From: an uncultured Actinomycetes bacterium
GTDB lineage: Bacteria; Actinomycetota; Thermoleophilia; Gaiellales; Gaiellaceae
Length of the DNA stretch: 64,000 nt
NCBI GenBank assembly: GCA_963802795.1
Contig: CAWDJV010000003.1
Location: 128,938 to 192,937, forward strand
Direction: 5' to 3'
The notes below the pieces were generated by a model. That model saw only the letters and a list, made by a program, of their open reading frames with translations. It had not been told where the DNA came from and did no database searches. This document shows positions 1-64,000 of the stretch, piece by piece (within the stretch, counting starts at the first letter, position 1; every line of letters starts with the position of its first letter). The position numbers were made by a program, and so were the translations under genes.

Positions 1-1327
1 CGACTTCGGCGAGCGTTCCTGCTACCGCGACGGACAGCGAGACGTGAACTCGGATATCGCGTTCTGGGGCAAGCTCGCCTTCCACGGCGAACTACGACGG
101 GTTCCGGATCATCGACATCTCGACCCGGACAATCCTAAGCAGGTCTCCCGGACGCGCTGCAACGGGGACCAGGGCGACATCGTCGTCTGGGGGAACATCC
201 TCGTCAGGGCCTGGAACGCACCGCACGGCCGAAGCGCGCAACTGCGATGGCAGCCTGGTGCCTGCGGGCTTCGAGGGCATGCACATCTTCGACATCAGCA
301 ACCTGGCGAACCCGCAGCTGGTCGGCGAGGTGGAGCTGAGCGCGAGGCCGCAGGCCGACTCGCCGGGCTGCGGGACGCACACCCTGACGCTAGTTCCCGA
401 CGGGGACCAGCGCGGCTGATCTACAACGCAACGTCCGGCGGGAATGCGCTGCTGCCCCCGGCCGACCAGGAATGCGACTGGATCGACATCGTCGAGGTGC
501 CGCTCGACGACCCGGGCGCCGCTAGCTTCCTGCGCCGCGAGCCGCTCGAAGGGGGACACGCCGCGCATGACAACGGCGTCATCCTCGGCGGCGTGAACCT
601 GCTCGGGACAGCCTCGGGCGCACATGTCGAACGTCTTCAGCATCGGGCCGCCCCAAGGCGGCACGCTGGAGGATCCGCGCTTCCTCTACACCGTCGAGGA
701 GCCCGGTGTCGACGGAGTGATCGGCAACTGGCACTCGGCCGCCTTCAGCTGGGACGGCGAGGTCCTGATCCTCGGCTGGGAGCCCGGCGGCGGCGCCTGC
801 CCGAATGTGAGGCGACCGATCCGCCGGTGAAGAAGAGCGCCTTCTTCTACGACGCGCACACGGGCGCCAAGCTCGGCCAGTGGACGCTGCCGCGGCCGCA
901 GAGCGCTACGGAGAACTGCACGATCCACAACTACAACACGGTGCCGCTCCGGAGCGGCAAGCGCGTGCTCGTCCCTGGGCAACTACCAGGCGGGAACGTG
1001 GGTCGTCGACTTCACCGACCCGGCGAACGCACGCACCGTGGCGTGGTCGGATCCGCCGCCGCTCGTCCCGCCCGCAGCTCGGCGGGGCCTGGTCCTCGTA
1101 CTGGTACAACAACTTCATCTACGAGTCGGAGATCACGAAGGGGCTGAACGTCTTCAGGCTCAGCGACCCGACTACGGCCGGAGCGATCCAGCTCGAGCCA
1201 TCTCAACCCGCAGACACAGGAGTTCTCGATCGACAGAGACGGCGAAGGCGACCTTGGGAGGGCGGCCGTCGAACGGCGGCCTCCACGTCTGCACGAGGGC
1301 GGCCCTGCGGGCAGCCCTCGTGCTTGA
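1..1327 (+). pseudogene. LVIVD-repeat/beta-propeller-like secreted protein, paralog A (5' end outside window, multiple frame changes)
   Basis: Protein-like blocks (DIAFWGKLAFHG; NYDGFRIIDIS; RCNGDQGDIVVWGNILVRAWNAP; CDWIDIVEVPLDDPGAASF; WHSAAFSWDGEVLILGWEPGG; ENCTIHNYNTVPLRSGKRVLV; WSSYWYNNFIYESEITKGLNVFRLSD; HLNPQTQEFSID) are collinear with paralog B but lie in all three + frames. Homology ends near 1240; the last frame stays open to 1327. Confidence 0.6.
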
Positions 1328-1458
1328 CGGCACCTAGCCCGAGCGGGAGAATGCTCGCGCAGCAGGCAGAGGGGAGCCGATGCGCAGTTCGCTCGGCCGA
1401 GCCGGTTTGCGGGAGCCGGCCCGCCTGCCTGCGTCTCGTCTTCACTCAGGAGGTGGCC

Positions 1459-2789
1459 ATGCATAATCCTTTACGCGTCGTGGTCTTTGCTGCCTTCGTC
1501 TGCGGCGTGCTCGCGTTCCCGCTCGCCGCGGGCGCCGGCCACACGACCGACCCGGGCGTCGAACCTGGCCCGCTCGGCCACATCGAAGAGCCGGCCGTGC
1601 TGGGGGGTTTCGGGGGCGCCAACCCGGACATCCAGACGGACATCACGTTCTGGGGCAAGTATGCCTATCAGGGCAACTGGGACGGCTTCAACATCCGCAA
1701 CATCAAGAGCCGAGGAACCCGAAGCAGGTTTCGCGAACGTTCTGCGACGGGAACCAGGGTGACGTCGCGGTCTGGAACAACATCCTCGTCCGCTCGTGGA
1801 ACACCCCGGCCGGGTCGCCCGGGGCGTTCGGCGCCGGCCTGACGTGTGACGGCCAGCCGGTTCCGCGGGGTTCGGAGGGGTTCCACGTCTTCGACGTCGG
1901 CGACAAGGCCAATCCCGTGCTCGTCGCCGAATCAGCTGGCGAGACCCAGCGGATTGGTGTGGCTCGCACACGGCGACGCGCGTGCCGGACACGCGAACAA
2001 CCGCGTGATCGACTAACTCGAACGAGCTCGGCGTGCGACTGCATCGACATCATCGAGATGCCGTTGGACAACCCGGCCAGCGCGGCGTTCGGGACCGAGC
2101 CGTCGAGCACCCGTGCCACGACATGGGCGTCATCCTCGGCGACGTCATGCAGGCCGCCTGCGCGGGCGGGACGGGTTCCGCGCATTCAGCCTCGGCGGCC
2201 CGATGGGAGGCTCGCTCGAGGATCCGATGCAATCCGCCACGTGGAGGTCCCCGACGTCACGGTCGGCCACTCGGCCGCGTGGTGGTGGGACGGCGAGATC
2301 ATCATCTTCGGTCACGAGCCCGGAGGCGGCGTCGCGGCCGAGTGCGAGGCGACGGACCCGCTCGAGAGGAGCTTCTTCTTCTACGACACGGGGTCCGGCG
2401 CCCTCCTCGGAACGTGGACGCTGCCGCGCTCCGCAGTCCTCGACCGAGAACTGCACGCTGCACAACTACAACGTCGTCCCGCTGCGTAACGGGCGGACGT
2501 GCTCGTGAGCGGCAACTACCAGGCGGGGACGTGGGTCGTGGACTTCACGAACCCGGCCGCGGCGCGAACGGTCGCCTGGAGCGACCCGCCGCCCAAGCCG
2601 GTCCCGCCCGGGACGATCTTCTGCTGTGACGTCACGGGTGCCTGGTCCTCGTACTGGTACAACGGCTTCATCTACGAGACGAACATCGGCGAGGGGCTGA
2701 ACGTCTTCCTCCTCAGCGGCAAGGTGAGGGCGAGCGCGATGCGCCTCGGCCACAGTAATCCGCAGACCCAGGAGTTCACGATCGACTAG
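1459..2789 (+). pseudogene. LVIVD-repeat/beta-propeller-like secreted protein, paralog B (multiple frame changes)
   Basis: AGGAGG RBS at 1448-1453 and ATG at 1459. Signal peptide VVVFAAFVCGVLAFPLAAGAG. Conserved blocks (DITFWGKYAYQGNWDGFNIRNI; CDCIDIIEMPLDNPASAAF; HSAAWWWDGEIIIFGHEPGGG; ENCTLHNYNVVPLRNGR; GNYQAGTWVVDFTNP...WSSYWYNGFIYETNIGEGLNVF...NPQTQEFTID stop) are spread over three frames. Confidence 0.65.
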
Positions 2790-2814
2790 CGACTCGAGGT
2801 CACGGCAGCTCGAC

Positions 2815-2840
2815 AGAGGGCGGTCTTCGGACCGCCCTCT
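2815..2840. terminator. Perfect GC-rich hairpin between convergent genes (putative bidirectional terminator)
   Basis: agagggcggtc-ttcg-gaccgccctct: 11-bp perfect stem with a 4-nt loop. It lies between the + gene ending at 2789 and the - gene ending at 2947. No obvious U-tract. Confidence 0.5.
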
Positions 2841-2946
2841 GCACTAACGTCTCGCGGGGGCTTCGCCGGGGCGGCGGGCTTGCGCGCTGTTCGCTACTCG
2901 GCGCGGGGCACTCACCGACGAGCGTCGCAGATGGTCGCGTGCCAGC

Positions 2947-3645
2947 TCAGCGCGCCGCGACCAGCCGGTAGCCCACGCCCCAGACGTTGAGGACGTAGGC
3001 GGACTCGCCCGGGCGGTTGAGCTTCCGCCGGAGCCGGCTCGCGTGGGAATCCAAGGTGCGCGTCCGGCCGCGCGAGCGGAAGCCCCAGACGTCGCGCAGG
3101 AGGTCGTCCTTGCGGAAGACGCGCTCGGGATCCTCGGCGAGCGCGACCAGGAGGTCGAACTCCTTCGCGGAGAGCTCCACCCGGTCGCCGCCCACCCGCA
3201 CGACGCGCGAGGCAAGGTCGATGTCGAGCTCGCGAACGGCCAGGTGGCGGTGCTGTGGACGGGCCGCCCGGCGGAGGACGGCCCGCATGCGGGCGACGAG
3301 CTCCTCGTAGACGAACGGCTTGATGACGTAGTCGTCCGCGCCGCGCGCGAAGCCGCGGACGCGATCGACGGGGTCGGCGCGCTCGGTGACCATGATCACG
3401 GGAACGTCGCGGTTCCAGGCCCGCCCGGGCTCCCCCGCCCGCAGTCGGCTGCAGAGCTCGAAGCCGGACGAGTCGGGAAGAACGGCGTCCAGGAGGACGA
3501 GGTCGGGGCATTCGGACTCGACCAGCTCGAGCGCCGCGGCGGCGTGCTCGGCCGCGAAGACCTCGAAACCGTCGTCGGCCAGCTGCCTGGAGAGGAACGC
3601 TCTCGTGGGCTCCTCGCACTCGACCACCAGCACGGCCTCCCCCAT
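2947..3645 (-). CDS. OmpR-family response regulator (no adjacent kinase)
   Basis: 232-aa intact ORF. Receiver motifs (LVLLDAVLPDSSG, DDYVIKPF) plus a winged-helix C-terminus (LSAKEFDLLVALAE...VWGVGYRLV). Confidence 0.9.
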   Translation of the reverse strand: MGEAVLVVECEEPTRAFLSRQLADDGFEVFAAEHAAAALELVESECPDLVLLDAVLPDSSGFELCSRLRAGEPGRAWNRDVPVIMVTERADPVDRVRGFARGADDYVIKPFVYEELVARMRAVLRRAARPQHRHLAVRELDIDLASRVVRVGGDRVELSAKEFDLLVALAEDPERVFRKDDLLRDVWGFRSRGRTRTLDSHASRLRRKLNRPGESAYVLNVWGVGYRLVAAR

Positions 3646-3945
3646 GCCGGCGAAGCTACCAACGGGCCGTCGCCGTCGGTAGATGTCCTTTCCCGTGAAA
3701 GCGTGACGAGCGCTCCCTACCCGTCCGCGCCGGCCAGGGTCAGAGCCCGCGCAGCAGCCGTTCGTAGCGTCGGCGCGCCTGCGTGTAGTCGATCGCGCCC
3801 CGCCGCCACGCGCGGAGGATCTTGCGGCGGCGCCATCGGAGCAGAATCGTCACGCGCCTCTCTTCGGCGGCTCGGCCGCAGGATCCTTCCTGCTCCCCGC
3901 CAGCGCGGGGTCAGGTCCGCCTTCGCCGGCTGGAGACGACCCGGC

Positions 3946-5616
3946 CTAGAGCCGGCCGGAGCGCAGGACGCCCCACACCAGCCAGATGCTCAGGATGGTC
4001 GAGAGGAAGAGGCCGATCGCGGCGAGCAGGGGAATCCCCAGCAGCATCGGGCCACGATCGACCGTCGCGGCGAGGATGCCTGACGTCGCCGCACCGCCGA
4101 CGGCGACCATGGCGATGCCGATGCGGTTGAACGCAGTGTCCATGCGATGGATGAGGCTTTCGAGGCCCTCGTGCCTGAAACCGACCTCGATCTGCCCGTC
4201 CCGCACCTCCTGGAGGACGTCGTGCACCTGGTAGGGCAGCTCGAGCATCATGCCGGCGTAGTTGCGGACCTCGCTCTGCATCCGGAAGGCGACCCGTTGG
4301 GGCGTGAAGCGCTCGATCATCAGCTCGCGCGCGTACGGCTTCGCGACCTCGAAGACGTTGAACTCCGGGTAGAGCTCGGCGCCCACCGACCCGAGCGTGG
4401 CGATCGCGCGGTCGAGGACGACGAACCGCGTCGGGAGCGTCAGGTGCATGCGGTAGATGAGCGTGAAGGCCTCGCGGATCACCTGGACCGGGTCGATCTC
4501 CGCGAGGCTGGCGCCGTAGTAGCGTTCGAAGATCGCCCGTAGCTCGGCGACGAAGTCATCCTCCCGGTCCTTCGGGTAGCGAACGCCGAGCGCGGCGAGA
4601 CGGCGCGGAATCGCCTCGACGTTCTGGTTCACGACGTCGATGAAGAGCCCGGTCAGCTTGGACGAGTCGTCCGGAGCGAGCTGGCCGGCGGTCCCGAAGT
4701 CGACGAGGCCGATCTGGTCGCTCTGGGGCAGGACGAGGATGTTCGCCGGGTGCGGGTCGCCGTGGAAGAACCCGTGCCGGAAGATCATCGCCATCCAGGC
4801 CTCCGCGATCCGGTACGCGAGCCGCCGCCGCTCCTCCATCGTGTAGGAGCCGAGGACGAGGTCTCCGACCTGGATACCTTCGAGGCGCTCCAGCGTTAGC
4901 ACGCGGGCCCGCGAGTAGGTCCAGAAGACGCGCGGGACGCGAACGTGCGGCTCGCCGGCGAAGTTCTTGTGGAACTGCTCCGCGTTCCGCGCCTCGATTC
5001 TGTAGTCGAGCTCCTGCCTGATCGAGCGCGCGAACTCGTCGACGACGGCGACGGTGTCGATGAACTCGAGGGCGCGCACGCGCTCGCGCGCGAGGCGGGC
5101 GAGCTGGTACATGAGCTCGAGGTCGGCCTCGATCTGCCGGGGGGCGTTCGGCCGCTGGACCTTGACGACCACCTGGCGGCCGTTGGGGAGCACCGCCGCG
5201 TGCACCTGACCGATCGACGCCGCGGCGATGGGCGTCTCGTCGAACTCGAGGAAGAGCTGCTCGACCGTCAGCTCCAGCTCCTCCTTGATGACCTCCCGCG
5301 CCTGCTCGGAGGGGAAGGGGCTGACCGAGTCCTGAAGCGCCTTCAGCTCGAAGACGACGTCGGGCGGGACGATGTCCGGCCGGGTCGAGAGCAGCTGCCC
5401 GAACTTGACGAAGGTCGGCCCGAGCTCGTCGAGCATCTCGCGGAGACGCTGGCCGCGCGGCGAGCCCTCCTCCGGAGCCTCGACCTCACGCCCCAGCCGG
5501 GAGCGGACGGCGCCCCGGCCGCGCGTCTCGAACAGGTAGCCGAACCCGTGCTTGGCAGCGACCTGGGCGATCTCGGAGATCCGCCCGAGCTGCCTCACCG
5601 CGGGCCTGGCGCTCAT
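3946..5616 (-). CDS. ABC1/UbiB-family atypical kinase with C-terminal TM helices
   Basis: 556-aa intact ORF. Motifs: ASIGQVHAA, VVVKVQRP, HGFFHGDPHPANILV, LVDFG. Hydrophobic C-terminal ~60 aa. Confidence 0.9.
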   Translation of the reverse strand: MSARPAVRQLGRISEIAQVAAKHGFGYLFETRGRGAVRSRLGREVEAPEEGSPRGQRLREMLDELGPTFVKFGQLLSTRPDIVPPDVVFELKALQDSVSPFPSEQAREVIKEELELTVEQLFLEFDETPIAAASIGQVHAAVLPNGRQVVVKVQRPNAPRQIEADLELMYQLARLARERVRALEFIDTVAVVDEFARSIRQELDYRIEARNAEQFHKNFAGEPHVRVPRVFWTYSRARVLTLERLEGIQVGDLVLGSYTMEERRRLAYRIAEAWMAMIFRHGFFHGDPHPANILVLPQSDQIGLVDFGTAGQLAPDDSSKLTGLFIDVVNQNVEAIPRRLAALGVRYPKDREDDFVAELRAIFERYYGASLAEIDPVQVIREAFTLIYRMHLTLPTRFVVLDRAIATLGSVGAELYPEFNVFEVAKPYARELMIERFTPQRVAFRMQSEVRNYAGMMLELPYQVHDVLQEVRDGQIEVGFRHEGLESLIHRMDTAFNRIGIAMVAVGGAATSGILAATVDRGPMLLGIPLLAAIGLFLSTILSIWLVWGVLRSGRL

Positions 5617-5617
5617 T

Positions 5618-5959
5618 TCATTCCTTCTCGATCAGCCTCAGGCGGTGCTCGAGCTGGGCCAGACGGAGCTCGAGCTCCTCGTATTCGCGGCGTGTGACGA
5701 GGCCGACCTCCCGGAAGACGCCCGACAGCGTCGAGCCCGCGCGCTCGCCGACGCGCCCGGCCTCACCTCGCCACCGGCCGACGATCTCGTCCACGACCTC
5801 GTGCGCCTCCTCGCGGCTTACCTTGCCGCGGCTGACCAGCTCGTCGACGAGCTCCTCCGTCCGCTCCTTCGTCAGCGCGACGACGCCGACGCCCGCGAGG
5901 AAGAGATCCTCCGCGGTCGCCCGCAGCGAGCGGTCGGAGTCGCTATCTGGCTCTGCCAT
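5618..5959 (-). CDS. Phasin-like small coiled-coil protein (COG3937-like)
   Basis: The ORF frame runs to 6046 but the Arg-rich leader looks off-frame, so the likely start is MAEPDSDS at 5959. The core (LFLAGVGVVALTKERTEELVDELVSRGKVSREEA...LELRLAQLEHRL) resembles phasin-family regulators. Confidence 0.5.
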   Translation of the reverse strand: MAEPDSDSDRSLRATAEDLFLAGVGVVALTKERTEELVDELVSRGKVSREEAHEVVDEIVGRWRGEAGRVGERAGSTLSGVFREVGLVTRREYEELELRLAQLEHRLRLIEKE

Positions 5960-8706
5960 GCGGTCTCGCACGCCTCCGCTTCTGGCGAGCCTCGCGCCGT
6001 GCCGCCGCGGTCGCCGCACCGGCGGCGGGAGCGGCTTGCGACGCAACCGGCTCCTCGGCGGCGGCCGGCTCCTCGGCCGGGGCCTCCTCCTCGTCCTCCG
6101 CAGGGCGGCCGTCCGCCTGGTCGCCGACCGTGTCGAGCTTCTCCTGGAGCCCGGCGTCCTTCCGGCGCGCGTACTCCGGCTCGCGCTCCTTGAGGACGGC
6201 CAGGAACGGCGTCGCGATGAAGACCGTCGAGAAGGCGCCGGAGCCGATGCCGATCAGGAGCGCGAGCGCGAACGACTGCAGCGTCTCCCCCCCGAACAGG
6301 ATCAGGGAGGTGATGGGCAGGAGGGTGATGAAGCTCGTAGCGAGCGAGCGCCGGATCGTCTCCCAGAGCGACTGGTTGGCGATCGCGGCGAAGCTCGACT
6401 TGCGCATGAGCGGGATGTTCTCGCGCACGCGGTCGAAGATGATGATCGTGTCGTACATCGAGTAGCCGAGGATGGTGAGGATGGCGGCCACGGTCGCGGC
6501 CGTCACCTCCCAGCCGACGAGCGCGTACACGCCCATCGCGACCGTCACGTCGTAGAAGAGCGCCCTGAAGATCGGGAGCGCGAAGACGAACTCGAAGCGG
6601 ATCGTCACGTAGATGACGATCAGGAGCAGCGAGACGACGATCGCGAGGATCGCTCCGCGGAGGATCTGCTCGCTGAAGCTTCCGGAGACGCTGCGAACGC
6701 CGATCGCCTCCGCGTCGAGGTCCCTCTGGAGGGCGGCGGTGAGCTCCGTCTGCTCCGCCCCGGTGAGCGTCTCCGTCTTGATCTGGAACTGCTCGTACCC
6801 TCCGTCGGTCTCGGGGCCGCGGCCCTGGATGACCGCGTCCGCGAGGCCGACGTCGGCAGCTTCCTGGCGCACCGCGTCGACGCTGACCGGCTCGGGCGTC
6901 TCGAAGGAGACCTGCGTCCCGCCCTCGAAGTCGATCCCGAGGTTCAGGCCCTTGATGGCGATGGCCGCCACCGAGATGACAAGCAGAGCCGTCGCGATCG
7001 AGAACCAGATCCGCCGCTTGCCGACGAAGTCGATCTTCTGCCAGTCGGGGATCTTCTGCGCGCTCGCGCCCATGAATTTCGGGTTGTCGAACCAGCGGAA
7101 GCGGCCGAGGACGCCGAGGAGCGCGCGCGTGGCGAGCACCGCCGTCAGCATCGAGATCAGCGTCCCCAGCAGGAGCATCAGCGCGAACCCGCGCACGCCG
7201 CCGGTGGCCACCGCGAAGAGGACGAAGGCGGTGATCATCGTGACGACGTTCGCGTCGACGATGGTGGCGAAGCCCTTGCGGTAGCCCGTGGCGATCGCGG
7301 CCCGCACCGATTTCCCCGCGCGCACCTCCTCCTTGATGCGCTCGAAGATGACGATGTTCGCGTCGGCCGCGACGCCGATGGTGAGGATGATGCCGGCGAT
7401 CCCCGGCAGGGTCATCGTCACGTTGAAGAGGAGGATGGCGCCGTAGAGGAAGACCCCGTAGACGGCGAGCCCGATGATGGCGACGACGCCGAGGAAGCGG
7501 TAGGCGACGAGCAGGAAGAACGCGACCGCGAGGAGGCCGCCGATGCCGGCCACGAGCGCCTCGTTGAGCGAGTCCTGGCCGAGCGTCGCGGAGATCTGCG
7601 TCCGTTCGACCTGGACGAACTCGACCGGGAGCGCGCCGGTCTGGAGGACGAGCGCGAGGTCTTTCGCCTCGTCGACGGTGAAGTCGCCCGTGATCTGGGC
7701 GTTGCCGCCCGCGATCCCGTCCGCGAGCTGCGGGTCGGTGAAGTCGATGATCGGGAAGGAGCGGATCTCGTTGTCGAGGACGATCGCGAAGCTCTGCGCG
7801 AAGGCACGCGCGTCGTCGCCGCGGCCGCTGATCCCGTTCTGGGCTGCCAGCAGGGCGCCGCGCTGGGAGAGCGTCCGCGTGATGTCGTGGAACTTGTCGC
7901 CGCCGTCGTCGGTGAAGTCGAGGAGGACGTTCGGCCTGCCGTTCTGGTCGAAGTCCTGCCGCGTCCCGCCCGCGTCGAGGTCTTCGCCGGTCACCTCCGG
8001 GACCGGATTCTCCTCGGCGTTGGGCTCGTACTTGTAGAGGTAGTAGTTCGTGACCGCCGGGTTGCCGCCGCCGGGGCACTGGTCTGCGGTCGGCGGGCCG
8101 CAGGTGAGCACCGTCTTGTCGCTCGGGACGACGTAGTACTCGGCTCCCTCGGGCACCTCGCCCTCGAGCTCCCGGGTGAGCTCTTCCTTCGTCGGCGCGG
8201 GGCCTGCGAGCCGGGACTTCGTATTCGGAGTACAGGTACCACTCCCGCGCGTCGACGCCCTCGGGGAGGTCGTCCTCGGCGGTGAGGAGCGGCAGGAGCG
8301 TCGGGCTGGGGAGCGGCTGGCCCGTCGGGTCGTCCGGGTTCTGCGAGAGCGGGTCGACGTCGCCCTGCAGGTCGTAGAACTCGAGCTGGGCGGTCTGGCC
8401 GATGATGTCGGCCGCGCGCTCCTGGTCGAAGACTCCCGCGAGGTCGACGACGATCTGGTTCGAGCCCTGCTTGCGGATCTCGGGCTCCGAGACGCCGATC
8501 TTGTCGACGCGGTCGCGGATGATCTCCACGGAGCGGTCGAGATCCTCCTCGGTGAGCTCCTGACCTGCCTCCGGGCGCGCCTCGAGGACGACCTCGAGCC
8601 CGCCCTGCAGGTCGAGCCCCAGGGTCACGTCGCGGAAGTAGCCGAGCGTGGCGACGCCCGCGATCCCGCCGAAGAGGACGAGCAGGATGAGGAGGTAACG
8701 ACGCAC
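5943..8706 (-). CDS. secDF: Fused SecD-SecF protein-export membrane protein, one frame break near 8215-8230
   Basis: The N-terminal 160 aa (MRRYLLILLVLFGGIAG...DLQGGLEVVLEA...EPEIRKQGSNQIVVDLAG) are in the 8706 frame. The rest (SecD TM bundle, then the SecF part IDFEGGTQVSF...IIIFDRVREN) is in the 8156 frame. The third frame bridges them with KSRLAGPAPTKEELTRELEGEVPEGAEYY. Confidence 0.85.
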
Positions 8707-8721
8707 TGGCTCGATCGGCGC

Positions 8722-9090
8722 CTAGCGGCGGGCCTGCTCCTCCGCCACCGGCTCGACGTCGTCCATCGACGCCGGCTCGGGCGCATCCATCGGCTCGGGC
8801 GCGTCCTCGGGCTCGCCGGCCATCGCGGCGGACTCCTCCGCGGTCACCTTGCTGGCGATTGCGCGCCGGGAGACCGCAATCCGGACGTCGGCGTCGATCT
8901 CGAGCTGGACGCGCTCGTCGTCGAAGTCCGTGACCTCTCCGTAGATTCCTCCCATCGTGATTACCTCGTCACCGACGGCGAGGTTCTGGAGCATCTCCTG
9001 GTGACGCTTGGCCTGCTGCCGCTGCGGACGGATCAGCAGCAGGTAGAGGAAGACGAGCATCACGAGGAAGAGGATGAAGATCGGGTCCAC
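8722..9090 (-). CDS. yajC: Preprotein translocase subunit YajC
   Basis: 122-aa ORF: single N-terminal TM helix, then QQAKRHQEMLQNLAVGDEVITMGGIYGEV. It sits between tgt and secDF, as in the conserved cluster. Confidence 0.9.
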   Translation of the reverse strand: MDPIFILFLVMLVFLYLLLIRPQRQQAKRHQEMLQNLAVGDEVITMGGIYGEVTDFDDERVQLEIDADVRIAVSRRAIASKVTAEESAAMAGEPEDAPEPMDAPEPASMDDVEPVAEEQARR

Positions 9091-9206
9091 GCGTTGAGCC
9101 TCCTAGCCGGATGTCTCGGCCGCCTCGGGACGCGTGCGCTGGGCGTCCGCGAGGAAGTGGGAATCGCACATTGTGCCGGACAAAAGTATCAGGCCAGGAG
9201 CCGCGG

Positions 9207-10334
9207 TCAGGCCGGAAAGAGTCCCCCGGACGAGGGATCTGCGAGCCGTGCGAGCGCCTCGGCCTTGAAGGAGGCGAGCTCACCGCGCTCGATCGCCGCA
9301 CGGGCGCCGGCCGCCAGGTCGAGAAGAAAGCGGACGTTGTGCTCGGAGAGGAGCACGAGGCCGAGGAGCTCCTGCTGGTTGACGAGGTGGCGGAGGTACG
9401 CCCGCGAGAACCTCGTGCACGCCCGGCAGGGACACCCCTCCATGAGCGGAGCGGGGTCGCGCGCGAATCTGGCGTTCCGGAGGTTGAGGCGGCCCTCCCA
9501 CGTGAGCGCCGAGCCCGTGCGGCCGAGGCGGGTGGGGAGCACACAGTCGAACATGTCGACCCCGCGCTCGACCACCTCGAGGATCCCAGCGGGGTCGCCG
9601 ATCCCCATGAAGTACCGCGGCTTCTCGGCAGGAAGCAACGGCGTGGCCCACGCGACCGTGTCGAGCATGAGCTCGCGGTCCTCGCCCACGCTCAGCCCGC
9701 CGAGCGCATGGCCGTCGAAGCCGAGTGCCGCGATCTCGGACATGGAGCGCCGCCGCAGCTCGGGGTCGGTGCCGCCCTGCGCAATGCCGAAGACGAGCTG
9801 GCCGTCGGCGCGGGGAGCCGCGAGCTGCCGCTCCGCCCAGCGCGTCGTGCGGAGGGCAGCCACCTCGAGCTCGGAGCGATCGGCGTCCGCCGGAAGGCAG
9901 ATGTCGAGGCACATGGCAATGTCCGACGCCAGCCCTCGCTGGATTTCCGCCGCGAGCTCCGGGGTGAAGCGCGCCGCTTCGCCGTCGTAGACGGAGCGGA
10001 AGGTGACGCCCTCGTCGTCCGCACGGAGAATCGTGTCGCGGAGCGAAAAGACCTGGAAGCCGCCGGAGTCGGTCAGGATCGGCCCGTCCCAGCCCATGAA
10101 CCGATGAAGGCCTCCGAGGTCGGCGACGACCTCGGAGCCGGGCCGGAAGTGCAGGTGGTAAGTGTTCCCGAGGAGGATCGTCGTCCCGAGCTCGCGCAGC
10201 CGCTCCGGATCGAGGCCTTTGACGGTGCCCTTCGTCCCGACCGGCATGAAGGCGGGCGTCGGGACGTCACCGTGCGCCGTCCGCAGCACCCCCGCGCGCG
10301 CCGCCCCGTCCGCGGCGGTGACCGCGAAGCTCAC
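9207..10334 (-). CDS. tgt: Queuine tRNA-ribosyltransferase
   Basis: TGT core (TPAFMPVGTKGTVKG, LGNTYHL, TDSGGFQV, GLSVGE, CxCxxC...H zinc site CPCRACTRFSRAYLRHL). The ORF is open to 10469, but the conserved N-terminus begins at GTG 10334 (VSFAVTAADG). Confidence 0.9.
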   Translation of the reverse strand: MSFAVTAADGAARAGVLRTAHGDVPTPAFMPVGTKGTVKGLDPERLRELGTTILLGNTYHLHFRPGSEVVADLGGLHRFMGWDGPILTDSGGFQVFSLRDTILRADDEGVTFRSVYDGEAARFTPELAAEIQRGLASDIAMCLDICLPADADRSELEVAALRTTRWAERQLAAPRADGQLVFGIAQGGTDPELRRRSMSEIAALGFDGHALGGLSVGEDRELMLDTVAWATPLLPAEKPRYFMGIGDPAGILEVVERGVDMFDCVLPTRLGRTGSALTWEGRLNLRNARFARDPAPLMEGCPCRACTRFSRAYLRHLVNQQELLGLVLLSEHNVRFLLDLAAGARAAIERGELASFKAEALARLADPSSGGLFPA

Positions 10335-10449
10335 GTTGCACTCCTGCGCTCGAGTCCGCACGGTCCGCGCGCCACTCGCGCGTTCTTCGGCGCTAGCGTT
10401 GAAAGCGGGTGGTGGGCCGGGGTGCCCCACAGGCAGACGCGGAAGCTCG

Positions 10450-11406
10450 TCACAGAAGCAGCATCGCATCGCCGAAGGAGTAGAAGCGATACCGCTCCTC
10501 GACCCCGATTCGGTAGAGCCGGCGCGTCTCCTCGACGCCCGCGAACGCCATCACGAGCGCGAGCAGCGTCGAGCGCGGCAGGTGAAAGTTGGTGACGAGC
10601 GCGTCGACGCGCCGGAACTCGAAGCCGGGCGTGACGAAGAGACCTGTTCGGCCGGCGAGAGGGGCGCCGCGCGCCAACGCCTCGAGGACGCGCACCGTTG
10701 TCGTCCCAACCGCGACGACTACGTCCGCAGCGCGGATCCGCGCCCAGGCGGCCGCCTCGACGTGGTAGCGCTCGGTGTGGATCTCGTGATCGGCGAGATC
10801 GTCGACCGAGAGGGGCCGGAACGTGTCGAGCCCGACGTGGAGCGTGACGCGCTCGACGTCGAGCCCGGCCAGGAGCTCGGGCGTGAAGTGGAGCCCTGCC
10901 GTCGGAGCAGCAGCCGATCCGGCCTCGTCCGCATAGACGGTCTGGTAGCGCTCCGGGTCGGCGAGCGGCTCGGTGATGTAGGGCGGAAGCGGTGCCTCGC
11001 CCGCCGGCTCGCCCTCGAGCGCCACCAGCCAGCGGCCGCCCTCGAGATGCTCGACGAGCTCGACCGGGCCCAGCCGCATCCCCGGGCGCAGGCGGCGGGT
11101 CGGACGGGCGAGCGCTTCCCAGAGGCCGTCCTCGACCGGCTCGAGCAGCAGGACCTCGGCCTCGCCCCCGGTCGGACGCCGTGCACGCACCCGCGCAGGG
11201 ACGACGCGTGTGTCGTTGACGACGACGAGCGCCTCCGCCGGCAGCTCGTTCGGCAGATCGCGGAAACGGCCGTGCGTGACGGAGCCGCTCGCGCGCTCGT
11301 AGACGAGGAGACGCGAGTCGTCGCGGCGGGCGAGAGGCCGCTGGGCGATCAGCTCGGGCGGCAGGTCGTAGTCGAGCTCGGCCGTTCTCATGCGGTCCGA
11401 CGCCAA
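10450..11406 (-). CDS. queA: S-adenosylmethionine:tRNA ribosyltransferase-isomerase
   Basis: 318-aa intact ORF. LDYDLPPELIAQRPL..RD.SRLLV, PLPPYI, TAGLHFT, VGTTTVRVLE, FHLPRSTLL. Confidence 0.9.
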   Translation of the reverse strand: MASDRMRTAELDYDLPPELIAQRPLARRDDSRLLVYERASGSVTHGRFRDLPNELPAEALVVVNDTRVVPARVRARRPTGGEAEVLLLEPVEDGLWEALARPTRRLRPGMRLGPVELVEHLEGGRWLVALEGEPAGEAPLPPYITEPLADPERYQTVYADEAGSAAAPTAGLHFTPELLAGLDVERVTLHVGLDTFRPLSVDDLADHEIHTERYHVEAAAWARIRAADVVVAVGTTTVRVLEALARGAPLAGRTGLFVTPGFEFRRVDALVTNFHLPRSTLLALVMAFAGVEETRRLYRIGVEERYRFYSFGDAMLLL

Positions 11407-11423
11407 GAGTAGAGTCCGCGCCC

Positions 11424-11885
11424 ATGAATCGGGAGGCGCTCGAGCGGGCTCAGGCGAGGCTGTCGGAGGCGCGAGAGGAGCGTCCGGCCCGGGCCGACCT
11501 CGAGGCCGCCCTCGAGCGCGCGGAGGTGGCGCTCGAATCGCTGGCCCAGACCGCGGTCGAGCTCGAGAGCGTCGTCCCCGAGCGACTGGGCGCGGCCGTC
11601 GAGGAGGGAATGCGCGCCGAAGTCCTCCCCGTCGCGCGCCACATCGCGGAGGTGCGCGGGCTCACCGGCCACGTCGTTCGCAGGCTCGAGCGGCTCCAGG
11701 CGGAGATCGCGGCGGAGCGGCGCGAGCGCGTCGACGACCTCGCTCTCGTCGTCGACCTGATCGGCTCCGGCTGGCGCGGCGTCGAGCGCCGGCTCGATCG
11801 CACCGAGCGGATCCTCGACCGCATCGAGCGCTCGCTCGAAGCGCGGCCGGGCGCGGCGCTCTACCGGTTCGAGAGCCGGGCGTAG
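11424..11885 (+). CDS. Hypothetical coiled-coil protein
   Basis: 153-aa ORF with Ala/Glu/Arg/Leu heptad-like composition. No recognisable domain. It is divergent from queA with a short spacer. Confidence 0.45.
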   Translation: MNREALERAQARLSEAREERPARADLEAALERAEVALESLAQTAVELESVVPERLGAAVEEGMRAEVLPVARHIAEVRGLTGHVVRRLERLQAEIAAERRERVDDLALVVDLIGSGWRGVERRLDRTERILDRIERSLEARPGAALYRFESRA

Positions 11886-11894
11886 GAACCCCAG

Positions 11895-13289
11895 CTAGCG
11901 GGCCCGCGCCGTGTGCGGCAGGCGCAGCTCGAACCTCGAGCCCGCGCCCACCACCGAGACGAGCTCGAGCTCCCCGCCCAGGGCCTGCGCGAGCTCGCGC
12001 GAGATTGCGAGGCCGAGGCCGGTCCCACCGCCTTTCTCCGAGACGAAGGCCCGAAAGACGCGCTCCCGGTCGGCGGGCGCGATGCCCGGCCCGGAGTCGG
12101 TGACCGCCACGGAGACAGACCCGTTCTCCTGCTCGAGGGCGAGCGAGATCCTGCCCCCGTCCGGCGTCCACGAGAACGCGTTCGTGAGCAGGTTGGACAC
12201 GACCTGGAGCACCCGGTCCCCGTCCGTGAGCAGGACCGGGTCGGCTTCCACGGCGAGCTCGTAGCGGATGTCGCGCCGCCGGGCTTCCTCGGCGAAGGAC
12301 CGGTAGCCCTGCTCGACGAGCCGCTTCAGCTCGACCTCCTGCTCGTCGAGCGGGAAGCGATGCGCCTCGAGCCGAGCCAGGTCGACGAGGTCGCCGACGA
12401 GCCGGGCCAGCCGGTCCGCCTCGGCGCGGATGACGGCGAGGGACGCGTCGCGGGCCTCCGCGTCGTCGGTGAGCCCTTCCCTGAGGGCGTCGACGTGACC
12501 GCGGATCGCCGTCAGCGGCGTCCGGAGCTCGTGGGAGACGCGTACGAGGAAGTTCCGCTCGTGCGCCTCGGCCTCCGCGAGGCTCTCCGTCATCTCGCGG
12601 AAGCGATCGGTCAGCTTGGCGATCTCGTCGCCCGAGCGAGACTTCGGAAGCTCGGCGCCGTACCGCCGTTGTGCAACCTCGTCGGCAGCCCGCGAGAGCG
12701 CGAGAACGGGCCTCGTCAGGCGCCGGCCCAGGTACCAGACGAGGCCGAGCGCGATCGCGAGCCCTGCCAGGACGGCGAGCCCGAGCCGCCGCGAGAGATC
12801 CATCCACCGCTCCTGGAGCTCGGCCCGCGGCTTGGCGACGACGATCGCGCCGAACGTCTCACCGCCGAGCCGGACCGGATGGGCGGCCGCGAGATAGACA
12901 CGGCCGGCCCCCGGCGGCTCGAACTCGAACGTCTTCGCGGCCTCACCGCCGAGACCCTCCTGATCGAGGATGGCCAGCGGCAGCCTGCGAAGGCCCGACG
13001 CCTGGCCGGGGAAGATCTCGACGCCCGAGTAGTAGATTCGCGAGCCGGTCGCGCGCTCGAGCACGGGCGGGGCGAATTGCGGCGCCAGGCGGCTCTCGTC
13101 GATGCTGGCCGTCGCCTGGAGGGCGTAGAGCTCGGCAAGGCCGCGCGCCTGCCGCTCGAGCTCCGCGAGCGTCCGCTCGCGTGTGTCCTCCTGGAAGAAG
13201 CGGACCGCGACCCCGACGGTGACGAGGCCGGCCACGAGCATGCACGCCAGGAAGAGGGCGGGAATCCGGAAGCGCAGGGAGCGGAGCAC
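11895..13289 (-). CDS. Sensor histidine kinase (TM-HAMP-HisKA-HATPase)
   Basis: 464-aa intact ORF. Two TM segments. H-box VSHELRTPLTAIRGH, N-box LLTNAFSWTP, G-boxes DSGPGI and GGTGLGLAI. Confidence 0.9.
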   Translation of the reverse strand: MLRSLRFRIPALFLACMLVAGLVTVGVAVRFFQEDTRERTLAELERQARGLAELYALQATASIDESRLAPQFAPPVLERATGSRIYYSGVEIFPGQASGLRRLPLAILDQEGLGGEAAKTFEFEPPGAGRVYLAAAHPVRLGGETFGAIVVAKPRAELQERWMDLSRRLGLAVLAGLAIALGLVWYLGRRLTRPVLALSRAADEVAQRRYGAELPKSRSGDEIAKLTDRFREMTESLAEAEAHERNFLVRVSHELRTPLTAIRGHVDALREGLTDDAEARDASLAVIRAEADRLARLVGDLVDLARLEAHRFPLDEQEVELKRLVEQGYRSFAEEARRRDIRYELAVEADPVLLTDGDRVLQVVSNLLTNAFSWTPDGGRISLALEQENGSVSVAVTDSGPGIAPADRERVFRAFVSEKGGGTGLGLAISRELAQALGGELELVSVVGAGSRFELRLPHTARAR

Positions 13290-13304
13290 GGGGCGCCGCC
13301 TCGC

Positions 13305-14030
13305 TCAGGAGGCGCGGGCTGCCTTCGGCTCCGTCGAGACCTTGTAGCCGACGCCCCAGACGGTCACGATCGGGCACGCGGCGCCCAGCTTCCTCCGCAG
13401 CTGCCTGACGTGGACGTCGACGGTGCGCGTGTCGCCCGCGAAGGTGTAGCCCCAGACGCGCTCGAGCAGCTGGTCGCGCGTGAGCACGAGGCCCCGGTGG
13501 TCGAGGAGGTCCCAGAGCAGGTCGAACTCCTTGGGCGCCAGCTGCACCTCCTCGTCGGCGACGGTCACCTCGCGCCGGCCCGCATCGATTCGAAGCTCGC
13601 CGTGCTCGAGAACCGAGCTCACGAACCCCCGTCGCCCGGGGCTGGAACGGCGGAGGATCGACTTCACGCGGGCGACGAGCTCGCCGGGGTTGAAGGGCTT
13701 CGTCAGGTAGTCGTCCGCGCCCACCTCGAGACCGATGATCTTGTCGATGTCCTCGTCTCGCGCGCTGAGCATGAGAATCGGGACGTCGGAGCGCTGGCGG
13801 ATGCGGCGACAGACGTCGATCCCGTCGAGATCGGGCAGCATCAGGTCGAGGACGATCAGCGAGGGCGCGTTCGCGCTCGCCTTCTCGATTGCGTCGCCGC
13901 CCGAGCCGGCGCTGCGCACGTCGAAGCCGGCGCGCTTGAGGTACATCCCCACGAACGACGCGATGCTCGGCTCGTCCTCGACGACGAGAATCGCCTGTTT
14001 GGGCGCGCTCACAGCCCCGTATGGTGGCAC
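13305..14030 (-). CDS. OmpR-family response regulator, cognate to the 11895-13289 kinase
   Basis: 241-aa ORF. ILVVEDEP, LIVLDLMLPDLDG, DDYLTKPF, winged helix LAPKEFDLLWDL...VWGVGYKV. Sits 15 nt upstream of the kinase. Confidence 0.9.
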   Translation of the reverse strand: MPPYGAVSAPKQAILVVEDEPSIASFVGMYLKRAGFDVRSAGSGGDAIEKASANAPSLIVLDLMLPDLDGIDVCRRIRQRSDVPILMLSARDEDIDKIIGLEVGADDYLTKPFNPGELVARVKSILRRSSPGRRGFVSSVLEHGELRIDAGRREVTVADEEVQLAPKEFDLLWDLLDHRGLVLTRDQLLERVWGYTFAGDTRTVDVHVRQLRRKLGAACPIVTVWGVGYKVSTEPKAARAS

Positions 14031-14054
14031 AACGAGAGGCCGGTGGGCAGGGCG

Positions 14055-14546
14055 CTAGCGGCGGAGGACAAACGTCGTCGCTTCCCGCGGCCAGCGCCTG
14101 AGCGGGCCGTCTCCGATTCGGTACCGGCCGCGGCGCCCTTCGTCGAGAGCGTCGAGGGTCAGCGAGCCTCGTACGACGCCGCTCGCGAAGATCCCGCGTC
14201 CCCGGATGATCACCTGCCACGGGCCGCCTCCGTCCGCGCTCGAGACTCGACAACGAATGTTCCACCCCCGGTACTCGACGGTCGTGTCGCTGACCTCGAC
14301 ACCGGGCTTGTTGCAGTCCCGCTGGGGGCGCCCGTCGCCCACGAGGTCGACGACACGGATGCGGGCGTAGCGGGCGTTGACGAGCAGGGCGCCTCGCCTC
14401 GCGACGACTGCACGGCCGCGGCCGCGCTCGAGCTGGAAGAACTGAGCGTGCGGCGTCTGCACGAGGGCTGCCGCCTGCGCGGATGCAGCCTCGGCCGCCC
14501 CTGCCGCGAGGGTCGCGACGACGATCAAGGCCACGCCGAGGCGCAT
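14055..14546 (-). CDS. Secreted hypothetical protein
   Basis: 163-aa ORF with signal peptide MRLGVALIVVATLAAGAAEAASAQA. Lies directly downstream of the two-component pair. Confidence 0.55.
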   Translation of the reverse strand: MRLGVALIVVATLAAGAAEAASAQAAALVQTPHAQFFQLERGRGRAVVARRGALLVNARYARIRVVDLVGDGRPQRDCNKPGVEVSDTTVEYRGWNIRCRVSSADGGGPWQVIIRGRGIFASGVVRGSLTLDALDEGRRGRYRIGDGPLRRWPREATTFVLRR

Positions 14547-14637
14547 TCGAACCCGAACTATCGTCCCGCGCCGTGAGACTTGGATTACGGGTCTGTAAGG
14601 AATGTGTTAGCGACCGTCCGGGTTTGCGCCACTACCC

Positions 14638-14937
14638 ATGTCATCTGGTCCCGCCTCTAGCATCGAATTCGGGAACGCGATGGACCAGCGAGTCCGCCAT
14701 GACCGAACCGTGCGTCTTCTCGAAGCGCGGTTGGAGGCTCTCGCGGAGGCCTCCGAGCGGGCACCCCGCGGTGAGCGGCGACTCGAGCGAGAGATAGCGG
14801 CGGCGGTCGCCGCGACGCGCCACGCTGTGGCGCTGGAGATCATCTCCGCCCGCGAGGCGGGGTTGATCTGGGGGTCCGTCGCACGGCGCCATCCGAGAGC
14901 GGCCTGGTGTCGCAGCGGCCCCCGTCTCGCGGCCTAG
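14638..14937 (+). CDS. Hypothetical protein
   Basis: 99-aa ORF with a helical-looking central part (LLEARLEALAEASERAP...AVALEIISAREAGLIWG). No domain recognised. Confidence 0.3.
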   Translation: MSSGPASSIEFGNAMDQRVRHDRTVRLLEARLEALAEASERAPRGERRLEREIAAAVAATRHAVALEIISAREAGLIWGSVARRHPRAAWCRSGPRLAA

Positions 14938-15137
14938 GCGACCAGGCGAACCGTGCCGCGGAGCCCAACTGCGTTCTCCCGCTCCTGACGCCCCGTCCGA
15001 CTCCAGCCGTCTCGGTCAGCCGCGGGCTCGCACAGGTGGCAGACCGCGCGCTGCGCTTGACGCCCCTCTGCGCCCCGCCAGTAGCGGTAGCGCTCGCCTG
15101 CGAGGAGGTTCCGGCGGCAGAGCGCACAGAGCGTCAC
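14934..15137 (-). CDS. Small two-CxxC (zinc-ribbon-like) hypothetical protein
   Basis: Only the C-terminal 67 codons of ORF 14934-15323 look protein-like (VTLCALCRRNLLAGERYRYW...AVCHLCEPAADRDGW). GTG at 15137 is a possible start. Confidence 0.3.
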   Translation of the reverse strand: MTLCALCRRNLLAGERYRYWRGAEGRQAQRAVCHLCEPAADRDGWSRTGRQERENAVGLRGTVRLVA

Positions 15138-15211
15138 TGCCTCGCGATCGTAGGCCGGTGCCCGGACGGACCTCTCGCGAGAACGGCGTCTGCGGCATAC
15201 TCCGGGGGGTA

Positions 15212-15676
15212 ATGCCCAGTCGCCAGGGGTTTCGCCACCCGGACCCGGTCGGCCACATGCACGGCCACGGAGACGAGAGCGTCGAGGAAGTGTGCCGGCA
15301 GGCTGTCGAGCGGCTCTCCGCAAGGCTGCCCGGAGTTCAGGTTTCCTGTCATGTGCGCTCGGACGAGGCCATGCGGGTCGTCTCGTCGGCGGGCGGTCTG
15401 CGCCTGATCTACGAGATCGGCCGCGAGCAGGGCGGCATCTGCTGGCGCGCCGTCGAGACCGGACAGCCGCAGCTCGTGGAAGACGTCCGCGCCGACCCCG
15501 ACTACATGGCGACCGACGAGCGGGTGCGTGCCGAGATCGTCGTGCCGATCCACCACGAGTCCGGGGCGCTGTTCCTCCTCGACGCCGAGTTTCCCGACCG
15601 CGCCTTCACGCCGGAAGAAGCCGAGGCGGTCACCGACGCCGCGGCCGCGCTCGAGCGCGACCTCGCGGACTACTAG
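15212..15676 (+). CDS. GAF-domain protein
   Basis: GAF-like core (VVSSAGGLRLIYEIGREQGGICWRAVETGQPQLVEDVRADPDYMATDERVRAEIVVPIHHESGALFLLDAE). ATG 15212 is preceded by a G-run. The ORF is open from 15158. Confidence 0.7.
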   Translation: MPSRQGFRHPDPVGHMHGHGDESVEEVCRQAVERLSARLPGVQVSCHVRSDEAMRVVSSAGGLRLIYEIGREQGGICWRAVETGQPQLVEDVRADPDYMATDERVRAEIVVPIHHESGALFLLDAEFPDRAFTPEEAEAVTDAAAALERDLADY

Positions 15677-16530
15677 TACGAGAAGAAGCCGCGGCCGGTC
15701 TTGCGTCCGAGGCGTCCGTCGTCCCGCATGCTCACGAGCAATTCGGGCGGCGCCATGCGGGGCTCGCCGAGGGCCCCGTGCAAGGCTTCGGAGGCGTGGA
15801 CGTGCACGTCCACCCCGATCAGGTCGATGAGCGCACAGGGCCCGATCGGCCAGTTCAAGCCTTTCGTCATCGCCTTGTCCAGGTCGTCGGCAGTGACGCC
15901 GGCCTCGTCGAGGACGCGCACGCAGTCGTTCAGCAGCGGGATGAGGATGCGGTTGACGACGAAGCCGGGCGTGTCGCCGCAGCGGATCGGCTCCTTCCCG
16001 ATCTGCTCCGCGAGCGCGTACGCGGTCTCCACGGCGTCGTCGGAGGAGAGCTCGGTGCGGACGATCTCGACGAGCGGCAGCACGGGCGCCGGGTTGAAGA
16101 AGTGCATGCCGACGACGCGCTCCGGCCGCTCGGTGCTCCTCGCGATCTCCGTCACGGGGAGCGCAGAGGTGTTCGTCGCGAGCACGGCCGCGGGCTCGAC
16201 GACCTCCTCGAGCGTCCGGAAGAGATCGCGCTTCGCCTCGAGGTCCTCGACGATCGCCTCCACGACGAGGTCACAGCCGGCGAGATCGGCCGGCTCGGTC
16301 GTCGTCGTCAGTCGCTCGAGCGCCGCATCCCGCTCCTCGGCCGTCAGCCGACCCTTCGCGACGCCTCTGCCGAGGTAGTAGCCGATGCGCTCGCGCGCCT
16401 GCGCGCAGAGCTCCTCGCTCACCTCGCGCCCGATCGTCTCGAGCCCGGCCTGGATACAGACCTGTGCGATCCCAGCGCCCATGGTGCCGAGGCCGACGAC
16501 GCCGACCTTCCTCACGTCGGATCGGGTCAT
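15673..16530 (-). CDS. 3-hydroxybutyryl/3-hydroxyacyl-CoA dehydrogenase
   Basis: Last 285 codons of ORF 15673-17877. Starts MTRSDVRKVGVVGLGTMGAGIAQV (Rossmann GxGxxG). MHFFNPAPVLPLVEI, PGFVVNRIL. Confidence 0.9.
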   Translation of the reverse strand: MTRSDVRKVGVVGLGTMGAGIAQVCIQAGLETIGREVSEELCAQARERIGYYLGRGVAKGRLTAEERDAALERLTTTTEPADLAGCDLVVEAIVEDLEAKRDLFRTLEEVVEPAAVLATNTSALPVTEIARSTERPERVVGMHFFNPAPVLPLVEIVRTELSSDDAVETAYALAEQIGKEPIRCGDTPGFVVNRILIPLLNDCVRVLDEAGVTADDLDKAMTKGLNWPIGPCALIDLIGVDVHVHASEALHGALGEPRMAPPELLVSMRDDGRLGRKTGRGFFSY

Positions 16531-16931
16531 GACGTGACGGTGATTGTCACCCGGAACGGGAGCGGCTCGTCGGGACAGCCTTCGCCTGCGCAGGCGGGCT
16601 CGCCGAGGGCGGAGATGCTGACCGTCCCCGCCTCCACGCCGCGGACCATCCACTCCGAGTAGCCGGGATCCTGGAGGTAGTCGACCGGCACGAGCTCGAC
16701 CGCGCCGCCGTCGGCTGCCGGCTCGCTCCAGGCGTAGTCGCTCGAGAGGCGCAGGATCGTTTCGCCTCCGAGCGGGACCTCGAACGTCCCGCCCGAGTCT
16801 GCCTCGGTCACGACTCCCTGCGGCGGCTGGCGGGGCGGCGACGTGCTCTCTCCCGCCGGCCCCTCGGCGGAGTCGCCGGCGCAGCCGGCGGCGGGGAGGA
16901 GGGCGAGCAGCAAGAGAAGGAGGCGGCTCAC
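16527..16931 (-). CDS. Putative lipoprotein (possibly chagasin/I42-like inhibitor fold)
   Basis: Lipobox LLPAAGC after a hydrophobic stretch. GTG 16931 gives a short canonical signal peptide. The ORF is open to 16997 (alternative ATGs at 16988 and 16997). ATGA-type overlap with the downstream dehydrogenase start. Confidence 0.5.
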   Translation of the reverse strand: MSRLLLLLLALLPAAGCAGDSAEGPAGESTSPPRQPPQGVVTEADSGGTFEVPLGGETILRLSSDYAWSEPAADGGAVELVPVDYLQDPGYSEWMVRGVEAGTVSISALGEPACAGEGCPDEPLPFRVTITVTS

Positions 16932-16986
16932 TCCGCCACAGAATGCCCGACGGGCAGCGCGCGCGGCAGCGTGCTTGAATTCCGTC

Positions 16987-18417
16987 ATGGCGGTCACGGC
17001 CCGCGAGCGGAAGCTTCTTCTCGGCGGCGAGTGGATCGAGACCGGCGAGTGGCACGAGGTGCGCTCGCCCTACTCGGGCGACGTGGTCGGGCGGGTGGCC
17101 CGCGCAGGCGCGGAGGAAACCCGCAGGGCAGTCGACGCTGCGGCGGCCGCGATGGCCGAGCAGCTTCCGGCGCACGCCCGTGCCGAGATCCTCGAGCGGA
17201 CGGCCGACCTGGTGGCGGAGCGCCGGGAGGACATAGCGAACACGATCTCGGACGAGGCAGGCAAGCCTCTGAAGGCCGCGCTGGTCGAGGCCGAGCGGGC
17301 TGTGTCCACGTACCGCTCGGCGGCAACCGAGGCGCGCAAGCTCGCCGGCGAGATGGTCCCGATGGACGCGTCTCCGGCCGGCGCCGGGAAGCTTGCGTTC
17401 ACCTTGCGGGTCCCCGTCGGCGTCGTCGGGGCGATCTCGCCGTTCAACTTTCCGTTCAACCTCGTCGCGCACAAGGTGGCGCCGGCCTTCGCCGCCGGCT
17501 GCGCCGTCGTGCTGAAGCCGGCGGCGCAGACGCCGCTGTCGGCCCTCCTGCTCGCGGAGCTGGAGACGGAGGCAGGACTTCCGCCCGGTTGGCTCAACGT
17601 CCTGGTAGGGCCGGCCGCCGAGATCGGAGACGTGCTCGTGGAAGACGAGCGCGTCAGGCTCATCAGCTTCACGGGCTCGGCCGAAGTCGGCTGGGGGCTG
17701 CGCGAGCGCGCCGCGCGCAAGAAGGTCCTCCTGGAGCTGGGCAACGCGACGCCTCTGATCGTGGAGGGCGACGCGGACGTCGGGGAGGCGGCGGCGAAGG
17801 TGGCCGCCAACGCCTTCTCGTTCGCAGGCCAGAGCTGCATCTCGATCCAGCGCGTCTATGTCGAGCGCGGCGTCCACGATGCCTTTCTCGCTGACCTCCT
17901 CCCCCGCGTCGAGGCACTGCGTGTCGGCGACCCGGGCGACGGCGAGACCGATGTCGGCCCGGTCATCGACGAGGACGCCCGCGAGCGGATCCTCGCCTGG
18001 ATCGAGGAGGCGCGGGCAGAGGGCGCCAGCGTGCTCGCGGGAGGCGAGACGACCGACGAGGGCCTCATCCGCCCCACCGTCCTCGGAAGCGTGACCCCGG
18101 AGATGAAGGTCTCCTGCCTCGAGGTCTTCGGCCCGCTCTGCACGGTCACGCCGTACGACTCGCTCGACGAGGCCATCGCGCTCGCGAACGGGACGGAGTT
18201 CGGGCTCCAGGCAGGAATCTTCACGAGCGATGTCACGTCGGCCGTGAAGGCCGGGTCGTCGCTCGAGTTCGGGAGCGTGCTCATCAACGAGGCGCCGACG
18301 TTCCGCGCCGACCAGATGCCGTACGGCGGCGTCAAGGCATCGGGGAACACGAAGGAGGGCCCGCCCTACTCGGTCCGCGAGATGACCGAGGAGCGGCTGG
18401 TCGTCATCTCCGTCTGA
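16987..18417 (+). CDS. NAD(P)-dependent aldehyde dehydrogenase
   Basis: 476 aa from ATG 16987 (MAVTARERKLLLGGEWIE). ELGNATPLIV and catalytic-Cys context FSFAGQSCISIQRVYV. C-terminal PYGGVKASGNTKEG. Confidence 0.9.
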   Translation: MAVTARERKLLLGGEWIETGEWHEVRSPYSGDVVGRVARAGAEETRRAVDAAAAAMAEQLPAHARAEILERTADLVAERREDIANTISDEAGKPLKAALVEAERAVSTYRSAATEARKLAGEMVPMDASPAGAGKLAFTLRVPVGVVGAISPFNFPFNLVAHKVAPAFAAGCAVVLKPAAQTPLSALLLAELETEAGLPPGWLNVLVGPAAEIGDVLVEDERVRLISFTGSAEVGWGLRERAARKKVLLELGNATPLIVEGDADVGEAAAKVAANAFSFAGQSCISIQRVYVERGVHDAFLADLLPRVEALRVGDPGDGETDVGPVIDEDARERILAWIEEARAEGASVLAGGETTDEGLIRPTVLGSVTPEMKVSCLEVFGPLCTVTPYDSLDEAIALANGTEFGLQAGIFTSDVTSAVKAGSSLEFGSVLINEAPTFRADQMPYGGVKASGNTKEGPPYSVREMTEERLVVISV

Positions 18418-18467
18418 CAGCCGGCGAAGGGCCTGAGGACGTCGGCTAGACTCGTCACTCGGCCGAG

Positions 18468-19040
18468 ATGCCCGACGACCGCCTGACCATTTTCACGCGC
18501 CGGAAAGAACCCGCTCCGACCGGGGAGGTCGTCGAGGTGGTCGAAGAGGTCGTGGAGGTCCCGCCACCGCCTTCTCCCGAGCAGGACGCGCTGGATGAAC
18601 GGCTGGCGCTGACCCGGCAGCGTGAGGTCGAGCTCCGTGACATCGGCGGGCTTGCGGTCGAGATGGTGCGCCGCGACCGCTGGAAGCCCGAGCTTCTGAT
18701 CGCGCGGTCCGGGGAAGTGCTGTCTCTCGAGCAGCGGATGCACGAGCTCGACTCGGTCATCGCGGTCGAGTCGACGTCCCGGAGCTTCCCGAACGTGGCG
18801 CAGTGCAAGTGCGGCTCGCCTCTCCCGCCGGGCGTGCACTTCTGTTCCCAGTGCGGCCGCCCGGCCGCGACGACACCGGCGGTCGTCACTTGCGTCCGGT
18901 GCGGGCGCCCCTTGCCGGCCGAGGCGAACTTCTGCTCGGCGTGCGGTACGTCCGCGACTCCTCGCGAGCCGGAGCCCACACCGGAGACGCTCGCCGAGAC
19001 GATGGAAGCCCGCCCCACGAAGACGAGCCCGAAGCCCGAC
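18468..19040 (+). CDS. Double zinc-ribbon protein (N-terminal part; may be fused to the next ORF by a frame break)
   Basis: CKCGSPLPPGVHFCSQCG and CVRCGRPLPAEANFCSACG motifs. After ~19035 the frame continues to 19319 as Arg-rich, off-frame-looking sequence. Confidence 0.55.
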
Positions 19041-19041
19041 T

Positions 19042-19845
19042 GTGACGACGCCCCCGCCCGAGCCGCCCGCCGACGACGAACACCTAGAGGAGCAGTCTCC
19101 GTGGGCGGCCGTCCCTCACTGTCCTCGCTGCGGCGCTCCGCACGATCCGCTGCAGGAGTACTGCCTCGAGTGCGGGAATCGGCTCGTCCCGCTGCCCGCC
19201 GAGCCCGCGCGCACCGTCCTCTGGTCGCGCGAGTCGCCGGTTTGGCTCTGGCTCGCACTCGGGTCCCTCCTGCTCCTCGCGCTGGCCGCCGGCGCGATCG
19301 TCGCTCTCGCGGCGACTGACGACGAGGATCCCGAGACCCCCGCCCTGTCGACATCCACCGGGCCGGCGACGTCGGGCCCCGTCGTTCCGACGACGACGGG
19401 CTCGATCCCGACGATCGAGACGCTGACGACCCCGACGACCACCGGGGCGACGACCACTGGGACGACGACCGTTCAGCCGACGACGACGTTTCCGACGACG
19501 TCAACCGGGACGACGGGCACGGGCACGACGACAACCCAGCCGACGACGACCGGGAGCGGGACGGTCATCTCCTGGCCCGCGAGCGAGGAGGGCTTCACGG
19601 TCGTGCTCCAGTCCACCCCCACGAGCGAGGGCCGCGGCCCGGCCGAGGCTGCGGCGCAGCAGGCCATCAACAACGGGCTCCCTCAAGTGGGGATCCTCAA
19701 TTCCTCGTCCTACTCGAGCATGAGGCCCGGCTACTACGTCACGTTCACCGGCGTGTACGACACCCAGAGCCAGGCGGAGAGCGCTCTTCCCCGCGCCCGT
19801 ACCTCCGGGTTCCCGACGGCCTACGTCCGCGAGGTCGCGAACTAG
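19042..19845 (+). CDS. Zinc-ribbon / TM / Thr-rich linker / SPOR-domain cell-envelope protein
   Basis: CPRCGAPHDPLQEYCLECG, TM helix WLWLALGSLLLLALAAGAIVALAA, Thr/Pro-rich linker, and a C-terminal SPOR-like domain (GFTVVLQSTP...GYYVTFTGVYDTQSQAESAL). Confidence 0.75.
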   Translation: MTTPPPEPPADDEHLEEQSPWAAVPHCPRCGAPHDPLQEYCLECGNRLVPLPAEPARTVLWSRESPVWLWLALGSLLLLALAAGAIVALAATDDEDPETPALSTSTGPATSGPVVPTTTGSIPTIETLTTPTTTGATTTGTTTVQPTTTFPTTSTGTTGTGTTTTQPTTTGSGTVISWPASEEGFTVVLQSTPTSEGRGPAEAAAQQAINNGLPQVGILNSSSYSSMRPGYYVTFTGVYDTQSQAESALPRARTSGFPTAYVREVAN

Positions 19846-20027
19846 GCGCCCTCTCCCGGGCAGCCCGGGGAAAACTTTGTAACACCCTGGAAGGTCGTGC
19901 TAGACTCCTGCGACCGTGCGCTGGGGGGGCGCGCGCTTAACTCGACGTTAACTTGATTTGCAGGTACTTTCGAGGCGACGCGGGCTACTGTGTGACCAGG
20001 CAAGTACACGACAGGATTCTCACTCGT

Positions 20028-20443
20028 ATGTATCAATACTCCAGGGCGATCTACCGCTCCATCAAGGACCTCATCGACCCGTGGGCGGAGCCCGAGAAGC
20101 AGCTCGAGTACCGTCGCGAGGTGCTCGCGGCGTGTGAGGAGTGTGTCGAGCGGCTCGCCAAGGATCCCCGCTACTTCGCCCACCCCGACCGAACGCTCTT
20201 CCAGGACATCCGCCGCTACTTCCCGATCAGCTACCAGGCGCAGGTCGCCTGGGCGGTGACCGAGGGAATCGGCGCGGCGGTCGACTACATCGAGGCGCAG
20301 ATCGAGGCGGGCGCCTTCGACGGCGGCGTCTCGCGCTGCCGAGCGACGACGCGCAAGGGCAAGCCGTGCCAGCGGACCCCCTTCCCGAGCGCGAGTACTG
20401 CCCCTCGCATCAGCACCTCGAAGCGCGCCCCGCGGCCGCCTAG
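20028..20443 (+). CDS. Conserved hypothetical protein with C-terminal Cys/His cluster; one frame break in a C5 run
   Basis: MYQYSRAIYRSIKDLIDPW... is read in the 19953 frame up to KGKPCQRTP. The ending LPEREYCPSHQHLEARPAAA-stop is in the 20141-20443 frame. The break coincides with ccccc at 20377-20381. Confidence 0.6.
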
Positions 20444-20478
20444 CTCTCGGTTTCGACAGGGCGCGGTAGGCTCCGCGG

Positions 20479-21258
20479 ATGATCCGCGTCTGCGTGGCCG
20501 GCATCACCGGCTGGACCGGCGCCCCGATCGCGAATGCGATCGCCGAAGCCGGAGACCTCGAGCTGGTGTCCGGTGTCTCCCGCTCCCGGGCGGGAACGAC
20601 GCTCGAGGATCTCGCAGTCCCGGCCTTCGGCTCGGTCGCCGAGGCGTTGGAGAGCGTGGAGGCCGACGTCGTCGTCGATTTCACCCATGCCTCGGCCGTC
20701 AAGGAGAACGTCCTTGCGGCCATCGCCCGCGGCGTCTCCGTCGTCGTCGGCTCGAGCGGCCTCGGCGCCGAGGACTACGCGGAGATCGACCGGCGGGCGC
20801 ACGAGGCGCGCGTCGGGGTGATCGCGGCCGGCAACTTCTCGCTCCTCGCGGCGATGCTCGTCCGCAGCGCAGCCGGGATCGCCCGTCATGTCCCCGCCTG
20901 GGAGGTCATCGACTACGGGAGCGCGGCCAAGGCCGACGTCCCCAGCGGGACGTCCCGCGAGCTGGCGGAACGGCTCGGGTCGATCCGCCGGCCGGACGTC
21001 GGGCACGCGCTCGAGAGCGTGCACGGGCCGGTCGAGGCGCGAGGGGCGACCGTCGGGGGGACGCAGGTCCACTCGGTGCGCCTCCCGAGCTTCGTCGTCT
21101 CGACCGAGATCGTCTTCGCGGCCGAGGGCGAGCGGCTGACGCTGCGTCACGACCCCGGCGAGAGCCCCGCGCCGTACGTCGCCGGCACGCTCCTGGCGGT
21201 CCGCTCGGTGCGGGACCGCGTGGGCGTGACGCGAGGCCTGGACGCGCTGCTCGACTAG
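20479..21258 (+). CDS. dapB: 4-hydroxy-tetrahydrodipicolinate reductase
   Basis: 259-aa intact ORF. MIRVCVAGITGWTG (Rossmann), VVDFTHASAV, VVVGSSGL, SGTSRELAERL. Confidence 0.9.
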   Translation: MIRVCVAGITGWTGAPIANAIAEAGDLELVSGVSRSRAGTTLEDLAVPAFGSVAEALESVEADVVVDFTHASAVKENVLAAIARGVSVVVGSSGLGAEDYAEIDRRAHEARVGVIAAGNFSLLAAMLVRSAAGIARHVPAWEVIDYGSAAKADVPSGTSRELAERLGSIRRPDVGHALESVHGPVEARGATVGGTQVHSVRLPSFVVSTEIVFAAEGERLTLRHDPGESPAPYVAGTLLAVRSVRDRVGVTRGLDALLD

Positions 21259-21323
21259 CGCCGATCTCGCCTTGCGCACGCCTGCGGCCTACGATCGCGG
21301 TGTGCCCGGTTGACGCTAGAGCT

Positions 21324-22379
21324 CTAAGCGAGCGCGAGCTGCTCGAAGTCCTCGATCTTCGAGACCGTGACCCCGACCAGGCGGAGCGCTCCTGGGCGGT
21401 CGGCGAGCGCCCGGTCGAGGAGGTCGCAGGCCAGCTGCCCGATCCGCTCGCCGTCCGCGAGCCCCGCCGGCAAGGTCGTCGAGCGGCTGCGGATCGAGAA
21501 ATCCGGGTAACGGAGCTTCGTCGTCACGGTGCGCGCGACCTGGCCGGACTCACGCAGGTGCTCGGCGACACGAAGAGCCATGCGCCGAAGCTCGCCGTGG
21601 AGCTGCTCGCGGTCGGAGACGTCACGCGGGAAGGTCTCCTCGTGGCCGATGGAGATGCTCGCGACCGGCTCCTCGAGCGGCCTCGGGTCGATGCCCTGCG
21701 CACGGTCGCGGAGCAGCCGCCCGATCTTCCCGGGAAGCAGGCGCGCCAGCTCCCCGTCCGAGAGGGCTGCGAGCCCTCCGATCAGCTCGACCCCGGCGCC
21801 GGCGAGACGCTCCTCGGCCCGCGGGCCGACCCCCGGAAGGAGACGGACGGGGAACGGCGCCAGGAAGGCGGCCTCGCGGCCGGCGGGGACAACGGTGATC
21901 CCGCCCGGCTTCTTGCGATCGCTCGCGACCTTGGCGACGACCTTGCAGGACGCCACCCCCAGCGAGCAGGAGAGGCTCGTCGCCCCGCGGACGGCCGCCT
22001 GCACCGCCTCGGCGACCGTCCGGGCGCGCCCGAAGTCAGCAGCGACCTCCCCGACGTCGAGGTAGCCCTCGTCCATCCCGGTCCGCTCCACGGTGGGCAC
22101 GACCTCGCGGATCGACTTCCAGACCGTGCGCGAGTACTCCGAGTACGTGCGGTGGCGCGGGCGGACGAAGACCGCGTGCGGACAGCGGCGCAGCGCCTCC
22201 GCGCAGCTCATCGCCGAGCGGATGCCGTAGCGCCGCGCCACGTAGTTCGCGGTGGCGACGACGCCCCGGCCGTGGGGATCTCCGCCGACGACGAGCGGCT
22301 GGGCGGCGAGCTCGGGCTGCTCGAGCTCCTCCACGGCCGCGAAGAACGCGTCCAGGTCGAGGTGCGCGACGATGGTCAC
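21324..22379 (-). CDS. dinB: DNA polymerase IV (Y-family)
   Basis: IVAHLDLDAFFAAVEE, ANYVARRYGIRSAM, MDEGYLDV, GVASCKVVAKVASD, LPGVGPRAEERL. The conserved N-terminus starts at GTG 22379. The ORF is open to ATG 22421. Confidence 0.88.
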   Translation of the reverse strand: MTIVAHLDLDAFFAAVEELEQPELAAQPLVVGGDPHGRGVVATANYVARRYGIRSAMSCAEALRRCPHAVFVRPRHRTYSEYSRTVWKSIREVVPTVERTGMDEGYLDVGEVAADFGRARTVAEAVQAAVRGATSLSCSLGVASCKVVAKVASDRKKPGGITVVPAGREAAFLAPFPVRLLPGVGPRAEERLAGAGVELIGGLAALSDGELARLLPGKIGRLLRDRAQGIDPRPLEEPVASISIGHEETFPRDVSDREQLHGELRRMALRVAEHLRESGQVARTVTTKLRYPDFSIRSRSTTLPAGLADGERIGQLACDLLDRALADRPGALRLVGVTVSKIEDFEQLALA

Positions 22380-22402
22380 GGACGCTGAAAGAATAGGAGT
22401 CG

Positions 22403-24414
22403 TGTCGCACGACACCGACAAGCTGATCCGCCAGCTCTCGCTCGTCGCCTACCTGATGGCGGAGCGACGGCCGCTGACGGCGCGCGAGATCAAGTCCGTC
22501 GTCGAGGGGTACTCGGAGATGTCGGACGAGGCCTTCGCGCGCCGCTTCTACTCCGACCGGAGCGAGCTGGTAGCGCTCGGCGTGCCGCTCCACTCCCAGC
22601 GGGACGAGTTCACGGGGGAGGAGCTCTACACGCTCCGCGCCGAGCAGTACTTCCTCCCGAAGCTCGACCTCGACGACGAGGAGCTCGCCGCCCTTCAGAT
22701 CGCGTTCCACCTCCTCGACGGCCAGTTCGCCTACGCCGAGCCGCTCCGCCTTGCGCTCCAGAACCTCGCGCTCGGGCGGCCGACCCAGCTCGAGGCCGCG
22801 CCGGAGAGCGCGCTGCGCGTCGAGGTGCGCGACCCCGACTACTCCGACGAGATGTCGGGCCGCCTCACGAAGCTCGAGGGCGCGATCTCGAAGCAACGCA
22901 CGGTCAAGTTCACGTACTGGTCGATCTCGAGGGACCGGACGCGGGAGCGCACGGTCAACCCCTATGCGCTCCTGCCCGAGGCGGGCTCCTGGTACCTGAT
23001 CGGCCGCGACCTGGACGAGGACGCCGAGCGCACGTTCCGCGTCTCGCGGATTCTCGGCGACATCCGCTTCGCGACCAGGCGAGAGCGGGACTTCCGCATG
23101 CCCGAGTACGACCCGTCGGATTTCCGCGGTCGCCAGCCATGGCAGTACGGCGAGCCCGTCGGGGAGGCCGAGATCGAGCTCGACCCGGACACCGCGTGGT
23201 GGGTGGAACGGATGGTCGAGCGCGGTGAGATCGAGGACGCGGTCTTCCGGACGCCCTACTCGCGCCTCGACCTGCTCGCCGACTGGGTGCTCCGCCAGGA
23301 GGGACGGGCCCGGCCGCTGTCGCCGCCCGGCCTTGCCGCCGAGGTGACCGCGGGCCTCGACCGGGTGCTCGAGCGCCACGAGGGCGACGCGACCACGCCG
23401 CCACGGACCCGCTCACGCCCGGAGGCCCAGCCCCTGGAGCGGCCGATCGGGCCGCTCGCGCCGGAACGGTTCGGCGTCCTCCAGGCGCTCCTGGCCCATC
23501 TGCTCGCGGCCTGCGGCGACGAGCCTCATGCGACGATTCCGGCGCAAGAGCTGGTCGAGCGCTTCAGCATCCCTGCCGACCAGCTCGACGACCACCTCCA
23601 GCTCCTCAACCTCGTCAACTTCGGCGGCGGCTGCTACGCGGTCTACGCGACGCTCGACGGCGACGAGGTGCGCGTGGACAAGGAGCTCTTCGGCGACGCT
23701 TTCCGCCGGCCGCCCCGCCTGACGCCGCTCGAGGCGCGGGCCATCCGGCTCGCGCTGGAGTTCGTCGGGCCGATGATCGCCGCCGAGGCGCAGACGCCGC
23801 TCGAGCGGGTCCGCAAGAAGCTCGAGGAGACCTTCGGCGAGTTCGCCGTCTCGGAGGCGGGCGACGGTGACGAGGAAGAGGCCGCCTCCGAGGAGGAGCA
23901 GCTGATCCGCACGCTCTCGCAGGCGATCCGCGACCGGCGCCTCGTCGAGATCGAGTACGTCGCCGTCGGCGAGGAGACGAGCGTGCGCGTCATCGAGCCC
24001 CACGCCCTCGAGCGCGAGCTCCCGTGGTGGTACGTGCACTCGTGGGACCGGACCCGCGACGCGCAGCGGAGCTTCCGGCTCGACCGCATGCGCCGCGCAG
24101 AGCTCCTGGAAGGGGAGTTCGACCCGCGCCCGGGCCTGGAGCCGGCGAAGCTCCGCGACCTCCGGATCGCCCACGTCCTCTTCGACCCCGAGGTGGCGCG
24201 CTGGCGCATCGAGCGCGGCGCCTTGCCGCTCGCGCGCGGCTACGCGCTCGAGGAGATCGGCGTCGGCGGCACCGACTGGTTCGTGGGCGAGATCCTCTCG
24301 CACCGAGGGTTCGCAGAGGTGCTGGAGCCCGAGGATCTCCGCCGTGAGGTCGCGGCGCGCGCGAAGAAGCTCAAGAGCGCGCTCGCCAAGCCGCCCGCCA
24401 GGGCGCGCGGCTAG
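22403..24414 (+). CDS. pafBC: Fused PafB-PafC-like HTH-WYL transcriptional regulator
   Basis: Two tandem HTH-WYL modules: DKLIRQLSLVAYLMAERRPLTAREI...GSWYLIGRDLD, then a second HTH-like region...IEYVAVGEE...WWYVHSWDRTRDAQRSFRLDRM. GGAG lies just upstream of GTG 22403. Alternative ATG at 22372. Confidence 0.8.
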
Positions 24415-24448
24415 GCGGAGGCCACGGGCCACGGCAGCCGACTGACTG

Positions 24449-24640
24449 TCAGCGTCGTTCGTTGCCGCGCTTGAAGTTGCCCGTCGCGCGGGCCATGAGG
24501 AGCTGAGCGGCCTCCTCGTCGGCTCCCTCCGTATCGCGGAGGAACCGCGCCGCCGGGGCGCCGGTGAGCGTCGTCACGACCCGCCCGCGCCAGGAGATCC
24601 GCACGCGGCCGTCCTTCGCCGTCTGCCAGGAGAAGCTCAC
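24449..24640 (-). CDS. Small conserved hypothetical protein, GTGA-coupled to queG
   Basis: VSFSWQTAKDGRVRISWRGRVVTTLTGAPAARFLRD... GTG 24640 overlaps the queG stop (24637-24639). The ORF is open to 24670. Confidence 0.4.
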   Translation of the reverse strand: MSFSWQTAKDGRVRISWRGRVVTTLTGAPAARFLRDTEGADEEAAQLLMARATGNFKRGNERR

Positions 24641-25638
24641 GTTTCCCCGTCCAGGCGCGCGAGCGCCCACTCCGCGTGCTCACGCAGGAGCGGGTCGTCG
24701 CCCTCGGCATACCTCCGCACGACCTCCACGAGCGAGGGATCGGCCGAGTTTCCCGCCGCTACGAGGGCATTGCGCCGCAGGTAGCGGGGGTCGTTGCGTG
24801 GGAAGTAGAGGCGGTCGTAGCGGCCGCCGAGCTCCTCGTCGGAGGCCTCGAGCCACTTCCGGAGGGAGACGACGGGCTCGGCTTCTGCGGACGGCCGGGC
24901 GGCCGCGCGGCGTTTCTCGACACCGCGGTTCCACGGGCACACGTCCTGGCAGATGTCGCAGCCGTAGACCTGCGGGCCGAGCTCGACGCGGTAGGGCTCG
25001 GGGATGGGCGCGGGCGCCTGGGTCCAGTACGAGAGGCACTTCGTCGAGTCGACCGCGCCCGGGTCGTCGAGGGCTCCCGTCGGGCAGGCCTCGATGCAGA
25101 GCGTGCAGGACCCGCAGTCGAGGTCGAGAGGGGCGTTCGGCTCGATCTCGACCTCCGTCACGAGTGTCCCGAGCACAACCCAGGAGCCGTGCGTCCGGGT
25201 GATGAGCATGGTGTTCTTTCCGTAGAAGCCTACGCCGGCCCGCGCAGCACCTTCCCGGTCGACATGCTGGTTCTCGTCCACGAGCACGCGGTAGCTCCCA
25301 CCGATGCGCTCGCCGAGGGCGCCGAGCTTTTCGCGCAGCTCGGAGTAATGGTCGGCCCAGGTGTAGCGCGGGAGCCGTCCCTCCCCCGGCTCGAGCTCCG
25401 GTCCCGGCGCGTAGTAGCACAGCGCCGCGGAGACGACCGTGCGGGCGCCGGGGAGAAGCGTCTCGGGGTGGCAGGAGACCTCCGGCTGGGCCATGGTGAA
25501 GCGCATGTCGGCGAAGAGGCCGCGCGCGCGGCGCTCTTCGATCAGGCGCTCGGTCTCGGCGTACGGCTCGGCGGCCGCGGCCCCGACGACGTCGATCCCG
25601 AGCTCCGTCGCCAGACGGTCGAGCTCGGCGGTCGTCAT
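24637..25638 (-). CDS. queG: Epoxyqueuosine reductase
   Basis: 333-aa intact ORF. Two 4Fe-4S motifs (CGSCTLCIEACPTGAL; CDICQDVCPWN) and a C-terminal HEAT-like tail (NALVAAGNS...LREHAEWAL). Confidence 0.9.
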   Translation of the reverse strand: MTTAELDRLATELGIDVVGAAAAEPYAETERLIEERRARGLFADMRFTMAQPEVSCHPETLLPGARTVVSAALCYYAPGPELEPGEGRLPRYTWADHYSELREKLGALGERIGGSYRVLVDENQHVDREGAARAGVGFYGKNTMLITRTHGSWVVLGTLVTEVEIEPNAPLDLDCGSCTLCIEACPTGALDDPGAVDSTKCLSYWTQAPAPIPEPYRVELGPQVYGCDICQDVCPWNRGVEKRRAAARPSAEAEPVVSLRKWLEASDEELGGRYDRLYFPRNDPRYLRRNALVAAGNSADPSLVEVVRRYAEGDDPLLREHAEWALARLDGET

Positions 25639-25679
25639 TCCGCTCGCAAGGTAGCACCCTTCCCGCGTACGATCGCCGC

Positions 25680-26660
25680 GTGAAGGCCGTTCGCATCCAC
25701 GAGGACGGCGGGCCGGAGGTCCTCCGCTACGAAGACGCCCCCGACCCGGTCGCCGGCGCGGGCGAGGTGCTGATCGCCCTCGAGGCCGCCTCGCTGAACC
25801 ACCTCGACATCTGGCTTCGGCGCGGGCTTCCCTCCGCCCCGAAGCCGCGCATCCTCGGCGCCGACGGCGCCGGGATCGTCGCCGGCGTGGGCGAGGGCGT
25901 GAACGGCTTCGACCAGGGAGACCCGGTGCTCATCAACCCCGGTCTCGACGACGGAGCCAGGATCGTGGGCGAGCACATGGACGGCACGCATGCGGAGCTC
26001 ATCGCGGTCCCGGCCGAGTACGTCCATCCGGTCCCGGACGGGCTCTCGTTCGAGGAGGCGGCGGCCTTCCCGCTGGTCTTCGAGACCGCCTATCGGATGC
26101 TCGTCACACGGGCCGGCCTGCGCGAGGGCGAGTGGGTCTTCGTCTGGGGGATCGGAAGCGGCGTCGCCACCGCCTCCCTCCAGGTGGCCAAGGCGCTCGG
26201 CGCCCGCGTCGTCGTCACCTCCTCGAGCGACGAGAAGCTCGAGCGGGCGCGCGAGCTCGGCGCCGACGCCGTCGTCAACCACGCCACGGCCGACGTGGCC
26301 GACGCCGTGCGCTCGGCGACCGACGGGCACGGCGCGGACGTGGTTGTCGAGCACGTCGGCGAGGCAACCTGGAAGACCTCGCTCCAGGTGGCGGCGGCCG
26401 GCGGCCGGGTCGCCGTCTGCGGAGCCACGAGCGGGCCGAACCCGCCGGCCAACCTCCACCGGATCTGGTGGAAGCAGCTCACGGTCGTCGGCTCGACGAT
26501 GGGGACGCGCGAGGATTTCGCGGCGGTCTACGAGCTCGTCGCGAGCGGACGCGCCAAACCGGTCGTCGACCGCGTCTTCCCGCTCGCCGAGGCGGCCGCC
26601 GCGCACGAGCATCTCGAGGCCGGCCGTCAGCTCGGCAAGGTCGTGCTCCGGATCCGCACT
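25680..26660 (+). CDS. Zinc-type alcohol dehydrogenase / quinone oxidoreductase family protein (3' end uncertain)
   Basis: MKAVRIHEDGGPEVL..., GADGAGIV, GEWVFVWGIGSGVATASLQVAKALGARVV, family-typical ending GKVVLRI. No in-frame stop until 27095, and the extension is antisense to two well-supported genes. Confidence 0.8.
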
Positions 26661-26663
26661 AGT

Positions 26664-26963
26664 CTAGCCGAACCCGAGGATGAACTTCGCGTCGTCGGAC
26701 ATCCGCTCCGGCGACCAGGGCGGGTCCCAGGTCAGCTCGGTATCGACGTCGTCGACGCCCTCGAGGCCCTCGACGACCTCGCGGATCTGCTGCTCGATGA
26801 ACGGGCCGACCGGACAGCCCATCGAGGTCAGGCTGTAGGTGACGTGCACCTTCGAGCCCTCGACCTCGGCGTCGTAGAGCAGTCCGAGCTCGACGATGTC
26901 CATGCCGAGCTCCGGGTCCTCGACCACGCGGAGCGCATCGATCACGTTTTCACGGCTGGGCAT
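26664..26963 (-). CDS. DUF59/SufT-like Fe-S cluster assembly factor
   Basis: 99-aa intact ORF. VIDALRVVEDPELGMDIVELGLLY...SLTSMGCPVG. Confidence 0.85.
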   Translation of the reverse strand: MPSRENVIDALRVVEDPELGMDIVELGLLYDAEVEGSKVHVTYSLTSMGCPVGPFIEQQIREVVEGLEGVDDVDTELTWDPPWSPERMSDDAKFILGFG

Positions 26964-26973
26964 GGCCTACACG

Positions 26974-27948
26974 CTACCCGAGCAGGCGCACCTCTTCGCG
27001 CCGCTCGCGGGCGAAGAAGTGAACGCCGTCGACGAAGCGAACCCAGTTGTGGCGCGTGCACATCACGATCGAGTGGGTGCGGGCGCTGTCCGTGAGGAAG
27101 CGCACGCCGCGGAGGAGGTCGCTGTTCGTCACCCCCGTCGCGGCCACGATGACCTCGCCGGGCGCCAGCTCGTCCGTGGTGAAGACCTTGTAGACGTCGT
27201 CGATCCCGTGCTCCTGCGCCTGCTCGATCTCGGACCGGGACGTCGGCCAGAGCTGCGCCTGGAGCTCCCCGCCCAGGCAGCGAAGCGCCGCGGCGGAGAG
27301 GACGGCCTGCCGCGCGCCGCCGATGCCGATTGCGATGTGGTCGTTCGTCCCGCGCACCGCCGACGTGATCGAGGCGGTGACGTCCCCGTCCTGGATCAGC
27401 TTGATTCGGGCGCCGGACGCACGGATCTCCTCGACGAGATCGTGGTGGCGGGGACGGTCGAGCACGATCGCGGTGATGTCGTTGGGGCGGCGGCCGAACG
27501 CCTCGGCGATCGCAGCCACGTTCTCCCCGACCGGGCGCCCGAGGTCGATCTTCCCGCGCGCGACGGGCCCGACGGCGATCTTGCGCATGTACATCTGCGG
27601 CAGCCGCGGTAGGGAACCCGCCTCGCCGACGGCGATCATCGACATCGCCCCGTAGTCGCCCCGGGCCACGACCGAGCGTCCTTCGAGAGGGTCGATGGCG
27701 AGATCGACCTCGGTTCCCCCGTTTCCCAGGGTCGTGCCGACGGCGAGCACGTCGGCCTCCTCGTCCCCTCCGACGACGATCCGGCCCGTGATGTCGAGCG
27801 CGTCCAGGCCTTCCCGCATTGCGGTCGCCGCCGACTCCTCGGCGCCCTTGACGTCGCCGCGCCCGAGCCAGCGGGCGCCCGCGAGAGCGGCTCGCTCGGT
27901 CACCGCGGCGTACGCCTCGCAGTGGCAGCCGGGCCCCTGCTCGCTCAT
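26974..27948 (-). CDS. glpX: Class II fructose-1,6-bisphosphatase
   Basis: 324-aa intact ORF. AIDPLEGRS, IVLDRPRH, IKLIQDGDV, GIGGARQAVLSAAALRCLGG. The ATG overlaps the upstream stop (ATGA at 27945-27948). Confidence 0.9.
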   Translation of the reverse strand: MSEQGPGCHCEAYAAVTERAALAGARWLGRGDVKGAEESAATAMREGLDALDITGRIVVGGDEEADVLAVGTTLGNGGTEVDLAIDPLEGRSVVARGDYGAMSMIAVGEAGSLPRLPQMYMRKIAVGPVARGKIDLGRPVGENVAAIAEAFGRRPNDITAIVLDRPRHHDLVEEIRASGARIKLIQDGDVTASITSAVRGTNDHIAIGIGGARQAVLSAAALRCLGGELQAQLWPTSRSEIEQAQEHGIDDVYKVFTTDELAPGEVIVAATGVTNSDLLRGVRFLTDSARTHSIVMCTRHNWVRFVDGVHFFARERREEVRLLG

Positions 27949-28868
27949 GTCCGGGCCGCTTCGTGGGCGAGCTCGACCTCGGCGAGGACGAGCTGGATCA
28001 CGTCGTTGACGGCCGCTTCCATGCGCGCGTTCTCGATCACGGGGACTTCTGCTCGTATTGCGCGCTCGACCAGGTAGTCCTGGATACGCCGGATCTCGGG
28101 AAGCGCGCGCAGGTACTTGTCCATCGGGCGCCGGGCCTCGGAGCCGGCATCGCGGATCCAGAAGTGGCGCGCGTGCTCGTCCTCATCCTCGATGGCGAGC
28201 ATGCACTGGACGAGGACGGCACCCTCGTAGGCGCGCGGCAACATGCCCGGGACGAGGTGGACGCCTTCCACGACGGTCGAGTAGGTCTCCTCGAGCGCCC
28301 GCCCGATCACCGCCTTCACGCCGACGAGCACGTTGCGAGTCTGTTCCTTGAAGCCGGCGAGCGCCGGGTCCTGGTCGTCGCCCTCGTGGATCCGGACCGC
28401 CGACGCGGCGTCGAAGCTCGAGAAGTGGATCGACGGCATGAACTTCCGCGCGAAGAACGCGCGCATCGTCTGGCGCACGGTGTCCGTGGACGTGACGCGC
28501 GTGATGCCGAGGCGGTGGGCCACCTCGGTCGCGACCGTGGACTTGCCCGTGCCGGTCGCCCCGCCGACGAGGAGGACGATGGGGACGTCGAGCTCTCGCA
28601 GGGCCTGGAGCATGCGGAGCCGCCGCACGGCCTCCCCGCCCTCGTGCTCCCCCAGGACGCCGGCGGCGACGTCGTAGAGGCGCTCGGCAGCGACCGCCTC
28701 CTGTTCACGGCCCCGAACGAGCTCGCCCTCGATCAGACGCGCGAGCTCGTAGGCGCGCTCCGGCCTGATCCCGGTCCCCATGAGCGTCTTCGCCATCAGG
28801 CCCTTGGAGTACGGCAGGCTGACGTCCGGAGAGACCAGCGCTTCGGGCGGCCGTCGGTCGGACGTCAT
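27945..28868 (-). CDS. 2-phosphoglycerate kinase (COG2074-type)
   Basis: 307 aa from ATG 28868. P-loop IVLLVGGATGTGKSTVATEVAHRLGITRVTSTDTVRQTMR. ATGA overlaps at both ends (28865-28868 and 27945-27948). Confidence 0.8.
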   Translation of the reverse strand: MTSDRRPPEALVSPDVSLPYSKGLMAKTLMGTGIRPERAYELARLIEGELVRGREQEAVAAERLYDVAAGVLGEHEGGEAVRRLRMLQALRELDVPIVLLVGGATGTGKSTVATEVAHRLGITRVTSTDTVRQTMRAFFARKFMPSIHFSSFDAASAVRIHEGDDQDPALAGFKEQTRNVLVGVKAVIGRALEETYSTVVEGVHLVPGMLPRAYEGAVLVQCMLAIEDEDEHARHFWIRDAGSEARRPMDKYLRALPEIRRIQDYLVERAIRAEVPVIENARMEAAVNDVIQLVLAEVELAHEAART

Positions 28869-30158
28869 GCGATGACCCGCTCGGTCGTGACGGCGTCGGC
28901 CAGCGCGAGCAGCCTGTCGTCCAGGGCGGCCCGGCCTGCCAGGGGCCGCACCTCGTTGTCGGCGAAGACCACCTGGACGCCGCGCGCATCGGCCGCCTCG
29001 GCGACGACGTCGATCGCCGCCGCCTTGATCTCCACGAGGAGGAGCTCCGCCTCGCGGACCGCCGGCGAGTCGAGCTCGGCCCGGAGCGCTTCCCGGCGGG
29101 CGAGGCTGCCCGAGACGAGGACGACGTCGGCCTCGTGCTCGCGCTCCAGGTGCTCGCGGAGGCGGCCGTGGAAGGCTTCGGGGGCCGTCGAGAAGAACGC
29201 GACCTTGCGGCCGGCGACCGGCTCGACCGGCCGCGGGCGCAGGACAGTGGGCACGACGGGAAGCTCCGGATCGACCTCGGCGATCGCCGCGCGCAGCGAT
29301 TCCACCTGGTCGGCCGTCGCCGCCGGCTCCTCGCACATCGTCAGGACGACGAGGTCGCTGAGGAAGAGGCGGTACGCGCCGAGGTAGTCCGTGAGCGTCT
29401 CGGGGGCCTGCTGCGCGCCCGCAACGAGGATTCTGCCGCGCCGCCTCGACCGGAGGAACGGCGGTGCCGCTTCCCTCGAGGATGACGAGGTCGGGGCCGT
29501 GCGAGGCCGCGAGAGTCGCCGCCTCCTCGACGTTCGAGAAAGACGGCGCACCGGCGAGCCCGCCGCCGCAGCGTCGCGCCCCGACGGTGACGACGCCGGC
29601 GAGGGCTGCGTCCTCGAGGTAGTCGGAGGCAGCGTGGGCCCCCGAGCGCGAGAGCGCGAGCAGGTCGGCGAGCGTCGGCGAAGCCTCCATCACGACGGGC
29701 TCGGCGGGCCCGCCGCGGCCCATGGCGACGACGACGACCTCGCGCGACTGCGCGAGGAGCCTGGCGACGTGACCGGCGACCGCCGTCTTCCCCACGCGTT
29801 TCCCGGTTCCGATCACGGCGAGCGCGGGCTGCGGGTAGCGCATGAACGGGACCGGATCGAGCCGGAAGTCGGCTCCGACGTAGGACATCCCCGACGCGAG
29901 CGCCCGCGAGGCGAGCCGGAAGCGGCGGCGCGGGCCGACGACCGGCTCGTCGGAGAGATCGACGACGACGTCGGCGCCCGCCTCCGCGAGAGCGTCGTCC
30001 AGCACGTCCCAGACCGGCACTCCGTAGTCGGGCTTCCCACGGAGCTTCTCGCCCCCGCCGAGCATGACCGCCCCGACGAACTCGTAGGGAAGCTCGGCGA
30101 GGGCGGCGACGACGACCTCCGGGTAGTGCTCGCCGTCGACGAGGGCAAGCGCTCTCAT
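28865..30158 (-). CDS. Cyclic 2,3-diphosphoglycerate synthetase-like protein, one frame break near 29441
   Basis: N-terminal part MRALALVDGEHYPEVV...AVIGTGKRVGKTAV...LEGSGTAVPPVEAAR is in the 30158 frame. It continues RILVAGAQQAPETLTDYLGAYRLFLSDLVVLTMCEE...FADNEVRP in the 29551 frame. One extra base accounts for the shift. Confidence 0.7.
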
Positions 30159-30940
30159 TGACGGCTCGTCAGCTCGTTCTCGATGCGCGCGGTGTACTTC
30201 TCGTATTCGAGCGTGTCGACCGCGAACTGGATGATCCGCTCCTGCCCGTGGAACGGATACTTGCGCCAGACGTCGACGTGGCGATTCTCGATCTCGATCA
30301 GGTTGTAGCAGGGCCTCGTCTTGCCCCGGAGGCGGAGCGACGAGACCGTCCCTGCGTTGACGACGAAGAGGTTCTCGAGCCGCCAGGCATACGGGACGTG
30401 CTTGTGCCCCGAGAGGACGAGGTTGACGCCGCAGTGCTGGAGCACCTCGAGGGCGTCCCCGGCGTCGTAGACGATGTTCCTCTCCCGTCCGGTTCCGGGC
30501 ACCGGGAGGAGATGATGGTGGAGGACGAAGACCCGGAAGTCCGCCGGCGCCGAGAACTGCTCCTCGATCCACCGGTAGTTCCCTCGCCCGATGACGCCGT
30601 GGTCGAGATCGGGCTCGGAGGAGTCGACCGCGACCACCGTGACGCCGCCCTCGTGGACGACGCACGTGCGCTGGCCGAAGAGCTCCTCGAAATGGATGTA
30701 GCCGACGTTGCGCGAGTCGTGGTTTCCCGGCACGACCACGAGCCGATCGCATTCGATGCGGTCGAGGTAGGCCTTCGCCTCGGCATATTCCTGCTGGAAC
30801 CCGAAGGTGGTGAGGTCTCCGGAGCAGACCACCACGTTGGGCTCGAGCTCGTTGATCTCCATGACCGCCCGGTCGGCCAGGTTCGGCACGAAGTACGGAG
30901 AGCCGCAATGAAGGTCGGAGAAGTGAGCGATCCGGAACAT
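30155..30940 (-). CDS. Calcineurin-like metallophosphoesterase
   Basis: 261-aa intact ORF. FSDLHCG, SGDLT, GNHD, LHHHL, GHKH. Its stop overlaps the next ATG (ATGA at 30155-30158). Confidence 0.9.
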   Translation of the reverse strand: MFRIAHFSDLHCGSPYFVPNLADRAVMEINELEPNVVVCSGDLTTFGFQQEYAEAKAYLDRIECDRLVVVPGNHDSRNVGYIHFEELFGQRTCVVHEGGVTVVAVDSSEPDLDHGVIGRGNYRWIEEQFSAPADFRVFVLHHHLLPVPGTGRERNIVYDAGDALEVLQHCGVNLVLSGHKHVPYAWRLENLFVVNAGTVSSLRLRGKTRPCYNLIEIENRHVDVWRKYPFHGQERIIQFAVDTLEYEKYTARIENELTSRQ

Positions 30941-30992
30941 CGAGAGCGTCCGAGCAGAGTTTAGATAGCGTCGCTCGCTTTCAGCTCGCTCC

Positions 30993-31102
30993 CGCGGGGG
31001 AAACCATGTTTCCCCCGCGAGCCCCCTTCTTCGATTCCGTGAGGGAACCTCCCGGTTCCCTCACACACCCTCCACCCGCCCCTGAGCCGCGAGCCGGCTC
31101 AG
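30993..31102. promoter_or_regulatory. Three consecutive perfect hairpins in a divergent intergenic region
   Basis: 30993-31019: 12-bp stem cgcgggggaaac/gtttcccccgcg, loop cat. 31039-31064: 11-bp stem gtgagggaacc/ggttccctcac, loop tccc. 31082-31102: 8-bp stem ctgagccg/cggctcag, loop cgagc. Confidence 0.4.
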
Positions 31103-31139
31103 AGGCGCCGTCCGGCCTTACTGCTACGTTTTCCGAAGA

Positions 31140-31499
31140 ATGCGCCTAGAAAGCGGCGATTTCCAGGCAGATTCCGGGACCATCTTCGCCAACGAGGCCG
31201 AGGTCGAGTGCGCGCGTCTGCTCGACTACTACGGGATCCGCTGGGAGTACGAGCCACACTCGTTCCCGCTCGAGACCGACGTCGACGGGCGCGTGATCGA
31301 GGCGTTCACGCCTGACTTCTTCCTTCCCGACCAGGAGCTCTACCTCGAGGTGACGGTGATGAAGCAGTCGCTCGTGACCCGGAAGAACCGCAAGATCCGG
31401 AAGTTCCGCGAGCGCTATCCCGACATCAAGGTCAAGCTCTTCACACGGCGCGACTTCGAGCGCCTGGATCAGAAATACGGCCTGAACCTCGTTACGTAG
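31140..31499 (+). CDS. Hypothetical protein, possible PD-(D/E)xK-fold
   Basis: 119-aa intact ORF. FTPDFFLPDQELYLEVTVMKQ resembles a D...ExK nuclease core. The function call is a guess. Confidence 0.55.
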   Translation: MRLESGDFQADSGTIFANEAEVECARLLDYYGIRWEYEPHSFPLETDVDGRVIEAFTPDFFLPDQELYLEVTVMKQSLVTRKNRKIRKFRERYPDIKVKLFTRRDFERLDQKYGLNLVT

Positions 31500-31552
31500 A
31501 GAGCGACCGCCCCGGGGACGTCTACCTCTCCCGGGACGAGCTGCGGTCGCGC

Positions 31553-32029
31553 GTGAGCGGGCTGGGCGAGGAGATCGCACGCGACTACGCCGCTCGCGAC
31601 CTCGTGCTCGTCACGGTTCTCAAGGGGGCCTTCCTCTTCGCCGCCGACCTCGCGCGCGCGATCGCAATCCCGCACGCGATGGATTTTCTCGTGCTGGCGG
31701 GCTACGGCGGAGCCCTGGGCGGGCGCACGCGAATCCGGCTCATCAAGGATCTCGACATGCCGATCGCCGGTCGCGACGTTCTCCTCGTCGAGAACGTGGT
31801 CGACACCGGCCTCACCCTCAACTACGTCGTCCGGACGCTCGCCCTCCGCGACCCGCGGGACATCGCCGTCTGCACGCTCCTCGACCGCCCCTACCGGCGC
31901 CTCGTGGACGACCTCCCGATGCGCTACGTCGGGTTCACCGTTCCCGACCAGTTCTTCGTCGGCTACGGCTTCCACCTGAACGAGCGCTTCCGCGGGCTCC
32001 CCGACGTCCACGTCGTCGAGCGCGCCTAA
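31553..32029 (+). CDS. hpt: Hypoxanthine phosphoribosyltransferase (true start unresolved)
   Basis: PRPP motif VLLVENVVDTGLTLNY, VLKGAFLFAADL, FVGYGFHLNERFRGLP. The conserved N-terminal helix (DVYLSRDELRSRV) lies upstream of GTG 31553 in the same open frame, but I found no ATG/GTG/TTG there. Confidence 0.85.
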   Translation: MSGLGEEIARDYAARDLVLVTVLKGAFLFAADLARAIAIPHAMDFLVLAGYGGALGGRTRIRLIKDLDMPIAGRDVLLVENVVDTGLTLNYVVRTLALRDPRDIAVCTLLDRPYRRLVDDLPMRYVGFTVPDQFFVGYGFHLNERFRGLPDVHVVERA

Positions 32030-32044
32030 CAGCGCGGCGTCCTC

Positions 32045-33397
32045 CTACAGGTAGCCCATCGGGTCCACGGCCGACCCGTTGACGCGCACCTCGAAGTGGA
32101 GGTGGTTGCCGGTGCAGCTTCCGGTACAGCCGACGGCGCCGATCACCGTGCCCTGGGAGACGGAGCCGCCGCCCACGGAGATCGACGACTGGTGCCCATA
32201 GGCCGTCGCGACGCCGTTCCCGTGGTCGATGATGACCATGTTGCCGTAGCCGCCCATCACGCCGGCGAAGATGACCGTGCCGGCCGCGGCTGCCCTGATC
32301 GGGGTGCCCGCCGGCGCGGAGATGTCGATGCCCTCGTGCATGCGGCCCCAGCGGAAGCCGAAGCCGCTGGTGACGACCCCGCTCACGGGCCAGATGAACC
32401 CGCTCGCCGACACTCCGCTGCCGGTCGAGCCTTCACCACCACCGCTGCTGCTGCTCTGGCTCTGGGCCGCGGCGGCCGCCGCAGCGCGGGCCTGCGCAGC
32501 GCGGATCTGCGCCGCAATCGAGGCGCTGGCAGCCTGCATCGCGTCCAGGTCCTCCTCTGCCTCGTGCCTCTCCTCACGGACGCCTGCAAGCATGGACTGC
32601 TGCTCGGCCCTGGCGGCGGCCAGGGCGTTTTGCTGGGCGACGAGAGCCTCGCGCGCGGCGATCTGCTCGTTCGTCTTCTGCTCGAGCGCGGCGGTCTCGT
32701 CCGCCACTTTCTCCTTGGTCACCTTCGTCTTGGCCCTCGCGACCCTCATCTCGTCCCGCAGGCGGTGGATCTCGTCGGAGATCGCTCGATCCTGCTCGCC
32801 GATCGATCTGGAGTACTCGAGCTGGTCGAGCAGCGCGCCGAGGCTCTCCACCTGGAGGAGGAGCCCGAAGGAATCGGTCTCCTCGCTCTGGTAGAGCTGG
32901 ACGAGCCGCTGGTCGAGCTGCTGTTGTGCGAGCACGTACTGGCGCTTGAGGTGCTCGAGGTCTTGCGTCTGCTCGTCGAAGCGCGCCTCCAGCTTCGCGA
33001 GTCGCGCACGGATCGCGGCGAGATCGGCTTCGAGCTCGGCGATCAGCGCCGTCAGCGAGTCGATGTCGCCGCTGAGAGAGTCGATGCGCTGGCCGGCCGC
33101 CTCGATCTCGGAGGTCAGCGCTCCCTCCTGCGCCCTCGCGTCCGCGATCTCGCCACGGAGCCCGGACATGCTCCGGTTGAGCTCGTCCTGCCGGTCGTAG
33201 AGCGACTGCGAGAGCGCCGCGGGCACGCCCAGCACGAGGACCGCCCCGAGGACCGGGCCGAGAAGTCGGATGAGGCGAGCGGCAGGCACCTGGGCGATTT
33301 TCGGCGGGCGGGAGGTCGGTCCTGCGCCTCCCGCCGGGTGTCGACTGTCTCGAAGGGGCAGTTTGTAGCACGTCCACCGGTCGGCGTGCTGCGACAA
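32045..33397 (-). CDS. M23-family murein endopeptidase with long coiled-coil (EnvC-like)
   Basis: N-terminal TM/signal segment, ~250 aa of coiled-coil, Ala/Ser-rich linker, then an M23 core (HEGIDISAPAGTPI, GNMVIIDHGNGVATAYGH, HLHFEV). The start could be an internal GTG (VPAARLIRLL). Confidence 0.85.
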   Translation of the reverse strand: MSQHADRWTCYKLPLRDSRHPAGGAGPTSRPPKIAQVPAARLIRLLGPVLGAVLVLGVPAALSQSLYDRQDELNRSMSGLRGEIADARAQEGALTSEIEAAGQRIDSLSGDIDSLTALIAELEADLAAIRARLAKLEARFDEQTQDLEHLKRQYVLAQQQLDQRLVQLYQSEETDSFGLLLQVESLGALLDQLEYSRSIGEQDRAISDEIHRLRDEMRVARAKTKVTKEKVADETAALEQKTNEQIAAREALVAQQNALAAARAEQQSMLAGVREERHEAEEDLDAMQAASASIAAQIRAAQARAAAAAAAQSQSSSSGGGEGSTGSGVSASGFIWPVSGVVTSGFGFRWGRMHEGIDISAPAGTPIRAAAAGTVIFAGVMGGYGNMVIIDHGNGVATAYGHQSSISVGGGSVSQGTVIGAVGCTGSCTGNHLHFEVRVNGSAVDPMGYL

Positions 33398-33422
33398 ATG
33401 CCTGGAAACCGACTCTAAGAGC

Positions 33423-34205
33423 TCAGGATTTCTCGGCTCGAGACGGTCGCCGGCGCCTCGTCTCCGGCGCGGGTGGGTGGACCGGCTCGGCCGGCGGAGT
33501 CTCCGGAGAGGGCTCCGGCGTCGGCTCGGGGAAGGGCTCGGGAACGCGCGCAGGCTCCGGCGGCGCGCCCTCGTCGGGCGGTGGGTACGGCTCGGGAATG
33601 CGGGCCGGCTCCGGCGGCGTCTCGAGCGTGGGCGAGGGAGCCGCCTGCCCGGCGACGGTCCGCACCCGCTCGTCGATCGTCCGCACGAGACCCGCGATCT
33701 CGATCTCCTTGGCCTCGATGCGTGCGGCCACGTCGTCCACGAAAGCGCGCGCCGCGTCGGCGGCGGAGGTGTCCCCGGCGTGCGTCGCGCGGCCGAGCTC
33801 GTGGTAGCCGCGGCTTCGCTCCGCGTTGAGCTCGGCCAGCTCGCGGCGGGCCCTGAAGAGCTCGAGCTGGCCGCGCGAGCGTGCTCTGAGGCGTGCGCGC
33901 TGGGCGGAAAGCCGCGACCAAGCGCCCGTGACGGCGGGTCGGGCCGCGCGTCGGCCCGCCTCCCACCGGACGAAGAAAACGGCTCCGGCGAGGAGGAGGG
34001 TGAGCGTCCCCCAAACCCAGAGCCCCAGTCCCACCAGCAGGGCTCCGGCCGCAGCGAGGACGAGGGCGACGGCGAGCAGCAGATCCGGCGGCCAGAGGCT
34101 CGAAGCCCGCCCGGGCGGGGGGCTCAGAGCGGTTCCGCACTCCATGCAGAAGCGGCTCCCCGCGGGAACGCGCGATCCGCAGCTTGTGCACTCAACCGTG
34201 GACAT
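33423..34205 (-). CDS. Zinc-ribbon membrane protein with Pro/Glu-rich tail
   Basis: 260-aa ORF. CTSCGSRVPAGSRFCMECG, two TM helices, a coiled segment, and a PEP-rich C-terminus. Confidence 0.6.
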   Translation of the reverse strand: MSTVECTSCGSRVPAGSRFCMECGTALSPPPGRASSLWPPDLLLAVALVLAAAGALLVGLGLWVWGTLTLLLAGAVFFVRWEAGRRAARPAVTGAWSRLSAQRARLRARSRGQLELFRARRELAELNAERSRGYHELGRATHAGDTSAADAARAFVDDVAARIEAKEIEIAGLVRTIDERVRTVAGQAAPSPTLETPPEPARIPEPYPPPDEGAPPEPARVPEPFPEPTPEPSPETPPAEPVHPPAPETRRRRPSRAEKS

Positions 34206-34527
34206 CGGCTTTCAGTTCTTCCCTCTTCGGGCCAAGCTCATGCTCGAGAGCCCGCAGCGCTTCCCCGGCCTGCCGACGCAGCGGGGCGACGAGCTCCCGG
34301 TAGTCCTCGTCCGAGACCTTACCCGTGCGGTGGTCGAACTCGAGCTCCTTCAGGGCCGCCAGGGCGCGGTCGCGCTCCTCGAGCAGCCGCCGGCGGGCTT
34401 CCTCCTCCGGCGACGGGACGACGAGACCGTCTCCGCCCCGCCGGGCCGGGCGGAGGAGCGGGCGGGCGACGAACAGCACGCAGAGCACGGTGAGCAGCGC
34501 GGCCAGCGTGAGGGCGAGGGTCTCCAT
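34192..34527 (-). CDS. Small single-TM protein downstream of ccmF (CcmI/CcmH-accessory-like?)
   Basis: 111-aa ORF. N-terminal TM helix, then EERDRALAALKELEFDHRTGKVSDEDYRELV. Lies 6 nt after the ccmF stop. Confidence 0.55.
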   Translation of the reverse strand: METLALTLAALLTVLCVLFVARPLLRPARRGGDGLVVPSPEEEARRRLLEERDRALAALKELEFDHRTGKVSDEDYRELVAPLRRQAGEALRALEHELGPKREELKADVHG

Positions 34528-34533
34528 GACGGA

Positions 34534-36528
34534 CTACGCGCGCGCGAGGGCGCCTTCGTGCGCGAAACGCTCCGCGAGCCGGCGCTGCTCGCGCGCGTCG
34601 GGCCACATCGCGACGACGGAGCCGAGCACGAAGACGAGGCCGGCGAGCCAGATGAGGTTGACGAGGGGATTCACGATCGCCTTCAGGTAGACGGAGCCGT
34701 CCGCATTGAACTGGTCGGCGATGACGAAGAGATCCTCGCCGCGCAGCCAGTCGGTGCGGATTCCCACCTCGTTCGAGGTCTGCTGCTCGGCGAAGTAGCT
34801 GTTCTTGCCGGCCTCCATCGTCCCCACGCGGTCGCCGCCGCGGTCGACGGCGAGCTGCGCGCGCACCTCCTGGGCGTTCGCGCCCCGCTCCGTGACGGAG
34901 CCGCCGTAGGCGACCGTGTAGTCGCCCACGGTCAGCGACTCGCCTGGGTCGAGGCGCGCCTCGCGCGTGGTCGAGAAGCCGCCGATCCCGATCGCCCCCA
35001 CGAGGAGGAGCACGATCGCGGCATGGACGACGTAGCCGCCGTAGCGACGCCGATTCCTGCCCACGAGGCCGGCGAACGCGCCCCACCAGCTGCCCGCGCC
35101 GATCGACTTCCGCGCCCGTGTGCCCCGCACGAACTCGAGCACGATCACACTCATGACGAAGGCGGCCAGCGTGTAGCCGATCAGCCCGGCCGGGCTCGAT
35201 CCCGCACCGGCGAGAAGCAGCCCGGTGCCGGCGACGAGCGCGATTCCGGCCGGCAGGGCGAGCTGGGCGCCCAGGGAGCGGAGCGTGGCGCGGCGCCAGG
35301 CGACGACCGGCCCGATCCCCATGAGGAGCACCAGTGGAAGGCCGAACACGATCGCGAAGAAGTCGTAGTAAGGCGCCCCCACCGAAACGGCGACACCCCG
35401 AACCGCCTCGGAGACGAGCGGGTAGATGACGCCCCAGAGGATCGTGAGTGCCAGGGCGACGAGAAAGAGGTTGTTGTAGAGGAAGGCAGCCTCGCGCGAC
35501 ACGAGCGACTCGAGGCGGGTGCGCGAGCGGAGCACGGAAATCCTCGAGAGCACGAGCGCGATCGAGAACGCGGCCACCACGGCGATGAAGCCGAGGAAGA
35601 AGGGGCCGATCGACGACTGCGTGAAGCTGTGGATCGAGCTGACCACGCCGCTCCGAGTCAGGAACGTGCCGAAGAGCGACAGCGCGAAGGCCCCGGCGAC
35701 GAGGACGACGTTCCAGACGCGGAGCATGTCCTTCTTCTCCTGCACCATCACCGAGTGCAGGAAGGCGGTGGCGACGAGCCACGGCATGAGGGCCGCGTTC
35801 TCGACCGGGTCCCAGGCGTACCAGCCGCCCCAGCCGACCTCTTCGTAGGCCCACTTCGCGCCGAGCAGGACGCCGAAGCCGAGAAACGTCCAGGCCCCCA
35901 GCGTCCAGCGGCGCGTCGCCACGATCCAGCGCTCGTCGGCCCGGCGCGACATGAGCGCCGCCATCGCGAATGCGTACGGGATCGTCAGGCCCACGTAGCC
36001 CAGGTAGAGCATCGGCGGGTGGGCGATCATGTAGGGGTTCTGGAGGCTCGGGTTCATGCCGGCGCCGTCCGCCGGCGCCGCCTGGGTCTCGAAGGGGCTC
36101 GCGACGCCGACGAGCAGGAACGCGAAGAACACGGCCACACCAGCGACGATCGGCACCGTCCAGGGCAGGACCTCGCGAACGAGCCGCCGGTTGAGCGCCA
36201 CGGCCGCCGAGGCCGAGCCGGTGAGCACGAGCAGCCAGAGGAGGAGAGAGCCCGCCTGGCCGCTCCAGAAGGCCGCGAGCGTGTAGCCGATGGGGAGCTC
36301 CCTGCTCGTCGAGCGGGCCACGTACTCGAGGGAGAAGTCGCGGCCGGCGAGCGCAACGAGCAGGACGAGGGCCGCGACGCCCGTGGCGGCGAAGGCGGCG
36401 AAGAGCGCGTTCGTGGCCGAGTCGAGGAGGCGCCGGCGACCCCGGAGCGCCGCATAGCCGCCCACGAGGGCCGCGTAGAGGACGAGGCCGAGGGCTGCGA
36501 GCAGCGCGGCGCGGCCGAGCTCTGGCAT
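34534..36528 (-). CDS. ccmF: Cytochrome c-type biogenesis protein CcmF (heme lyase component)
   Basis: 664-aa intact polytopic ORF with the WWD motif WGGWYAWDPVENAALMPWL. Confidence 0.9.
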   Translation of the reverse strand: MPELGRAALLAALGLVLYAALVGGYAALRGRRRLLDSATNALFAAFAATGVAALVLLVALAGRDFSLEYVARSTSRELPIGYTLAAFWSGQAGSLLLWLLVLTGSASAAVALNRRLVREVLPWTVPIVAGVAVFFAFLLVGVASPFETQAAPADGAGMNPSLQNPYMIAHPPMLYLGYVGLTIPYAFAMAALMSRRADERWIVATRRWTLGAWTFLGFGVLLGAKWAYEEVGWGGWYAWDPVENAALMPWLVATAFLHSVMVQEKKDMLRVWNVVLVAGAFALSLFGTFLTRSGVVSSIHSFTQSSIGPFFLGFIAVVAAFSIALVLSRISVLRSRTRLESLVSREAAFLYNNLFLVALALTILWGVIYPLVSEAVRGVAVSVGAPYYDFFAIVFGLPLVLLMGIGPVVAWRRATLRSLGAQLALPAGIALVAGTGLLLAGAGSSPAGLIGYTLAAFVMSVIVLEFVRGTRARKSIGAGSWWGAFAGLVGRNRRRYGGYVVHAAIVLLLVGAIGIGGFSTTREARLDPGESLTVGDYTVAYGGSVTERGANAQEVRAQLAVDRGGDRVGTMEAGKNSYFAEQQTSNEVGIRTDWLRGEDLFVIADQFNADGSVYLKAIVNPLVNLIWLAGLVFVLGSVVAMWPDAREQRRLAERFAHEGALARA

Positions 36529-36549
36529 CTTAGATCGCCGGGAGGGGCA

Positions 36550-36936
36550 TTAGTCCTCCGGGGCGTACTTCGACGGGCATTTCGTGACGAGCGAGTCCTT
36601 CTTCGCCACGAACGTGCCGTTCTCGAGCTCGCCCTTCACGTAGACCTCCCGTCCGACCTTGAACAGGTCGGGCACGGAGCCCGTGTACACCACCGGGACG
36701 CTGGCGTCCCCCTCGATGTCCCGAAGCGTGAAGGTGAGCCCGGAGCCGCGCGCGTCGCCCTCCACGGGGGCGACGACGATGCCCGCGAGCCCTACCTCGC
36801 CGGTCTGTCCGGCGAGCTCGCTCGGCTGCAGGGAGGCCGTGCCCCCGGCCAGGCTCGTCCAGATCAGGAAGACCGCCAGCACCGCCGCGATCGAGAGCGC
36901 GACCACGAGGCGCACCGGGTTGCGGCGCCTTGCCAC
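36550..36936 (-). CDS. ccmE: Heme chaperone CcmE, CxxxY variant
   Basis: 128-aa intact ORF. N-terminal TM anchor and OB-fold body (LTFTLRDIEGDASVPVVYTGSVPDLFKVGREVYVKGEL). C-terminus FVAKKDSLVTKCPSKYAP, where canonical CcmE has HxxxY. Confidence 0.85.
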   Translation of the reverse strand: MARRRNPVRLVVALSIAAVLAVFLIWTSLAGGTASLQPSELAGQTGEVGLAGIVVAPVEGDARGSGLTFTLRDIEGDASVPVVYTGSVPDLFKVGREVYVKGELENGTFVAKKDSLVTKCPSKYAPED

Positions 36937-36966
36937 GCAATCGAGTCTAGCGGCGGCTCGCCGCGG

Positions 36967-37206
36967 CTACTCGGAGATGTGGGTCGGCTTCCGCTCGGGA
37001 ATGCGGTAGCCGTGGTCGCGACAGAGGCTTCCCGGCGCATCCTCCGTGAGGGCGTCGCAATAGCCCTTTCCGTACGCCGCGCGTATGAACGCGGCGACCA
37101 CGTCGAGGTTCCAGTCGGTGATGCCGCAGGCCTCCGCCCACAGGTCGGCGATGCGGAGGTCGATGTCCAGCTCGAGGAGCTCGATCCGGGAAGGTCGCTT
37201 GGCCAT
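36967..37206 (-). CDS. Hypothetical protein
   Basis: 79-aa ORF (IELLELDIDLRIADLWAEACGITDWNLDVVAAFIRAAYGKGYCDAL). No domain recognised. Confidence 0.45.
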   Translation of the reverse strand: MAKRPSRIELLELDIDLRIADLWAEACGITDWNLDVVAAFIRAAYGKGYCDALTEDAPGSLCRDHGYRIPERKPTHISE

Positions 37207-37249
37207 GGTCTGACCGTAGCCGGTAGATCGGACGGCACGGCCGGTGCGC

Positions 37250-38116
37250 TCAGGAGCGAGAACGAGGGCTCCGCGAGCCTTTCGTCGCGCCCGCCGGTGT
37301 GGAACCGAGCAGGATCGCCTTGATCGCCTGGTGGCTCTGCTCGTCGGGCGATTCCGAGATCACGGTCGCCGGGCGATCGAAGCGCTTCAGGGCCTCCGCG
37401 AGAGGCTCGGCCCGAAGCGTCCCATCGCCGTACGGGAGGTGTTTGGTCTCGTTTCGATTGGCGTAGGCAATTGCCGAGAAGTGGATATGGAACGGCGCGT
37501 CCGGCTCGAGAACGTCGTCGGCCACGGCGAGGACGCCGGCGAAGGAATCGGCGTCGGTGAAGGCGCCGTCGGTGACGGCGTGCAGGTGGGCGAAGTCGAG
37601 CACCGGCCGCACCCACTCGAACCGAGCCGCGAGCCAGAACACGTCCTCGGCGGTCCCGAGCTCGCGCACGCGGCCCATGATCTCGGCTCCGAAGGGGACC
37701 CCGCGGCCTTTCCCCTCGAGCCGCTCGCGCAGCGCCGAGAGATCCTCCGCGACCGCCTCGAGGGCGGCCTCCCGGGCCCGCCCGAGCAGGAAGCCCGGGT
37801 GGACGACGACGAGCTCGGCACCGCAGGCCACCGCCACGCCCGCGGAGTGGTCGAGCATGCCGAAAGCGCGCTTTCGCTTCTGGTCGTCGCCCTCGAGGTG
37901 GCCGGGGAACGCCGGGATCGGAGCGTGCACCGAGAGCGCGATGCCCGCCGCGCTCGCGAGCTCGCCGAAGCGCTCCGCCCACGGATAGTCCATCCAGAAG
38001 CCGCCCTCGAAGTCGATCTCGCACGCCGTGTAGCCGCGCTCGACCAGCAAGTCGATCGCAGCCTCCGGGCTCTCCCGGCTCGGAACCCGAGCCACTCCGA
38101 AGCGCGTGGCGGCCAC
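37250..38116 (-). CDS. Xylose-isomerase-like TIM-barrel (sugar phosphate isomerase/epimerase or endonuclease IV-like) protein
   Basis: 288-aa intact ORF. Pattern of metal-ligand-like H/E/D residues (SVHAP, VVVHPG, FGAEIMG, LDFAHLH, HIHFS). Confidence 0.7.
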   Translation of the reverse strand: MAATRFGVARVPSRESPEAAIDLLVERGYTACEIDFEGGFWMDYPWAERFGELASAAGIALSVHAPIPAFPGHLEGDDQKRKRAFGMLDHSAGVAVACGAELVVVHPGFLLGRAREAALEAVAEDLSALRERLEGKGRGVPFGAEIMGRVRELGTAEDVFWLAARFEWVRPVLDFAHLHAVTDGAFTDADSFAGVLAVADDVLEPDAPFHIHFSAIAYANRNETKHLPYGDGTLRAEPLAEALKRFDRPATVISESPDEQSHQAIKAILLGSTPAGATKGSRSPRSRS

Positions 38117-38213
38117 GTCGTGAAGCGTATGTCCCCGACCGCTGACCTAGGTAACCGGCCGCAGACTGGCGATTGGGTCAGCCGTTCGCCCGGACGAACT
38201 GCCCGCCGCGTAG

Positions 38214-38606
38214 CTACTCCGGAACGAGCCGCAGGCCGGGACCTTCGGTGATCGTGACCGTCCGCTCGTCGCCGGGGCGGCGCCACGTCTCGCCGAGCTT
38301 CTCGCCGAGAGTTGCCTCGAGCTGCCCGGTCAGCGCCAGCTCCTGGACGATGTCGGCCCCGCCGATCAGCTCGCCGGCGACGAAGACCTGCGGGATGGTC
38401 GGCCAGTCGGAGAGCGCGCTGAGCTCCTGGCGGATCCGTGGGTCCGGAAGCACGTCCACGGCAGCGAAGCCGGCGCCGACGGAACGGAGCGCCTGAAGCG
38501 CCCGGTCCGAGTTTCCGCAGTAGACCTGCTCGTGGGTCCCCTTGATGAAGGCCACGACCGGCTCCTGCTCGATCGTCTCCCTGATGCGCTCGCGGAGGTC
38601 GCTCAT
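38214..38606 (-). CDS. Monothiol glutaredoxin (Grx4-type) with CGNS active site
   Basis: VVAFIKGTHEQVYCGNSDRA...WPTIPQVFVAGELIGGADIV. The ATG overlaps the bolA stop (ATGA at 38603-38606). Confidence 0.85.
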   Translation of the reverse strand: MSDLRERIRETIEQEPVVAFIKGTHEQVYCGNSDRALQALRSVGAGFAAVDVLPDPRIRQELSALSDWPTIPQVFVAGELIGGADIVQELALTGQLEATLGEKLGETWRRPGDERTVTITEGPGLRLVPE

Positions 38607-38851
38607 CCTTCTCCCCTCGTCGTTATTCGAAGCTCGTGGATCGTTCCGTCGCCGAGCGGGACCGCCAACGCCTCGTAGACGAGGCGGTGGGCGGCGACGA
38701 GCGAGAGGCCCCCGAAGCTCCGGTCGACGACGGTGACGTGGAAGTGGTCACCACCGCCCGTGCGATCGACGACCGCTACCTGACGCGCATCCGGAAACGC
38801 CACGCGGAGGAGCTCTTCGAGTTGTTCGCTCATCCCATCCGACGATACCAC
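38603..38851 (-). CDS. BolA-family protein
   Basis: 82-aa ORF. GGGDHFHVTVVDRSFGGLSLVAAHRLVYEAL...IHELRITT. Confidence 0.8.
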   Translation of the reverse strand: MVSSDGMSEQLEELLRVAFPDARQVAVVDRTGGGDHFHVTVVDRSFGGLSLVAAHRLVYEALAVPLGDGTIHELRITTRGEG

Positions 38852-38878
38852 CGGGAAAGCCCGCTACGATCGGGCCCG

Positions 38879-39706
38879 ATGAGTCGCCGCCGGCTTGGGG
38901 TCATCGTCGCGCTTCTCCTGGGCGCGCTGCTCGCGGCGCCGGCGGCCGAGGCGCGCTTCAGCGGGATGAACGCGCGGAGCTGGACGGAGCGGATCGCCGA
39001 CCTCGGGCCGCGGCCGGCCGGCGGGCGCCACGAGTTCCAGGCCGGCACGCTCGTCCGCAACCGCCTCGCGGCTCTGGGCTACTCCGTTCGCAGGCAGTGG
39101 TTCGGATTGCCGGACGGCGACCGGTCGCACAACGTCGTCGGACGGACGCCGGGGCGGCTCCGGCTGATCGTCGTCGCCCACATGGACGGCGTCCACGGGA
39201 CCCCCGCCGCGAACGACAACGCGTCCGGGGTCGGGTCGATTCTCGAGCTGGCGAGGAACCTGAAAAGGCGCAACGGCGTCCTCGTCGCCGCTCTCGGCGC
39301 CGAGGAGCGGATGGTCACAGGGTCTTCGTGGCATCTCGGCTCCCGAAAGCTGACGAGGAGCCTCACCGAGAGGCAGAAGGCCGGCGTCCGCCTGGCCCTC
39401 TCCATGGACATGGTCGGAGTCGGCTCGACGCTCCACGTCCGCGGGCTCGAGTCCTCGCCGAACCGGTCTGGGCGACGCCTCCTCGACGCCGCCCAGAGGC
39501 TCGGGATCCGCGTCACGTACATGCGCGACACGGGCCAGTCGGATCACGACGACCTGACCCGGGGCGGCGTGCCCGCCGCCTGGGTCGAGTGGCGCTGGGA
39601 CACGTGCTGGCACCGGCCGTGCGACCAGATCTCACGCGTCCGTCGCTGGAAGCTCTGGCGGGCCGGCAAGCTCGTCCTCGGTGCCGCCCGCGCGGCCGTG
39701 GACTGA
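38879..39706 (+). CDS. Secreted M28-family aminopeptidase-like protein
   Basis: ATG 38879 with signal peptide MSRRRLGVIVALLLGALLAAPAAEA. VVAHMDGVHGTPAANDNASGV, LGAEERM, MDMVG. The ORF is open from 38636, but that part is antisense to bolA. Confidence 0.8.
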   Translation: MSRRRLGVIVALLLGALLAAPAAEARFSGMNARSWTERIADLGPRPAGGRHEFQAGTLVRNRLAALGYSVRRQWFGLPDGDRSHNVVGRTPGRLRLIVVAHMDGVHGTPAANDNASGVGSILELARNLKRRNGVLVAALGAEERMVTGSSWHLGSRKLTRSLTERQKAGVRLALSMDMVGVGSTLHVRGLESSPNRSGRRLLDAAQRLGIRVTYMRDTGQSDHDDLTRGGVPAAWVEWRWDTCWHRPCDQISRVRRWKLWRAGKLVLGAARAAVD

Positions 39707-39748
39707 ACCCGCGCGGCCTTCTCGTCTCAGAAGCCCTAGGCTGGGCTC

Positions 39749-40159
39749 GTGCCCGGCGCCCCGTTGCCGCCCGAGCTTCAGCGTTTTCTCGCCAAGCCAC
39801 GGCACGCCGTCGTGGGGACCGTCCGGAACGACGGGACGCCGGTGACGACGCCCTGCTGGTACGGCGTCGACGCCGACGGCCGGATCATCCTCTCGATGGA
39901 CGAGGGCAGCCACCGGCTGCGCCACCTGCGCGCGAACCCGCAGGTCGCGCTGACGGTGCTCGGCGACGACTGGTACTCGCACGTGTCGCTGCTCGGCCGT
40001 GTCGTCGGGCTCCGGGACGACGAGGAGCACGACGACATCGACGCCCTCTCGCAACGCTACGAGGGCGGGCCGTATCCGGACCGGACGTATCGCGGCGTCA
40101 CGGCGCTCGTCGAGATCGAGCGCTGGCACACCTGGGGCGATCCGGCCGCCGAGTCCTGA
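39749..40159 (+). CDS. PPOX-class (pyridoxamine 5'-phosphate oxidase-like, probable F420-dependent) protein
   Basis: 136-aa intact ORF. RHAVVGTVRNDGTPVTTPCWYGVDADGRIILSMDEGSHRLRHLRANPQVALTV. Confidence 0.8.
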   Translation: MPGAPLPPELQRFLAKPRHAVVGTVRNDGTPVTTPCWYGVDADGRIILSMDEGSHRLRHLRANPQVALTVLGDDWYSHVSLLGRVVGLRDDEEHDDIDALSQRYEGGPYPDRTYRGVTALVEIERWHTWGDPAAES

Positions 40160-40163
40160 GCGG

Positions 40164-41708
40164 CTACTCCCCTTCCTGGCCGCCCCCGCACCGGCCGAGC
40201 CTGATTGCGTCGCCCGAACGCGACTCGCGGGCGCAGATCCACTCGCCCTCGTCCGCCGGATCGTCGTACCGATGCTGGAGGGACGGCCCGCGCGGCGCCT
40301 GGGAGAGGTCGCAGTAGGCTCCGGCGAGGATGCACTCCTGCGAGCCCCAGCGCCCGGGGAATGCGTTCCATGAGGCCTCGTCCCCGGCCTCTGTGAGTGG
40401 CAGCGGCCTCAGGCAGCCGTCGCAGGTCAGGTTGTGCGTCCACGGGAGGCCGCCGTCGTAGTGCGCTTCCGGCAGTCTTCCCACCTCCTGAACGCAGTCC
40501 CGGAGGCAGGCGTCCGGGTACGACGCGTGACTGTTCCGCGCGACGAAGACGACAGGGCGCACGCCGTTCTCCTCGACCGCGGGCAACACGAGGTTCGTCC
40601 AGATCTCCGCGAGCGCAGGCGCCTCCGGAGCCTCGAGACTCTCCCAGACCCGCTCGAGCGTGCCGGGGAACGAGTAGGAAAGGACGTGCGCGTGTTGGGC
40701 GTAGCGCACGGCGGCCGGGCCCAGAAGGTCGCCGTCGACCTCGATGCACGTCTCGGAGACCTCCTCGCACGGCGCAACCACGACTGTGACGCCCTCCCAG
40801 TCGCCCGCGTGCTCCTGGCAGGTGAAGGGCGGCGTCCTGAAGCCCGGGCCGCAGAAGACCTGGTCGGCGACCGGCGACGGGTTGCGCGAGAAGAACCACC
40901 AGTAGTCCACGTAGATCCGCCCGCCATCGCCGGGAACGACGTGGTAGTAGTAGGCGCTCTCGTCTCCACCGCCCCGCGGCGGCGGCGCGGACTCGTCGAT
41001 GTCCAGGTAGTCGAAGCTCATGTCGATCATGTCGCCGCTGGTGACGTCCGGACAGCTGTCGGTGATGACGTACTTGCGGCACATGTCGATCCTGTTCGCG
41101 GCGATCGCGTCGTCGATGTCGAGCGGGTAGCGGCGCTCGCCGGAGTCGAAGAAGAGCAGAGGCCGGAACGCCGCGGCGAGCTGCGCGTCGCTCCCTTCCA
41201 GCGCGGCCGCCGGGACCGGCTCCGGGACGATGTCGGACGGCGTCAGCGGCTTCTGGAAGACCAGGAAGAGGATGAGCAGGCCGATGGAGCAGAGGACGAC
41301 CTTCCACAGCGCCGGCGCGTGGGTCGGCGGCTTCCGCCTTCGGCGGTAGAGCTCCAGCCCGCCCCAGGCGAGGAGCGGCAGCGCGAGGAAGACGAGACCG
41401 GCCAACCAGTTGACGAGCGCGATGGGTACGCCGACGAGGGCGAAGAGCGTTGCCGCGAGCGCCCTCGGCAGGGCCGCCACACCCTCCTTCTCCTTGAAGA
41501 GGAAGCCGAGGAGCCGGCGGAGGATCCAGAAGACGAGGGTCGTGAGGACGAGCGCAAAGGCCAGATCGCCCCACAGCCCGCCGCCCCGCAGGAGCCAGTT
41601 GACGAGCACGAGGAAGCCGATCGCAGCGACGAGCAGGATCGTGAGCGCCCCCCAGCGGATGCCGCGCCCCTTGTCCGGAAGAGCGTCGATGCGGCCGCTG
41701 AGCCACAC
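40164..41708 (-). CDS. Membrane-anchored Vps62/DUF946-like protein
   Basis: AAGGAG, 6 nt, then GTG at 41708. ~4 N-terminal TM helices, then a Vps62-like core (RPLLFFDSGERRYPLD, YYYHVVP...IYVDYWWFFSRNP, HAGDWEGVTVVV, VRYAQHAH). Cys-rich C-terminus. The ORF is open to 41978. Confidence 0.65.
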   Translation of the reverse strand: MWLSGRIDALPDKGRGIRWGALTILLVAAIGFLVLVNWLLRGGGLWGDLAFALVLTTLVFWILRRLLGFLFKEKEGVAALPRALAATLFALVGVPIALVNWLAGLVFLALPLLAWGGLELYRRRRKPPTHAPALWKVVLCSIGLLILFLVFQKPLTPSDIVPEPVPAAALEGSDAQLAAAFRPLLFFDSGERRYPLDIDDAIAANRIDMCRKYVITDSCPDVTSGDMIDMSFDYLDIDESAPPPRGGGDESAYYYHVVPGDGGRIYVDYWWFFSRNPSPVADQVFCGPGFRTPPFTCQEHAGDWEGVTVVVAPCEEVSETCIEVDGDLLGPAAVRYAQHAHVLSYSFPGTLERVWESLEAPEAPALAEIWTNLVLPAVEENGVRPVVFVARNSHASYPDACLRDCVQEVGRLPEAHYDGGLPWTHNLTCDGCLRPLPLTEAGDEASWNAFPGRWGSQECILAGAYCDLSQAPRGPSLQHRYDDPADEGEWICARESRSGDAIRLGRCGGGQEGE

Positions 41709-41798
41709 CCGCTTCTCCTTGAGACTCTCCCCTAGCCGCACGACGGAAGTCTCGCCCTGCCGGCGGACGGCGCTCGGTGTCTGAGCAGGACTTCGAGC

Positions 41799-41826
41799 TT
41801 GACATATTCCCATATAGGTATATGAT
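41799..41826 (+). promoter_or_regulatory. Sigma-70-like promoter for arsR (probably a leaderless transcript)
   Basis: TTGACA (41799-41804), 16-nt spacer, TATGAT (41821-41826), in an AT-rich patch. The arsR ATG at 41833 is 6 nt after the -10 box. The spacer contains the inverted repeat catat-N5-atatg. Confidence 0.55.
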
Positions 41827-41832
41827 TCTCCC

Positions 41833-42189
41833 ATGGCACGAGCAGCGACCACAGCAGATGCGTTCAACGCGGTGGCCGAGCCCCGGCGGCGGCAGATTCT
41901 CGACGTCCTCGCCCGCGGGGAACGCCCCGTGAACGACCTGGTGCGCCTGCTCGGGCTGGCCCAGCCACAGGTGTCCAAGCACCTGCGGGTGCTCCGAGAA
42001 GTGGGGGCGGTCGACGTGCGTGAAGAAGGACGCCAACGGCTCTACCGGCTCAACGGCCACGCGCTCAAGCCCATCCACGACTGGGTGAAGAACTACGAGC
42101 GCTCGTGGTCGGAGCGGTTCGACCAGCTGGATCTCGTCCTGGAGGACCTCAAGCAAAAGGAGGCAGACAATGGCGGAAACGACGAGTAG
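41833..42189 (+). CDS. ArsR/SmtB-family transcriptional regulator
   Basis: 118-aa intact ORF. AEPRRRQILDVLARGERPVNDLVRLLGLAQPQVSKHLRVLREVGAV. Confidence 0.9.
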   Translation: MARAATTADAFNAVAEPRRRQILDVLARGERPVNDLVRLLGLAQPQVSKHLRVLREVGAVDVREEGRQRLYRLNGHALKPIHDWVKNYERSWSERFDQLDLVLEDLKQKEADNGGNDE

Positions 42190-42673
42190 CGGGACGGCGA
42201 CGGTGACGCTCCCCACGGATGAGCAGATCCTCATCACGCGGGAGTTCGACGCGCCCAAGCACCTCGTATACGAGGCGTGGACGACGCCCGAGCTCGTGAA
42301 GCGCTGGTGGAACGCGAAGCGCGGTGAGGTCACGATCGCCGAGATCGACCTGCGGGTCGGCGGCAAGTGGCGTTCCGTGATGGTGGCCGACGGCGGCTTC
42401 GAGGTCGGCTTCCACGGCGAGTACCGCGAGATCGTCCCCAACGAGCGGATCGTCTCGACCGAGGTCTACGAGGGCATGCCCCAGGGGGACGGGCCCGAAC
42501 AGGGAACGCTGAACACCGCGACGTTCACCGAAGAGGACGGGCGCACGACCCTGACGATCCTCGTCGAGGCGCCGAGCAAGGAGATCCGCGACGCGATCAT
42601 CGCCTCGGGGATGGAGGCCGGCATGCAGGACGCTCTGGACCTCCTCGAGCAGGTCGCGATCTCGCTTCGCTGA
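42170..42673 (+). CDS. SRPBCC/AHSA1-domain protein
   Basis: 167-aa intact ORF. ITREFDAPKHLVYEAWTTPELVKRWW. Overlaps the arsR 3' end by 20 nt, a typical ArsR-AHSA1 pair. Confidence 0.85.
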   Translation: MAETTSSGTATVTLPTDEQILITREFDAPKHLVYEAWTTPELVKRWWNAKRGEVTIAEIDLRVGGKWRSVMVADGGFEVGFHGEYREIVPNERIVSTEVYEGMPQGDGPEQGTLNTATFTEEDGRTTLTILVEAPSKEIRDAIIASGMEAGMQDALDLLEQVAISLR

Positions 42674-42678
42674 GCGGC

Positions 42679-42725
42679 CTGACGCGGGGTCACCGGGAGC
42701 TCACGCCTGGTGACCCCCGCGTCAG
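42679..42725. terminator. Long imperfect hairpin after the arsR-SRPBCC operon
   Basis: ctgacgcggggtcacc (42679-42694) pairs with ggtgacccccgcgtcag (42709-42725). 16 bp with a one-base bulge and a 14-nt loop. Confidence 0.45.
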
Positions 42726-42811
42726 CCAAGGGCCTATGGCTCCGGCTGGACGGTCCCGGCCGTTGGCCACGAGGCTTCCGGGCAAGCCGTAGGATCCGTG
42801 CACGATCGCGA

Positions 42812-44454
42812 ATGGACGAGGTGACCGTCGGCAACGTGCTCGAACGCGGCCGCGCGTCGTACGCGAAGGGCGCCTGGCTGGACGCCTTCGAATCGCTGTC
42901 GCGGGCGGACGAGGACGATCTCCTCGAGCCGGAGGACCTGGAGCTGCTGGCCAGGTCGGCGTACATGCTCGGTCGCGACGACGAGTACGTCCGCAGCCTC
43001 GAGCGTGCCCATCACGGCCATTTGGATGCCGGCGAGGTCCCCGGCGCCGCGCGCTGCGCCTGGTGGATCGGGCACAACCTGCTCTTTCGCGGGGAGAGCG
43101 CCCGTGCGAACGGCTGGTTCGGCCGCGGCGACCGCTTGCTCGACCGGGAGGGTCGTGACTGCGTCGAGCACGGCTATCTCCTGATACCGGTCGGGCTCCA
43201 GGCCCGTGACGCCCGCACGGCGTACGCAACGTGGACGGAGGCTGCCGCAATCGGCGAGCGCTACGACGACCCGGACCTCGTCACGATGGCGCGGATGGGG
43301 CAGGGCCACACCCTGGTGCGGCAGGGTCGGGCGGAGGAGGGCTTCCGGCTGGTGGACGAGACCATGGTGGCCGTCACGACGGGCGAGCTGTCGCCGATCG
43401 TCGCCGGCATCGTCTACTGCAACACGATCAAGTTCTGTCAAGACGCGCACGAGGTGCGCCGCGCGCGCGAGTGGACGACTGCCCTCACCGAGTGGTGTGA
43501 TCGCCAGCCCGACATGGTCGCTCACACCGGCGTCTGCCTGGTCCATCGCGCCGAGGTCATGCAGCTCCAGGGGGCCTGGGAGGCCGCCCTGGAAGAGGTG
43601 CAGCGAGCCGGTGAGCGCCTCCGCCACGGTGTGTTGAACCAGCGCGCGCGGGCAGCGCCCTCTACCGGCAGGGGGAAATCCAGCGCCTGCAAGGGGAGCT
43701 CGCGGCCGCCGAGGAGGCGTATCGCGCCGCCGGCCGGCTCGGCTTCGAGCCGCAACCGGGCTTGGCGCTCTTGCGGTTGGCCCAGGGCGAACGGCGAGGC
43801 CGCCGCGGCCGCGATCGCGCGCGTGACGGAAGAGACGGAGGACGCCCCTCAAGCGTGCCGGGCTGTTGCCGGCCTTCGTCGAGATCATGCTGGCCGCGGG
43901 CGACCTCGAGAAAGCGCGCCGCGCCTCCGGCGAGCTCGAGGCGATCTCGGAGACGCACGCAAGCGAACTGCTGAGAGCGCTGGCCGCGCAAGCGGGTGGA
44001 GCCGTGCTGCTCGCCGAAGGCGACGCCCGGGCTGCTCTGGGCTCGCTTCGCCGCGCGCTCAGCACCTGGCAGGACCTCGAAGCGCCGTACGAGGCGCGCG
44101 CGCACGCGCGTCCTGCTCGCGATGGCCTGCCACCGGCTGGGCGACGGCGATGCGGGGGCGCTCGAGCTGGAGGCCGCGCGCACCGTCTTCGAAGAGCTGG
44201 GTGCGGGCCCGGATCTGACCCGAGTTGACTCGCTGGTGACATCCGCTCGAGTGAAGAGCGCGCACGGATTGAGCCCACGAGAGCTGGAGGTGCTGAGCCA
44301 CGTCGCGGGAGGCAAGACCAACAAGGAGATCGCGACCGAGCTCGTCCTCAGCGAGAGGACCGTCGAGCGGCACGTCAGCAACATCTTCACCAAGCTCGGC
44401 GTCTCGACGCGCGCAGCAGCCACCGCGTTCGCCTACGAGCACCGGCTCCTCTGA
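42812..44454 (+). pseudogene. TPR-like/LuxR-family transcriptional regulator with about four frame changes
   Basis: ATG 42812 (MDEVTVGNVLERG...). Conserved text continues through frame hops near 43645, 43785, 43850 and 44105. Ends with an intact LuxR HTH (LSPRELEVLSHVAGGKTNKEIATELVLSERTVERHVSNIFTKLGV). Confidence 0.7.
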
Positions 44455-44566
44455 GTGGAATCACCCACTCCGCCGGCCGGCGGAGGTTGGGTGGTTTCTC
44501 CGAAGTTGCGTCCTTCGCTTCGACCTACTGTCGGGCAGGAATGCTCAAACCGGCAGAGGAGAAGTG

Positions 44567-45773
44567 ATGAGCCAGGCATATGACGCGATCGTCGTCGGGG
44601 CGCGCTGCGCCGGATCGCCCACGGCGATGCTGCTCGCCCGCCGGGGCCACCGGGTCCTGCTGGTCGACCGGGCGACGTTCCCGAGCGACACGATCTCCAC
44701 GCATCTCGTCCATCCCCCGGGGGTGGCGTCGCTCGAGCGCTGGGGACTGCTCGACCCTGTCGTCGCAACCGGAAGCCCGCCGATCGACACGTATGCCTTC
44801 GACTTCGGCCCGTTCACGATCTCCGGGGCGCCGGGGACGGCTGAGACGCCGGTCGCCTACGCGCCGAGGCGGACCGTGCTGGACAAGCTGCTCCTCGAGG
44901 CCGCCTCCGAGGCGGGAGCAGAGGTTCGCGAGCGGTTCACGGTCGAGAGCCTCGTCGTCGAGGATGGTCGCGTCGCCGGCATCCGCGGCCACGGCAAGGG
45001 CTGGCAAGACCGTCACCGAGCTCGCCCGGGTGGTCATCGGAGCCGATGGCCGCTACTCGCTCGTCGCCGACGCGGTCGACGCCCGGGAGTACAACGAGAA
45101 GCCGCAGCTGCAGGTGAGCTACTACAGCTACTGGAGCGGCCTCCCGATGAGCGGCCGCTTCGAGTCCACGATCCGCCCTGGTCTGGCTTACGCGGCGTGG
45201 CCCACCAACGACGACCTGACGCTGATCATCGCCGGCCGTACGATCGACGAGTTCGACGCGGTCAGAAGGGACATCGAAGGCTCCTTCCTCGAGACGCTCG
45301 AGATCTCTCCGGCGTTCGCCGACCGCGTTCGGGGCGCAAAGCGCGAGGAGCGCTTCGTCGGCACGGCAGTCCGGGGATTCCTCCGCAAGCCCTTCGGGCC
45401 CGGCTGGGCTCTGGTCGGCGACGCGGGCTACAACAAGGACTTCATCACGGCTCAGGGCATCCACGACGCCTTCCGCGACGCCGAGCTGTGCGCGACGGCG
45501 CTCGACGTGGCGCTCGCAGGCCGGTGCAGCTTCGAGGATGCTTTGGGCGAGTACCAGGTGCGTCGAGACGAGCAGGTCCTGCCGATGTACGAGTTCACGG
45601 CCGAGCTCGCGGCGCTCGCCCCTCCCCCGCCCGAGCTGCAGCAGCTGCTGAGCGCAGTCAGCAGGAGCCAGGAGGCAATGGACGGGTTTGCGCGCGTCAC
45701 CGCAGGAGTGACGTCACCGGCCGAGTTCTTCTCGGACGAGAACGCCGGACGCATCCTCGCCGCTGCGGCGTAG
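44567..45773 (+). CDS. FAD-dependent monooxygenase/oxidoreductase, one frame break near 45000
   Basis: GAGGAG RBS and ATG 44567. YDAIVVGARCAGSPTAMLLARRG (GxGxxG). After GHGKG the text continues in the 44580 frame (GKTVTELARVVIGADGRYS...GWALVGDAGYNKD). Confidence 0.75.
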
Positions 45774-45821
45774 AGGTCATGCGCGTCGTCAGTACGACCC
45801 GCGGATTCGAGGAAAGATGGG

Positions 45822-45851
45822 CAAATGCAGCGCTTTCGGCGAGAGCGGACG
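45822..45851. repeat. Left direct repeat (att-like, partial tRNA-Gly 3' end copy)
   Basis: caaatgcagcgctttcggcgaGagcggacg versus caaatgcagcgctttcggcgaAagcggacg at 63162-63191. Weaker similarity extends ~8 nt on each side. Confidence 0.7.
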
Positions 45852-45863
45852 CTCGGGATCCAG

Positions 45864-46352
45864 TCAGCAGTCGCGCCCGATCCTTCTGCTGTAGCTCGCC
45901 ACTGACTGTGCGCCGGGCGAGGCGCCGAGCCAGTGGTAATGAGCAATCGCGCGGTATGCCCGAGTGCCGCAAAAGTAGCGCCCCTGGCCCACAGCTACAT
46001 CCTGAAAACCCCACCACCCGTCGTAGTCGTACCCCCAGGTCCTCTTGTACAAGACCCAACGACCATCGGCTCTCAACCACTGCAGCCGCACGTCGTGCAC
46101 GGCGACCGTGTATTCGGTGCCAAGGCCAGGAGGGTCGGAGACTTTGGCCTTTGCCCTGAGCCGGCCGGTCTTGTAGTTGTACTCGACCACCGCGCACCGG
46201 GCCACCTCGTAGCCGACGCAGCGATAGGTGCCGCCTACGTGAGTCCAGGCGTCGGCCGTCGACCTGGTCGTTGCTTCAGGCGAGGCACCGGCCGTGGTCG
46301 GCACCAGCAAGCTGGTCAGCGCGGCCGCCAATGCCGCCCCTGCGGTTCGCAT
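45864..46352 (-). CDS. Secreted hypothetical protein
   Basis: 162-aa ORF with signal peptide MRTAGAALAAALTSLLVPTTAGA. Trp/Tyr-rich mature part. Confidence 0.55.
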   Translation of the reverse strand: MRTAGAALAAALTSLLVPTTAGASPEATTRSTADAWTHVGGTYRCVGYEVARCAVVEYNYKTGRLRAKAKVSDPPGLGTEYTVAVHDVRLQWLRADGRWVLYKRTWGYDYDGWWGFQDVAVGQGRYFCGTRAYRAIAHYHWLGASPGAQSVASYSRRIGRDC

Positions 46353-46613
46353 CGAGCCGTGAAGTTGCCGTGCATCCCTACTCCGACTTGTCGTCGTTGG
46401 CGGCCCGCCTCGCTACTCTAGCCAAGTCAACTGTTGCCAGCGAAAGCGACTTCGCGCCGTACTCGGTGACGGAGACTAAGGAACGACCCTTGGAAGCGAC
46501 ACGGGACGAGTTGCGGGATCGTGGCGGCCCCACTGCTCGGGGCCGCGGTGAAGCACGCCACCCCCGATGCCGAGGCCGGCGAGGGTCAGACGCGCGCGCC
46601 GGGCTAGCGTAAG

Positions 46614-46635
46614 GCAAGTGATCGCGATCACTTGC
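46614..46635. promoter_or_regulatory. Perfect 22-bp palindrome (operator-like)
   Basis: gcaagtgatcg|cgatcacttgc is its own reverse complement. Located in the 538-bp divergent intergenic region 46353-46890. Confidence 0.4.
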
Positions 46636-46644
46636 ACGCCAAGC

Positions 46645-46686
46645 TCCCCTTTCCCCACACACAAATTCCCCTTTCCCCGCACACAA
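46645..46686. repeat. Two 20-nt direct repeats with 22-nt period
   Basis: tcccctttccccAcacacaa (46645-46664) and tcccctttccccGcacacaa (46667-46686), ~200 nt upstream of the DUF2339 gene. Confidence 0.6.
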
Positions 46687-46896
46687 CTTCCGCGGCTGTG
46701 GACAGCCAGGAGCGGAGGGAACAGAACGGCGGCCGTACGCCTGAAGGATCGATCCGGGGGCGTCCCCCCAGGGCGGATCGGGGCAGCCCCTGATGTGAGT
46801 ACCGTCCGGCCGGCCTAGCGTCCGTCATGCGTTTCATGCGGTGCTTGTATCGACCGCCACGTTAGGCGGATAATCGAGGTCAGGTAGGAGGTGTTG

Positions 46897-49800
46897 ATGA
46901 CCGACCGGCTCGACGAAGCGGAGCGCCAGCTCCGTGCCGGGGACATCGACGCGGCACTGCAGCTTCTCCAAAGCGCACGGCGGGCCGCGGGTACGCAGCG
47001 AGACACCACGCGCATGCGTGAGATCGTCGAGCTCGGCCAGCGCATCGAGGGCGAGGCTGTCGGCTTGGTCAAGAAGCAAGCCTCGCTCTTCCTCCTTGCG
47101 GCCAGGACTGACCTGCTGTTCGCGGAGAAGCAGGACGCGCTCGTCCGAGATCGGATCGAAGCGGGGCGCGCCGCCGTCGCTGCGGGCGACGCAGGCGTCT
47201 GCTCTTTCGCCCTCGAGGACGCTCTCGGCAGAGAGCTGGGGAAGATTCCGACGCGGCGGGACCGCGCGGCGCTGGTCGAGATCGTTGCGCTCGCGAACGC
47301 GATCTCGCCGCGCGCCCGAGGAAGGGTGCTGCGCCGTCTCACGAGGGTTCTGGCCGAGGCCGAGAAGGCCCTTGGCCACCTGCAGGTGGCCAAGCCTTCA
47401 GGCCCGCCCCTGGCCAGGACGCCCACAGCTCGAGCGCCTGCGCCGGACGCGCTCGCCGCCGACGCGGTGCTGACGGCGAAGCTCGACGCCTTCGAGCAGC
47501 ACATCCGGTCGCTCGAGTCGGCGCTCGCGGAGCTTCGAGAGAGGGAGCTTCCGGCGCTTCGGGCGCTCGCCGCAGGCGGCGGGCGGGCTGCGGCGCCCGC
47601 GCCGGTCGTCTCGGTGTCGACGGACGATGTGCAACCGCCGGTCCGCGGGTGGGCTCCTGCTCCCGACGTGCAGGTCGGGCCCGAGATCCCCGCACCGAAG
47701 CCTGCAGAGCCTCTACGGCCTCAGGCGGCGCCGAAGCCGGCCGGCGCTGCCCCGCGTCGCCCGCGTCCGGCGGTTCCGCAGGTCACGCTCGCGCAGCTGC
47801 AGGAGCCGCGCGCCCTCGCCTGGGCGGGAGGAATCGTGACCCTCCTCGGAATCGTCTTCATCTCGATTCTCGCGGCAGATCGTGGCTGGGTCAGCGCCGA
47901 GCTTCGAGTCGTCCTCGGTGCGCTCGTCTCCGCGGCGATCTACGGCGCCGGCGTTTTCGCGTACGGACGCTACGGCCGCACCTGGGCCGCTCTCGCCGCG
48001 GCTGGGGCGGGGATCGGGGGCGCGTACGCGACGCTCGCCGCCGCGGGCGCCGTCTACGACTTCATCGGGAAGCCGGAAGCCCTCCTCGGGGCCGCGTTCG
48101 TCGCGGCGGTCGGCGTGGTCACCGCGGTCCGGTGGAACACGCAGATGACCGCCATCCTCGGCCTGGTGGGCGCGATGCTCGGCCCCACGTTGATCGAAGG
48201 CGGCGTGAGCGTGGAGGGAAGCGCCTTCGTGACGATCGTCCTCGGCGCAACCGTCGCGCTCACGGTGTGGAAGCGCTGGCTCGAGACCATGGCGATCGGC
48301 GGCGTCGTCAGCTTTGCACTGGCTCTGGGCCTACTCGGGGAGCTGAGCCCGGGCGACGACACGGCCGCGGCGGTCGTGGCGGCCACGTACGCGCTGCTCT
48401 TCCTGGCGGCCGGAATCGGTCACGACCTCAGACCTCCTCGGCCGCTCCTCGGAGAGGAGATCGTGCCCGCCACAGTCGCGGCCTTCCTCGGGGCAGGGGC
48501 CCTGGTCCCGCTCGTTGTCGCGCTGCAGGTCGACCCCGGCTCGCCTGTCGGGGTCCCGGTGACCCTCGCGGCCGTATGGCTCGCGGAGCTCGCGATCGCG
48601 ATCGCGTACCAGCTCGTGCGCGGGGCGGCGAACCTGCAGCGCGTGGTGAGCACGCTCCTGTTCGCCGCGTCGGCGCTCTCGTTCGCGACGACGCTCCGGT
48701 TCTTCGAGGGTCGCGAGGAGGGCTACGCTCTCATCGCGAGCACCGTCGTCTACCTCGCGTGCCTCGCCCTCCTGCGGGGACGAGGTCAGCGGGACCTCTC
48801 GAGCGCGCTTTGGGCGGTGGCCCTCACCGCGACCGCGGTCGGCGTCGCCGACCTCGTCTCGGGAAACGAGCTCGCGCTTGTCTGGGCAGCGGAGGGTGCC
48901 CTGCTTTCGTGGCTCGGGCTGAGGGCGCGGGAGCCGCGGCTCCTGCTCGGCGCCCTCGGCTATCTAGGTCTTGCCCTCGGGCAGACACTCATCCTCTCGG
49001 CGCCGCCGACCGAGCTCATCGTCGCCAACGACGACCCTGCCGAAGGAGTCCCGGCGGTTCTCGCGACGGCGGCCGGGCTTATCGTCTTCGCAGCCTGCTA
49101 CTGGCGCGCCGGGCTCGACCGACTGAACGTCCGCGGAACCGTCGTGCCGCTTCCGTCGGCGTGGGTCGGATCTCTCTGCGCGGTTGCAGCTGCCTTCGCA
49201 CTGACGCTCTACGCCGCGTCGCTGGCGCTCCTGGGCCTCTTCACCTGGCTCGGGGACGACGACTTCCAGGCCGCCTTCGAGCGTGGCCATCCCGCCGTGA
49301 CCTCGCTCTGGGGCGTCGTCGCCCTGGCCCTGGTGGTAGTCGGCCTCCGGCGGCGCTCGTCCGTCCTCCACGCGACCGGGCTCGCGGTCTACGGAGTGGC
49401 CGTCGCCGAGCTCGTCCTCGTGGACCTTCCGACGCTGTCCTCGACGAACGCCGCCTTCGCCGCGCTCGCCCTCGGCGTGCTCGTGCTCGCCGCCGGCTTC
49501 GAGCAGGGCCGCCTTTCTCGTGCGACCGTCGAGGGCTTCGAGGTCGACCCGCTCGCGCTCGGCTTCATCGGCAGCAGCCTCATGTTCCTGGTGCCGGCGA
49601 TCGTCGTCCTCCTCGAAGGCACCACCTGGTCCGTCGACAGGCTGGGCGCCGGTCTCCTCGCGGCCGCCGCGGCCTACGGAGCCCTCGCAGCGCTCGTTTT
49701 CCGGGAGAACCGCGACTTCAGCACCGTGCTCTGGGCGCCGGCGTTCGCCCTCGGGGCCGCCGCCGTGCCCGAGCTGCTCGGCGATCCCTGGCGCGTGCTC

Positions 49801-50439
49801 GCGTGGTCGGCCGCCGGCGTCGCGCTTGCCTGGCTGGCGGGACGCGCTGGGGAGCCTCGGTTCCTGCCGGCCTCGGGAGCCTTCGTCGGCCTCGCGCTCG
49901 CGTATGCCCTCCTGCTCGAGGTTCCTCCGACGGATCTCTTCGTCGCCGAACTTCGGCCGGCGGCCGGCCTCCCGAGCCTCCTCCTGGCGACGGCCGCTGC
50001 GTACGCCTTCGCCGCATCCCTCGACAGGGTTCAACGGGCGACCGCGTTCTGGACGGCCGGAGCCGTCACCGTGTTCGCGGCCTCCGTTGCGATCGTCGGG
50101 CTGTTCCAGTGGCTCGCCGCCGACGACCCGAAGAGCGTCGACGACGCCTTCCAGCGCGGGCAGACCGGCGTGAGCGCGCTGTGGGCCGTCGTCGGCCTCG
50201 TGCTCCTCTCGATCGGCTTGTGGAAGGACTCGCGAAACGTTCGGATCGGCGGCCTCGTGCTCTTCGGAATCGCCCTCGCCAAGCTCTTCCTCTACGACCT
50301 CTCCGCTCTGAGCGCCATGGCGCGCGCTGTCTCGTTCCTCGGGGTCGGCCTCGTCCTCCTGCTCGCCGCATTCCTCTACCAGCGCGTGAGCGGCCGGGAC
50401 GACGAAGCCGAAAGCCCACCGAGACCGTCGATCCCATGA
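46897..50439 (+). CDS. Giant DUF2339-like polytopic membrane protein with cytoplasmic coiled-coil/Pro-rich N-terminus
   Basis: AGGAGG at 46886-46891, then ATG 46897 (GTG 46891 is also possible). ~300-aa soluble N-terminal region, then >25 predicted hydrophobic helices in repeated blocks. One uninterrupted frame of ~1180 codons. Confidence 0.8.
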   Translation: MTDRLDEAERQLRAGDIDAALQLLQSARRAAGTQRDTTRMREIVELGQRIEGEAVGLVKKQASLFLLAARTDLLFAEKQDALVRDRIEAGRAAVAAGDAGVCSFALEDALGRELGKIPTRRDRAALVEIVALANAISPRARGRVLRRLTRVLAEAEKALGHLQVAKPSGPPLARTPTARAPAPDALAADAVLTAKLDAFEQHIRSLESALAELRERELPALRALAAGGGRAAAPAPVVSVSTDDVQPPVRGWAPAPDVQVGPEIPAPKPAEPLRPQAAPKPAGAAPRRPRPAVPQVTLAQLQEPRALAWAGGIVTLLGIVFISILAADRGWVSAELRVVLGALVSAAIYGAGVFAYGRYGRTWAALAAAGAGIGGAYATLAAAGAVYDFIGKPEALLGAAFVAAVGVVTAVRWNTQMTAILGLVGAMLGPTLIEGGVSVEGSAFVTIVLGATVALTVWKRWLETMAIGGVVSFALALGLLGELSPGDDTAAAVVAATYALLFLAAGIGHDLRPPRPLLGEEIVPATVAAFLGAGALVPLVVALQVDPGSPVGVPVTLAAVWLAELAIAIAYQLVRGAANLQRVVSTLLFAASALSFATTLRFFEGREEGYALIASTVVYLACLALLRGRGQRDLSSALWAVALTATAVGVADLVSGNELALVWAAEGALLSWLGLRAREPRLLLGALGYLGLALGQTLILSAPPTELIVANDDPAEGVPAVLATAAGLIVFAACYWRAGLDRLNVRGTVVPLPSAWVGSLCAVAAAFALTLYAASLALLGLFTWLGDDDFQAAFERGHPAVTSLWGVVALALVVVGLRRRSSVLHATGLAVYGVAVAELVLVDLPTLSSTNAAFAALALGVLVLAAGFEQGRLSRATVEGFEVDPLALGFIGSSLMFLVPAIVVLLEGTTWSVDRLGAGLLAAAAAYGALAALVFRENRDFSTVLWAPAFALGAAAVPELLGDPWRVLAWSAAGVALAWLAGRAGEPRFLPASGAFVGLALAYALLLEVPPTDLFVAELRPAAGLPSLLLATAAAYAFAASLDRVQRATAFWTAGAVTVFAASVAIVGLFQWLAADDPKSVDDAFQRGQTGVSALWAVVGLVLLSIGLWKDSRNVRIGGLVLFGIALAKLFLYDLSALSAMARAVSFLGVGLVLLLAAFLYQRVSGRDDEAESPPRPSIP

Positions 50440-51185
50440 AGCCGGAACGAGCCATCGCCGCCTGCCTTTCGGCGCTCGCCGCCGGCCTCGTCGCGCTCCT
50501 CCTGTTCGGGCCGACCGAGGGCGCGGAGGCCAAAGAGGAATCTCAGGAGGCAACGGCGACCGCTCCCGAGCCCCAGACGACGGCGGAGATCGAGACCGAG
50601 CCGGTCACCACGACCGAGACCGAGCCGGTCACCACCACGGAGGCCGAGCCGGTCACCACCACGGAGGCCGAGCCGCCGCCCTTCCTGCCCGGCGACGGCA
50701 CGTTCCCCGGGCCCGTCAGGCTCTTCCTGTTCTACCAGTCCGAGGTGAAGTGGAGGACGCACGAGCTCCCGAGCAAGGCGTCGGAGGTAACCATCGAGGC
50801 GAGGGCGACCTCCCTTCGGGGCCAGGCGGGCGACGTCCACGGTGTCGAGTGCACGCTCGACCGCCGGACGACGTACACGTTCTACGTCGACCTCTGGAGC
50901 GAACGGTACACGCTCGAGCGGACGAAGATCAAGACGACGGAGTACCTTCAGCGCGGCGAGGCGCCGAGCCTGCTCGCCCCCACGCGGCCAAATGTCCTGA
51001 GCCTCACGTGTGAATCACGGCGGCAGGGGACGATGCTGAGCCTCCGCGCGAACGGCGAGCCGCTCACGGCCTTCCTCGACCGCGGGAGCTCCGGCCGCTT
51101 CAGCGCCGTGAGCCTGGCCGCATGGAGCCCGGCGGGTGATCACACGGTCGTCTTCGACGGCGTCGTCGTCCAGACGAATCCCTAA
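50436..51185 (+). CDS. Secreted protein with EPVTTTE repeats and a beta-rich C-terminal domain
   Basis: The ATG overlaps the upstream stop (ATGA at 50436-50439). Signal/anchor AIAACLSALAAGLVALLLF, three EPVTTTE repeats, then a ~170-aa globular part. This is the last 249 codons of ORF 47649-51185. Confidence 0.7.
   Translation: MKPERAIAACLSALAAGLVALLLFGPTEGAEAKEESQEATATAPEPQTTAEIETEPVTTTETEPVTTTEAEPVTTTEAEPPPFLPGDGTFPGPVRLFLFYQSEVKWRTHELPSKASEVTIEARATSLRGQAGDVHGVECTLDRRTTYTFYVDLWSERYTLERTKIKTTEYLQRGEAPSLLAPTRPNVLSLTCESRRQGTMLSLRANGEPLTAFLDRGSSGRFSAVSLAAWSPAGDHTVVFDGVVVQTNP
50592..50675 (+). repeat. 24-nt in-frame tandem repeat (3.5 units)
   Basis: gagaccgagccggtcaccacgacc / gagaccgagccggtcaccaccacg / gaggccgagccggtcaccaccacg / gaggccgagccg. 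Confidence 0.85.
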
Positions 51186-51539
51186 GCGGTCCCGTCGCTC
51201 GTGGGCGACCCCGACCCGGAACGCAGCCGCGTCGGGCCACGCCTCGGGCGCCGGCAAGCCGGGGCGAGCCCGCCAGTTGAGAGCGGTCGAGGACCTGCTC
51301 CCGTAGGCCGCAGAGGCTCCCGGAGACCCAGAGCGCCAACAGCCCTGGTACGTGGACCGCGCGACCGCCGACGAGCGTCGCGAGAACGGAGCCGGCGTGG
51401 CGGGTTGACCTCGTTCCCGACGCCCCACTGGAAGTTCGACGCCGAGAACCACGAGGCGAGACAGACCGAGGGCGGTACTCGCGATCGAGTCGCGCCCGCC
51501 GTCGACGCTCACGTGTGTTGTCTCGTAGGTCGACTGTGT

Positions 51540-51980
51540 CTATCGCCGACGGATCCCGCGAGAGCTGACGACCCCTTCGATCTCGGCTGCCGCGACTGCC
51601 GTGGTCCTCGTGTTCCCAGACGCGGATAACCGTCCAGCCTGCAGCGGCGAGCTGCGCAGTCGCGTGTCCCTATCGCGGCGCTGGTTCGCCTCGATCTTCT
51701 GTCGCCACCAAGCGGCGTTCGCCTTCGGCCAAGTGCCGTGCTCAGGACAGCCGTGCCAGTAGCAGCCGTCGCAGAAGACAGCGACCTTGCGACGCGGGAA
51801 GACGATGTCCGCTCGTCTGCGGACCGTAGGGAGGGGTGGAAAATCGACGCGGTAGCGAAGCCCACGTCGGTGTAGCTCGCGGCGAAGAGCGACCTCGGCC
51901 GGCGTGTCGCGCTGCGGCGTGTTCTGCATCCGCCGCCTAGTCTCGGGCGCCGGCGCGACTGGAACTCGAGGCACGGCCAC
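51540..51980 (-). pseudogene. vsr: Very-short-patch repair endonuclease (Vsr) with two compensating frame changes
   Basis: TPAEVALRRELHRRGLRYRV, ADIVFPRRKVAVFCDGCYWHGCPEHG, WWRQKIEANQRRDR are in the ORF frame. The hallmark AQLAAAGWTVIRVWEHED is only in another frame, between ~51670 and ~51602. Confidence 0.75.
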
Positions 51981-51989
51981 CTCTCCAGG

Positions 51990-53233
51990 CTACGCGGCCG
52001 CGGCGGACATCGCCGTCGTAGCGATCTCAAGGGCGAGAACGTGACACCGTTCGCGGAGCTGGTCGACCGGTGTCGTCACGTCGACGGTCTCGACGCGGAG
52101 CCGCGGACCGCCGCGGACTACGCGATGCAGGCTCGGGCCGCTCGGCTTCTCGGCGTAGAGGAGGAGCCCTTCGTCTAGTCCGGTCGCGGAGCAGTAGGCG
52201 AGCAGCTGGTAGAGGTCGCCGACCTCGCCCTGCTCGCGTCGCCTTGTACTTCGCGTCGCCGACAAAAACGCAGCGGAGCCGCGCCAGAGCGAGAGGTCGG
52301 GTTCGGGTCGGACGCGGCTCGTCCTCGTCGAGGGCGACGGACTTTCCCTGTCGCCAGCGGTAGTTCGGCGGGAGAATGCCGCGGAGCTCGTCGCCGATCG
52401 CCGCCGAGACGAAGTCCTCGAACACGTCGTTCATGTCGAACAGGATCGAGCTCGTCGAAGCCGCACCCGGGTGGGAGCTCGACCGAGTGTTCGGACGAGG
52501 AGCGCGGCGAGCTCGAGCGCGGGTCGATACCGCTCGTCGAGCCGGGTGTACGTGAACGTCGGGAGTCGCCGCGGATCGGAAGCGCACATCGGTCACACTT
52601 CCGTCGAAGCCGTGAGCGCCTCCGCCGTCCTCCGTCGCAGGCGCGCGGTCGCGGAGTCGCAGACGCTCGATCCTCCGCAAGCCGCCTTGACGAGGCGGTT
52701 GGCCTCCGTGTCTACGGTGTGGTCGTCGTAGCCGACCTCGACCGGGAGGGGGAGGCCGTAGCGCCGCCGCAGCTGCTCGGCGAAGCGAACGCGGCCGCGG
52801 ACGGTCGGAAGTGCTCCTCGCGCGAGACGTAGCTCATCGGCAGGCCGCGACGCAGCGCGCCGTTGGAGTCGTCGAGGAACATCGTGACGAACGGCTCCAC
52901 GATCCCCTTGCGCGCGGCGAGCGTCGTCGGTGCCGCGAAGCGGAGCCTGCGAGCGTAGCCGAGGAGGAAGAAGACGCGGTCGATCGCGAGCTTCGGTTCG
53001 ATGACGACATGCAGCCGGCACGTCGTCGCCGCGCCCACGATGCTCGACGGCGTGACGACGTACCGCCCGCGATCGGGCTGGATCGTCAGCTTCGCGGGGA
53101 CGCCTGGAGCTCCGTGAGCTCCTGGGCGTCGAGCGCGAGCTCACTCGGCTTCCACTCCTGAAGCCGGATCGCTCTGCGCGATCGTCGACCTCCTCGCCAG
53201 CTTCGGGCTGTGCGCGCCGGCCGCGCGGTTCAC
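51990..53233 (-). pseudogene. McrC-like restriction subunit (multiple frame changes)
   Basis: GTG 53233 overlaps the McrB-like stop (GTGA). Blocks: IRLQEWKPSELALDAQELTEL; IVGAATTCRLHVVIEPKLAIDRVFFLLGYA; RGRVRFAEQLRRRYGLPLPVEVGYDDHTVDTEANRLVKAA; FDMNDVFEDFV; VFVGDAKYK; DLYQLLAYCSATGLDEGLLLYAE. They are spread over three frames. Confidence 0.7.
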
Positions 53234-55179
53234 GCGTGCTCGATTGCGGCGAGCGTGAACTCCTCACGCGGTCGGGCTCGTCGAAGAACTGCTCCTCGAT
53301 GTACGGCAGGATCGAGTGCGCCCAGATCCGCTCGAGCCACTGCCTCGGTCAAGGCCTGGCGCATGAAGTGGCTCGGTCCGATCTGCAGGTGTCGGTCGGG
53401 CGAGCATGCGTTCGCGGCGTCGACAACATCGGCGACGTAGACCATCGTCGGGCGCGTGTCGCTGTAAGCCACCGCCGCAGCAAGCCCTCGACGGGCGGCC
53501 GGTCCGGGAAGAAGTCGACGAAGTGGAAGCGGCGGCGCAGCGCCGCGTCGAGGAGCGCGATCGACCGGTCGGCGGTGTTCATCGTCGCCGATCAGATCAG
53601 AGGTTCTCCGGCAGCTCGAACGGCTCCGACCCGTACTGGAGCTCGATCTTCGTCGTCGCCGGTACTCGAGCAGGTAGTAGAGCTCGCCGAAGACCTTGGC
53701 GATGTTGCCGCGGTTGATCTCGTCGATGAGCAGCACGCAGGGCTCCGCCGACTCCTCGGCGATCTTCCGCCAGTTCGGCGCAGCGGACCCGGCCGTGAGC
53801 TCGAACGGACGTTCCCGTCGTCGCCCTCGCGCGGCCGGTAGCCCTCGACGAAGTCCTCGTAGCGTATAGACGGGATGGAACTGGACGGTCTTCCGGTGCT
53901 GGTCGTCGGGGGCGAGGAACCGGGCGAGCCGCCGAGCGACGTACGTCTTCCCCGTGCCGGGCGGGCCGTAGAAGATCATCTGCCGCTTGTCCTCCAGGAG
54001 CTCGAGGACGCGTCGCAGCCACTCCGCGTGAAGGAGCAGCTCGTCGGCCACCTCGCTCGACAGAGCCGTCCTCGGGGATCAGCTCCGTCCTCGTCCTCTC
54101 TCTGCTTCAGGAGCCACCAGAGGAAGACCATCGCGCCCCACGAGTCGTCTGCGTAGTAGGGCTCGAGGAGATCGCTGGAGGACGTCGTTGGACTCCTTCG
54201 CGAGCTGCGCCCGCGACTTGCCCCGCTCGTCCAGAGGCTCGACCGGCAGCTCGGGGAGCCGCATCACCGCGCGCTTGCCGTTCTCGCCGCGGTAGACGAA
54301 CAGCGGCACCCACCGGTCGGGGTAGACGATCGCGAGGCACTTCGTCGCCAGCGCCTCGCCGAACCCGCGCACCTTCCACTCCGGGTTGTCGAGTACGTCG
54401 TCGAGGCGGTCGCTCTCGTCGCCGGGGCCGTAGAGGAGGTGTCGGATCGTACGAGCGAGCGGGGCGATCGCCTCCGGCCCGGCACTCAGGTAGGGGTTGA
54501 TCTGCCCCTGATTGCCTGCGCCGCCGTAGGCGTTCGAGGCGATCCGGCGGAAGGCGGGGAGGTCGAACGTCTCCGGGTCCGCGATAGCGGCGTCGAGCGA
54601 TTCCTGCGCGAGCACGGGCAGCAGTTCCTCCCGCGCCGCAATCTGATCCTTGTCGTGTTGCCGTCGGGTAGCCCAGCTCTCGCTTGCAGCGCTCGATCAG
54701 CGCGCGAGACGAGTCGGCGTCGCGCCCGCCGCGCCGGCTCGTCGTACCGCGACCTCTGGGATACCACTCGCGGACCTTCGTCTCCAGCTCGCTTCCCTCC
54801 GGTAGCGATCAGCGTGGCGATCTCCCACCCTGGTCGACGTCGACGAAGATCGCCGCGGCGCCGATGTTCGTGCCCGGTCCGGTGAGCCGAGCCACCTTCT
54901 CGGCGGCGCGCTCCAGGTGCGCGTCGTTCGACAGGAGGATCGCGACGAGGTCGGGCTGCTGGTTGACGATACCGCCCTCGCCGAGACGGTTCTCGACGAC
55001 GCCGGCGTCATCGACGACCTTCGCGCGAACCTTCGTCGGCGTCGAGTCCGAGCAGCTCGGCGAGCCGGCGGTCGACCGGCCTCAGCCGGTTCGCGTTTTG
55101 AGGCGGTCCGGCGAGACGTCGCTCCCGGATGATCCGGTCGAGCTCGTCCGGAACGGCCGACGGCTGCCGACGGCCGCAT
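53230..55179 (-). pseudogene. McrB-like AAA+ GTPase with a long N-terminal region (multiple frame changes)
   Basis: ATG 55179. C-terminal motor blocks: QMIFYGPPGTGKTYVARRLA; VQFHP; VLLIDEINRGNIAKVFGELYYLLEYR; MNTADRSIALLDAALRRRFHFVDFFPD. The N-terminal ~350 aa (DELDRIIRER...; DAGVVENRLGEGGIVNQQPDLVAILLSNDAHLERAAEK...; AQESLDAAIADPETFDL...DNPEWKVRGFGEALATKCLAIVYPDRWVP) are of unknown fold. Confidence 0.7.
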
Positions 55180-55203
55180 CGTAGGGTGAATCTCGGGTGC
55201 TGT

Positions 55204-56421
55204 CTAAGCGGCGGCCTGCTCGCGAATCGAGCGGAGATGCGCCTCGACCGCATCGAGAAGAGCCCATCGGGGAACCGCGAACGTCGAATCCGCCGTGCGG
55301 CGCAGGAAGCCGGCCGTCGCGCGCTCCGACAGACGGCTTCAGTCGGGAAGCGGAGGAAGCCGGCGAGGTTCTGATAGGGAGCTCGAACGGGCCACCGCGA
55401 CACGGCACGCGGTAGGTTCCCGAGTCGTCGCCCCACGCTGCACGAGGCCACGGCGATCCGCTCGCGAAGGTCGTCATGGAGCGACTCGTCGTAAGGGCGC
55501 GGATCGCGGAGGCGTCGCCCGACCCACTCGGAGACAGGGACGCTCACGGCGTTGCCGACGAGCTTCCAGCGGCGCCCTCACCTCGCTTTCCCTCCTGCCG
55601 CGGGAGCCGTCCAGTCGGCGTTCGAACCCCTGCAGCCGCTCGGCGTCGCGGATGTCGGGCGTGCCGATCGATGCCGTCCGGCATCCAGATCGCCGGCGGC
55701 GAAGGGATGCCGATCGTCGAGCCGCCCTTCAGCGTCGGCACGCCATCCACCGCCCATCCGAGGCCGCGGATCCCCTCGGTCCAATAGAAGCCGCAGCGCG
55801 ATCCGCGTGTCGGCGGCTCGGGCTCGCCCGTCGTCCCCGTGAAACAGGACTCGCCGGGATCGTCCGTACCGCGACGCGAGCAGGATCACACGCTGCCGAC
55901 GCTGCGGAAGCCCGAAGCCCGCGCGTCGACCACTCGGTACGCCCAGCGGAAGCCGAGCTCACCCAGTCGCCGGGCGAGGTACCGCATCGCATCGACCGCG
56001 GTCGAGTTGGAGCATGAAAGGGACGTTCTCGAGCAGCAGCCAGCGCGGCTCGCGCTCCGCTCGCTCAAGCAGCTCGAACACGGGCTCCACGAGCCCGGAG
56101 TTCGTCCTTCGATACCGGCCGTGCGTCCCGCCTGGCTGAGGTCCTGACACGGAAATCCGGCCGCGACGAGGTCGCAGTCGGGGAAGCGAGTCGAGCGTCC
56201 GAATATCGCGCGCAAGCGGAATCGATGGAAAGCGGAAGCGGAGAACCGCAGCGGCGGCATCATCGATTTCGCACAGCAGCGTCCGACGAGTGCCCTGCGC
56301 GGTGAAGCCCAGCCTCGATCCCACCGATTCCGGCAAAAGAGCCCGACGACGCGGAGCGGAGACTGCACCGAATCGGAAAAGCTGCGACCTGGGTCGCGGT
56401 GATCACCTGGGAAGGACTCAT
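55204..56421 (-). pseudogene. dcm: DNA cytosine-5 methyltransferase (about nine frame changes)
   Basis: Ordered m5C-MTase motifs across three frames: FAGIGG (I), GFPCQDLSQAG (IV), LLLENVPFM (VI), FGLPQRRQRVILLA (VIII), TPDIRDAERLQGF, GNAVSVPVSEWVG (X). The ATG at 56421 overlaps the recombinase-remnant stop. Confidence 0.8.
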
Positions 56422-56779
56422 CGCCACGATCCAGTTTCGAGAGTGCGGCGGATGGCACCGTCGGACCGGGAGTCGGCAGGGAAGCGAAGTCGCTTGACCG
56501 CTCCGCGCAACTCGTGCGCGGTGTGACGCGCGTGTAGCGCTGGTTGGAGTCGAGGTGTTGTGTCCGAGCAGCTCCTGGATCTGGCGCAGGTTCGCTCCTG
56601 CGCGCAGCAACTCGGAAGCGAACACGTGGCGGAGTGTGTGCGGCGTCTCGCCTTCCGCACCTCAGCAGACGCCGCGACAGGCCTGCTACGGAAAGAGCCC
56701 TGGTAACGGGGCCTTCCGGACCACCATACGAGCGCTTCCACGCATGGAGATCCGTTGGCCGCGGTTGGCCGTCGTCCGC
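56418..56779 (-). pseudogene. Tyrosine recombinase/integrase C-terminal remnant
   Basis: Box II region [29 protein letters not shown]...[19 protein letters not shown] is read across two or three frames. No N-terminal SAM-like or core-binding part was found. The 5' limit is approximate. Confidence 0.65.
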
Positions 56780-57403
56780 GGGCGGCGGGTATCGAGCAGA
56801 CCGCGGTCACGAGCCCAGTTGCGCGCGCGCCCGGCGATCCGCGCGAAGTCGGCGTCCCAGGCCTTCACCCGCTCCGGATGGAACGGCCCGAGCTTGCCCT
56901 GCGGCCACGAACCGAGATAGCTGTAGTGGTGGATGATGACGGTCTCTGGAAGGGGCGGGATCAGCCGCTTCGTGACAAGGTGATCGAGTGGAGCGGGGTT
57001 TCTTCCCCCGAGGATGACGACGAGTTCGGAGAGCCGTTTCGAGTCAAAGCGCAGCACGGGCGCCCAGCTTCGGCAACGGCAAACTGGACTTCATCCGCGG
57101 TCGTCTTCCAGTCCTTCACTCGGTACGACGACTTGATCACGTCGGTGATATAGCAGCGCCATCCTCCCGGCCTGAACGCGGCCGCCGGACTTGAAGCCGT
57201 GCTTTGCGAGCATTTCGCGGAAGAGCTTGTCGCCGGGGCTCGATGGTCCACTGCGTCTCGTTGTCTGTAGGTTGTTCGAAGCTGTCTCGAGGCGGCTGAG
57301 GCTCGGCGACTCGGCGATAAACCAAACAGGGCGCGAATGGGTCACCGAGGTAGCCGGTCATCCCACGGGTGTTCGTCCCGTCGATCCGGGAGGCGAGGCT
57401 CAT
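56780..57403 (-). pseudogene. Uracil-DNA-glycosylase-superfamily-like protein with atypical motifs (frame changes; 3' limit approximate)
   Basis: ATG 57403. Blocks: VWFIAESPSLS (position of UDG motif A GEAPG); GDKLFREMLAKHGF; CYITDVIKSSYRVKDW; VIIHHYSYLGSWPQG (position of motif B HPS...). Assignment is by pattern only. Confidence 0.4.
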
Positions 57404-57478
57404 CTCGATATGCGGCGTCGGCGCGTCGTTCGAGCTCCGCGAAAAAGGACGCGTGGTCGGCGGTGACTGGGCGCTGCA

Positions 57479-58834
57479 TCAGACCTTGACGGTCTCGAGG
57501 TGCTCGAGCAGGCGCGCGTGCGCCTCCCACCCGTCGAACTCGACCTGGCGCGTCACGCCCAGTTCGTAGTCGGAGGGCGGCGCGTGATCCTCGAGCAGCT
57601 GCCCGGCGCCGGCGCGGCCGACGACGACGCACGCGTGACGGTGTCGCGTGGTGAGCACGGCGGCGCGACCGGCGTCGAGGTGGAAGGCCGTCGCGTCACG
57701 ACGACCGGCGAGCGGATGCCAGACGAGAACGACGTCGAACTCGCGACCCTGCAGGCGGTTCGCGGTGTCGACGACGACCTCGCCCAGGTCACGGCGCTGC
57801 AACTCGACCGAAACGGCCGCGCGCTGGTTGCGATGGCTGACGCCGACGGCGACGCGAGAGTGGATGAAGGCGCGACGGTCTTGCCCGCGTTCTTCTCGTC
57901 GCGCACCGTTGGCTTCGAGTCGAAGAGACCCTGCACCAGGTCGCCGAGCGCGACGACGATCTCGCGGTCAGGCTGGATGACGAGCCGGTGCGGAAGCTCG
58001 AGGTACGCCCAGCCATCGGCGGCTGCAGCGCGCCAGACCTCGGCCGCAGGGCCACCGCGAAGGGAACGGACGCGCAGCGCGAGCTCGCGATCGCCGTCCT
58101 CGCTACCAGGGCCGAAGTCGAGATCGGGATAGAAGACCTCGCGGATCACGCCAGCGGCGCTGACCGGCAGTCGTCGCGTCACGGGGAGCGCGCGAACCGG
58201 AACGTCGTCGCCGCGGTACGCGAGCAGGGCGTCGACGGCGTTCAGCACGGGGTTGACCGCAAGGCCGCGCCAGCGCGCATCGTCGACGGTGGAGAACGGG
58301 TCGAGCTGGCCAGGATCGCCGAGGAAGTCGAGCGCCGGGAAGAGATCGGCGATGCGCAGGAGCTTCGCCGACTGCATCTGATAGCCCTCGTCGACGACCC
58401 CGGCGTCGAACCGCCCGTCTGGAATGTGGGCAGCGCTGAACGCCCACTTGTCGGCGGTGGCGACGATGACCTTCGCCGAGCCGAGGTTCTTCGCGTCGAC
58501 GATCGTGACGTTCGGCAGATGCTTGTCGGGCGGCAGCACGACGCGCGCTCGCGCGGAAGGAAGGAGATCTCGCGCTTCGGCGCGATCGCCGCGATCCGAC
58601 CGACGAGGTCGAACGCCTGCTCGTTCGTCTGGGCGATCACTCCGACGTGCGCGTCGTCGTCGGCGAGCGCATCGACGAGCCGCGTCACCGCGCCGGTCTT
58701 GCCGGCACCGGCCGGCGCCTTCGTGAGGCGCGCGCGCTCGCCGCCGCGCCTTCGCCGCCTCGATCAGGTCGTCGACGACGGCATCGGCGGCCGCGAGAGC
58801 CTCGGCGCCCGAAAGGACCGTCGAGACTGCTCAT
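57479..58834 (-). pseudogene. SF1 (RecD/Upf1-like) helicase, at least four frame changes
   Basis: The ATG at 58834 overlaps the upstream stop (ATGA). Walker A APAGAGKTGAV; motif II VVDEGYQM; motif III LGDPGQL; C-terminal VDTANRLQGREFDVVLV...LTTRHRHACVVVG. Confidence 0.7.
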
Positions 58835-60427
58835 ACCGCCGTCGTCTCCATCGCCGCCGCCTGAGTGACGTCGACGAGCGTGTCGAGCGCGGGCCCGTCG
58901 TCGAGCTCGGCGCTGTCGTCGGCGCGGCTCCTCGCCGACGGCGTGTGCGTCCAGGGCGTCGCCCGCGGTAGCGGCGCGCTCAGCGACCAGCCGATCCGGA
59001 GGCGTGGAAGATGCTGAAGCAGGCGCGGTCGCCGTGACTCGGGGAGCTCGCCGCGCATTCCCTCGACGACCTTCAGGACGACCGTTGCGCCGCCCGGACG
59101 CCGAGGGCACCGCCGACTCGACGAGCACGCGCAGCTTCTGCCGATCCGTCCACCACAGCTCCGTGCCGATCGGGAAACGGGCACGGGTCCGCGATGGCGA
59201 GCGTGATCAGCGGCCGCGCAGTCATCGACTTCCCGGACGGGCCGAGCTCGCGGTTGTCGGTGTCGACGTTGATGACGTCGCCGACGATCGCCTGGCCCTC
59301 GACTGATCGCTGCGAGCAGCGCGTACTCGTCCTCGAGCACCTGCGCGGCCTCGTAGCGTGCCTGTGCCGCCTCCCAGTCGTCGAGCACGAGCGCCGCCCG
59401 GCGCGCGGAGTCGATCGGACGCTCGACGTCCGCCTCTCGCGATGTAGTCGGCGTGCCGAGTGAAGTCGCGCAAGATCGTCGTCCCAGCGCGTCGCCACCG
59501 ACGGCGCCTCCGGCAGTTCGGCGAGGATGTCGCGGGCGATCCAGAGCGCTTCCCAGGTCGGCATCGAGACACGGACGCAGCAGCTCGCGCATCTCTCCGC
59601 CGAGCTTCTCGACGACGCGCGGGATCGACCGAGCCGGCACGCTTGGCGTTGAACCGCGCGACCGCCTCGATCAGCGGGCCGTTGTCGACCTGCGGATCGG
59701 TGAGGACGCTCATCGGGCACGCCCTCGATCAGCGCTGCCGCCTCGGCGCCGTGCATCGAGTCGAGGTCGACGCCGTTGCACGCGCTCGGAGCGATCTCGG
59801 CGAGGTAGGCCGGGGTCGAACCATGCGAGCTGTGCGCCGAGGTGAGCATCCTCGAAGCTCGACTGGCCGGTCACGAAGTGGTTTGCGAGTTCGCGGGTCG
59901 CGACCACCGTGAGGGCGGAGCCGGCCGACGCGCCTGCTCGGCGTAGAAGCCGAGATGCGCACCCGCGACGTTCACCTCAGGCGGCACTTCGATGTGGCCG
60001 CCGTAGCCGGCCGGACGCATCCGCCGACCGAGCCGGTCGAGCAAGCGCGACCACCGCTTCGTTCGCGACGAGCAGCTGGGGAGCCCTGCGGACGCGCGTG
60101 TAGTGCTTGCCCGTTCTTCGTCTGGAAGTGGTCGCGCGGCGCACCGGCAGCGGCATCGACGGCGTCGCAGACGATCTTCGCCAGCTTGCGCCATCGCGCC
60201 GAACGCGATGCCCGGCGTGCGGGGCTCGGGCGCGACGATCAGCGTCGGCTTCGCCGCGCGAGGTGCCGACGAGCGCGCCCCAGACCGCGTGCGACTCGAT
60301 CGACATCTGCATCGCGGCGATCGCAATCGGCTTCGGCTCGAGATGCACGTGGCGGAGCACCCGCCTGCGCTGAGCGCGACCCGACTCGGCGGCGTGTCGC
60401 GGCGATCAGCAGATCGACCGCGTTCAT
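58831..60427 (-). pseudogene. Unknown ~530-aa protein (middle gene of the nuclease-X-helicase trio), many frame changes
   Basis: ATG 60427 directly follows the upstream TAG. Protein-like blocks in three frames: HVHLEPKPIAIAAMQMSIESHAVWGALVG; KPTLIVAPEPRTPGIAFGAMAQ; LLDRLGRRMRPAGYGGHIEVPPEVNVAGAHLGFYAEQ; TRELANHFVTGQSSFEDAHLGAQLAWFDP; MPTWEALWIARDILAELPEAP; IDSARRAALVLDDWEAAQARYEAAQVLEDEYALL; SVEGQAIVGDVINVDTDNRELGPSGKSM. No family recognised. Confidence 0.5.
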
Positions 60428-61608
60428 CTAGGCGCAGCCTCCTTCGGCGCGCAGCCTCGGCGGATCCGTCGGCAGCGCGGCCTCGATCGAGCAGCCGAGC
60501 GGCGCGCAGCAGGTGGTCGGCGATGTCCTCCTCGGCACTGTCGGGCGGCGCGCCGTTGGCGAGCTCGAGCGCGCGCCCGATGCTGCGGACAGAGCCGAGA
60601 TCGAGGCCGGCGCACGCCGGGTTGCCGGAGACGCGGGCGGTCTCGCGGCAGTGGAGCGCGAGCGGGCAGTATGCTGAGGCAGGACGGCTCGTAGTGCGTG
60701 CCGAGCGTGTCGAGTACCTCGGCGATGTGCCCGGCGGCGTCCTCGTCGTTCATGCCGGTGGTGTCGAGGGTCACGCCGGGCGGCAGAGCCGCGAGGATCG
60801 TCGGGATGGTCGCGCGGCGGGCGAGCATGCGGCGCAGCGTGCGCACCTGCCGCGAGACGTCGATCTTCTCGACGGTCGGGACGAGCGAGGTGTTCTTCGC
60901 ACAGACGAGCAGCACCTCGGTCGAGACGACGCTCGGGTCGAGCCCCTCGGCCTCGAGCAGGTCGACCAGCGCGGCGACATAGACCGCGGTCTGCCACGCC
61001 GCCCCGCCGACCTTCTCCGGGTCGGCGCGACCGTCGACGACCGGGAAGCTCTTGATCTCGACTACGCGGATCTGGTCGCCGATCCGCCAGGCGATGCCGT
61101 CGGCCTCGAGACGCGCGATCGCGCCGCCGAAGTCCCACTGAAGTGCGCCGCCGTCGATCAGGTTGTACGCGTCCGTCCTCGCCCTGGGCCATGGCGATGA
61201 TCGCGTTCTTCGTCTCGGCGGCGCGCTTCGCGAGGGCGATCGACGGATCGCGCGGGTTGATCGGATAGAGCTCACGCAGCGGCAGGACGCGCACCGCCTC
61301 GACGGGATAGCCGACCTCGCGCAGCAGGCGGATCAGCTCGGCGTAGTTGTCGTCCTTGACGAGGCGCTCGAAGCGATTCCCGCGCTGCAGAGCGAACTTC
61401 GACTGCTCCTCGGGCACCGGGCGGCCGAGCCGCGCTGCGAGCGCGGCCTTGTCGACACCGGCGGCGTCGAGCACGCGGCGTGCGTTGCACGCCGGGTTGG
61501 TAGCGAATCGCTGCAAGCGTGCGCGCGTTCGGGAGCTTCATCCGGGAGTGGGCCGCGAAGAGCAGCGAGACCGGCCGTGACCGGATCAGGCCCGCCCTTG
61601 CGCACCAC
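60428..61608 (-). pseudogene. Cas4/RecB-like PD-(D/E)xK nuclease with Cys cluster (frame changes; start approximate)
   Basis: GAGGAGG, 7 nt, then GTG near 61608-61611. Blocks: FATNPACNARRVL; FALQRGNRFERLV; LEADGIAWRIGDQIRVVEIKSFP (D...ExK); AAWQTAVYVAAL (QxxxY); C-terminal EPSCLS..CPLALHC. One N-terminal plus three C-terminal Cys is the Cas4/AddB Fe-S pattern. Confidence 0.55.
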
Positions 61609-61910
61609 TACGCGTCCTCCTCAATACCCTTGAAGACCTTCAACGCAACCTTCACGAAGAACCCTCTTCTCCCGTTGTTTCCTCGGCCTGCTCGGCGACC
61701 CAGGCTCAAGATCTGAATGACAGACGACCGACCGAGGGTCATCCTCTCACTCTCTCTTCGGCTAGCCGGCGTGCATGCTTTAGGCCTGCTGAGACCACAC
61801 CTCAGTGGGTTCGGCGCAGGGGGATGTGTCTTGGGGTTCTCGAGGGGCTTCGCGTTGAGGGCGCAGACGTCGGGCTGGTCTGAGAGCGCCCCAACCCTTC
61901 GTCGGTCGGC

Positions 61911-62153
61911 CTAGCGGGGCGACCCGACAGGCTCGAGCCCGTGCTCTCGGACGACGTGCTCGGGCACGACGAACGGGTACGCCCAGCCTTGGGCGTTCTG
62001 ATGCCGGGGCGTCGGCTTTGCGAGACGCTCCTTCCAGAGCTCGACGATGCTCGCCGCCCACAGCGTGCCAGCGAGGCCGTGCTCGTCCAGGTAGGCGCGA
62101 ACGTCGGCGGCGGTCGGGCGGCCTCTTGGGTGGCACAGTGAGCCGAAGTGCGT
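61911..62153 (-). CDS. Open frame with strong G/C third-position bias but no canonical start (possible small-gene remnant)
   Basis: RPTAADVRAYLDEHGLAGTLWAASIVELWKERLAKPTPRHQNAQGWAYPFVVPEHVVREHGLEPVGSPR-stop. The nearest GTG (62136) is in another frame. Confidence 0.25.
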   Translation of the reverse strand, partial: THFGSLCHPRGRPTAADVRAYLDEHGLAGTLWAASIVELWKERLAKPTPRHQNAQGWAYPFVVPEHVVREHGLEPVGSPR

Positions 62154-62820
62154 TCAGTTGCGGGTATCGAGAGCTACTGGTCGCACTCCGCGGAGGCGTC
62201 GAGGAACACAGCACGGGCCTGACCTTCTTGCGCACATATTGGTACGACGGCGCGCGGGACGGGATCCCGACGACTGATCACAGACTCATCGCAGGCCTTC
62301 CGTACGTCAAAGTCAGACTCGGGCGACTAACGAAGCGCGGACAGCAAAGGGTGTCGATGGACTCATCTACCGCGATCTAACCGCTTTCGCGCGCGTCGGC
62401 GCTCGAGCGCGCGTACCTGTTCACCGGCGACGGGGACCTTCGCGAGAAGCGTCGTGACGGCCCAGGACCTTGGGCGTTCAGGTCGTCCTCATGAGCCTGC
62501 CCCAACCCGTCAGACGGGCCGGTGAGCCGCCCGTGGTCGCGAGGTCGACGAGGTCATCGTGCTCGAGCGCCGTTTTGGGAGGCCTCACTGCTCGAGGCGG
62601 AGGCCGTCGGCACTTGATCGGAGCATCGGTGCCGCCCGAGAGCGCAGCCCTGGAGGCCTGTGCACAGGCATTCGGGGCAGGTAGGGCGGCCGACGCCACG
62701 ACGGACGAGGTCCTTGAGCTGCTGAACAAGGAACCCGAGGTGCCGAAAGACATCTACGTCCAGCTCGTTCTAGCCGCGGAGACGTCGGTCGGCTTTTTGC
62801 GGTCCGCATCCCGCTGCTAA
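62150..62820 (+). pseudogene. NYN/LabA-like domain protein fragment (frame changes, N-terminus not found)
   Basis: LTFLRTYWYDGARDG...LPYVKVRLGRLTKRGQQ, then in other frames KGVDGLIYRDL...AYLFTGDGDL...AQDLGVQVVLMS, and a C-terminal tail ending at 62820. Confidence 0.45.
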
Positions 62821-63161
62821 AGGCGAATTGCGGAGCGCGTTCTGGACCGCGCTCAAGCGCGAGACCGAGGACCAAGCGGGTCGGCGGCGTCGAATTGTCT
62901 TCCGAGGAAGGCTCGGAAGGCGAATGAAAGCGTCATGGAGCGTGCGCCTCAGGGATTCGCGCAAGATTGGCACGCCACGAGCGTTACCGACCACCATCCA
63001 CTATAGCCATGGGGCGTGACGCCGCCCTCTCTCGGCGGTAGCACGGGTTCGAGTCCGAATGCCCACTCTGGACGTCCGGAGATGGACGTCGCTCATACGT
63101 TTGCTGCCCTTGCGCTGCCCGCTGGGCGAGGGATCTCAGCTATCGGTGTCTCGAAGCTGGC

Positions 63162-63191
63162 CAAATGCAGCGCTTTCGGCGAAAGCGGACG
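63162..63191. repeat. Right direct repeat (att-like) overlapping the tRNA-Gly 3' end
   Basis: Identical to 45822-45851 except for 1 nt. Positions 63184-63191 are the discriminator plus the 3' acceptor strand of the tRNA. Confidence 0.7.
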
Positions 63192-63256
63192 ACGGGGCTC
63201 GAACCCGCGACCCTTGGCTTGGGAAGCCAATGCTCTACCAGCTGAGCTACGTCCGC
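63184..63256 (-). tRNA. tRNA-Gly (anticodon CCC)
   Basis: The reverse complement folds as a cloverleaf: GCGGACG-TA-GCTC-AGCTGGTA-GAGC-A-TTGGC-TTCCCAA-GCCAA-GGGTC-GCGGG-TTCGAGC-CCCGT-CGTCCGC-T. 73 nt, with CCA not encoded. Confidence 0.9.
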
Positions 63257-63399
63257 CTGGCGCGCCAACGATACCACCGCCCGGCGTCCACCCTGGCAGC
63301 GCAAAGGGCGGCTGCCACAAAGCCGCGCTCGCCTCAGGGTCCTAGTGCCTCGCGCCCGGCGATGGAATACTTCTCTGGGAAATCCGGAGAGGAGTTGGG

Positions 63400-64000
63400 A
63401 TGGGAGAGGAAACGCTGGAAGCGACTGCGCGCGCGCTCGTCGCGCCGGGGAAAGGCATCCTCGCGGCCGACGAGAGCACCGGGACGATCGAGAAGCGGCT
63501 GAGGTCGATCGAGGTCGAGTCCACCGAGGAGAACCGCCGCGCGTACAGGGAGATGCTCTTCACGACCCAGGGCCTGGGCGACCACATCTCGGGCGTGATC
63601 CTCTTCGACGAGACCATCCGGCAGTCGACCGCGGACGGGACCCCGTTCACGAAGGTGCTCCAGGACGCCGGCGTCATCCCCGGCATCAAGGTCGACACCG
63701 GGGCCAAGCCGCTCGCGGGCGCGGAGGGAGAGACGGTGACCGAGGGCCTCGACGGCCTGCGCGACCGGCTCGCCGAATACCGCGAGCTGGGCGCGAGGTT
63801 CACGAAGTGGCGCGCCGTCATCTCGATCGACGACGAGAAGATCCCGAGCGCGTACTCCATCCACGTGAACGCTCACGCCCTCGCCCGCTTCGCCGCGCTC
63901 TCGCAGGAGGCCGGGCTCGTGCCGATCGTCGAGCCCGAGGTGCTCATGGACGGCGGGCACACGATCGAGCGCTGCTACGAGGTGACCGAGGCGACACTCG
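63400..64000 (+). CDS. Class I fructose-bisphosphate aldolase (3' end outside window)
   Basis: GGAGAGGAG RBS and ATG 63400. MGEETLEATARALVAPGKGILAADESTGTIEKRL...GVILFDETIRQ...IPGIKVDTG...RFTKWRAV...LVPIVEPEVLMDG. Absent from the ORF track because there is no stop inside the window. Confidence 0.88.
   Translation, partial: MGEETLEATARALVAPGKGILAADESTGTIEKRLRSIEVESTEENRRAYREMLFTTQGLGDHISGVILFDETIRQSTADGTPFTKVLQDAGVIPGIKVDTGAKPLAGAEGETVTEGLDGLRDRLAEYRELGARFTKWRAVISIDDEKIPSAYSIHVNAHALARFAALSQEAGLVPIVEPEVLMDGGHTIERCYEVTEATL

Follow-up and report, generated by a model that had tools for sequence, protein, structure and literature searches.

Integrative elements of the pSAM2/SLP1 type and of the mycobacteriophage L5 type carry a tyrosine integrase whose recombination site is the 3′ portion of a tRNA gene. 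[quoted passage not shown] Islands integrated at tDNAs were defined more generally in Islander (Hudson, Lau, and Williams 2015, PMC4383910), including a class with its crossover at the 3′ end or T-acceptor junction; the crossover sublocations known within tDNAs are the anticodon loop, the T loop, and this asymmetric 3′ end or T-acceptor junction. We compared these systems with the DNA beside the tRNA-Gly(CCC) gene of a soil actinobacterial MAG from the Gaiellaceae. Overall, this DNA is most likely an ordinary remnant left by mobile elements at a tRNA that they target repeatedly, and no longer works as an element itself.

All coordinates refer to the window, the 64,000-nt stretch of DNA that was analysed, and comparisons were made with 29 other genomes of the genus (G numbers). 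The features of the locus are:

42678–42803, no strand: left edge of the non-ancestral block, a 126-nt junction after an AHSA1-like gene, with a long terminator-like hairpin
42804–45773, + strand: cargo module of a LuxR/TPR regulator and a FAD-dependent monooxygenase (LuxR-FMO), frame-disrupted here; putative older, distal layer
45814–45851, + strand: distal repeat copy, 8 nt of tRNA-Gly acceptor 3′ strand and 30 nt of trailer, between two convergent gene ends
45864–46352, − strand: 162-aa ORF with no Pfam match and no homologue in the genus, then 0.5 kb of lower-GC intergenic DNA
46888–51185, + strand: intact DUF2339 membrane protein (~1180 aa; PF10101, E 7e-59) and a downstream 250-aa repeat protein
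52027–54051, − strand: McrC-like gene (two frames, internal TGA; PF10117 in two pieces) and McrB-like AAA_5 ATPase gene (PF07728)
55886–56458, − strand: pieces of a C-5 cytosine DNA methylase gene, in two frames
56491–56661, − strand: XerC/D-like tyrosine recombinase stump, with only the C-terminal ~60 aa left, in three frames, and the remainder deleted
57497–61552, − strand: trio of helicase (AAA_12), unknown, and nuclease-like genes, each split between frames (tblastn pieces, frames −1 and −2)
63018–63067, + strand: relic tRNA-Glu(CTC), the 3′ two-thirds, convergent with tRNA-Gly, T-stem and acceptor broken
63068–63183, no strand: 116-nt spacer, which with the relic tRNA-Glu makes up ‘T1’
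63154–63191, + strand: tRNA-proximal repeat copy (blastn, repeat search)
63184–63256, − strand: tRNA-Gly(CCC) (Rfam, 70.6 bits; 63183–63257 by ARAGORN)

The initial annotation described a 30-nt direct repeat at 45822–45851 and 63162–63191, and this is borne out. Both copies lie on the + strand and agree at 29/30 positions, with the R position as the sole mismatch, and none of 100 dinucleotide-preserving shuffles contained two matches. Blastn lengthens the repeat to 38 nt (45814–45851 and 63154–63191, 92 per cent identity) and alignment by eye to 41 nt (37/41); the longest exact stretch is 21 nt. Beyond these limits there is no similarity on either side (z ~0), and the edges are sharp. The repeat is unique in the genome, with only two copies of the 30-mer in the whole 3.0-Mb assembly at up to three mismatches. 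The next best match (19/30) is at noise level, so we saw no third, degraded copy, including at the outer edge at 42.7 kb and near the recombinase stump (56.3–56.9 kb). Among the long two-copy direct repeats of the region, the tRNA-linked one alone stands out. Searches of GTDB species representatives, IMG/VR, and JGI metagenome contigs found the 30-mer only in three relatives that carry T1, and in no viral contig. We rejected the idea that the repeat hairpin is a strong terminator, as the predicted structures are weak.

The right copy had been said to cover the discriminator and 3′ acceptor strand of the tRNA plus ~22 nt downstream. It does overlap the last 8 nt of tRNA-Gly (acceptor 3′ strand CGTCCGC and discriminator T), followed by ~22–33 nt of trailer. 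On the tRNA side it begins with nucleotide 1 of the acceptor 3′ strand, so that its edge coincides with the T-stem/acceptor junction. Orientation and side are as for an att site, since the displaced 3′ fragment lies downstream of the gene. The repeats of this genome’s own tRNA-Glu(CTC) elements consist of 32 nt of tRNA and ~57 nt of trailer, so att blocks reaching into trailers are the local norm. The attL/attR layout proposed for the repeat therefore holds in its orientation and in its tRNA-side edge at a known sublocation. It sits less well with the relatives, whose islands use a 45-nt repeat, and with the position of the proximal copy within T1, which is common to three single-copy relatives.

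The tRNA-Gly(CCC) gene is single copy in this genome and 100 per cent identical in 10/11 of the relatives fetched (95.9 per cent in G013). Copies of 45 nt from its 3′ half lie 1.1–15 kb from the tRNA in G013, G016, G005, and G038, while G023 has a split 31 + 18-nt fragment 6.9 kb away; tyrosine-recombinase-like genes are present in G013, G023, and G005. Thus, elements have integrated at tRNA-Gly repeatedly within the genus, which makes it a hot spot. [quoted passage not shown] We searched the window for the 45-nt fragment, or any other tRNA fragment, as the ‘true’ att, and found only the relic tRNA-Glu.

Synteny in the relatives also sets the extent of the non-ancestral DNA. In eight of them the downstream neighbour of tRNA-Gly is the homologue of window 39.7–42.7 kb, and in seven genomes the homologue of 40164–41771 adjoins the tRNA. 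Two sites are near-empty (G006 and G012), and in these the tRNA is joined to the homologue of 40.2–41.8 kb, not 45.8 kb. The inserted block is therefore ~20.5 kb (42.68–63.18 kb) and not the 17.3-kb island of the initial annotation. None of the relatives has an empty site in which tRNA-Gly directly adjoins the sequence to the left of 45822; the tRNA is followed there by homologues of 39.7–41.8 kb or up to 42.68 kb. At the left edge, homology to G016 and G023 stops at 42671–42677 and homology to the LuxR-FMO module begins at 42804 or 42839, with no att-like repeat at this outer edge (42.68–42.80 kb).

The DNA immediately left of the distal repeat copy has a separate history. An intact copy of the LuxR-FMO module in G014 has GerE, TPR, and FAD_binding_3 matches; the window ORFs have no Pfam match and only C-terminal NCBIfam matches. 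In the relatives, this flank (42.8–45.8 kb) is found on other contigs, in islands beside other tRNAs. G013 and G022 have it 6–8 nt past tRNA-Thr(TGT), and G020 and G014 have it 0.6–5 kb beyond tRNA-Ala(CGC). The ‘left flank’ is itself a mobile cargo module. Two other identities were rejected. The 397-aa ORF by the distal repeat (44580–45773) was considered as the missing integrase, but is the C-terminal two-thirds of the FAD monooxygenase. The lack of Pfam matches at 42.8–45.8 kb had suggested rRNA or another structured RNA, but Rfam found tRNA only and the G014 copy encodes two clear proteins.

Between the repeat copies, the content is accessory, as had been proposed, and is missing at the tRNA-Gly locus in 29/29 other genomes of the genus. 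It is also a mosaic. The segment 45852–46844 (GC 0.661) is unique to this genome within the genus. The DUF2339 module that follows has host-like codon usage and DNA identities of 77 per cent to G023:C2, where it comes after a core region, and 72 per cent to G015:C5; G023, G015, and G001 have it at another locus, which in G023 adjoins core genes. Because this module is host-like and located elsewhere in the relatives, the 17.3 kb is hardly one element as it stands.

The remaining genes are broken. In a test for an intact McrBC/LlaJI-type system, McrC was in two pieces with a TGA, the McrB-like ORF was only part of an AAA_5 domain, and Dcm was in two frames. A plasmid of Streptomyces genisteinicus carries intact counterparts of all three helicase–nuclease genes in collinear arrangement. 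Since each McrBC, Dcm, and helicase–nuclease gene is frame-split or truncated, a defence function is not expected; when the broken ORFs were scanned with PADLOC, no diagnostic match emerged. The C-terminal recombinase remnant reported at 56.4–56.8 kb matches PF00589 positions 120–162 at 56542–56661 on the − strand (37.9 bits, E 2.7e-9) and is 82 per cent identical in DNA to a gene of G041:C548 that is intact (300 aa) and scores as XerC/D-like. This stump, 6.5 kb from tRNA-Gly, is the sole recombinase trace in the island: there is no intact int gene, and integrase-like ORFs of the relatives had no tblastn match in the window. The view of the region as an immobilised or composite element is thus well founded, as there is no working integrase and the content is clearly composite and decayed.

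Composition does not set the region apart, in GC (0.695 against 0.702 for the genome) or in tetranucleotides (distance inside the null range). Within 51.2–63.1 kb, 63 per cent of the sequence is without host-like coding signal, perhaps because of decay rather than a foreign source. We discarded a raw tblastx comparison of island and relatives, as it returned high-GC noise only.

T1 (63030–63183, ~150 nt) holds the tRNA-proximal repeat copy. Its relic tRNA-Glu is 97 per cent identical over 35 nt to the genome’s own tRNA-Glu(CTC) and was not called by ARAGORN. In G013, G022, and G005, T1 is 79–92 per cent conserved and adjoins tRNA-Gly or its 45-nt fragment. Each of these three genomes (G022 is 93 per cent complete) has one 30-mer copy at up to three mismatches, so T1 is not accompanied by the repeat as a rule. 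T1 itself looks mobile. It has 88–92 per cent identity against ~84 per cent for the adjacent FBA gene, and its distribution is patchy on the FBA tree, a single-gene tree on which the T1-bearing genomes form no clade. In G005, the 45-nt repeat encloses a segment of 4.5 kb that includes T1, near the ancestral flank. Simple insertion of an element at this site is tenable only on the condition that T1 is an arm of that element.

Our preferred explanation, to which we give about an even chance, is that 42.68–63.18 kb is a layered, immobilised island downstream of tRNA-Gly(CCC), and that the 38–41 nt repeat is the attL/attR scar of its youngest layer (45.85–63.15 kb). An element with a tyrosine integrase would have used the asymmetric 3′ end sublocation of tRNA-Gly, with the crossover at or after the T-stem/acceptor junction and the identity block extending ~30 nt into the trailer. 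T1, carrying the relic tRNA-Glu, would be its tRNA-proximal arm. The element would have landed beside the LuxR-FMO layer (42.8–45.8 kb), by then already at the tRNA; the presence of another, older cargo module past the distal copy is what an attR flank should show. The integrase would then have been lost and the McrBC/Dcm block, the helicase–nuclease trio, and the Xer-like gene would have decayed by frameshifts, with the DUF2339 pair kept intact. We infer both the origin of the repeat by site-specific recombination and the derivation of T1 from an element.

Several observations count against an att scar, namely the lack of a scar-making integrase, the 45-nt repeat of the relatives, the occurrence of T1 with a single 30-mer, the mosaic content, the unremarkable GC and tetranucleotide composition, and the lack of an exact empty site or of a repeat at the edge of the older layer.

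The repeat might instead mark a former layer boundary and not a recombination core. Two successive T1-armed elements would have formed a tandem array via the 45-nt core, and later deletions would have taken the second element’s integrase together with 37 nt from the tRNA fragment, as well as the greater part of the older T1; the distal 41-mer would be the trimmed relic of an older junction between tRNA fragment and T1. G013 has just such an internal junction, with a 45-nt tRNA fragment and then T1 directly. The 45-nt core is used by all dated islands at tRNA-Gly, tandem arrays are known at tDNAs, and decay has gone far in the region, as its numerous indels and the internal deletion of the Xer gene show. 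However, this history requires two independent deletions that left a clean 41 nt, one of them exactly at the T-stem/acceptor junction, and neither the lost 37 nt nor any more of T1 has left a trace. We consider it credible but unlikely.

It is rather doubtful that nothing integrated at the 3′ end of tRNA-Gly and that T1 is simply its native neighbour. The 20-kb block would then have entered at or over the convergent tRNA-Glu, truncating it at position ~22, and the distal 41-mer would have been carried in, as an unrecombined attP-like site or as flank from an aberrant excision in a T1-bearing donor. Such a history fits the proximal copy, which sits between T1 and the tRNA like an unoccupied attB, and the three relatives with T1 and a single 30-mer. 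The identity of T1 ranks G013 > G022 > G005, the same as that of the flanking gene, and the homology of relatives to this genome breaks exactly at the tRNA-Glu att core GGTAGCAC, so the relic tRNA-Glu is itself a recombination site. Against this stand the scatter of T1-bearing genomes on the (single-gene) FBA tree, the enclosure of T1 by 45-nt tRNA-Gly repeats near the ancestral flank in G005, and the poor parsimony of an unrecombined attP 17 kb from its own attB. Chance or misassembly would be another source of the repeat, and the genome is a MAG; yet the shuffles, the 29/30 identity with sharp edges, the shortness of the exact stretch (too short at 21 nt to mislead an assembler), and the distinct, well-defined contexts of the copies, each backed by homology in the relatives, make this extremely improbable.

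If T1 is an arm, it may belong to an undescribed Gaiellales family of integrative elements that targets the extreme 3′ end of tRNA-Gly(CCC), with the decoy tRNA-Glu(CTC) fragment as a landing pad for a second, tRNA-Glu-specific family. We regard this as speculative and improbable. If true, islands would be nested, and each could hand over to one with a different tRNA specificity. This would account for a relic tRNA-Glu that is unoccupied here but occupied in G013, G022, and G005.

For annotation, 42.7–63.2 kb is best handled as a patchwork that was acquired horizontally and has decayed, and no function should be assigned to its restriction, helicase, and recombinase genes. More broadly, tRNA-Gly(CCC) and tRNA-Glu(CTC) are recurrent integration sites in this uncultured Gaiellaceae genus, and one tRNA comes with at least four different trailer or arm types, a useful background for mapping soil actinobacterial mobile elements. 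The region does not challenge the current understanding of tRNA-linked islands.

Among known systems, degraded defence islands (McrBC/LlaJI-like with Dcm, or helicase–nuclease) resemble the region in gene content, with a McrB-like AAA_5 gene, McrC, a C-5 methylase, and a trio of Streptomyces-plasmid type, but here all such genes are frame-split or truncated. The pSAM2, SLP1, and L5 type shares an Actinomycetota host; its pattern is shown by G013, G016, and G005 (45 nt) and not by the repeat block seen here. The region differs from Islander islands in that the tRNA part of the repeat is 8 nt only and the identity is mostly trailer. Because the tRNA part is so short, the recognition of a 3′ fragment rests mainly on the trailer. 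The content of the island is also a mosaic with host-like genes and without atypical GC or tetranucleotide composition, no relative in the genus joins both outer repeat flanks as an empty site, and the island would fail the Islander integrase filter because it has no integrase gene inside. The region is nonetheless like Islander islands in having an intact tRNA and a same-orientation 3′ fragment downstream with accessory cargo between them, and a crossover edge at a known sublocation, the T-stem/acceptor junction. The locus is also reused in related genomes, and layered (tandem) structure is known for such islands.

The 30-mer CAAATGCAGCGCTTTCGGCGARAGCGGACG occurs at 45822-45851 and, with one base different, at 63162-63191. 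Two such matches were obtained in none of 100 dinucleotide-preserving shuffles, and the likelihood that the repeat is a chance match or artefact is negligible. Allowing up to three mismatches, these are the only two copies in the 3.0-Mb, seven-contig assembly. By blastn the repeat is 38 nt long with 92 per cent identity (distal copy, 45814-45851; proximal copy, on the tRNA side, 63154-63191), and no similarity is left outside its edges on either side. A repeat search of the region returned this pair as the sole long two-copy direct repeat; a third, degraded copy was not found anywhere in the window, where the runner-up match (19/30) is background. The proximal copy overlaps a tRNA gene:

63184-63256, minus strand: tRNA-Gly(CCC) (ARAGORN; Rfam 70.6 bits)

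The overlap consists of the last 8 nt of the tRNA (the acceptor 3' strand CGTCCGC plus the discriminator), followed by 22-33 nt of trailer. Towards the tRNA, the repeat's edge falls exactly on the acceptor 3' strand's first nucleotide, i.e. the T-stem/acceptor junction. The initial annotation had described this 30-nt repeat at the tRNA 3' end and had proposed looking for it genome-wide; its description holds.

As the initial annotation had suggested, the surrounding synteny was compared across the thirty genomes of the genus in our collection, twenty-nine besides the source genome (G000; relatives carry other G numbers). The tRNA-Gly(CCC)/aldolase side (63358 onwards) adjoins homologues of ~39.75-41.77 kb in seven relatives (G005, G006, G011, G012, G014, G016, and G020), and in G016 and G023 the tRNA-Gly site further includes the ArsR and AHSA1-like genes (41.80-42.68 kb). 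From the tRNA 3' end to the first detectable neighbour homology there are 128 nt in G012 and about 400 nt in G006, and both loci are near-empty sites. Because the ancestral neighbour in relatives is 39.75-42.68 kb, all the DNA at ~42.68-63.18 kb in G000 is non-ancestral. The repeat does bound 17.3 kb, which had been taken as the extent of the island, but the non-ancestral block is longer, at about 20.5 kb. The predicted empty site, in which tRNA-Gly would directly meet the DNA left of 45822, is absent from all twenty-nine other genomes. Where the ancestral DNA stops, just after the AHSA1-like gene, lies a long, perfect, GC-rich inverted repeat (42680-42730; CTGACGCGGGGTCACC ... GGTGACCCCCGCGTCAG), which is probably a terminator.

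The left flank that was to have been the partner in that empty site is itself cargo:

42804-45773: two-gene module encoding a regulator (LuxR/TPR) and a monooxygenase (FAD-dependent); GerE, TPR, and FAD_binding_3 matches come from the intact copy in G014

Both genes are frame-disrupted in the window; the module is disrupted in G013 too, but differently. Homologues were found in G013, G022, G020, G014, and G011, all on other contigs, located 6-8 nt past tRNA-Thr(TGT) in the first two; in G020 and G014 the distance past tRNA-Ala(CGC) is 0.6-5 kb. The G000 and G013 modules are 94.5 per cent identical, against ~84 per cent for the adjacent core gene, and the module has therefore been recently exchanged. 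It forms the older, distal layer of the island. In different genomes of the genus it moves among islands at tRNA-Thr(TGT), tRNA-Ala(CGC), and tRNA-Gly(CCC) (copies on compared loci L004:792-3771, from G014, and L003, L005, L006, and L007).

Between the repeats we identified the following features:

45852-46844: 162-aa ORF without a Pfam match and a lower-GC intergenic stretch, found in G000 alone
46888-51185: DUF2339 membrane protein, intact (PF10101, E 7e-59), followed by a repeat protein; codon usage host-like
within 51.2-63.0 kb: McrC, split into two parts and containing an internal TGA
within 51.2-63.0 kb: McrB-like gene, AAA_5 domain partial
within 51.2-63.0 kb: C-5 methylase, split over two frames
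56491-56661, minus strand: XerC/D-like recombinase stump (PF00589 positions 120-162, 37.9 bits)
57497-61552, minus strand: helicase/unknown/nuclease-like trio, split between frames -1 and -2

The giant DUF2339 protein and its downstream neighbour, which carries 24-nt (8-aa) tandem repeats at 50568-50675, are the sole intact, host-like part of the block. Their module is 77 per cent identical to a copy in G023 that comes after a core region (L023 10019-14086), and further copies are present in G015 (L024 9682-12435) and G001. Most genus members have a ~70 per cent paralogue elsewhere; G000 seems to be without one. All genes that can still be recognised in 51.2-63.0 kb are broken, and host-like coding signal is missing at 63 per cent of positions there, compared with 8-21 per cent in the 42 kb core. 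Three intact genes on the Streptomyces genisteinicus plasmid NZ_CP060826.1 (3582-7542; L030) are collinear with the helicase trio, which may represent a defence module as yet uncharacterised; on Streptomyces and Nonomuraea replicons the collinear, intact genes encode an AAA/helicase of 433 aa and hypothetical proteins of 502 and 377 aa. The stump is the only recombinase trace between the repeats and confirms the C-terminal remnant reported in mid-island. Its last ~60 aa are left, over three frames, and the gene body is deleted; the nearest intact relative is a 300-aa XerC/D-like gene in G041 (82 per cent DNA identity). Composition does not set the region apart, either by GC (0.695 versus 0.702 for the genome) or by tetranucleotide distance. 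Frame breaks occur in the accessory block alone; every flanking core gene is intact, and so is a 3.5-kb ORF within the block. This pattern favours genuine decay over uniform sequencing error.

The proximal copy lies within T1, a segment of 150 nt downstream of tRNA-Gly (63030-63183) that ends in the relic of a second tRNA:

63018-63067, plus strand: relic tRNA-Glu(CTC), tRNA positions ~22-73 (the 3' two-thirds), 116 nt from tRNA-Gly(CCC) and convergent with it

The relic matches the functional tRNA-Glu on G000 contig C1 (97 per cent over 35 nt), with its T-stem and acceptor degraded. T1 adjoins a full tRNA-Gly in G022 (88-91 per cent identity) and G005 (79 per cent), and a 45-nt tRNA fragment in G013 (90-92 per cent). 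In all three the relic is occupied: homology to the window breaks off right at the core of the tRNA-Glu att, GGTAGCAC..., past which lies the end of a tRNA-Glu-specific element whose family is also on G000 contigs C1 and C3. Repeats of the G000 elements comprise 32 nt of tRNA and ~57 nt of trailer, so trailer-spanning att blocks are normal in this lineage. The family (C1:5708-5739, 10322-10394; C3:16632-16663, 17599-17633; L025, L026) is represented by three tRNA fragments, 32-35 nt in length, and beside each lies a conserved ~300-nt element end that carries a small ORF. For two of the fragments the repeat extends ~57 nt into the trailer and takes in a CCCCTGCTAAGC hairpin.

In relatives, a 45-nt copy of the tRNA-Gly 3' half (anticodon stem to 3' end) stands at varied distance from the full gene: 1.1 kb in G016, 4.5 kb in G005, 6.9 kb in G023 (split, 31+18 nt), 11.7 kb in G013, and 15 kb in G038. 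Tyrosine-recombinase-like ORFs occur in G013, G023, and G005, and the canonical att at tRNA-Gly in the genus is thus this 45-nt block, of which no copy was found in the window. At least four unrelated trailer types follow tRNA-Gly across the genus. A ~170-nt dispersed MITE-like repeat lies just upstream of tRNA-Gly in G006 (L010 15419-15600) and near it in G014; it has seventeen blastn matches across G000 contigs, none in the window. A 1.1-kb segment (91-92 per cent across genomes), probably a small mobile element, occupies the zone downstream of tRNA-Gly in G014 (L009 3526-4613) and G020 (L011 8893-10017), and G000 has it elsewhere (C3:327944-329032).

Since the rest of T1 adjoins the proximal copy and not the distal one, insertion into a pre-existing tRNA/T1 junction is excluded, and the repeat is compatible with site-specific integration on one condition, namely that T1 is an arm belonging to the element that came in. 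The repeat would then be the att scar of the youngest island layer, at the 3'-end sublocation of tRNA-Gly. In favour of this, T1 shows higher conservation than the core gene beside it; the genomes carrying it are not a clade on the single-gene aldolase tree, where G013 and G022 are nested among genomes without T1; in G005 it sits near the ancestral flank, within a 4.5-kb stretch delimited by the 45-nt repeat; and the repeat edge falls at the asymmetric 3' end, or T/acceptor junction, a recognised crossover sublocation (PMC4383910). Against these four points stand three: G013, G022, and G005 have one copy each of the 30-mer (up to three mismatches) and no second, documented elements at tRNA-Gly use the 45-nt core, and a matching integrase is absent. 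On this balance we give the att scar an even chance.

Alternatively, the repeat could be what trimming has left of a junction between a 45-nt fragment and T1 within a tandem array, an arrangement actually present in G013; we regard this as rather unlikely. If T1 is native, the block would have come in at the relic tRNA-Glu and carried the distal copy with it, which we find quite doubtful. All three readings, the att scar included, lead to one larger picture, an immobilised island of several layers, largely pseudogenised, at a tRNA hot spot. The earlier view of an old, immobilised or composite element was broadly right, though its boundaries, the nature of its left flank, and the repeat as att core need correcting.

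Measured against the Islander definition of tDNA-integrated genomic islands (Hudson, Lau, and Williams 2015; PMC4383910), the region departs in integrase and exact empty site and agrees in its repeat and the orientation, as well as in sublocation and size. Rather than an active integrative element, it is a familiar tDNA-linked genomic island at a late stage of decay, a known type now found in a poorly studied lineage.

Follow-up and report, generated by a model that had tools for sequence, protein, structure and literature searches.

Helicases of the UPF1/DNA2 family have as their hallmark a beta-barrel and a helical stalk (PMC11090510), and ACE1 is introduced in PMC12094033 as a Cas4 relative serving a non-CRISPR defense system. 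A subbranch of TnsBC telomeric transposons is reported to be associated with sbcCD and with a four-gene operon that includes a predicted exonuclease and a helicase (10.1101/2024.11.13.623437), an operon to which that preprint devotes one sentence, without a name, an analysis or an experiment. The locus described here encodes a Cas4-like nuclease (gA), a middle protein (gB) and a compact helicase (gC). We propose, with a probability of about 0.5, that gA-gB-gC, usually following a fourth gene, g0, make up the core of an actinobacterial operon, widespread and so far unnamed, the products of which would form one DNA-end-dependent helicase-nuclease, with an anti-phage or anti-plasmid function as the likeliest role.

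The gA-gB-gC locus and its island

The window, that is, the whole stretch of 64,000 nucleotides analyzed in this work, comes from an uncultured bacterium of the family Gaiellaceae and contains three co-directional genes on the minus strand, at 57479-61608. The first-pass annotation had read them as a translationally coupled trio, and inspection of both junctions in the sequence confirmed this. The first gene, gA (60428..61608), encodes a Cas4/RecB-like PD-(D/E)xK nuclease with a 1+3 cysteine (Fe-S type) pattern, as judged by tblastn, motifs and AF2/Foldseek; it starts with GTG at 61608, with GGAGGA upstream, in agreement with the N-terminus of the homologs. The second, gB (58831..60427; blastn, AF2), encodes a family-specific protein of ~527 aa without an annotated domain, and the third, gC (57479..58834; Pfam, profiles, motifs, tblastn), a compact SF1B (Upf1/Dna2/IGHMBP2-like) helicase core of ~450 aa. 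The TAG stop codon of gA (60430-60428) abuts the ATG of gB (60427-60425), and the stop of gB and the start of gC (ATG 58834-58832) have the ATGA at 58834-58831 in common. Neither g0 next to this copy nor sbcCD anywhere in the window is present.

The trio lies in a 17.3-kb island that had been described as tRNA-flanked. This is true of one side only: a single tRNA gene, tRNA-Gly(CCC) at 63183-63257 on the minus strand, was detected by ARAGORN and Rfam, neither of which found a second tRNA in the window, and the other boundary is a direct repeat of its 3' end. The repeated stretch of 47 nt (63154-63200), consisting of the last 18 nt of the tRNA-Gly gene and 29 nt of 3' flank, recurs at 45814-45860 with 85% identity (repeat family D5, alignment). 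The adjoining restriction-modification block of the first-pass annotation is real, but it consists of four frame-broken minus-strand genes, for a Dcm-like C5 cytosine DNA methyltransferase (55257..56461; Pfam DNA_methylase in two frames, blastx to the methylase of a related locus, L002), an McrB-like AAA_5 GTPase (~53484-54012; Pfam AAA_5, 2.2e-12, and blastx to Nocardia McrB), McrC (52234-52868; Pfam McrBC, 6.4e-14) and a Vsr endonuclease (51750-51938; Pfam Vsr, 9.4e-13), and it is separated from gC by the C-terminal fragment of a tyrosine recombinase (56542..56658, minus strand; Phage_integrase by Pfam on frame translations, E 3.8e-8).

Frame breaks in the window copy

Alignment with intact homologs (tblastn and blastn) bore out the observation that all three genes are frame-broken. 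The pieces of gA, ~90% identical to intact homologs by tblastn, fall into at least 5 frame segments (61590-61528, 61541-61494, 61498-61184, 61185-60664, 60671-60483 and 60484-60440), gB, which is 86.6% identical by blastn to its counterpart in locus L090, contains at least 15 single-base insertions, and gC is split into at least 3 segments (58745-58554, 58542-57799 and 57919-57482). These breaks might be real mutations, in which case the window would hold a dead remnant of the operon in a decaying island. Consistent with such decay, the breaks are concentrated between 51.2 and 63 kb, where every gene is affected (Dcm, McrBC, Vsr, the integrase and the trio) whereas long ORFs of 560-1180 aa elsewhere in the window are intact; in addition, g0 is missing and the integrase is truncated. 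Nevertheless, we consider decay rather unlikely. Natural decay should yield more substitutions, deletions and repeat-associated indels, but the window-specific indels comprise 23 insertions and 1 deletion, compared to 0 insertions and 1 deletion in each of the two closest intact relatives. Only ~6 of the 21 single-base insertions lengthen a homopolymer run, and the bases that were inserted match the genome composition. Furthermore, frameshift patches occur also outside the island (1-2500, 13997-15234 and ~45000), every catalytic motif is retained, and dN/dS between the frame-corrected window copy and intact copies (0.08-0.13) is at the level found among the intact copies (0.07-0.11), with no relaxation. 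The frame breaks thus are probably technical sequence errors rather than gene decay, so that the earlier view of the local copy as probably inactive, confronted with nearly exclusively +1 insertions and unchanged dN/dS, appears doubtful and is unproven.

A conserved operon of Actinomycetota

Intact syntenic trios were sought in other genomes and found in ~80 independent loci; because the same gene order, gA-gB-gC, recurs in these ~80 of the 85 loci, the association is far beyond chance. The genes gA and gB are adjacent in 82 of 83 loci, with gC directly next in ~70, and in most lineages the operon is a four-gene unit with g0 upstream of gA. Close spacing is the rule: gA and gB overlap by 4 bp in 46 of 85 cases and have a junction within -40 to +10 nt in 65, and gB and gC overlap or are separated by no more than 10 nt in 65 of 72 cases. 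Rare natural fusions join gB with gC (P0230) or gA with gB (P0223 and P0253). Departures from the common arrangement include Micromonospora loci without gC and Actinoplanes loci in which gC is displaced. At least 445 species, nearly all of them Actinomycetota, carry the operon, with a patchy distribution, and dN/dS between intact copies is 0.07-0.26. Together, these observations support a real, conserved, translationally coupled operon.

As the first-pass annotation had surmised, the gene order matches no named system in searches of PADLOC v2, Pfam, NCBIfam and PHROGs. Neither gA nor g0 has a match in Pfam, NCBIfam or PHROGs; in PADLOC-DB v2.0.0, a 2023 release that covers systems named up to then, there was no match for gB or g0, and gA and gC gave only short ones (E >=0.006).

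Predicted properties of the three proteins

The nuclease and helicase motifs pointed out earlier are real and family-wide in the alignments of gA and gC. Intact relatives of gA are ~390 aa long, the best database match being 94% identical to the window copy. Across 52 sequences of the family, D147, E161-x-K163 and Q183-xxx-Y187 are invariant, and all are kept in the window copy; C287, C291 and C297 are invariant as well and C18 nearly so (>=90%), from which an iron-sulfur cluster is predicted. In Foldseek searches, the AF2 model (pLDDT 92) matched Cas4 SSO0001 at the top (E 9e-4) and MGME1 with a probability of 1.0, with further matches to RecE, ACE1, Cas4-Cas1-Cas2, Exo5 and AddB. No curated nuclease family in Pfam or NCBIfam was matched, even at E up to 1. 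By its predicted fold and motifs, gA is Cas4-like, outside any curated family.

In gC, the GAGK, DExYQM, GDPGQLDPF, TANRLQGxE and R-H-R motifs, which cover Walker A, DExx, GDxxQL and motifs V and VI, are invariant among 32 sequences. Pfam AAA_12 was matched at 28.5-33.1 bits (cut-off 27), and AAA_30 weakly; profile matches spanning both RecA domains were obtained with IGHMBP2 (3.7e-11), DNA2 (2.5e-10) and UPF1 (3.5e-8). The alignment is confined to the RecA core, and the accessory beta-barrel (1B) and helical stalk (1C) were not found in gC by profile alignment: the protein begins ~30 aa ahead of Walker A and, therefore, lacks an N-terminal barrel or stalk.

The middle protein, gB, belongs to a family that falls into 953 clusters at 50% identity. 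The first-pass annotation could not assign it to any family, and our sequence searches of Pfam, NCBIfam, PADLOC, PHROG and PDB were likewise empty; comparison of gB with gC by hhalign found nothing. The AF2 model (pLDDT 84.7) consists of an N-terminal alpha/beta domain, helices at 275-372, a beta-barrel at 376-467 and a disordered tail that bears an invariant P..PWTH motif. Foldseek gave no significant whole-chain match. Local matches, all with E of at least 0.02, were obtained with Sen1 (probability 0.93-0.97 over ~165 columns, E 0.06) and, weakly, with SETX and Aquarius (probability 0.13-0.16). The Sen1-type matches only suggest that the helices and barrel of the gB model might be equivalent to the stalk and barrel of Upf1 and Dna2.

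Genomic neighborhoods and possible role

Among 260 non-redundant neighbors of the operon, strong PADLOC matches include JetABC (Wadjet), mad2/3 (MADS), mREase_IV, SngC (Shango), Hhe, ZacA (Azaca), Cas3, TmtA and PDC-S37, PDC-S19 and PDC-S02, an enrichment that is only semi-quantitative. Other defense genes, such as those for IIG restriction and PARIS AriA, also occur nearby in variable contexts. In Nocardia, McrBC and type I/IIG restriction-modification genes lie directly downstream of the operon; locus L001 has PDC-S06 and a NERD-UvrD helicase on its flanks, an AriA/PtuA-like ATPase flanks L090, and Wadjet adjoins two plasmid copies. Integrases and IS elements are found near some loci.

The replication modules of actinophages and plasmids commonly include Cas4-type exonucleases and SF1 helicases. 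The trio could belong to a phage, plasmid or integrative element and serve its replication, recombination or conjugation, a reading to which the neighboring integrases and IS elements and the few copies on large Streptomyces plasmids would lend some weight. Such an origin is highly improbable, given that gB had no match among 50,697 phage records, that gA, gB and g0 lack PHROG matches, that only 4 of 72,556 plasmid records carry the operon, all typed as non-mobilizable, and that relaxase, TraB or replication genes are not recurrent beside the operon in the locus comparison.

The first-pass annotation had proposed a candidate defense module; the context of the operon is not uniformly that of one. 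Defense genes do occur nearby in variable contexts, the window included, where Dcm, McrBC and Vsr share the tRNA-Gly island and count in favor of defense. Core-genome settings, the predominance of which had been named in advance as evidence against defense, were found for part of the loci: in ~22 Streptomycetaceae species, the operon occupies one chromosomal site between housekeeping genes, in the order TPR, His_Phos, [gA gB gC], Prim-Pol, pgi, and genus-fixed sites exist also in Actinomadura and Micromonospora. A fixed site is unusual for a defense system, and the Prim-Pol neighbor and the linkage to sbcCD would suit repair equally. The sbcD-sbcC pair is directly adjacent in 16 of the 85 loci, which represent at least 8 genera and two different arrangements and have unrelated outer flanks, and 3 Streptomyces plasmids carry a six-gene form (sbcD, sbcC, g0-gA-gB-gC) at 3.5-15 kb from the ends of the records.

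These features speak for an alternative reading, in which the operon would process DNA breaks or ends for repair or for maintaining mobile or linear replicons, rather than for immunity, resecting ends opened by SbcCD on chromosomes, plasmids and telomeric transposons, as a bacterial analog of Mre11-Rad50 with Dna2 or of the archaeal Mre11-Rad50-HerA-NurA operon; for the TnsBC telomeric transposons, the preprint (10.1101/2024.11.13.623437) suggests break repair. We regard repair as possible, yet less probable than defense: the distribution is patchy, most loci lack sbcCD, many copies neighbor restriction, Wadjet and comparable systems in defense islands or a tRNA island, and the operon is found also in genera with circular chromosomes. 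Moreover, the PLSDB gene table, which is incomplete, shows neither tnsB nor tnsC in the vicinity of the three plasmid copies.

The analysis directly supports the gene order and its coupling, the motifs, the modelled folds of gA and gB, the helicase class of gC, the fusions and the genomic contexts. Under the defense reading that we favor, we infer complex formation, polarity, substrate and role alike from the genes, their predicted products and their surroundings. A shared complex would be consistent with the gA+gB and gB+gC fusions and the overlapping junctions. In this complex, gC would act as an Upf1/Dna2-type SF1B motor with 5'-3' polarity, devoid of the usual barrel-and-stalk domains; gB would be a scaffold without catalytic activity, contributing long helices and a beta-barrel and holding gA and gC together; and gA, an iron-sulfur PD-(D/E)xK nuclease of the Cas4/AddB/Dna2 type, would cleave the single strand that it receives. 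The trio might thereby destroy invading linear or broken DNA, as an anti-phage or anti-plasmid defense, and where sbcCD is attached, SbcCD could act first on ends that are blocked or form hairpins, opening them for the trio. A bolder version, which we advance only tentatively, is that the trio re-creates the Dna2 architecture in three subunits and works with SbcCD in the manner of Mre11-Rad50 plus Dna2 resection, and that Actinomycetota use it for immunity, degrading invading DNA from the ends inward. If so, gB would represent a hitherto undescribed family of barrel/stalk scaffolds, and gC would be a bare SF1B motor.

Comparison with known systems

The sbcCD and four-gene operon of telomeric transposons fits the six-gene form, an identity suggested by the published description rather than by sequences; unlike that form, the majority of the family, the copy in the window among them, lacks both sbcCD and a telomeric setting. 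The sbcCD-linked form also resembles archaeal Mre11-Rad50-HerA-NurA, in which an Mre11/Rad50-type nuclease is linked to a dedicated motor and nuclease resection pair, but HerA is a hexamer, NurA is unrelated to gA, as is HerA to gC, and the archaeal system belongs to core repair and is not accessory.

Nhi, Gabija (GajAB) and Hachiman (HamAB) likewise combine a helicase with a nuclease and reside in defense islands, and the motor of Nhi is an Upf1-like SF1 helicase, as is gC. However, the PADLOC models of Nhi, GajA/B and HamA/B are unmatched by the trio (GajB comes closest, with E 0.054 across 30 residues), Nhi consists of one protein only, and none of the three systems has a gB-like subunit. 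Cas4 SSO0001 and the Argonaute-associated ACE1 resemble gA in fold, in the D/ExK/QxxxY motifs and in the 1+3 cysteines; unlike these stand-alone nucleases, gA, at ~390 aa, carries additional helical regions at both termini and has no linkage to CRISPR or Argonaute genes.

RecBCD, AddAB and AdnAB are, like the proposed complex, multi-subunit assemblies of an SF1 motor and a RecB-family nuclease. The nucleases of AddB and AdnA/AdnB are among the fold matches of gA, RecC is a non-catalytic scaffold, as proposed for gB, and RecBCD also destroys phage DNA. The differences are that no HMM-level relationship was found, that the trio has one small SF1B motor and no UvrD-type motor, that its subunits are far smaller and that there is no sign of Chi-like regulation.

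Finally, the trio differs from eukaryotic and archaeal Dna2 (PDB 5EAN) in consisting of three polypeptides, plus the g0 protein, in the lack of detectable sequence similarity of gB and in that gA is missed by the Pfam nuclease models. What they share is a Cas4-type nuclease with a four-cysteine iron-sulfur cluster, predicted in the case of gA, and an Upf1-like SF1B motor. The order of domains in Dna2, nuclease, barrel/stalk and motor, would match that of the genes gA-gB-gC, with gB as the putative barrel/stalk, and just as Dna2 partners with Mre11-Rad50, the operon often adjoins sbcCD.

The operon in the window and its surroundings

Three co-directional minus-strand genes follow one another at 57479-61608, as reported in the first-pass annotation: gA, for a Cas4/RecB-like nuclease, gB, for a ~527-aa family-specific protein, and gC, for an SF1B helicase. 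Both previously noted junctions were found exactly in the sequence read, with a stop codon abutting the next start between gA and gB (60430-60425, minus strand, ...GCGCC TAG ATG AAC...) and an overlapping ATGA between gB and gC (58834-58831, minus strand, ...GGT ATGA GCA...). gA starts with the GTG at 61608, preceded by GGAGGA, and the encoded peptide, MVRKGGPDPVTAGLAALRG..., aligns to the N-terminus of the homologs. None of the three genes in the window has an open single frame. Using tblastn with intact relatives, we mapped minus-strand frame segments of gA (61590-61528, 61541-61494, 61498-61184, 61185-60664, 60671-60483 and 60484-60440) and gC (58745-58554, 58542-57799 and 57919-57482), and many short pieces of gB. 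The homology of the window DNA (~70% G+C) to the closest loci extends exactly from 57479 to ~61600. A profile search of the whole window gave no match to g0, the fourth gene located upstream of gA in most lineages, and scanning the surroundings of the operon for promoters and terminators was uninformative.

Downstream of gC, on the same strand, there are an integrase fragment (56542-56658) and genes for Dcm (~55257-56461), McrB (~53484-54012), McrC (52234-52868) and Vsr (51750-51938), so that the restriction-modification block described as immediately adjacent to the trio is present but is separated from it by the integrase fragment. The description of the island as tRNA-flanked likewise holds for one end only: tRNA-Gly(CCC) (63183-63257) is the sole tRNA of the window, and the other end is a direct repeat. 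The two copies of this 47-nt repeat (63154-63200 and 45814-45860, 85% identity), which corresponds to the last 18 nt of the tRNA and 29 nt of its 3' flank, resemble a pair of att sites and delimit a 17.3-kb island. Because the only integrase trace lies in the middle of the island, the arrangement suggests two elements inserted in tandem.

The island also encodes, on the plus strand, a 1182-aa polytopic membrane protein (46891-50439) and a secreted protein (50412-51185) with four 24-nt tandem repeats (50568-50675) encoding TEPVTTT units; neither gene (46891-51185) is broken, in contrast to the remainder of the island. A broken plus-strand ORF between gA and the tRNA (61950-62800) includes an “RTYWYDG” stretch reminiscent, by eye, of an NYN/LabA-type domain, an unconfirmed assignment for which a Pfam search returned nothing at E ≤1e-3.

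Frame breaks in the local copy

The local copy was initially considered probably inactive. Every gene is indeed frame-broken, but inactivity is not established, given that every catalytic motif is intact and that dN/dS against intact copies, after projecting out the insertions, is 0.08-0.13, compared with 0.07-0.11 for intact pairs. In the global alignment with the homologous locus L090 (86.6% identity), there are 505 mismatches and 44 indel events, nearly all of the latter being extra bases in the window. A five-way alignment revealed 23 insertions unique to the window, of which 21 are single-base (G 8, C 7, T 5, A 1) and only ~6 of these extend a homopolymer, along with one unique deletion; L090 and another locus, L001, each have no unique insertions and one unique deletion in the same alignment. 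A gene copy decaying for long enough to collect 23 indels would be expected to be enriched in non-synonymous changes, to have lost bases more often than gained them, and to carry its indels in repeats; none of these signs was seen in the window trio. A very recent insertion-biased process is a possible source of such a pattern.

The breaks are not limited to the operon. A coding-frame model classified 61-72% of the 52-64 kb region as “non-coding”, compared with 0-8% in most other bins. Frameshift-dense patches occupy 51179-63150, 1-2500, where tandem paralogous secreted-protein genes are broken, and 13997-15234; the coarse frame-tracking HMM fails on the densest frameshifts and served only to map the affected zones. 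An FAD monooxygenase gene (44564-45773) has a single break, near 45000, and ORFs of 560-1180 aa elsewhere in the window are intact. This distribution suggests that consensus quality is uneven across the source assembly, and we consider the frame breaks to be probably technical errors, for which a candidate cause would be low coverage of the island, leading to a poor long-read consensus. Because the breaks carry a sequence-error signature, pseudogene calls in the window should not be trusted.

Distribution and gene order of the family

A search with the stitched gA sequence retrieved 403 proteins, the best of which are 90-94% identical (362-391 aa); all these relatives are annotated “hypothetical”, and none contains a Pfam domain. 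The intact syntenic trios that had been proposed as a target for searching were recovered: on the contigs of the relatives, the genes (~390, 527 and 450 aa) are uninterrupted and joined as in the window. With one genome scanned per species, at least 445 species, nearly all Actinomycetota, encode a gA relative, the nearest among the matches listed being from a Solirubrobacterales MAG (70% identity). The gB profile matched 953 clusters at 50% identity (E ≤1e-3; 1.8 billion representatives searched).

gA and gB are adjacent in 82 of the 83 fetched loci, and gC is directly next in ~70. gA and gB overlap by 4 bp at 46 of 85 junctions, and gB/gC overlaps of 4, 10 or 11 bp occur at 58 of 72. The view of the operon as a three-gene unit fits the window, but the unit comprises four genes in most lineages, and six when sbcCD is included. 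The additional gene, g0 (~275 aa), was detected in about half of the loci (HMM matches to 52 ORFs among 83 loci; 44 of 85 by BLAST clustering); on the contigs of the relatives, there is often a 4-bp overlap between g0 and the start of gA.

Several loci depart from this layout. At seven Micromonospora loci, gA-gB is kept and gC is absent nearby, and at four Actinoplanes loci, gC is inverted and lies 2-6 kb away; in these genera, gC would be replaced by another helicase or be dispensable for gA-gB activity. Complete operons were also found on contigs binned outside Actinomycetota, namely, in an Acidobacteriaceae MAG (L012) and a “Rickettsiales” MAG (L077), reflecting either horizontal transfer or mis-binning.

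The encoded proteins

gA contains the invariant columns D147, E161, K163, Q183, Y187 and C287/C291/C297, and a nearly invariant C18 (≥90%), and its AlphaFold model (pLDDT 92.2) matches Cas4 SSO0001, RecE, MGME1, ACE1, the Cas4 of Cas4-Cas1-Cas2, Exo5 and AddB/AdnAB. None of the curated sequence models in Pfam, NCBIfam, PADLOC and PHROGs recognizes gA, which is thus Cas4-like by motifs and fold and lies outside the curated families. In gC, all helicase motifs are invariant; Pfam AAA_12 scores just over the cut-off and AAA_30 weakly, and a 32-sequence profile matches IGHMBP2 (3.7e-11), DNA2 (2.5e-10) and UPF1 (3.5e-8), spanning both RecA domains. The UPF1/DNA2 family is characterized by barrel and stalk insertions (PMC11090510). 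Given that gC starts ~30 residues upstream of Walker A, it lacks both.

gB has no match in Pfam, NCBIfam, PADLOC or PHROGs. Its model (pLDDT 84.7) starts with an alpha/beta domain (1-135), continues through long helices (148-372) into a beta-barrel (376-467), and ends in a disordered tail with the invariant motif P483..P487-W-T-H490. In Foldseek searches against the PDB and viral models, no whole-chain match reached significance. Among the local matches, the best is the Upf1-like helicase Sen1 (prob 0.93-0.97, ~165 columns), those to SETX and Aquarius are weak (prob 0.13-0.16), and the viral models matched through a small barrel only. The possibility that gB is a degenerate paralog of the gC helicase was rejected because hhalign detected no similarity between the two. 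g0, with a predicted N-terminal coiled coil, also lacks matches in Pfam, NCBIfam, PADLOC and PHROGs, and searches of PDB sequences with the gB and g0 profiles yielded only chance coiled-coil matches. Three of the four proteins of the operon are outside any described family; in particular, PADLOC is blank for gA, gB and g0, in agreement with the original failure to match the trio to a named defense system.

Fusions of these proteins are rare and include gB(1-474)+gC(495-928) (P0230) and gA+gB (P0223 and P0253). The linkers are clean in P0230 and P0253; P0223, with an Arg-rich linker, may be an artefact.

Genomic context and the likely role of the operon

The operon is often found next to defense genes. 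In Nocardia cyriacigeorgica, genes for McrB, McrC and a type I/IIG enzyme lie downstream of g0-gA-gB-gC. PDC-S06 (E 9e-163) and a NERD-UvrD helicase flank the operon in L001, and an AriA/PtuA-like ATPase flanks it in L090; in L002 and L003, a solo Cas1 lies near the operon together with a methylase, an integrase, IS110 and an AAA_5/nSTAND3 protein. Among 260 non-redundant genes located no more than 3 genes from the operon, PADLOC (E ≤1e-8) identified JetA/B/C, mad2/mad3, mREase_IV (2e-270), SngC (5e-268), Hhe (2e-170), ZacA, TmtA, Cas3, GajB, AriA, MkoA, a type IIG enzyme and several PDC candidates. Pfam analysis of half of these neighbors showed helicases, DDE transposases and AAA_5/AAA_15/AAA_21 ATPases among ordinary genes.

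Two of these neighborhoods merit separate mention. The solo Cas1 (530 aa; L002 18881-20473, L003 17325-18917) is encoded ~5 kb away from the operon; gene calling placed no CRISPR genes in its vicinity, and its region may be a casposon-like or defense-island element. In L001 (8567-15410), directly 3' of gC, a 1731-aa SACS-domain protein is coupled to the NERD-UvrD helicase, which is recognized by the PADLOC model RTasNERD-Hel (E 1e-57); the two may form a further uncharacterized defense pair.

A different picture emerges in ~22 Streptomycetaceae species, where gA-gB-gC without g0 occupies one common site. One flank of this site encodes a TPR protein and a histidine phosphatase; the other contains a 124-aa protein gene, a Prim-Pol gene, pgi and a Na/H exchanger gene. 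The domainless 124-aa protein and the 195-aa Prim-Pol always follow gA-gB-gC at this site (five loci and ~15 others; ~14.1-15.9 kb) and may be lineage-specific extra components replacing g0.

Furthermore, sbcD-sbcC directly adjoins the g0 form in 16 loci, which come from at least 8 genera and have unrelated outer flanks; the pair lies upstream in divergent orientation in some of them and downstream in the same orientation in the others. Three Streptomyces plasmids also carry these six genes, at a distance of 3.5-15 kb from the ends of their records. Wadjet adjoins the six-gene form on two of these three plasmids. There, a complete Wadjet JetABCD follows sbcCD and g0-gA-gB-gC (L091/L094, NZ_CP108489.1 277814-294147; L092, NZ_CP027023.1), that is, an anti-plasmid system is carried on a plasmid, near the record end.

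gB was found in 4 of 72,556 plasmid records, one of which is really a chromosome, and a replication or transfer module appears highly improbable to us. A phage origin was rejected, as gB is absent from the 50,697 phage records searched. Literature searches by keywords and RefSeq accessions found no characterization of the operon and a sole mention, one sentence in a 2024 preprint; judging from its description rather than from sequences, the four-gene operon in that sentence is very probably the same module (10.1101/2024.11.13.623437). The preprint reports the association of sbcCD and this operon, with its predicted exonuclease and helicase, for a subbranch of TnsBC telomeric transposons and suggests a function in break repair.

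Taken together, these contexts partly support the proposal of a defense module in the first-pass annotation: the operon is a real, unnamed and uncharacterized module often associated with defense, but in some lineages it resides at a fixed chromosomal site. We put the probability that the operon functions in defense, by end-directed DNA destruction, at roughly 0.5. The fixed site, the sbcCD-linked loci and the plasmids pull away from this role and toward repair or replicon maintenance with SbcCD, a live rival that we regard as possible, if on the unlikely side.

Proposed mechanism and comparison with known systems

The order of the parts (putative iron-sulfur PD-(D/E)xK nuclease, barrel/helix scaffold, SF1B motor), their translational coupling and their occasional fusion are most simply read as pointing to one helicase-nuclease complex. 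In such a complex, gC would translocate 5'-3' along single-stranded DNA, starting at an end, gB would clamp or guide the strand and bridge gA and gC, and gA would degrade the strand.

Helicase-nuclease machines are central both in break repair and in immunity, and this operon is common (at least 445 species) in the phylum that makes most antibiotics. If the proteins indeed form a split counterpart of Dna2, they would provide a natural dissection of barrel and stalk control over an SF1B motor, a bacterial SbcCD partner for end resection, and a new barrier to phage infection and DNA transfer in Streptomyces and Nocardia, of relevance for strain engineering.

The gA-gB-gC order echoes the layout of Dna2, with the difference that the gC motor is devoid of accessory domains of its own, and the proposed multi-subunit logic is like that of RecBCD. 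What is new here among the helicase-nuclease end processors is the putative scaffold family, gB, and the proposed split Dna2-like layout.
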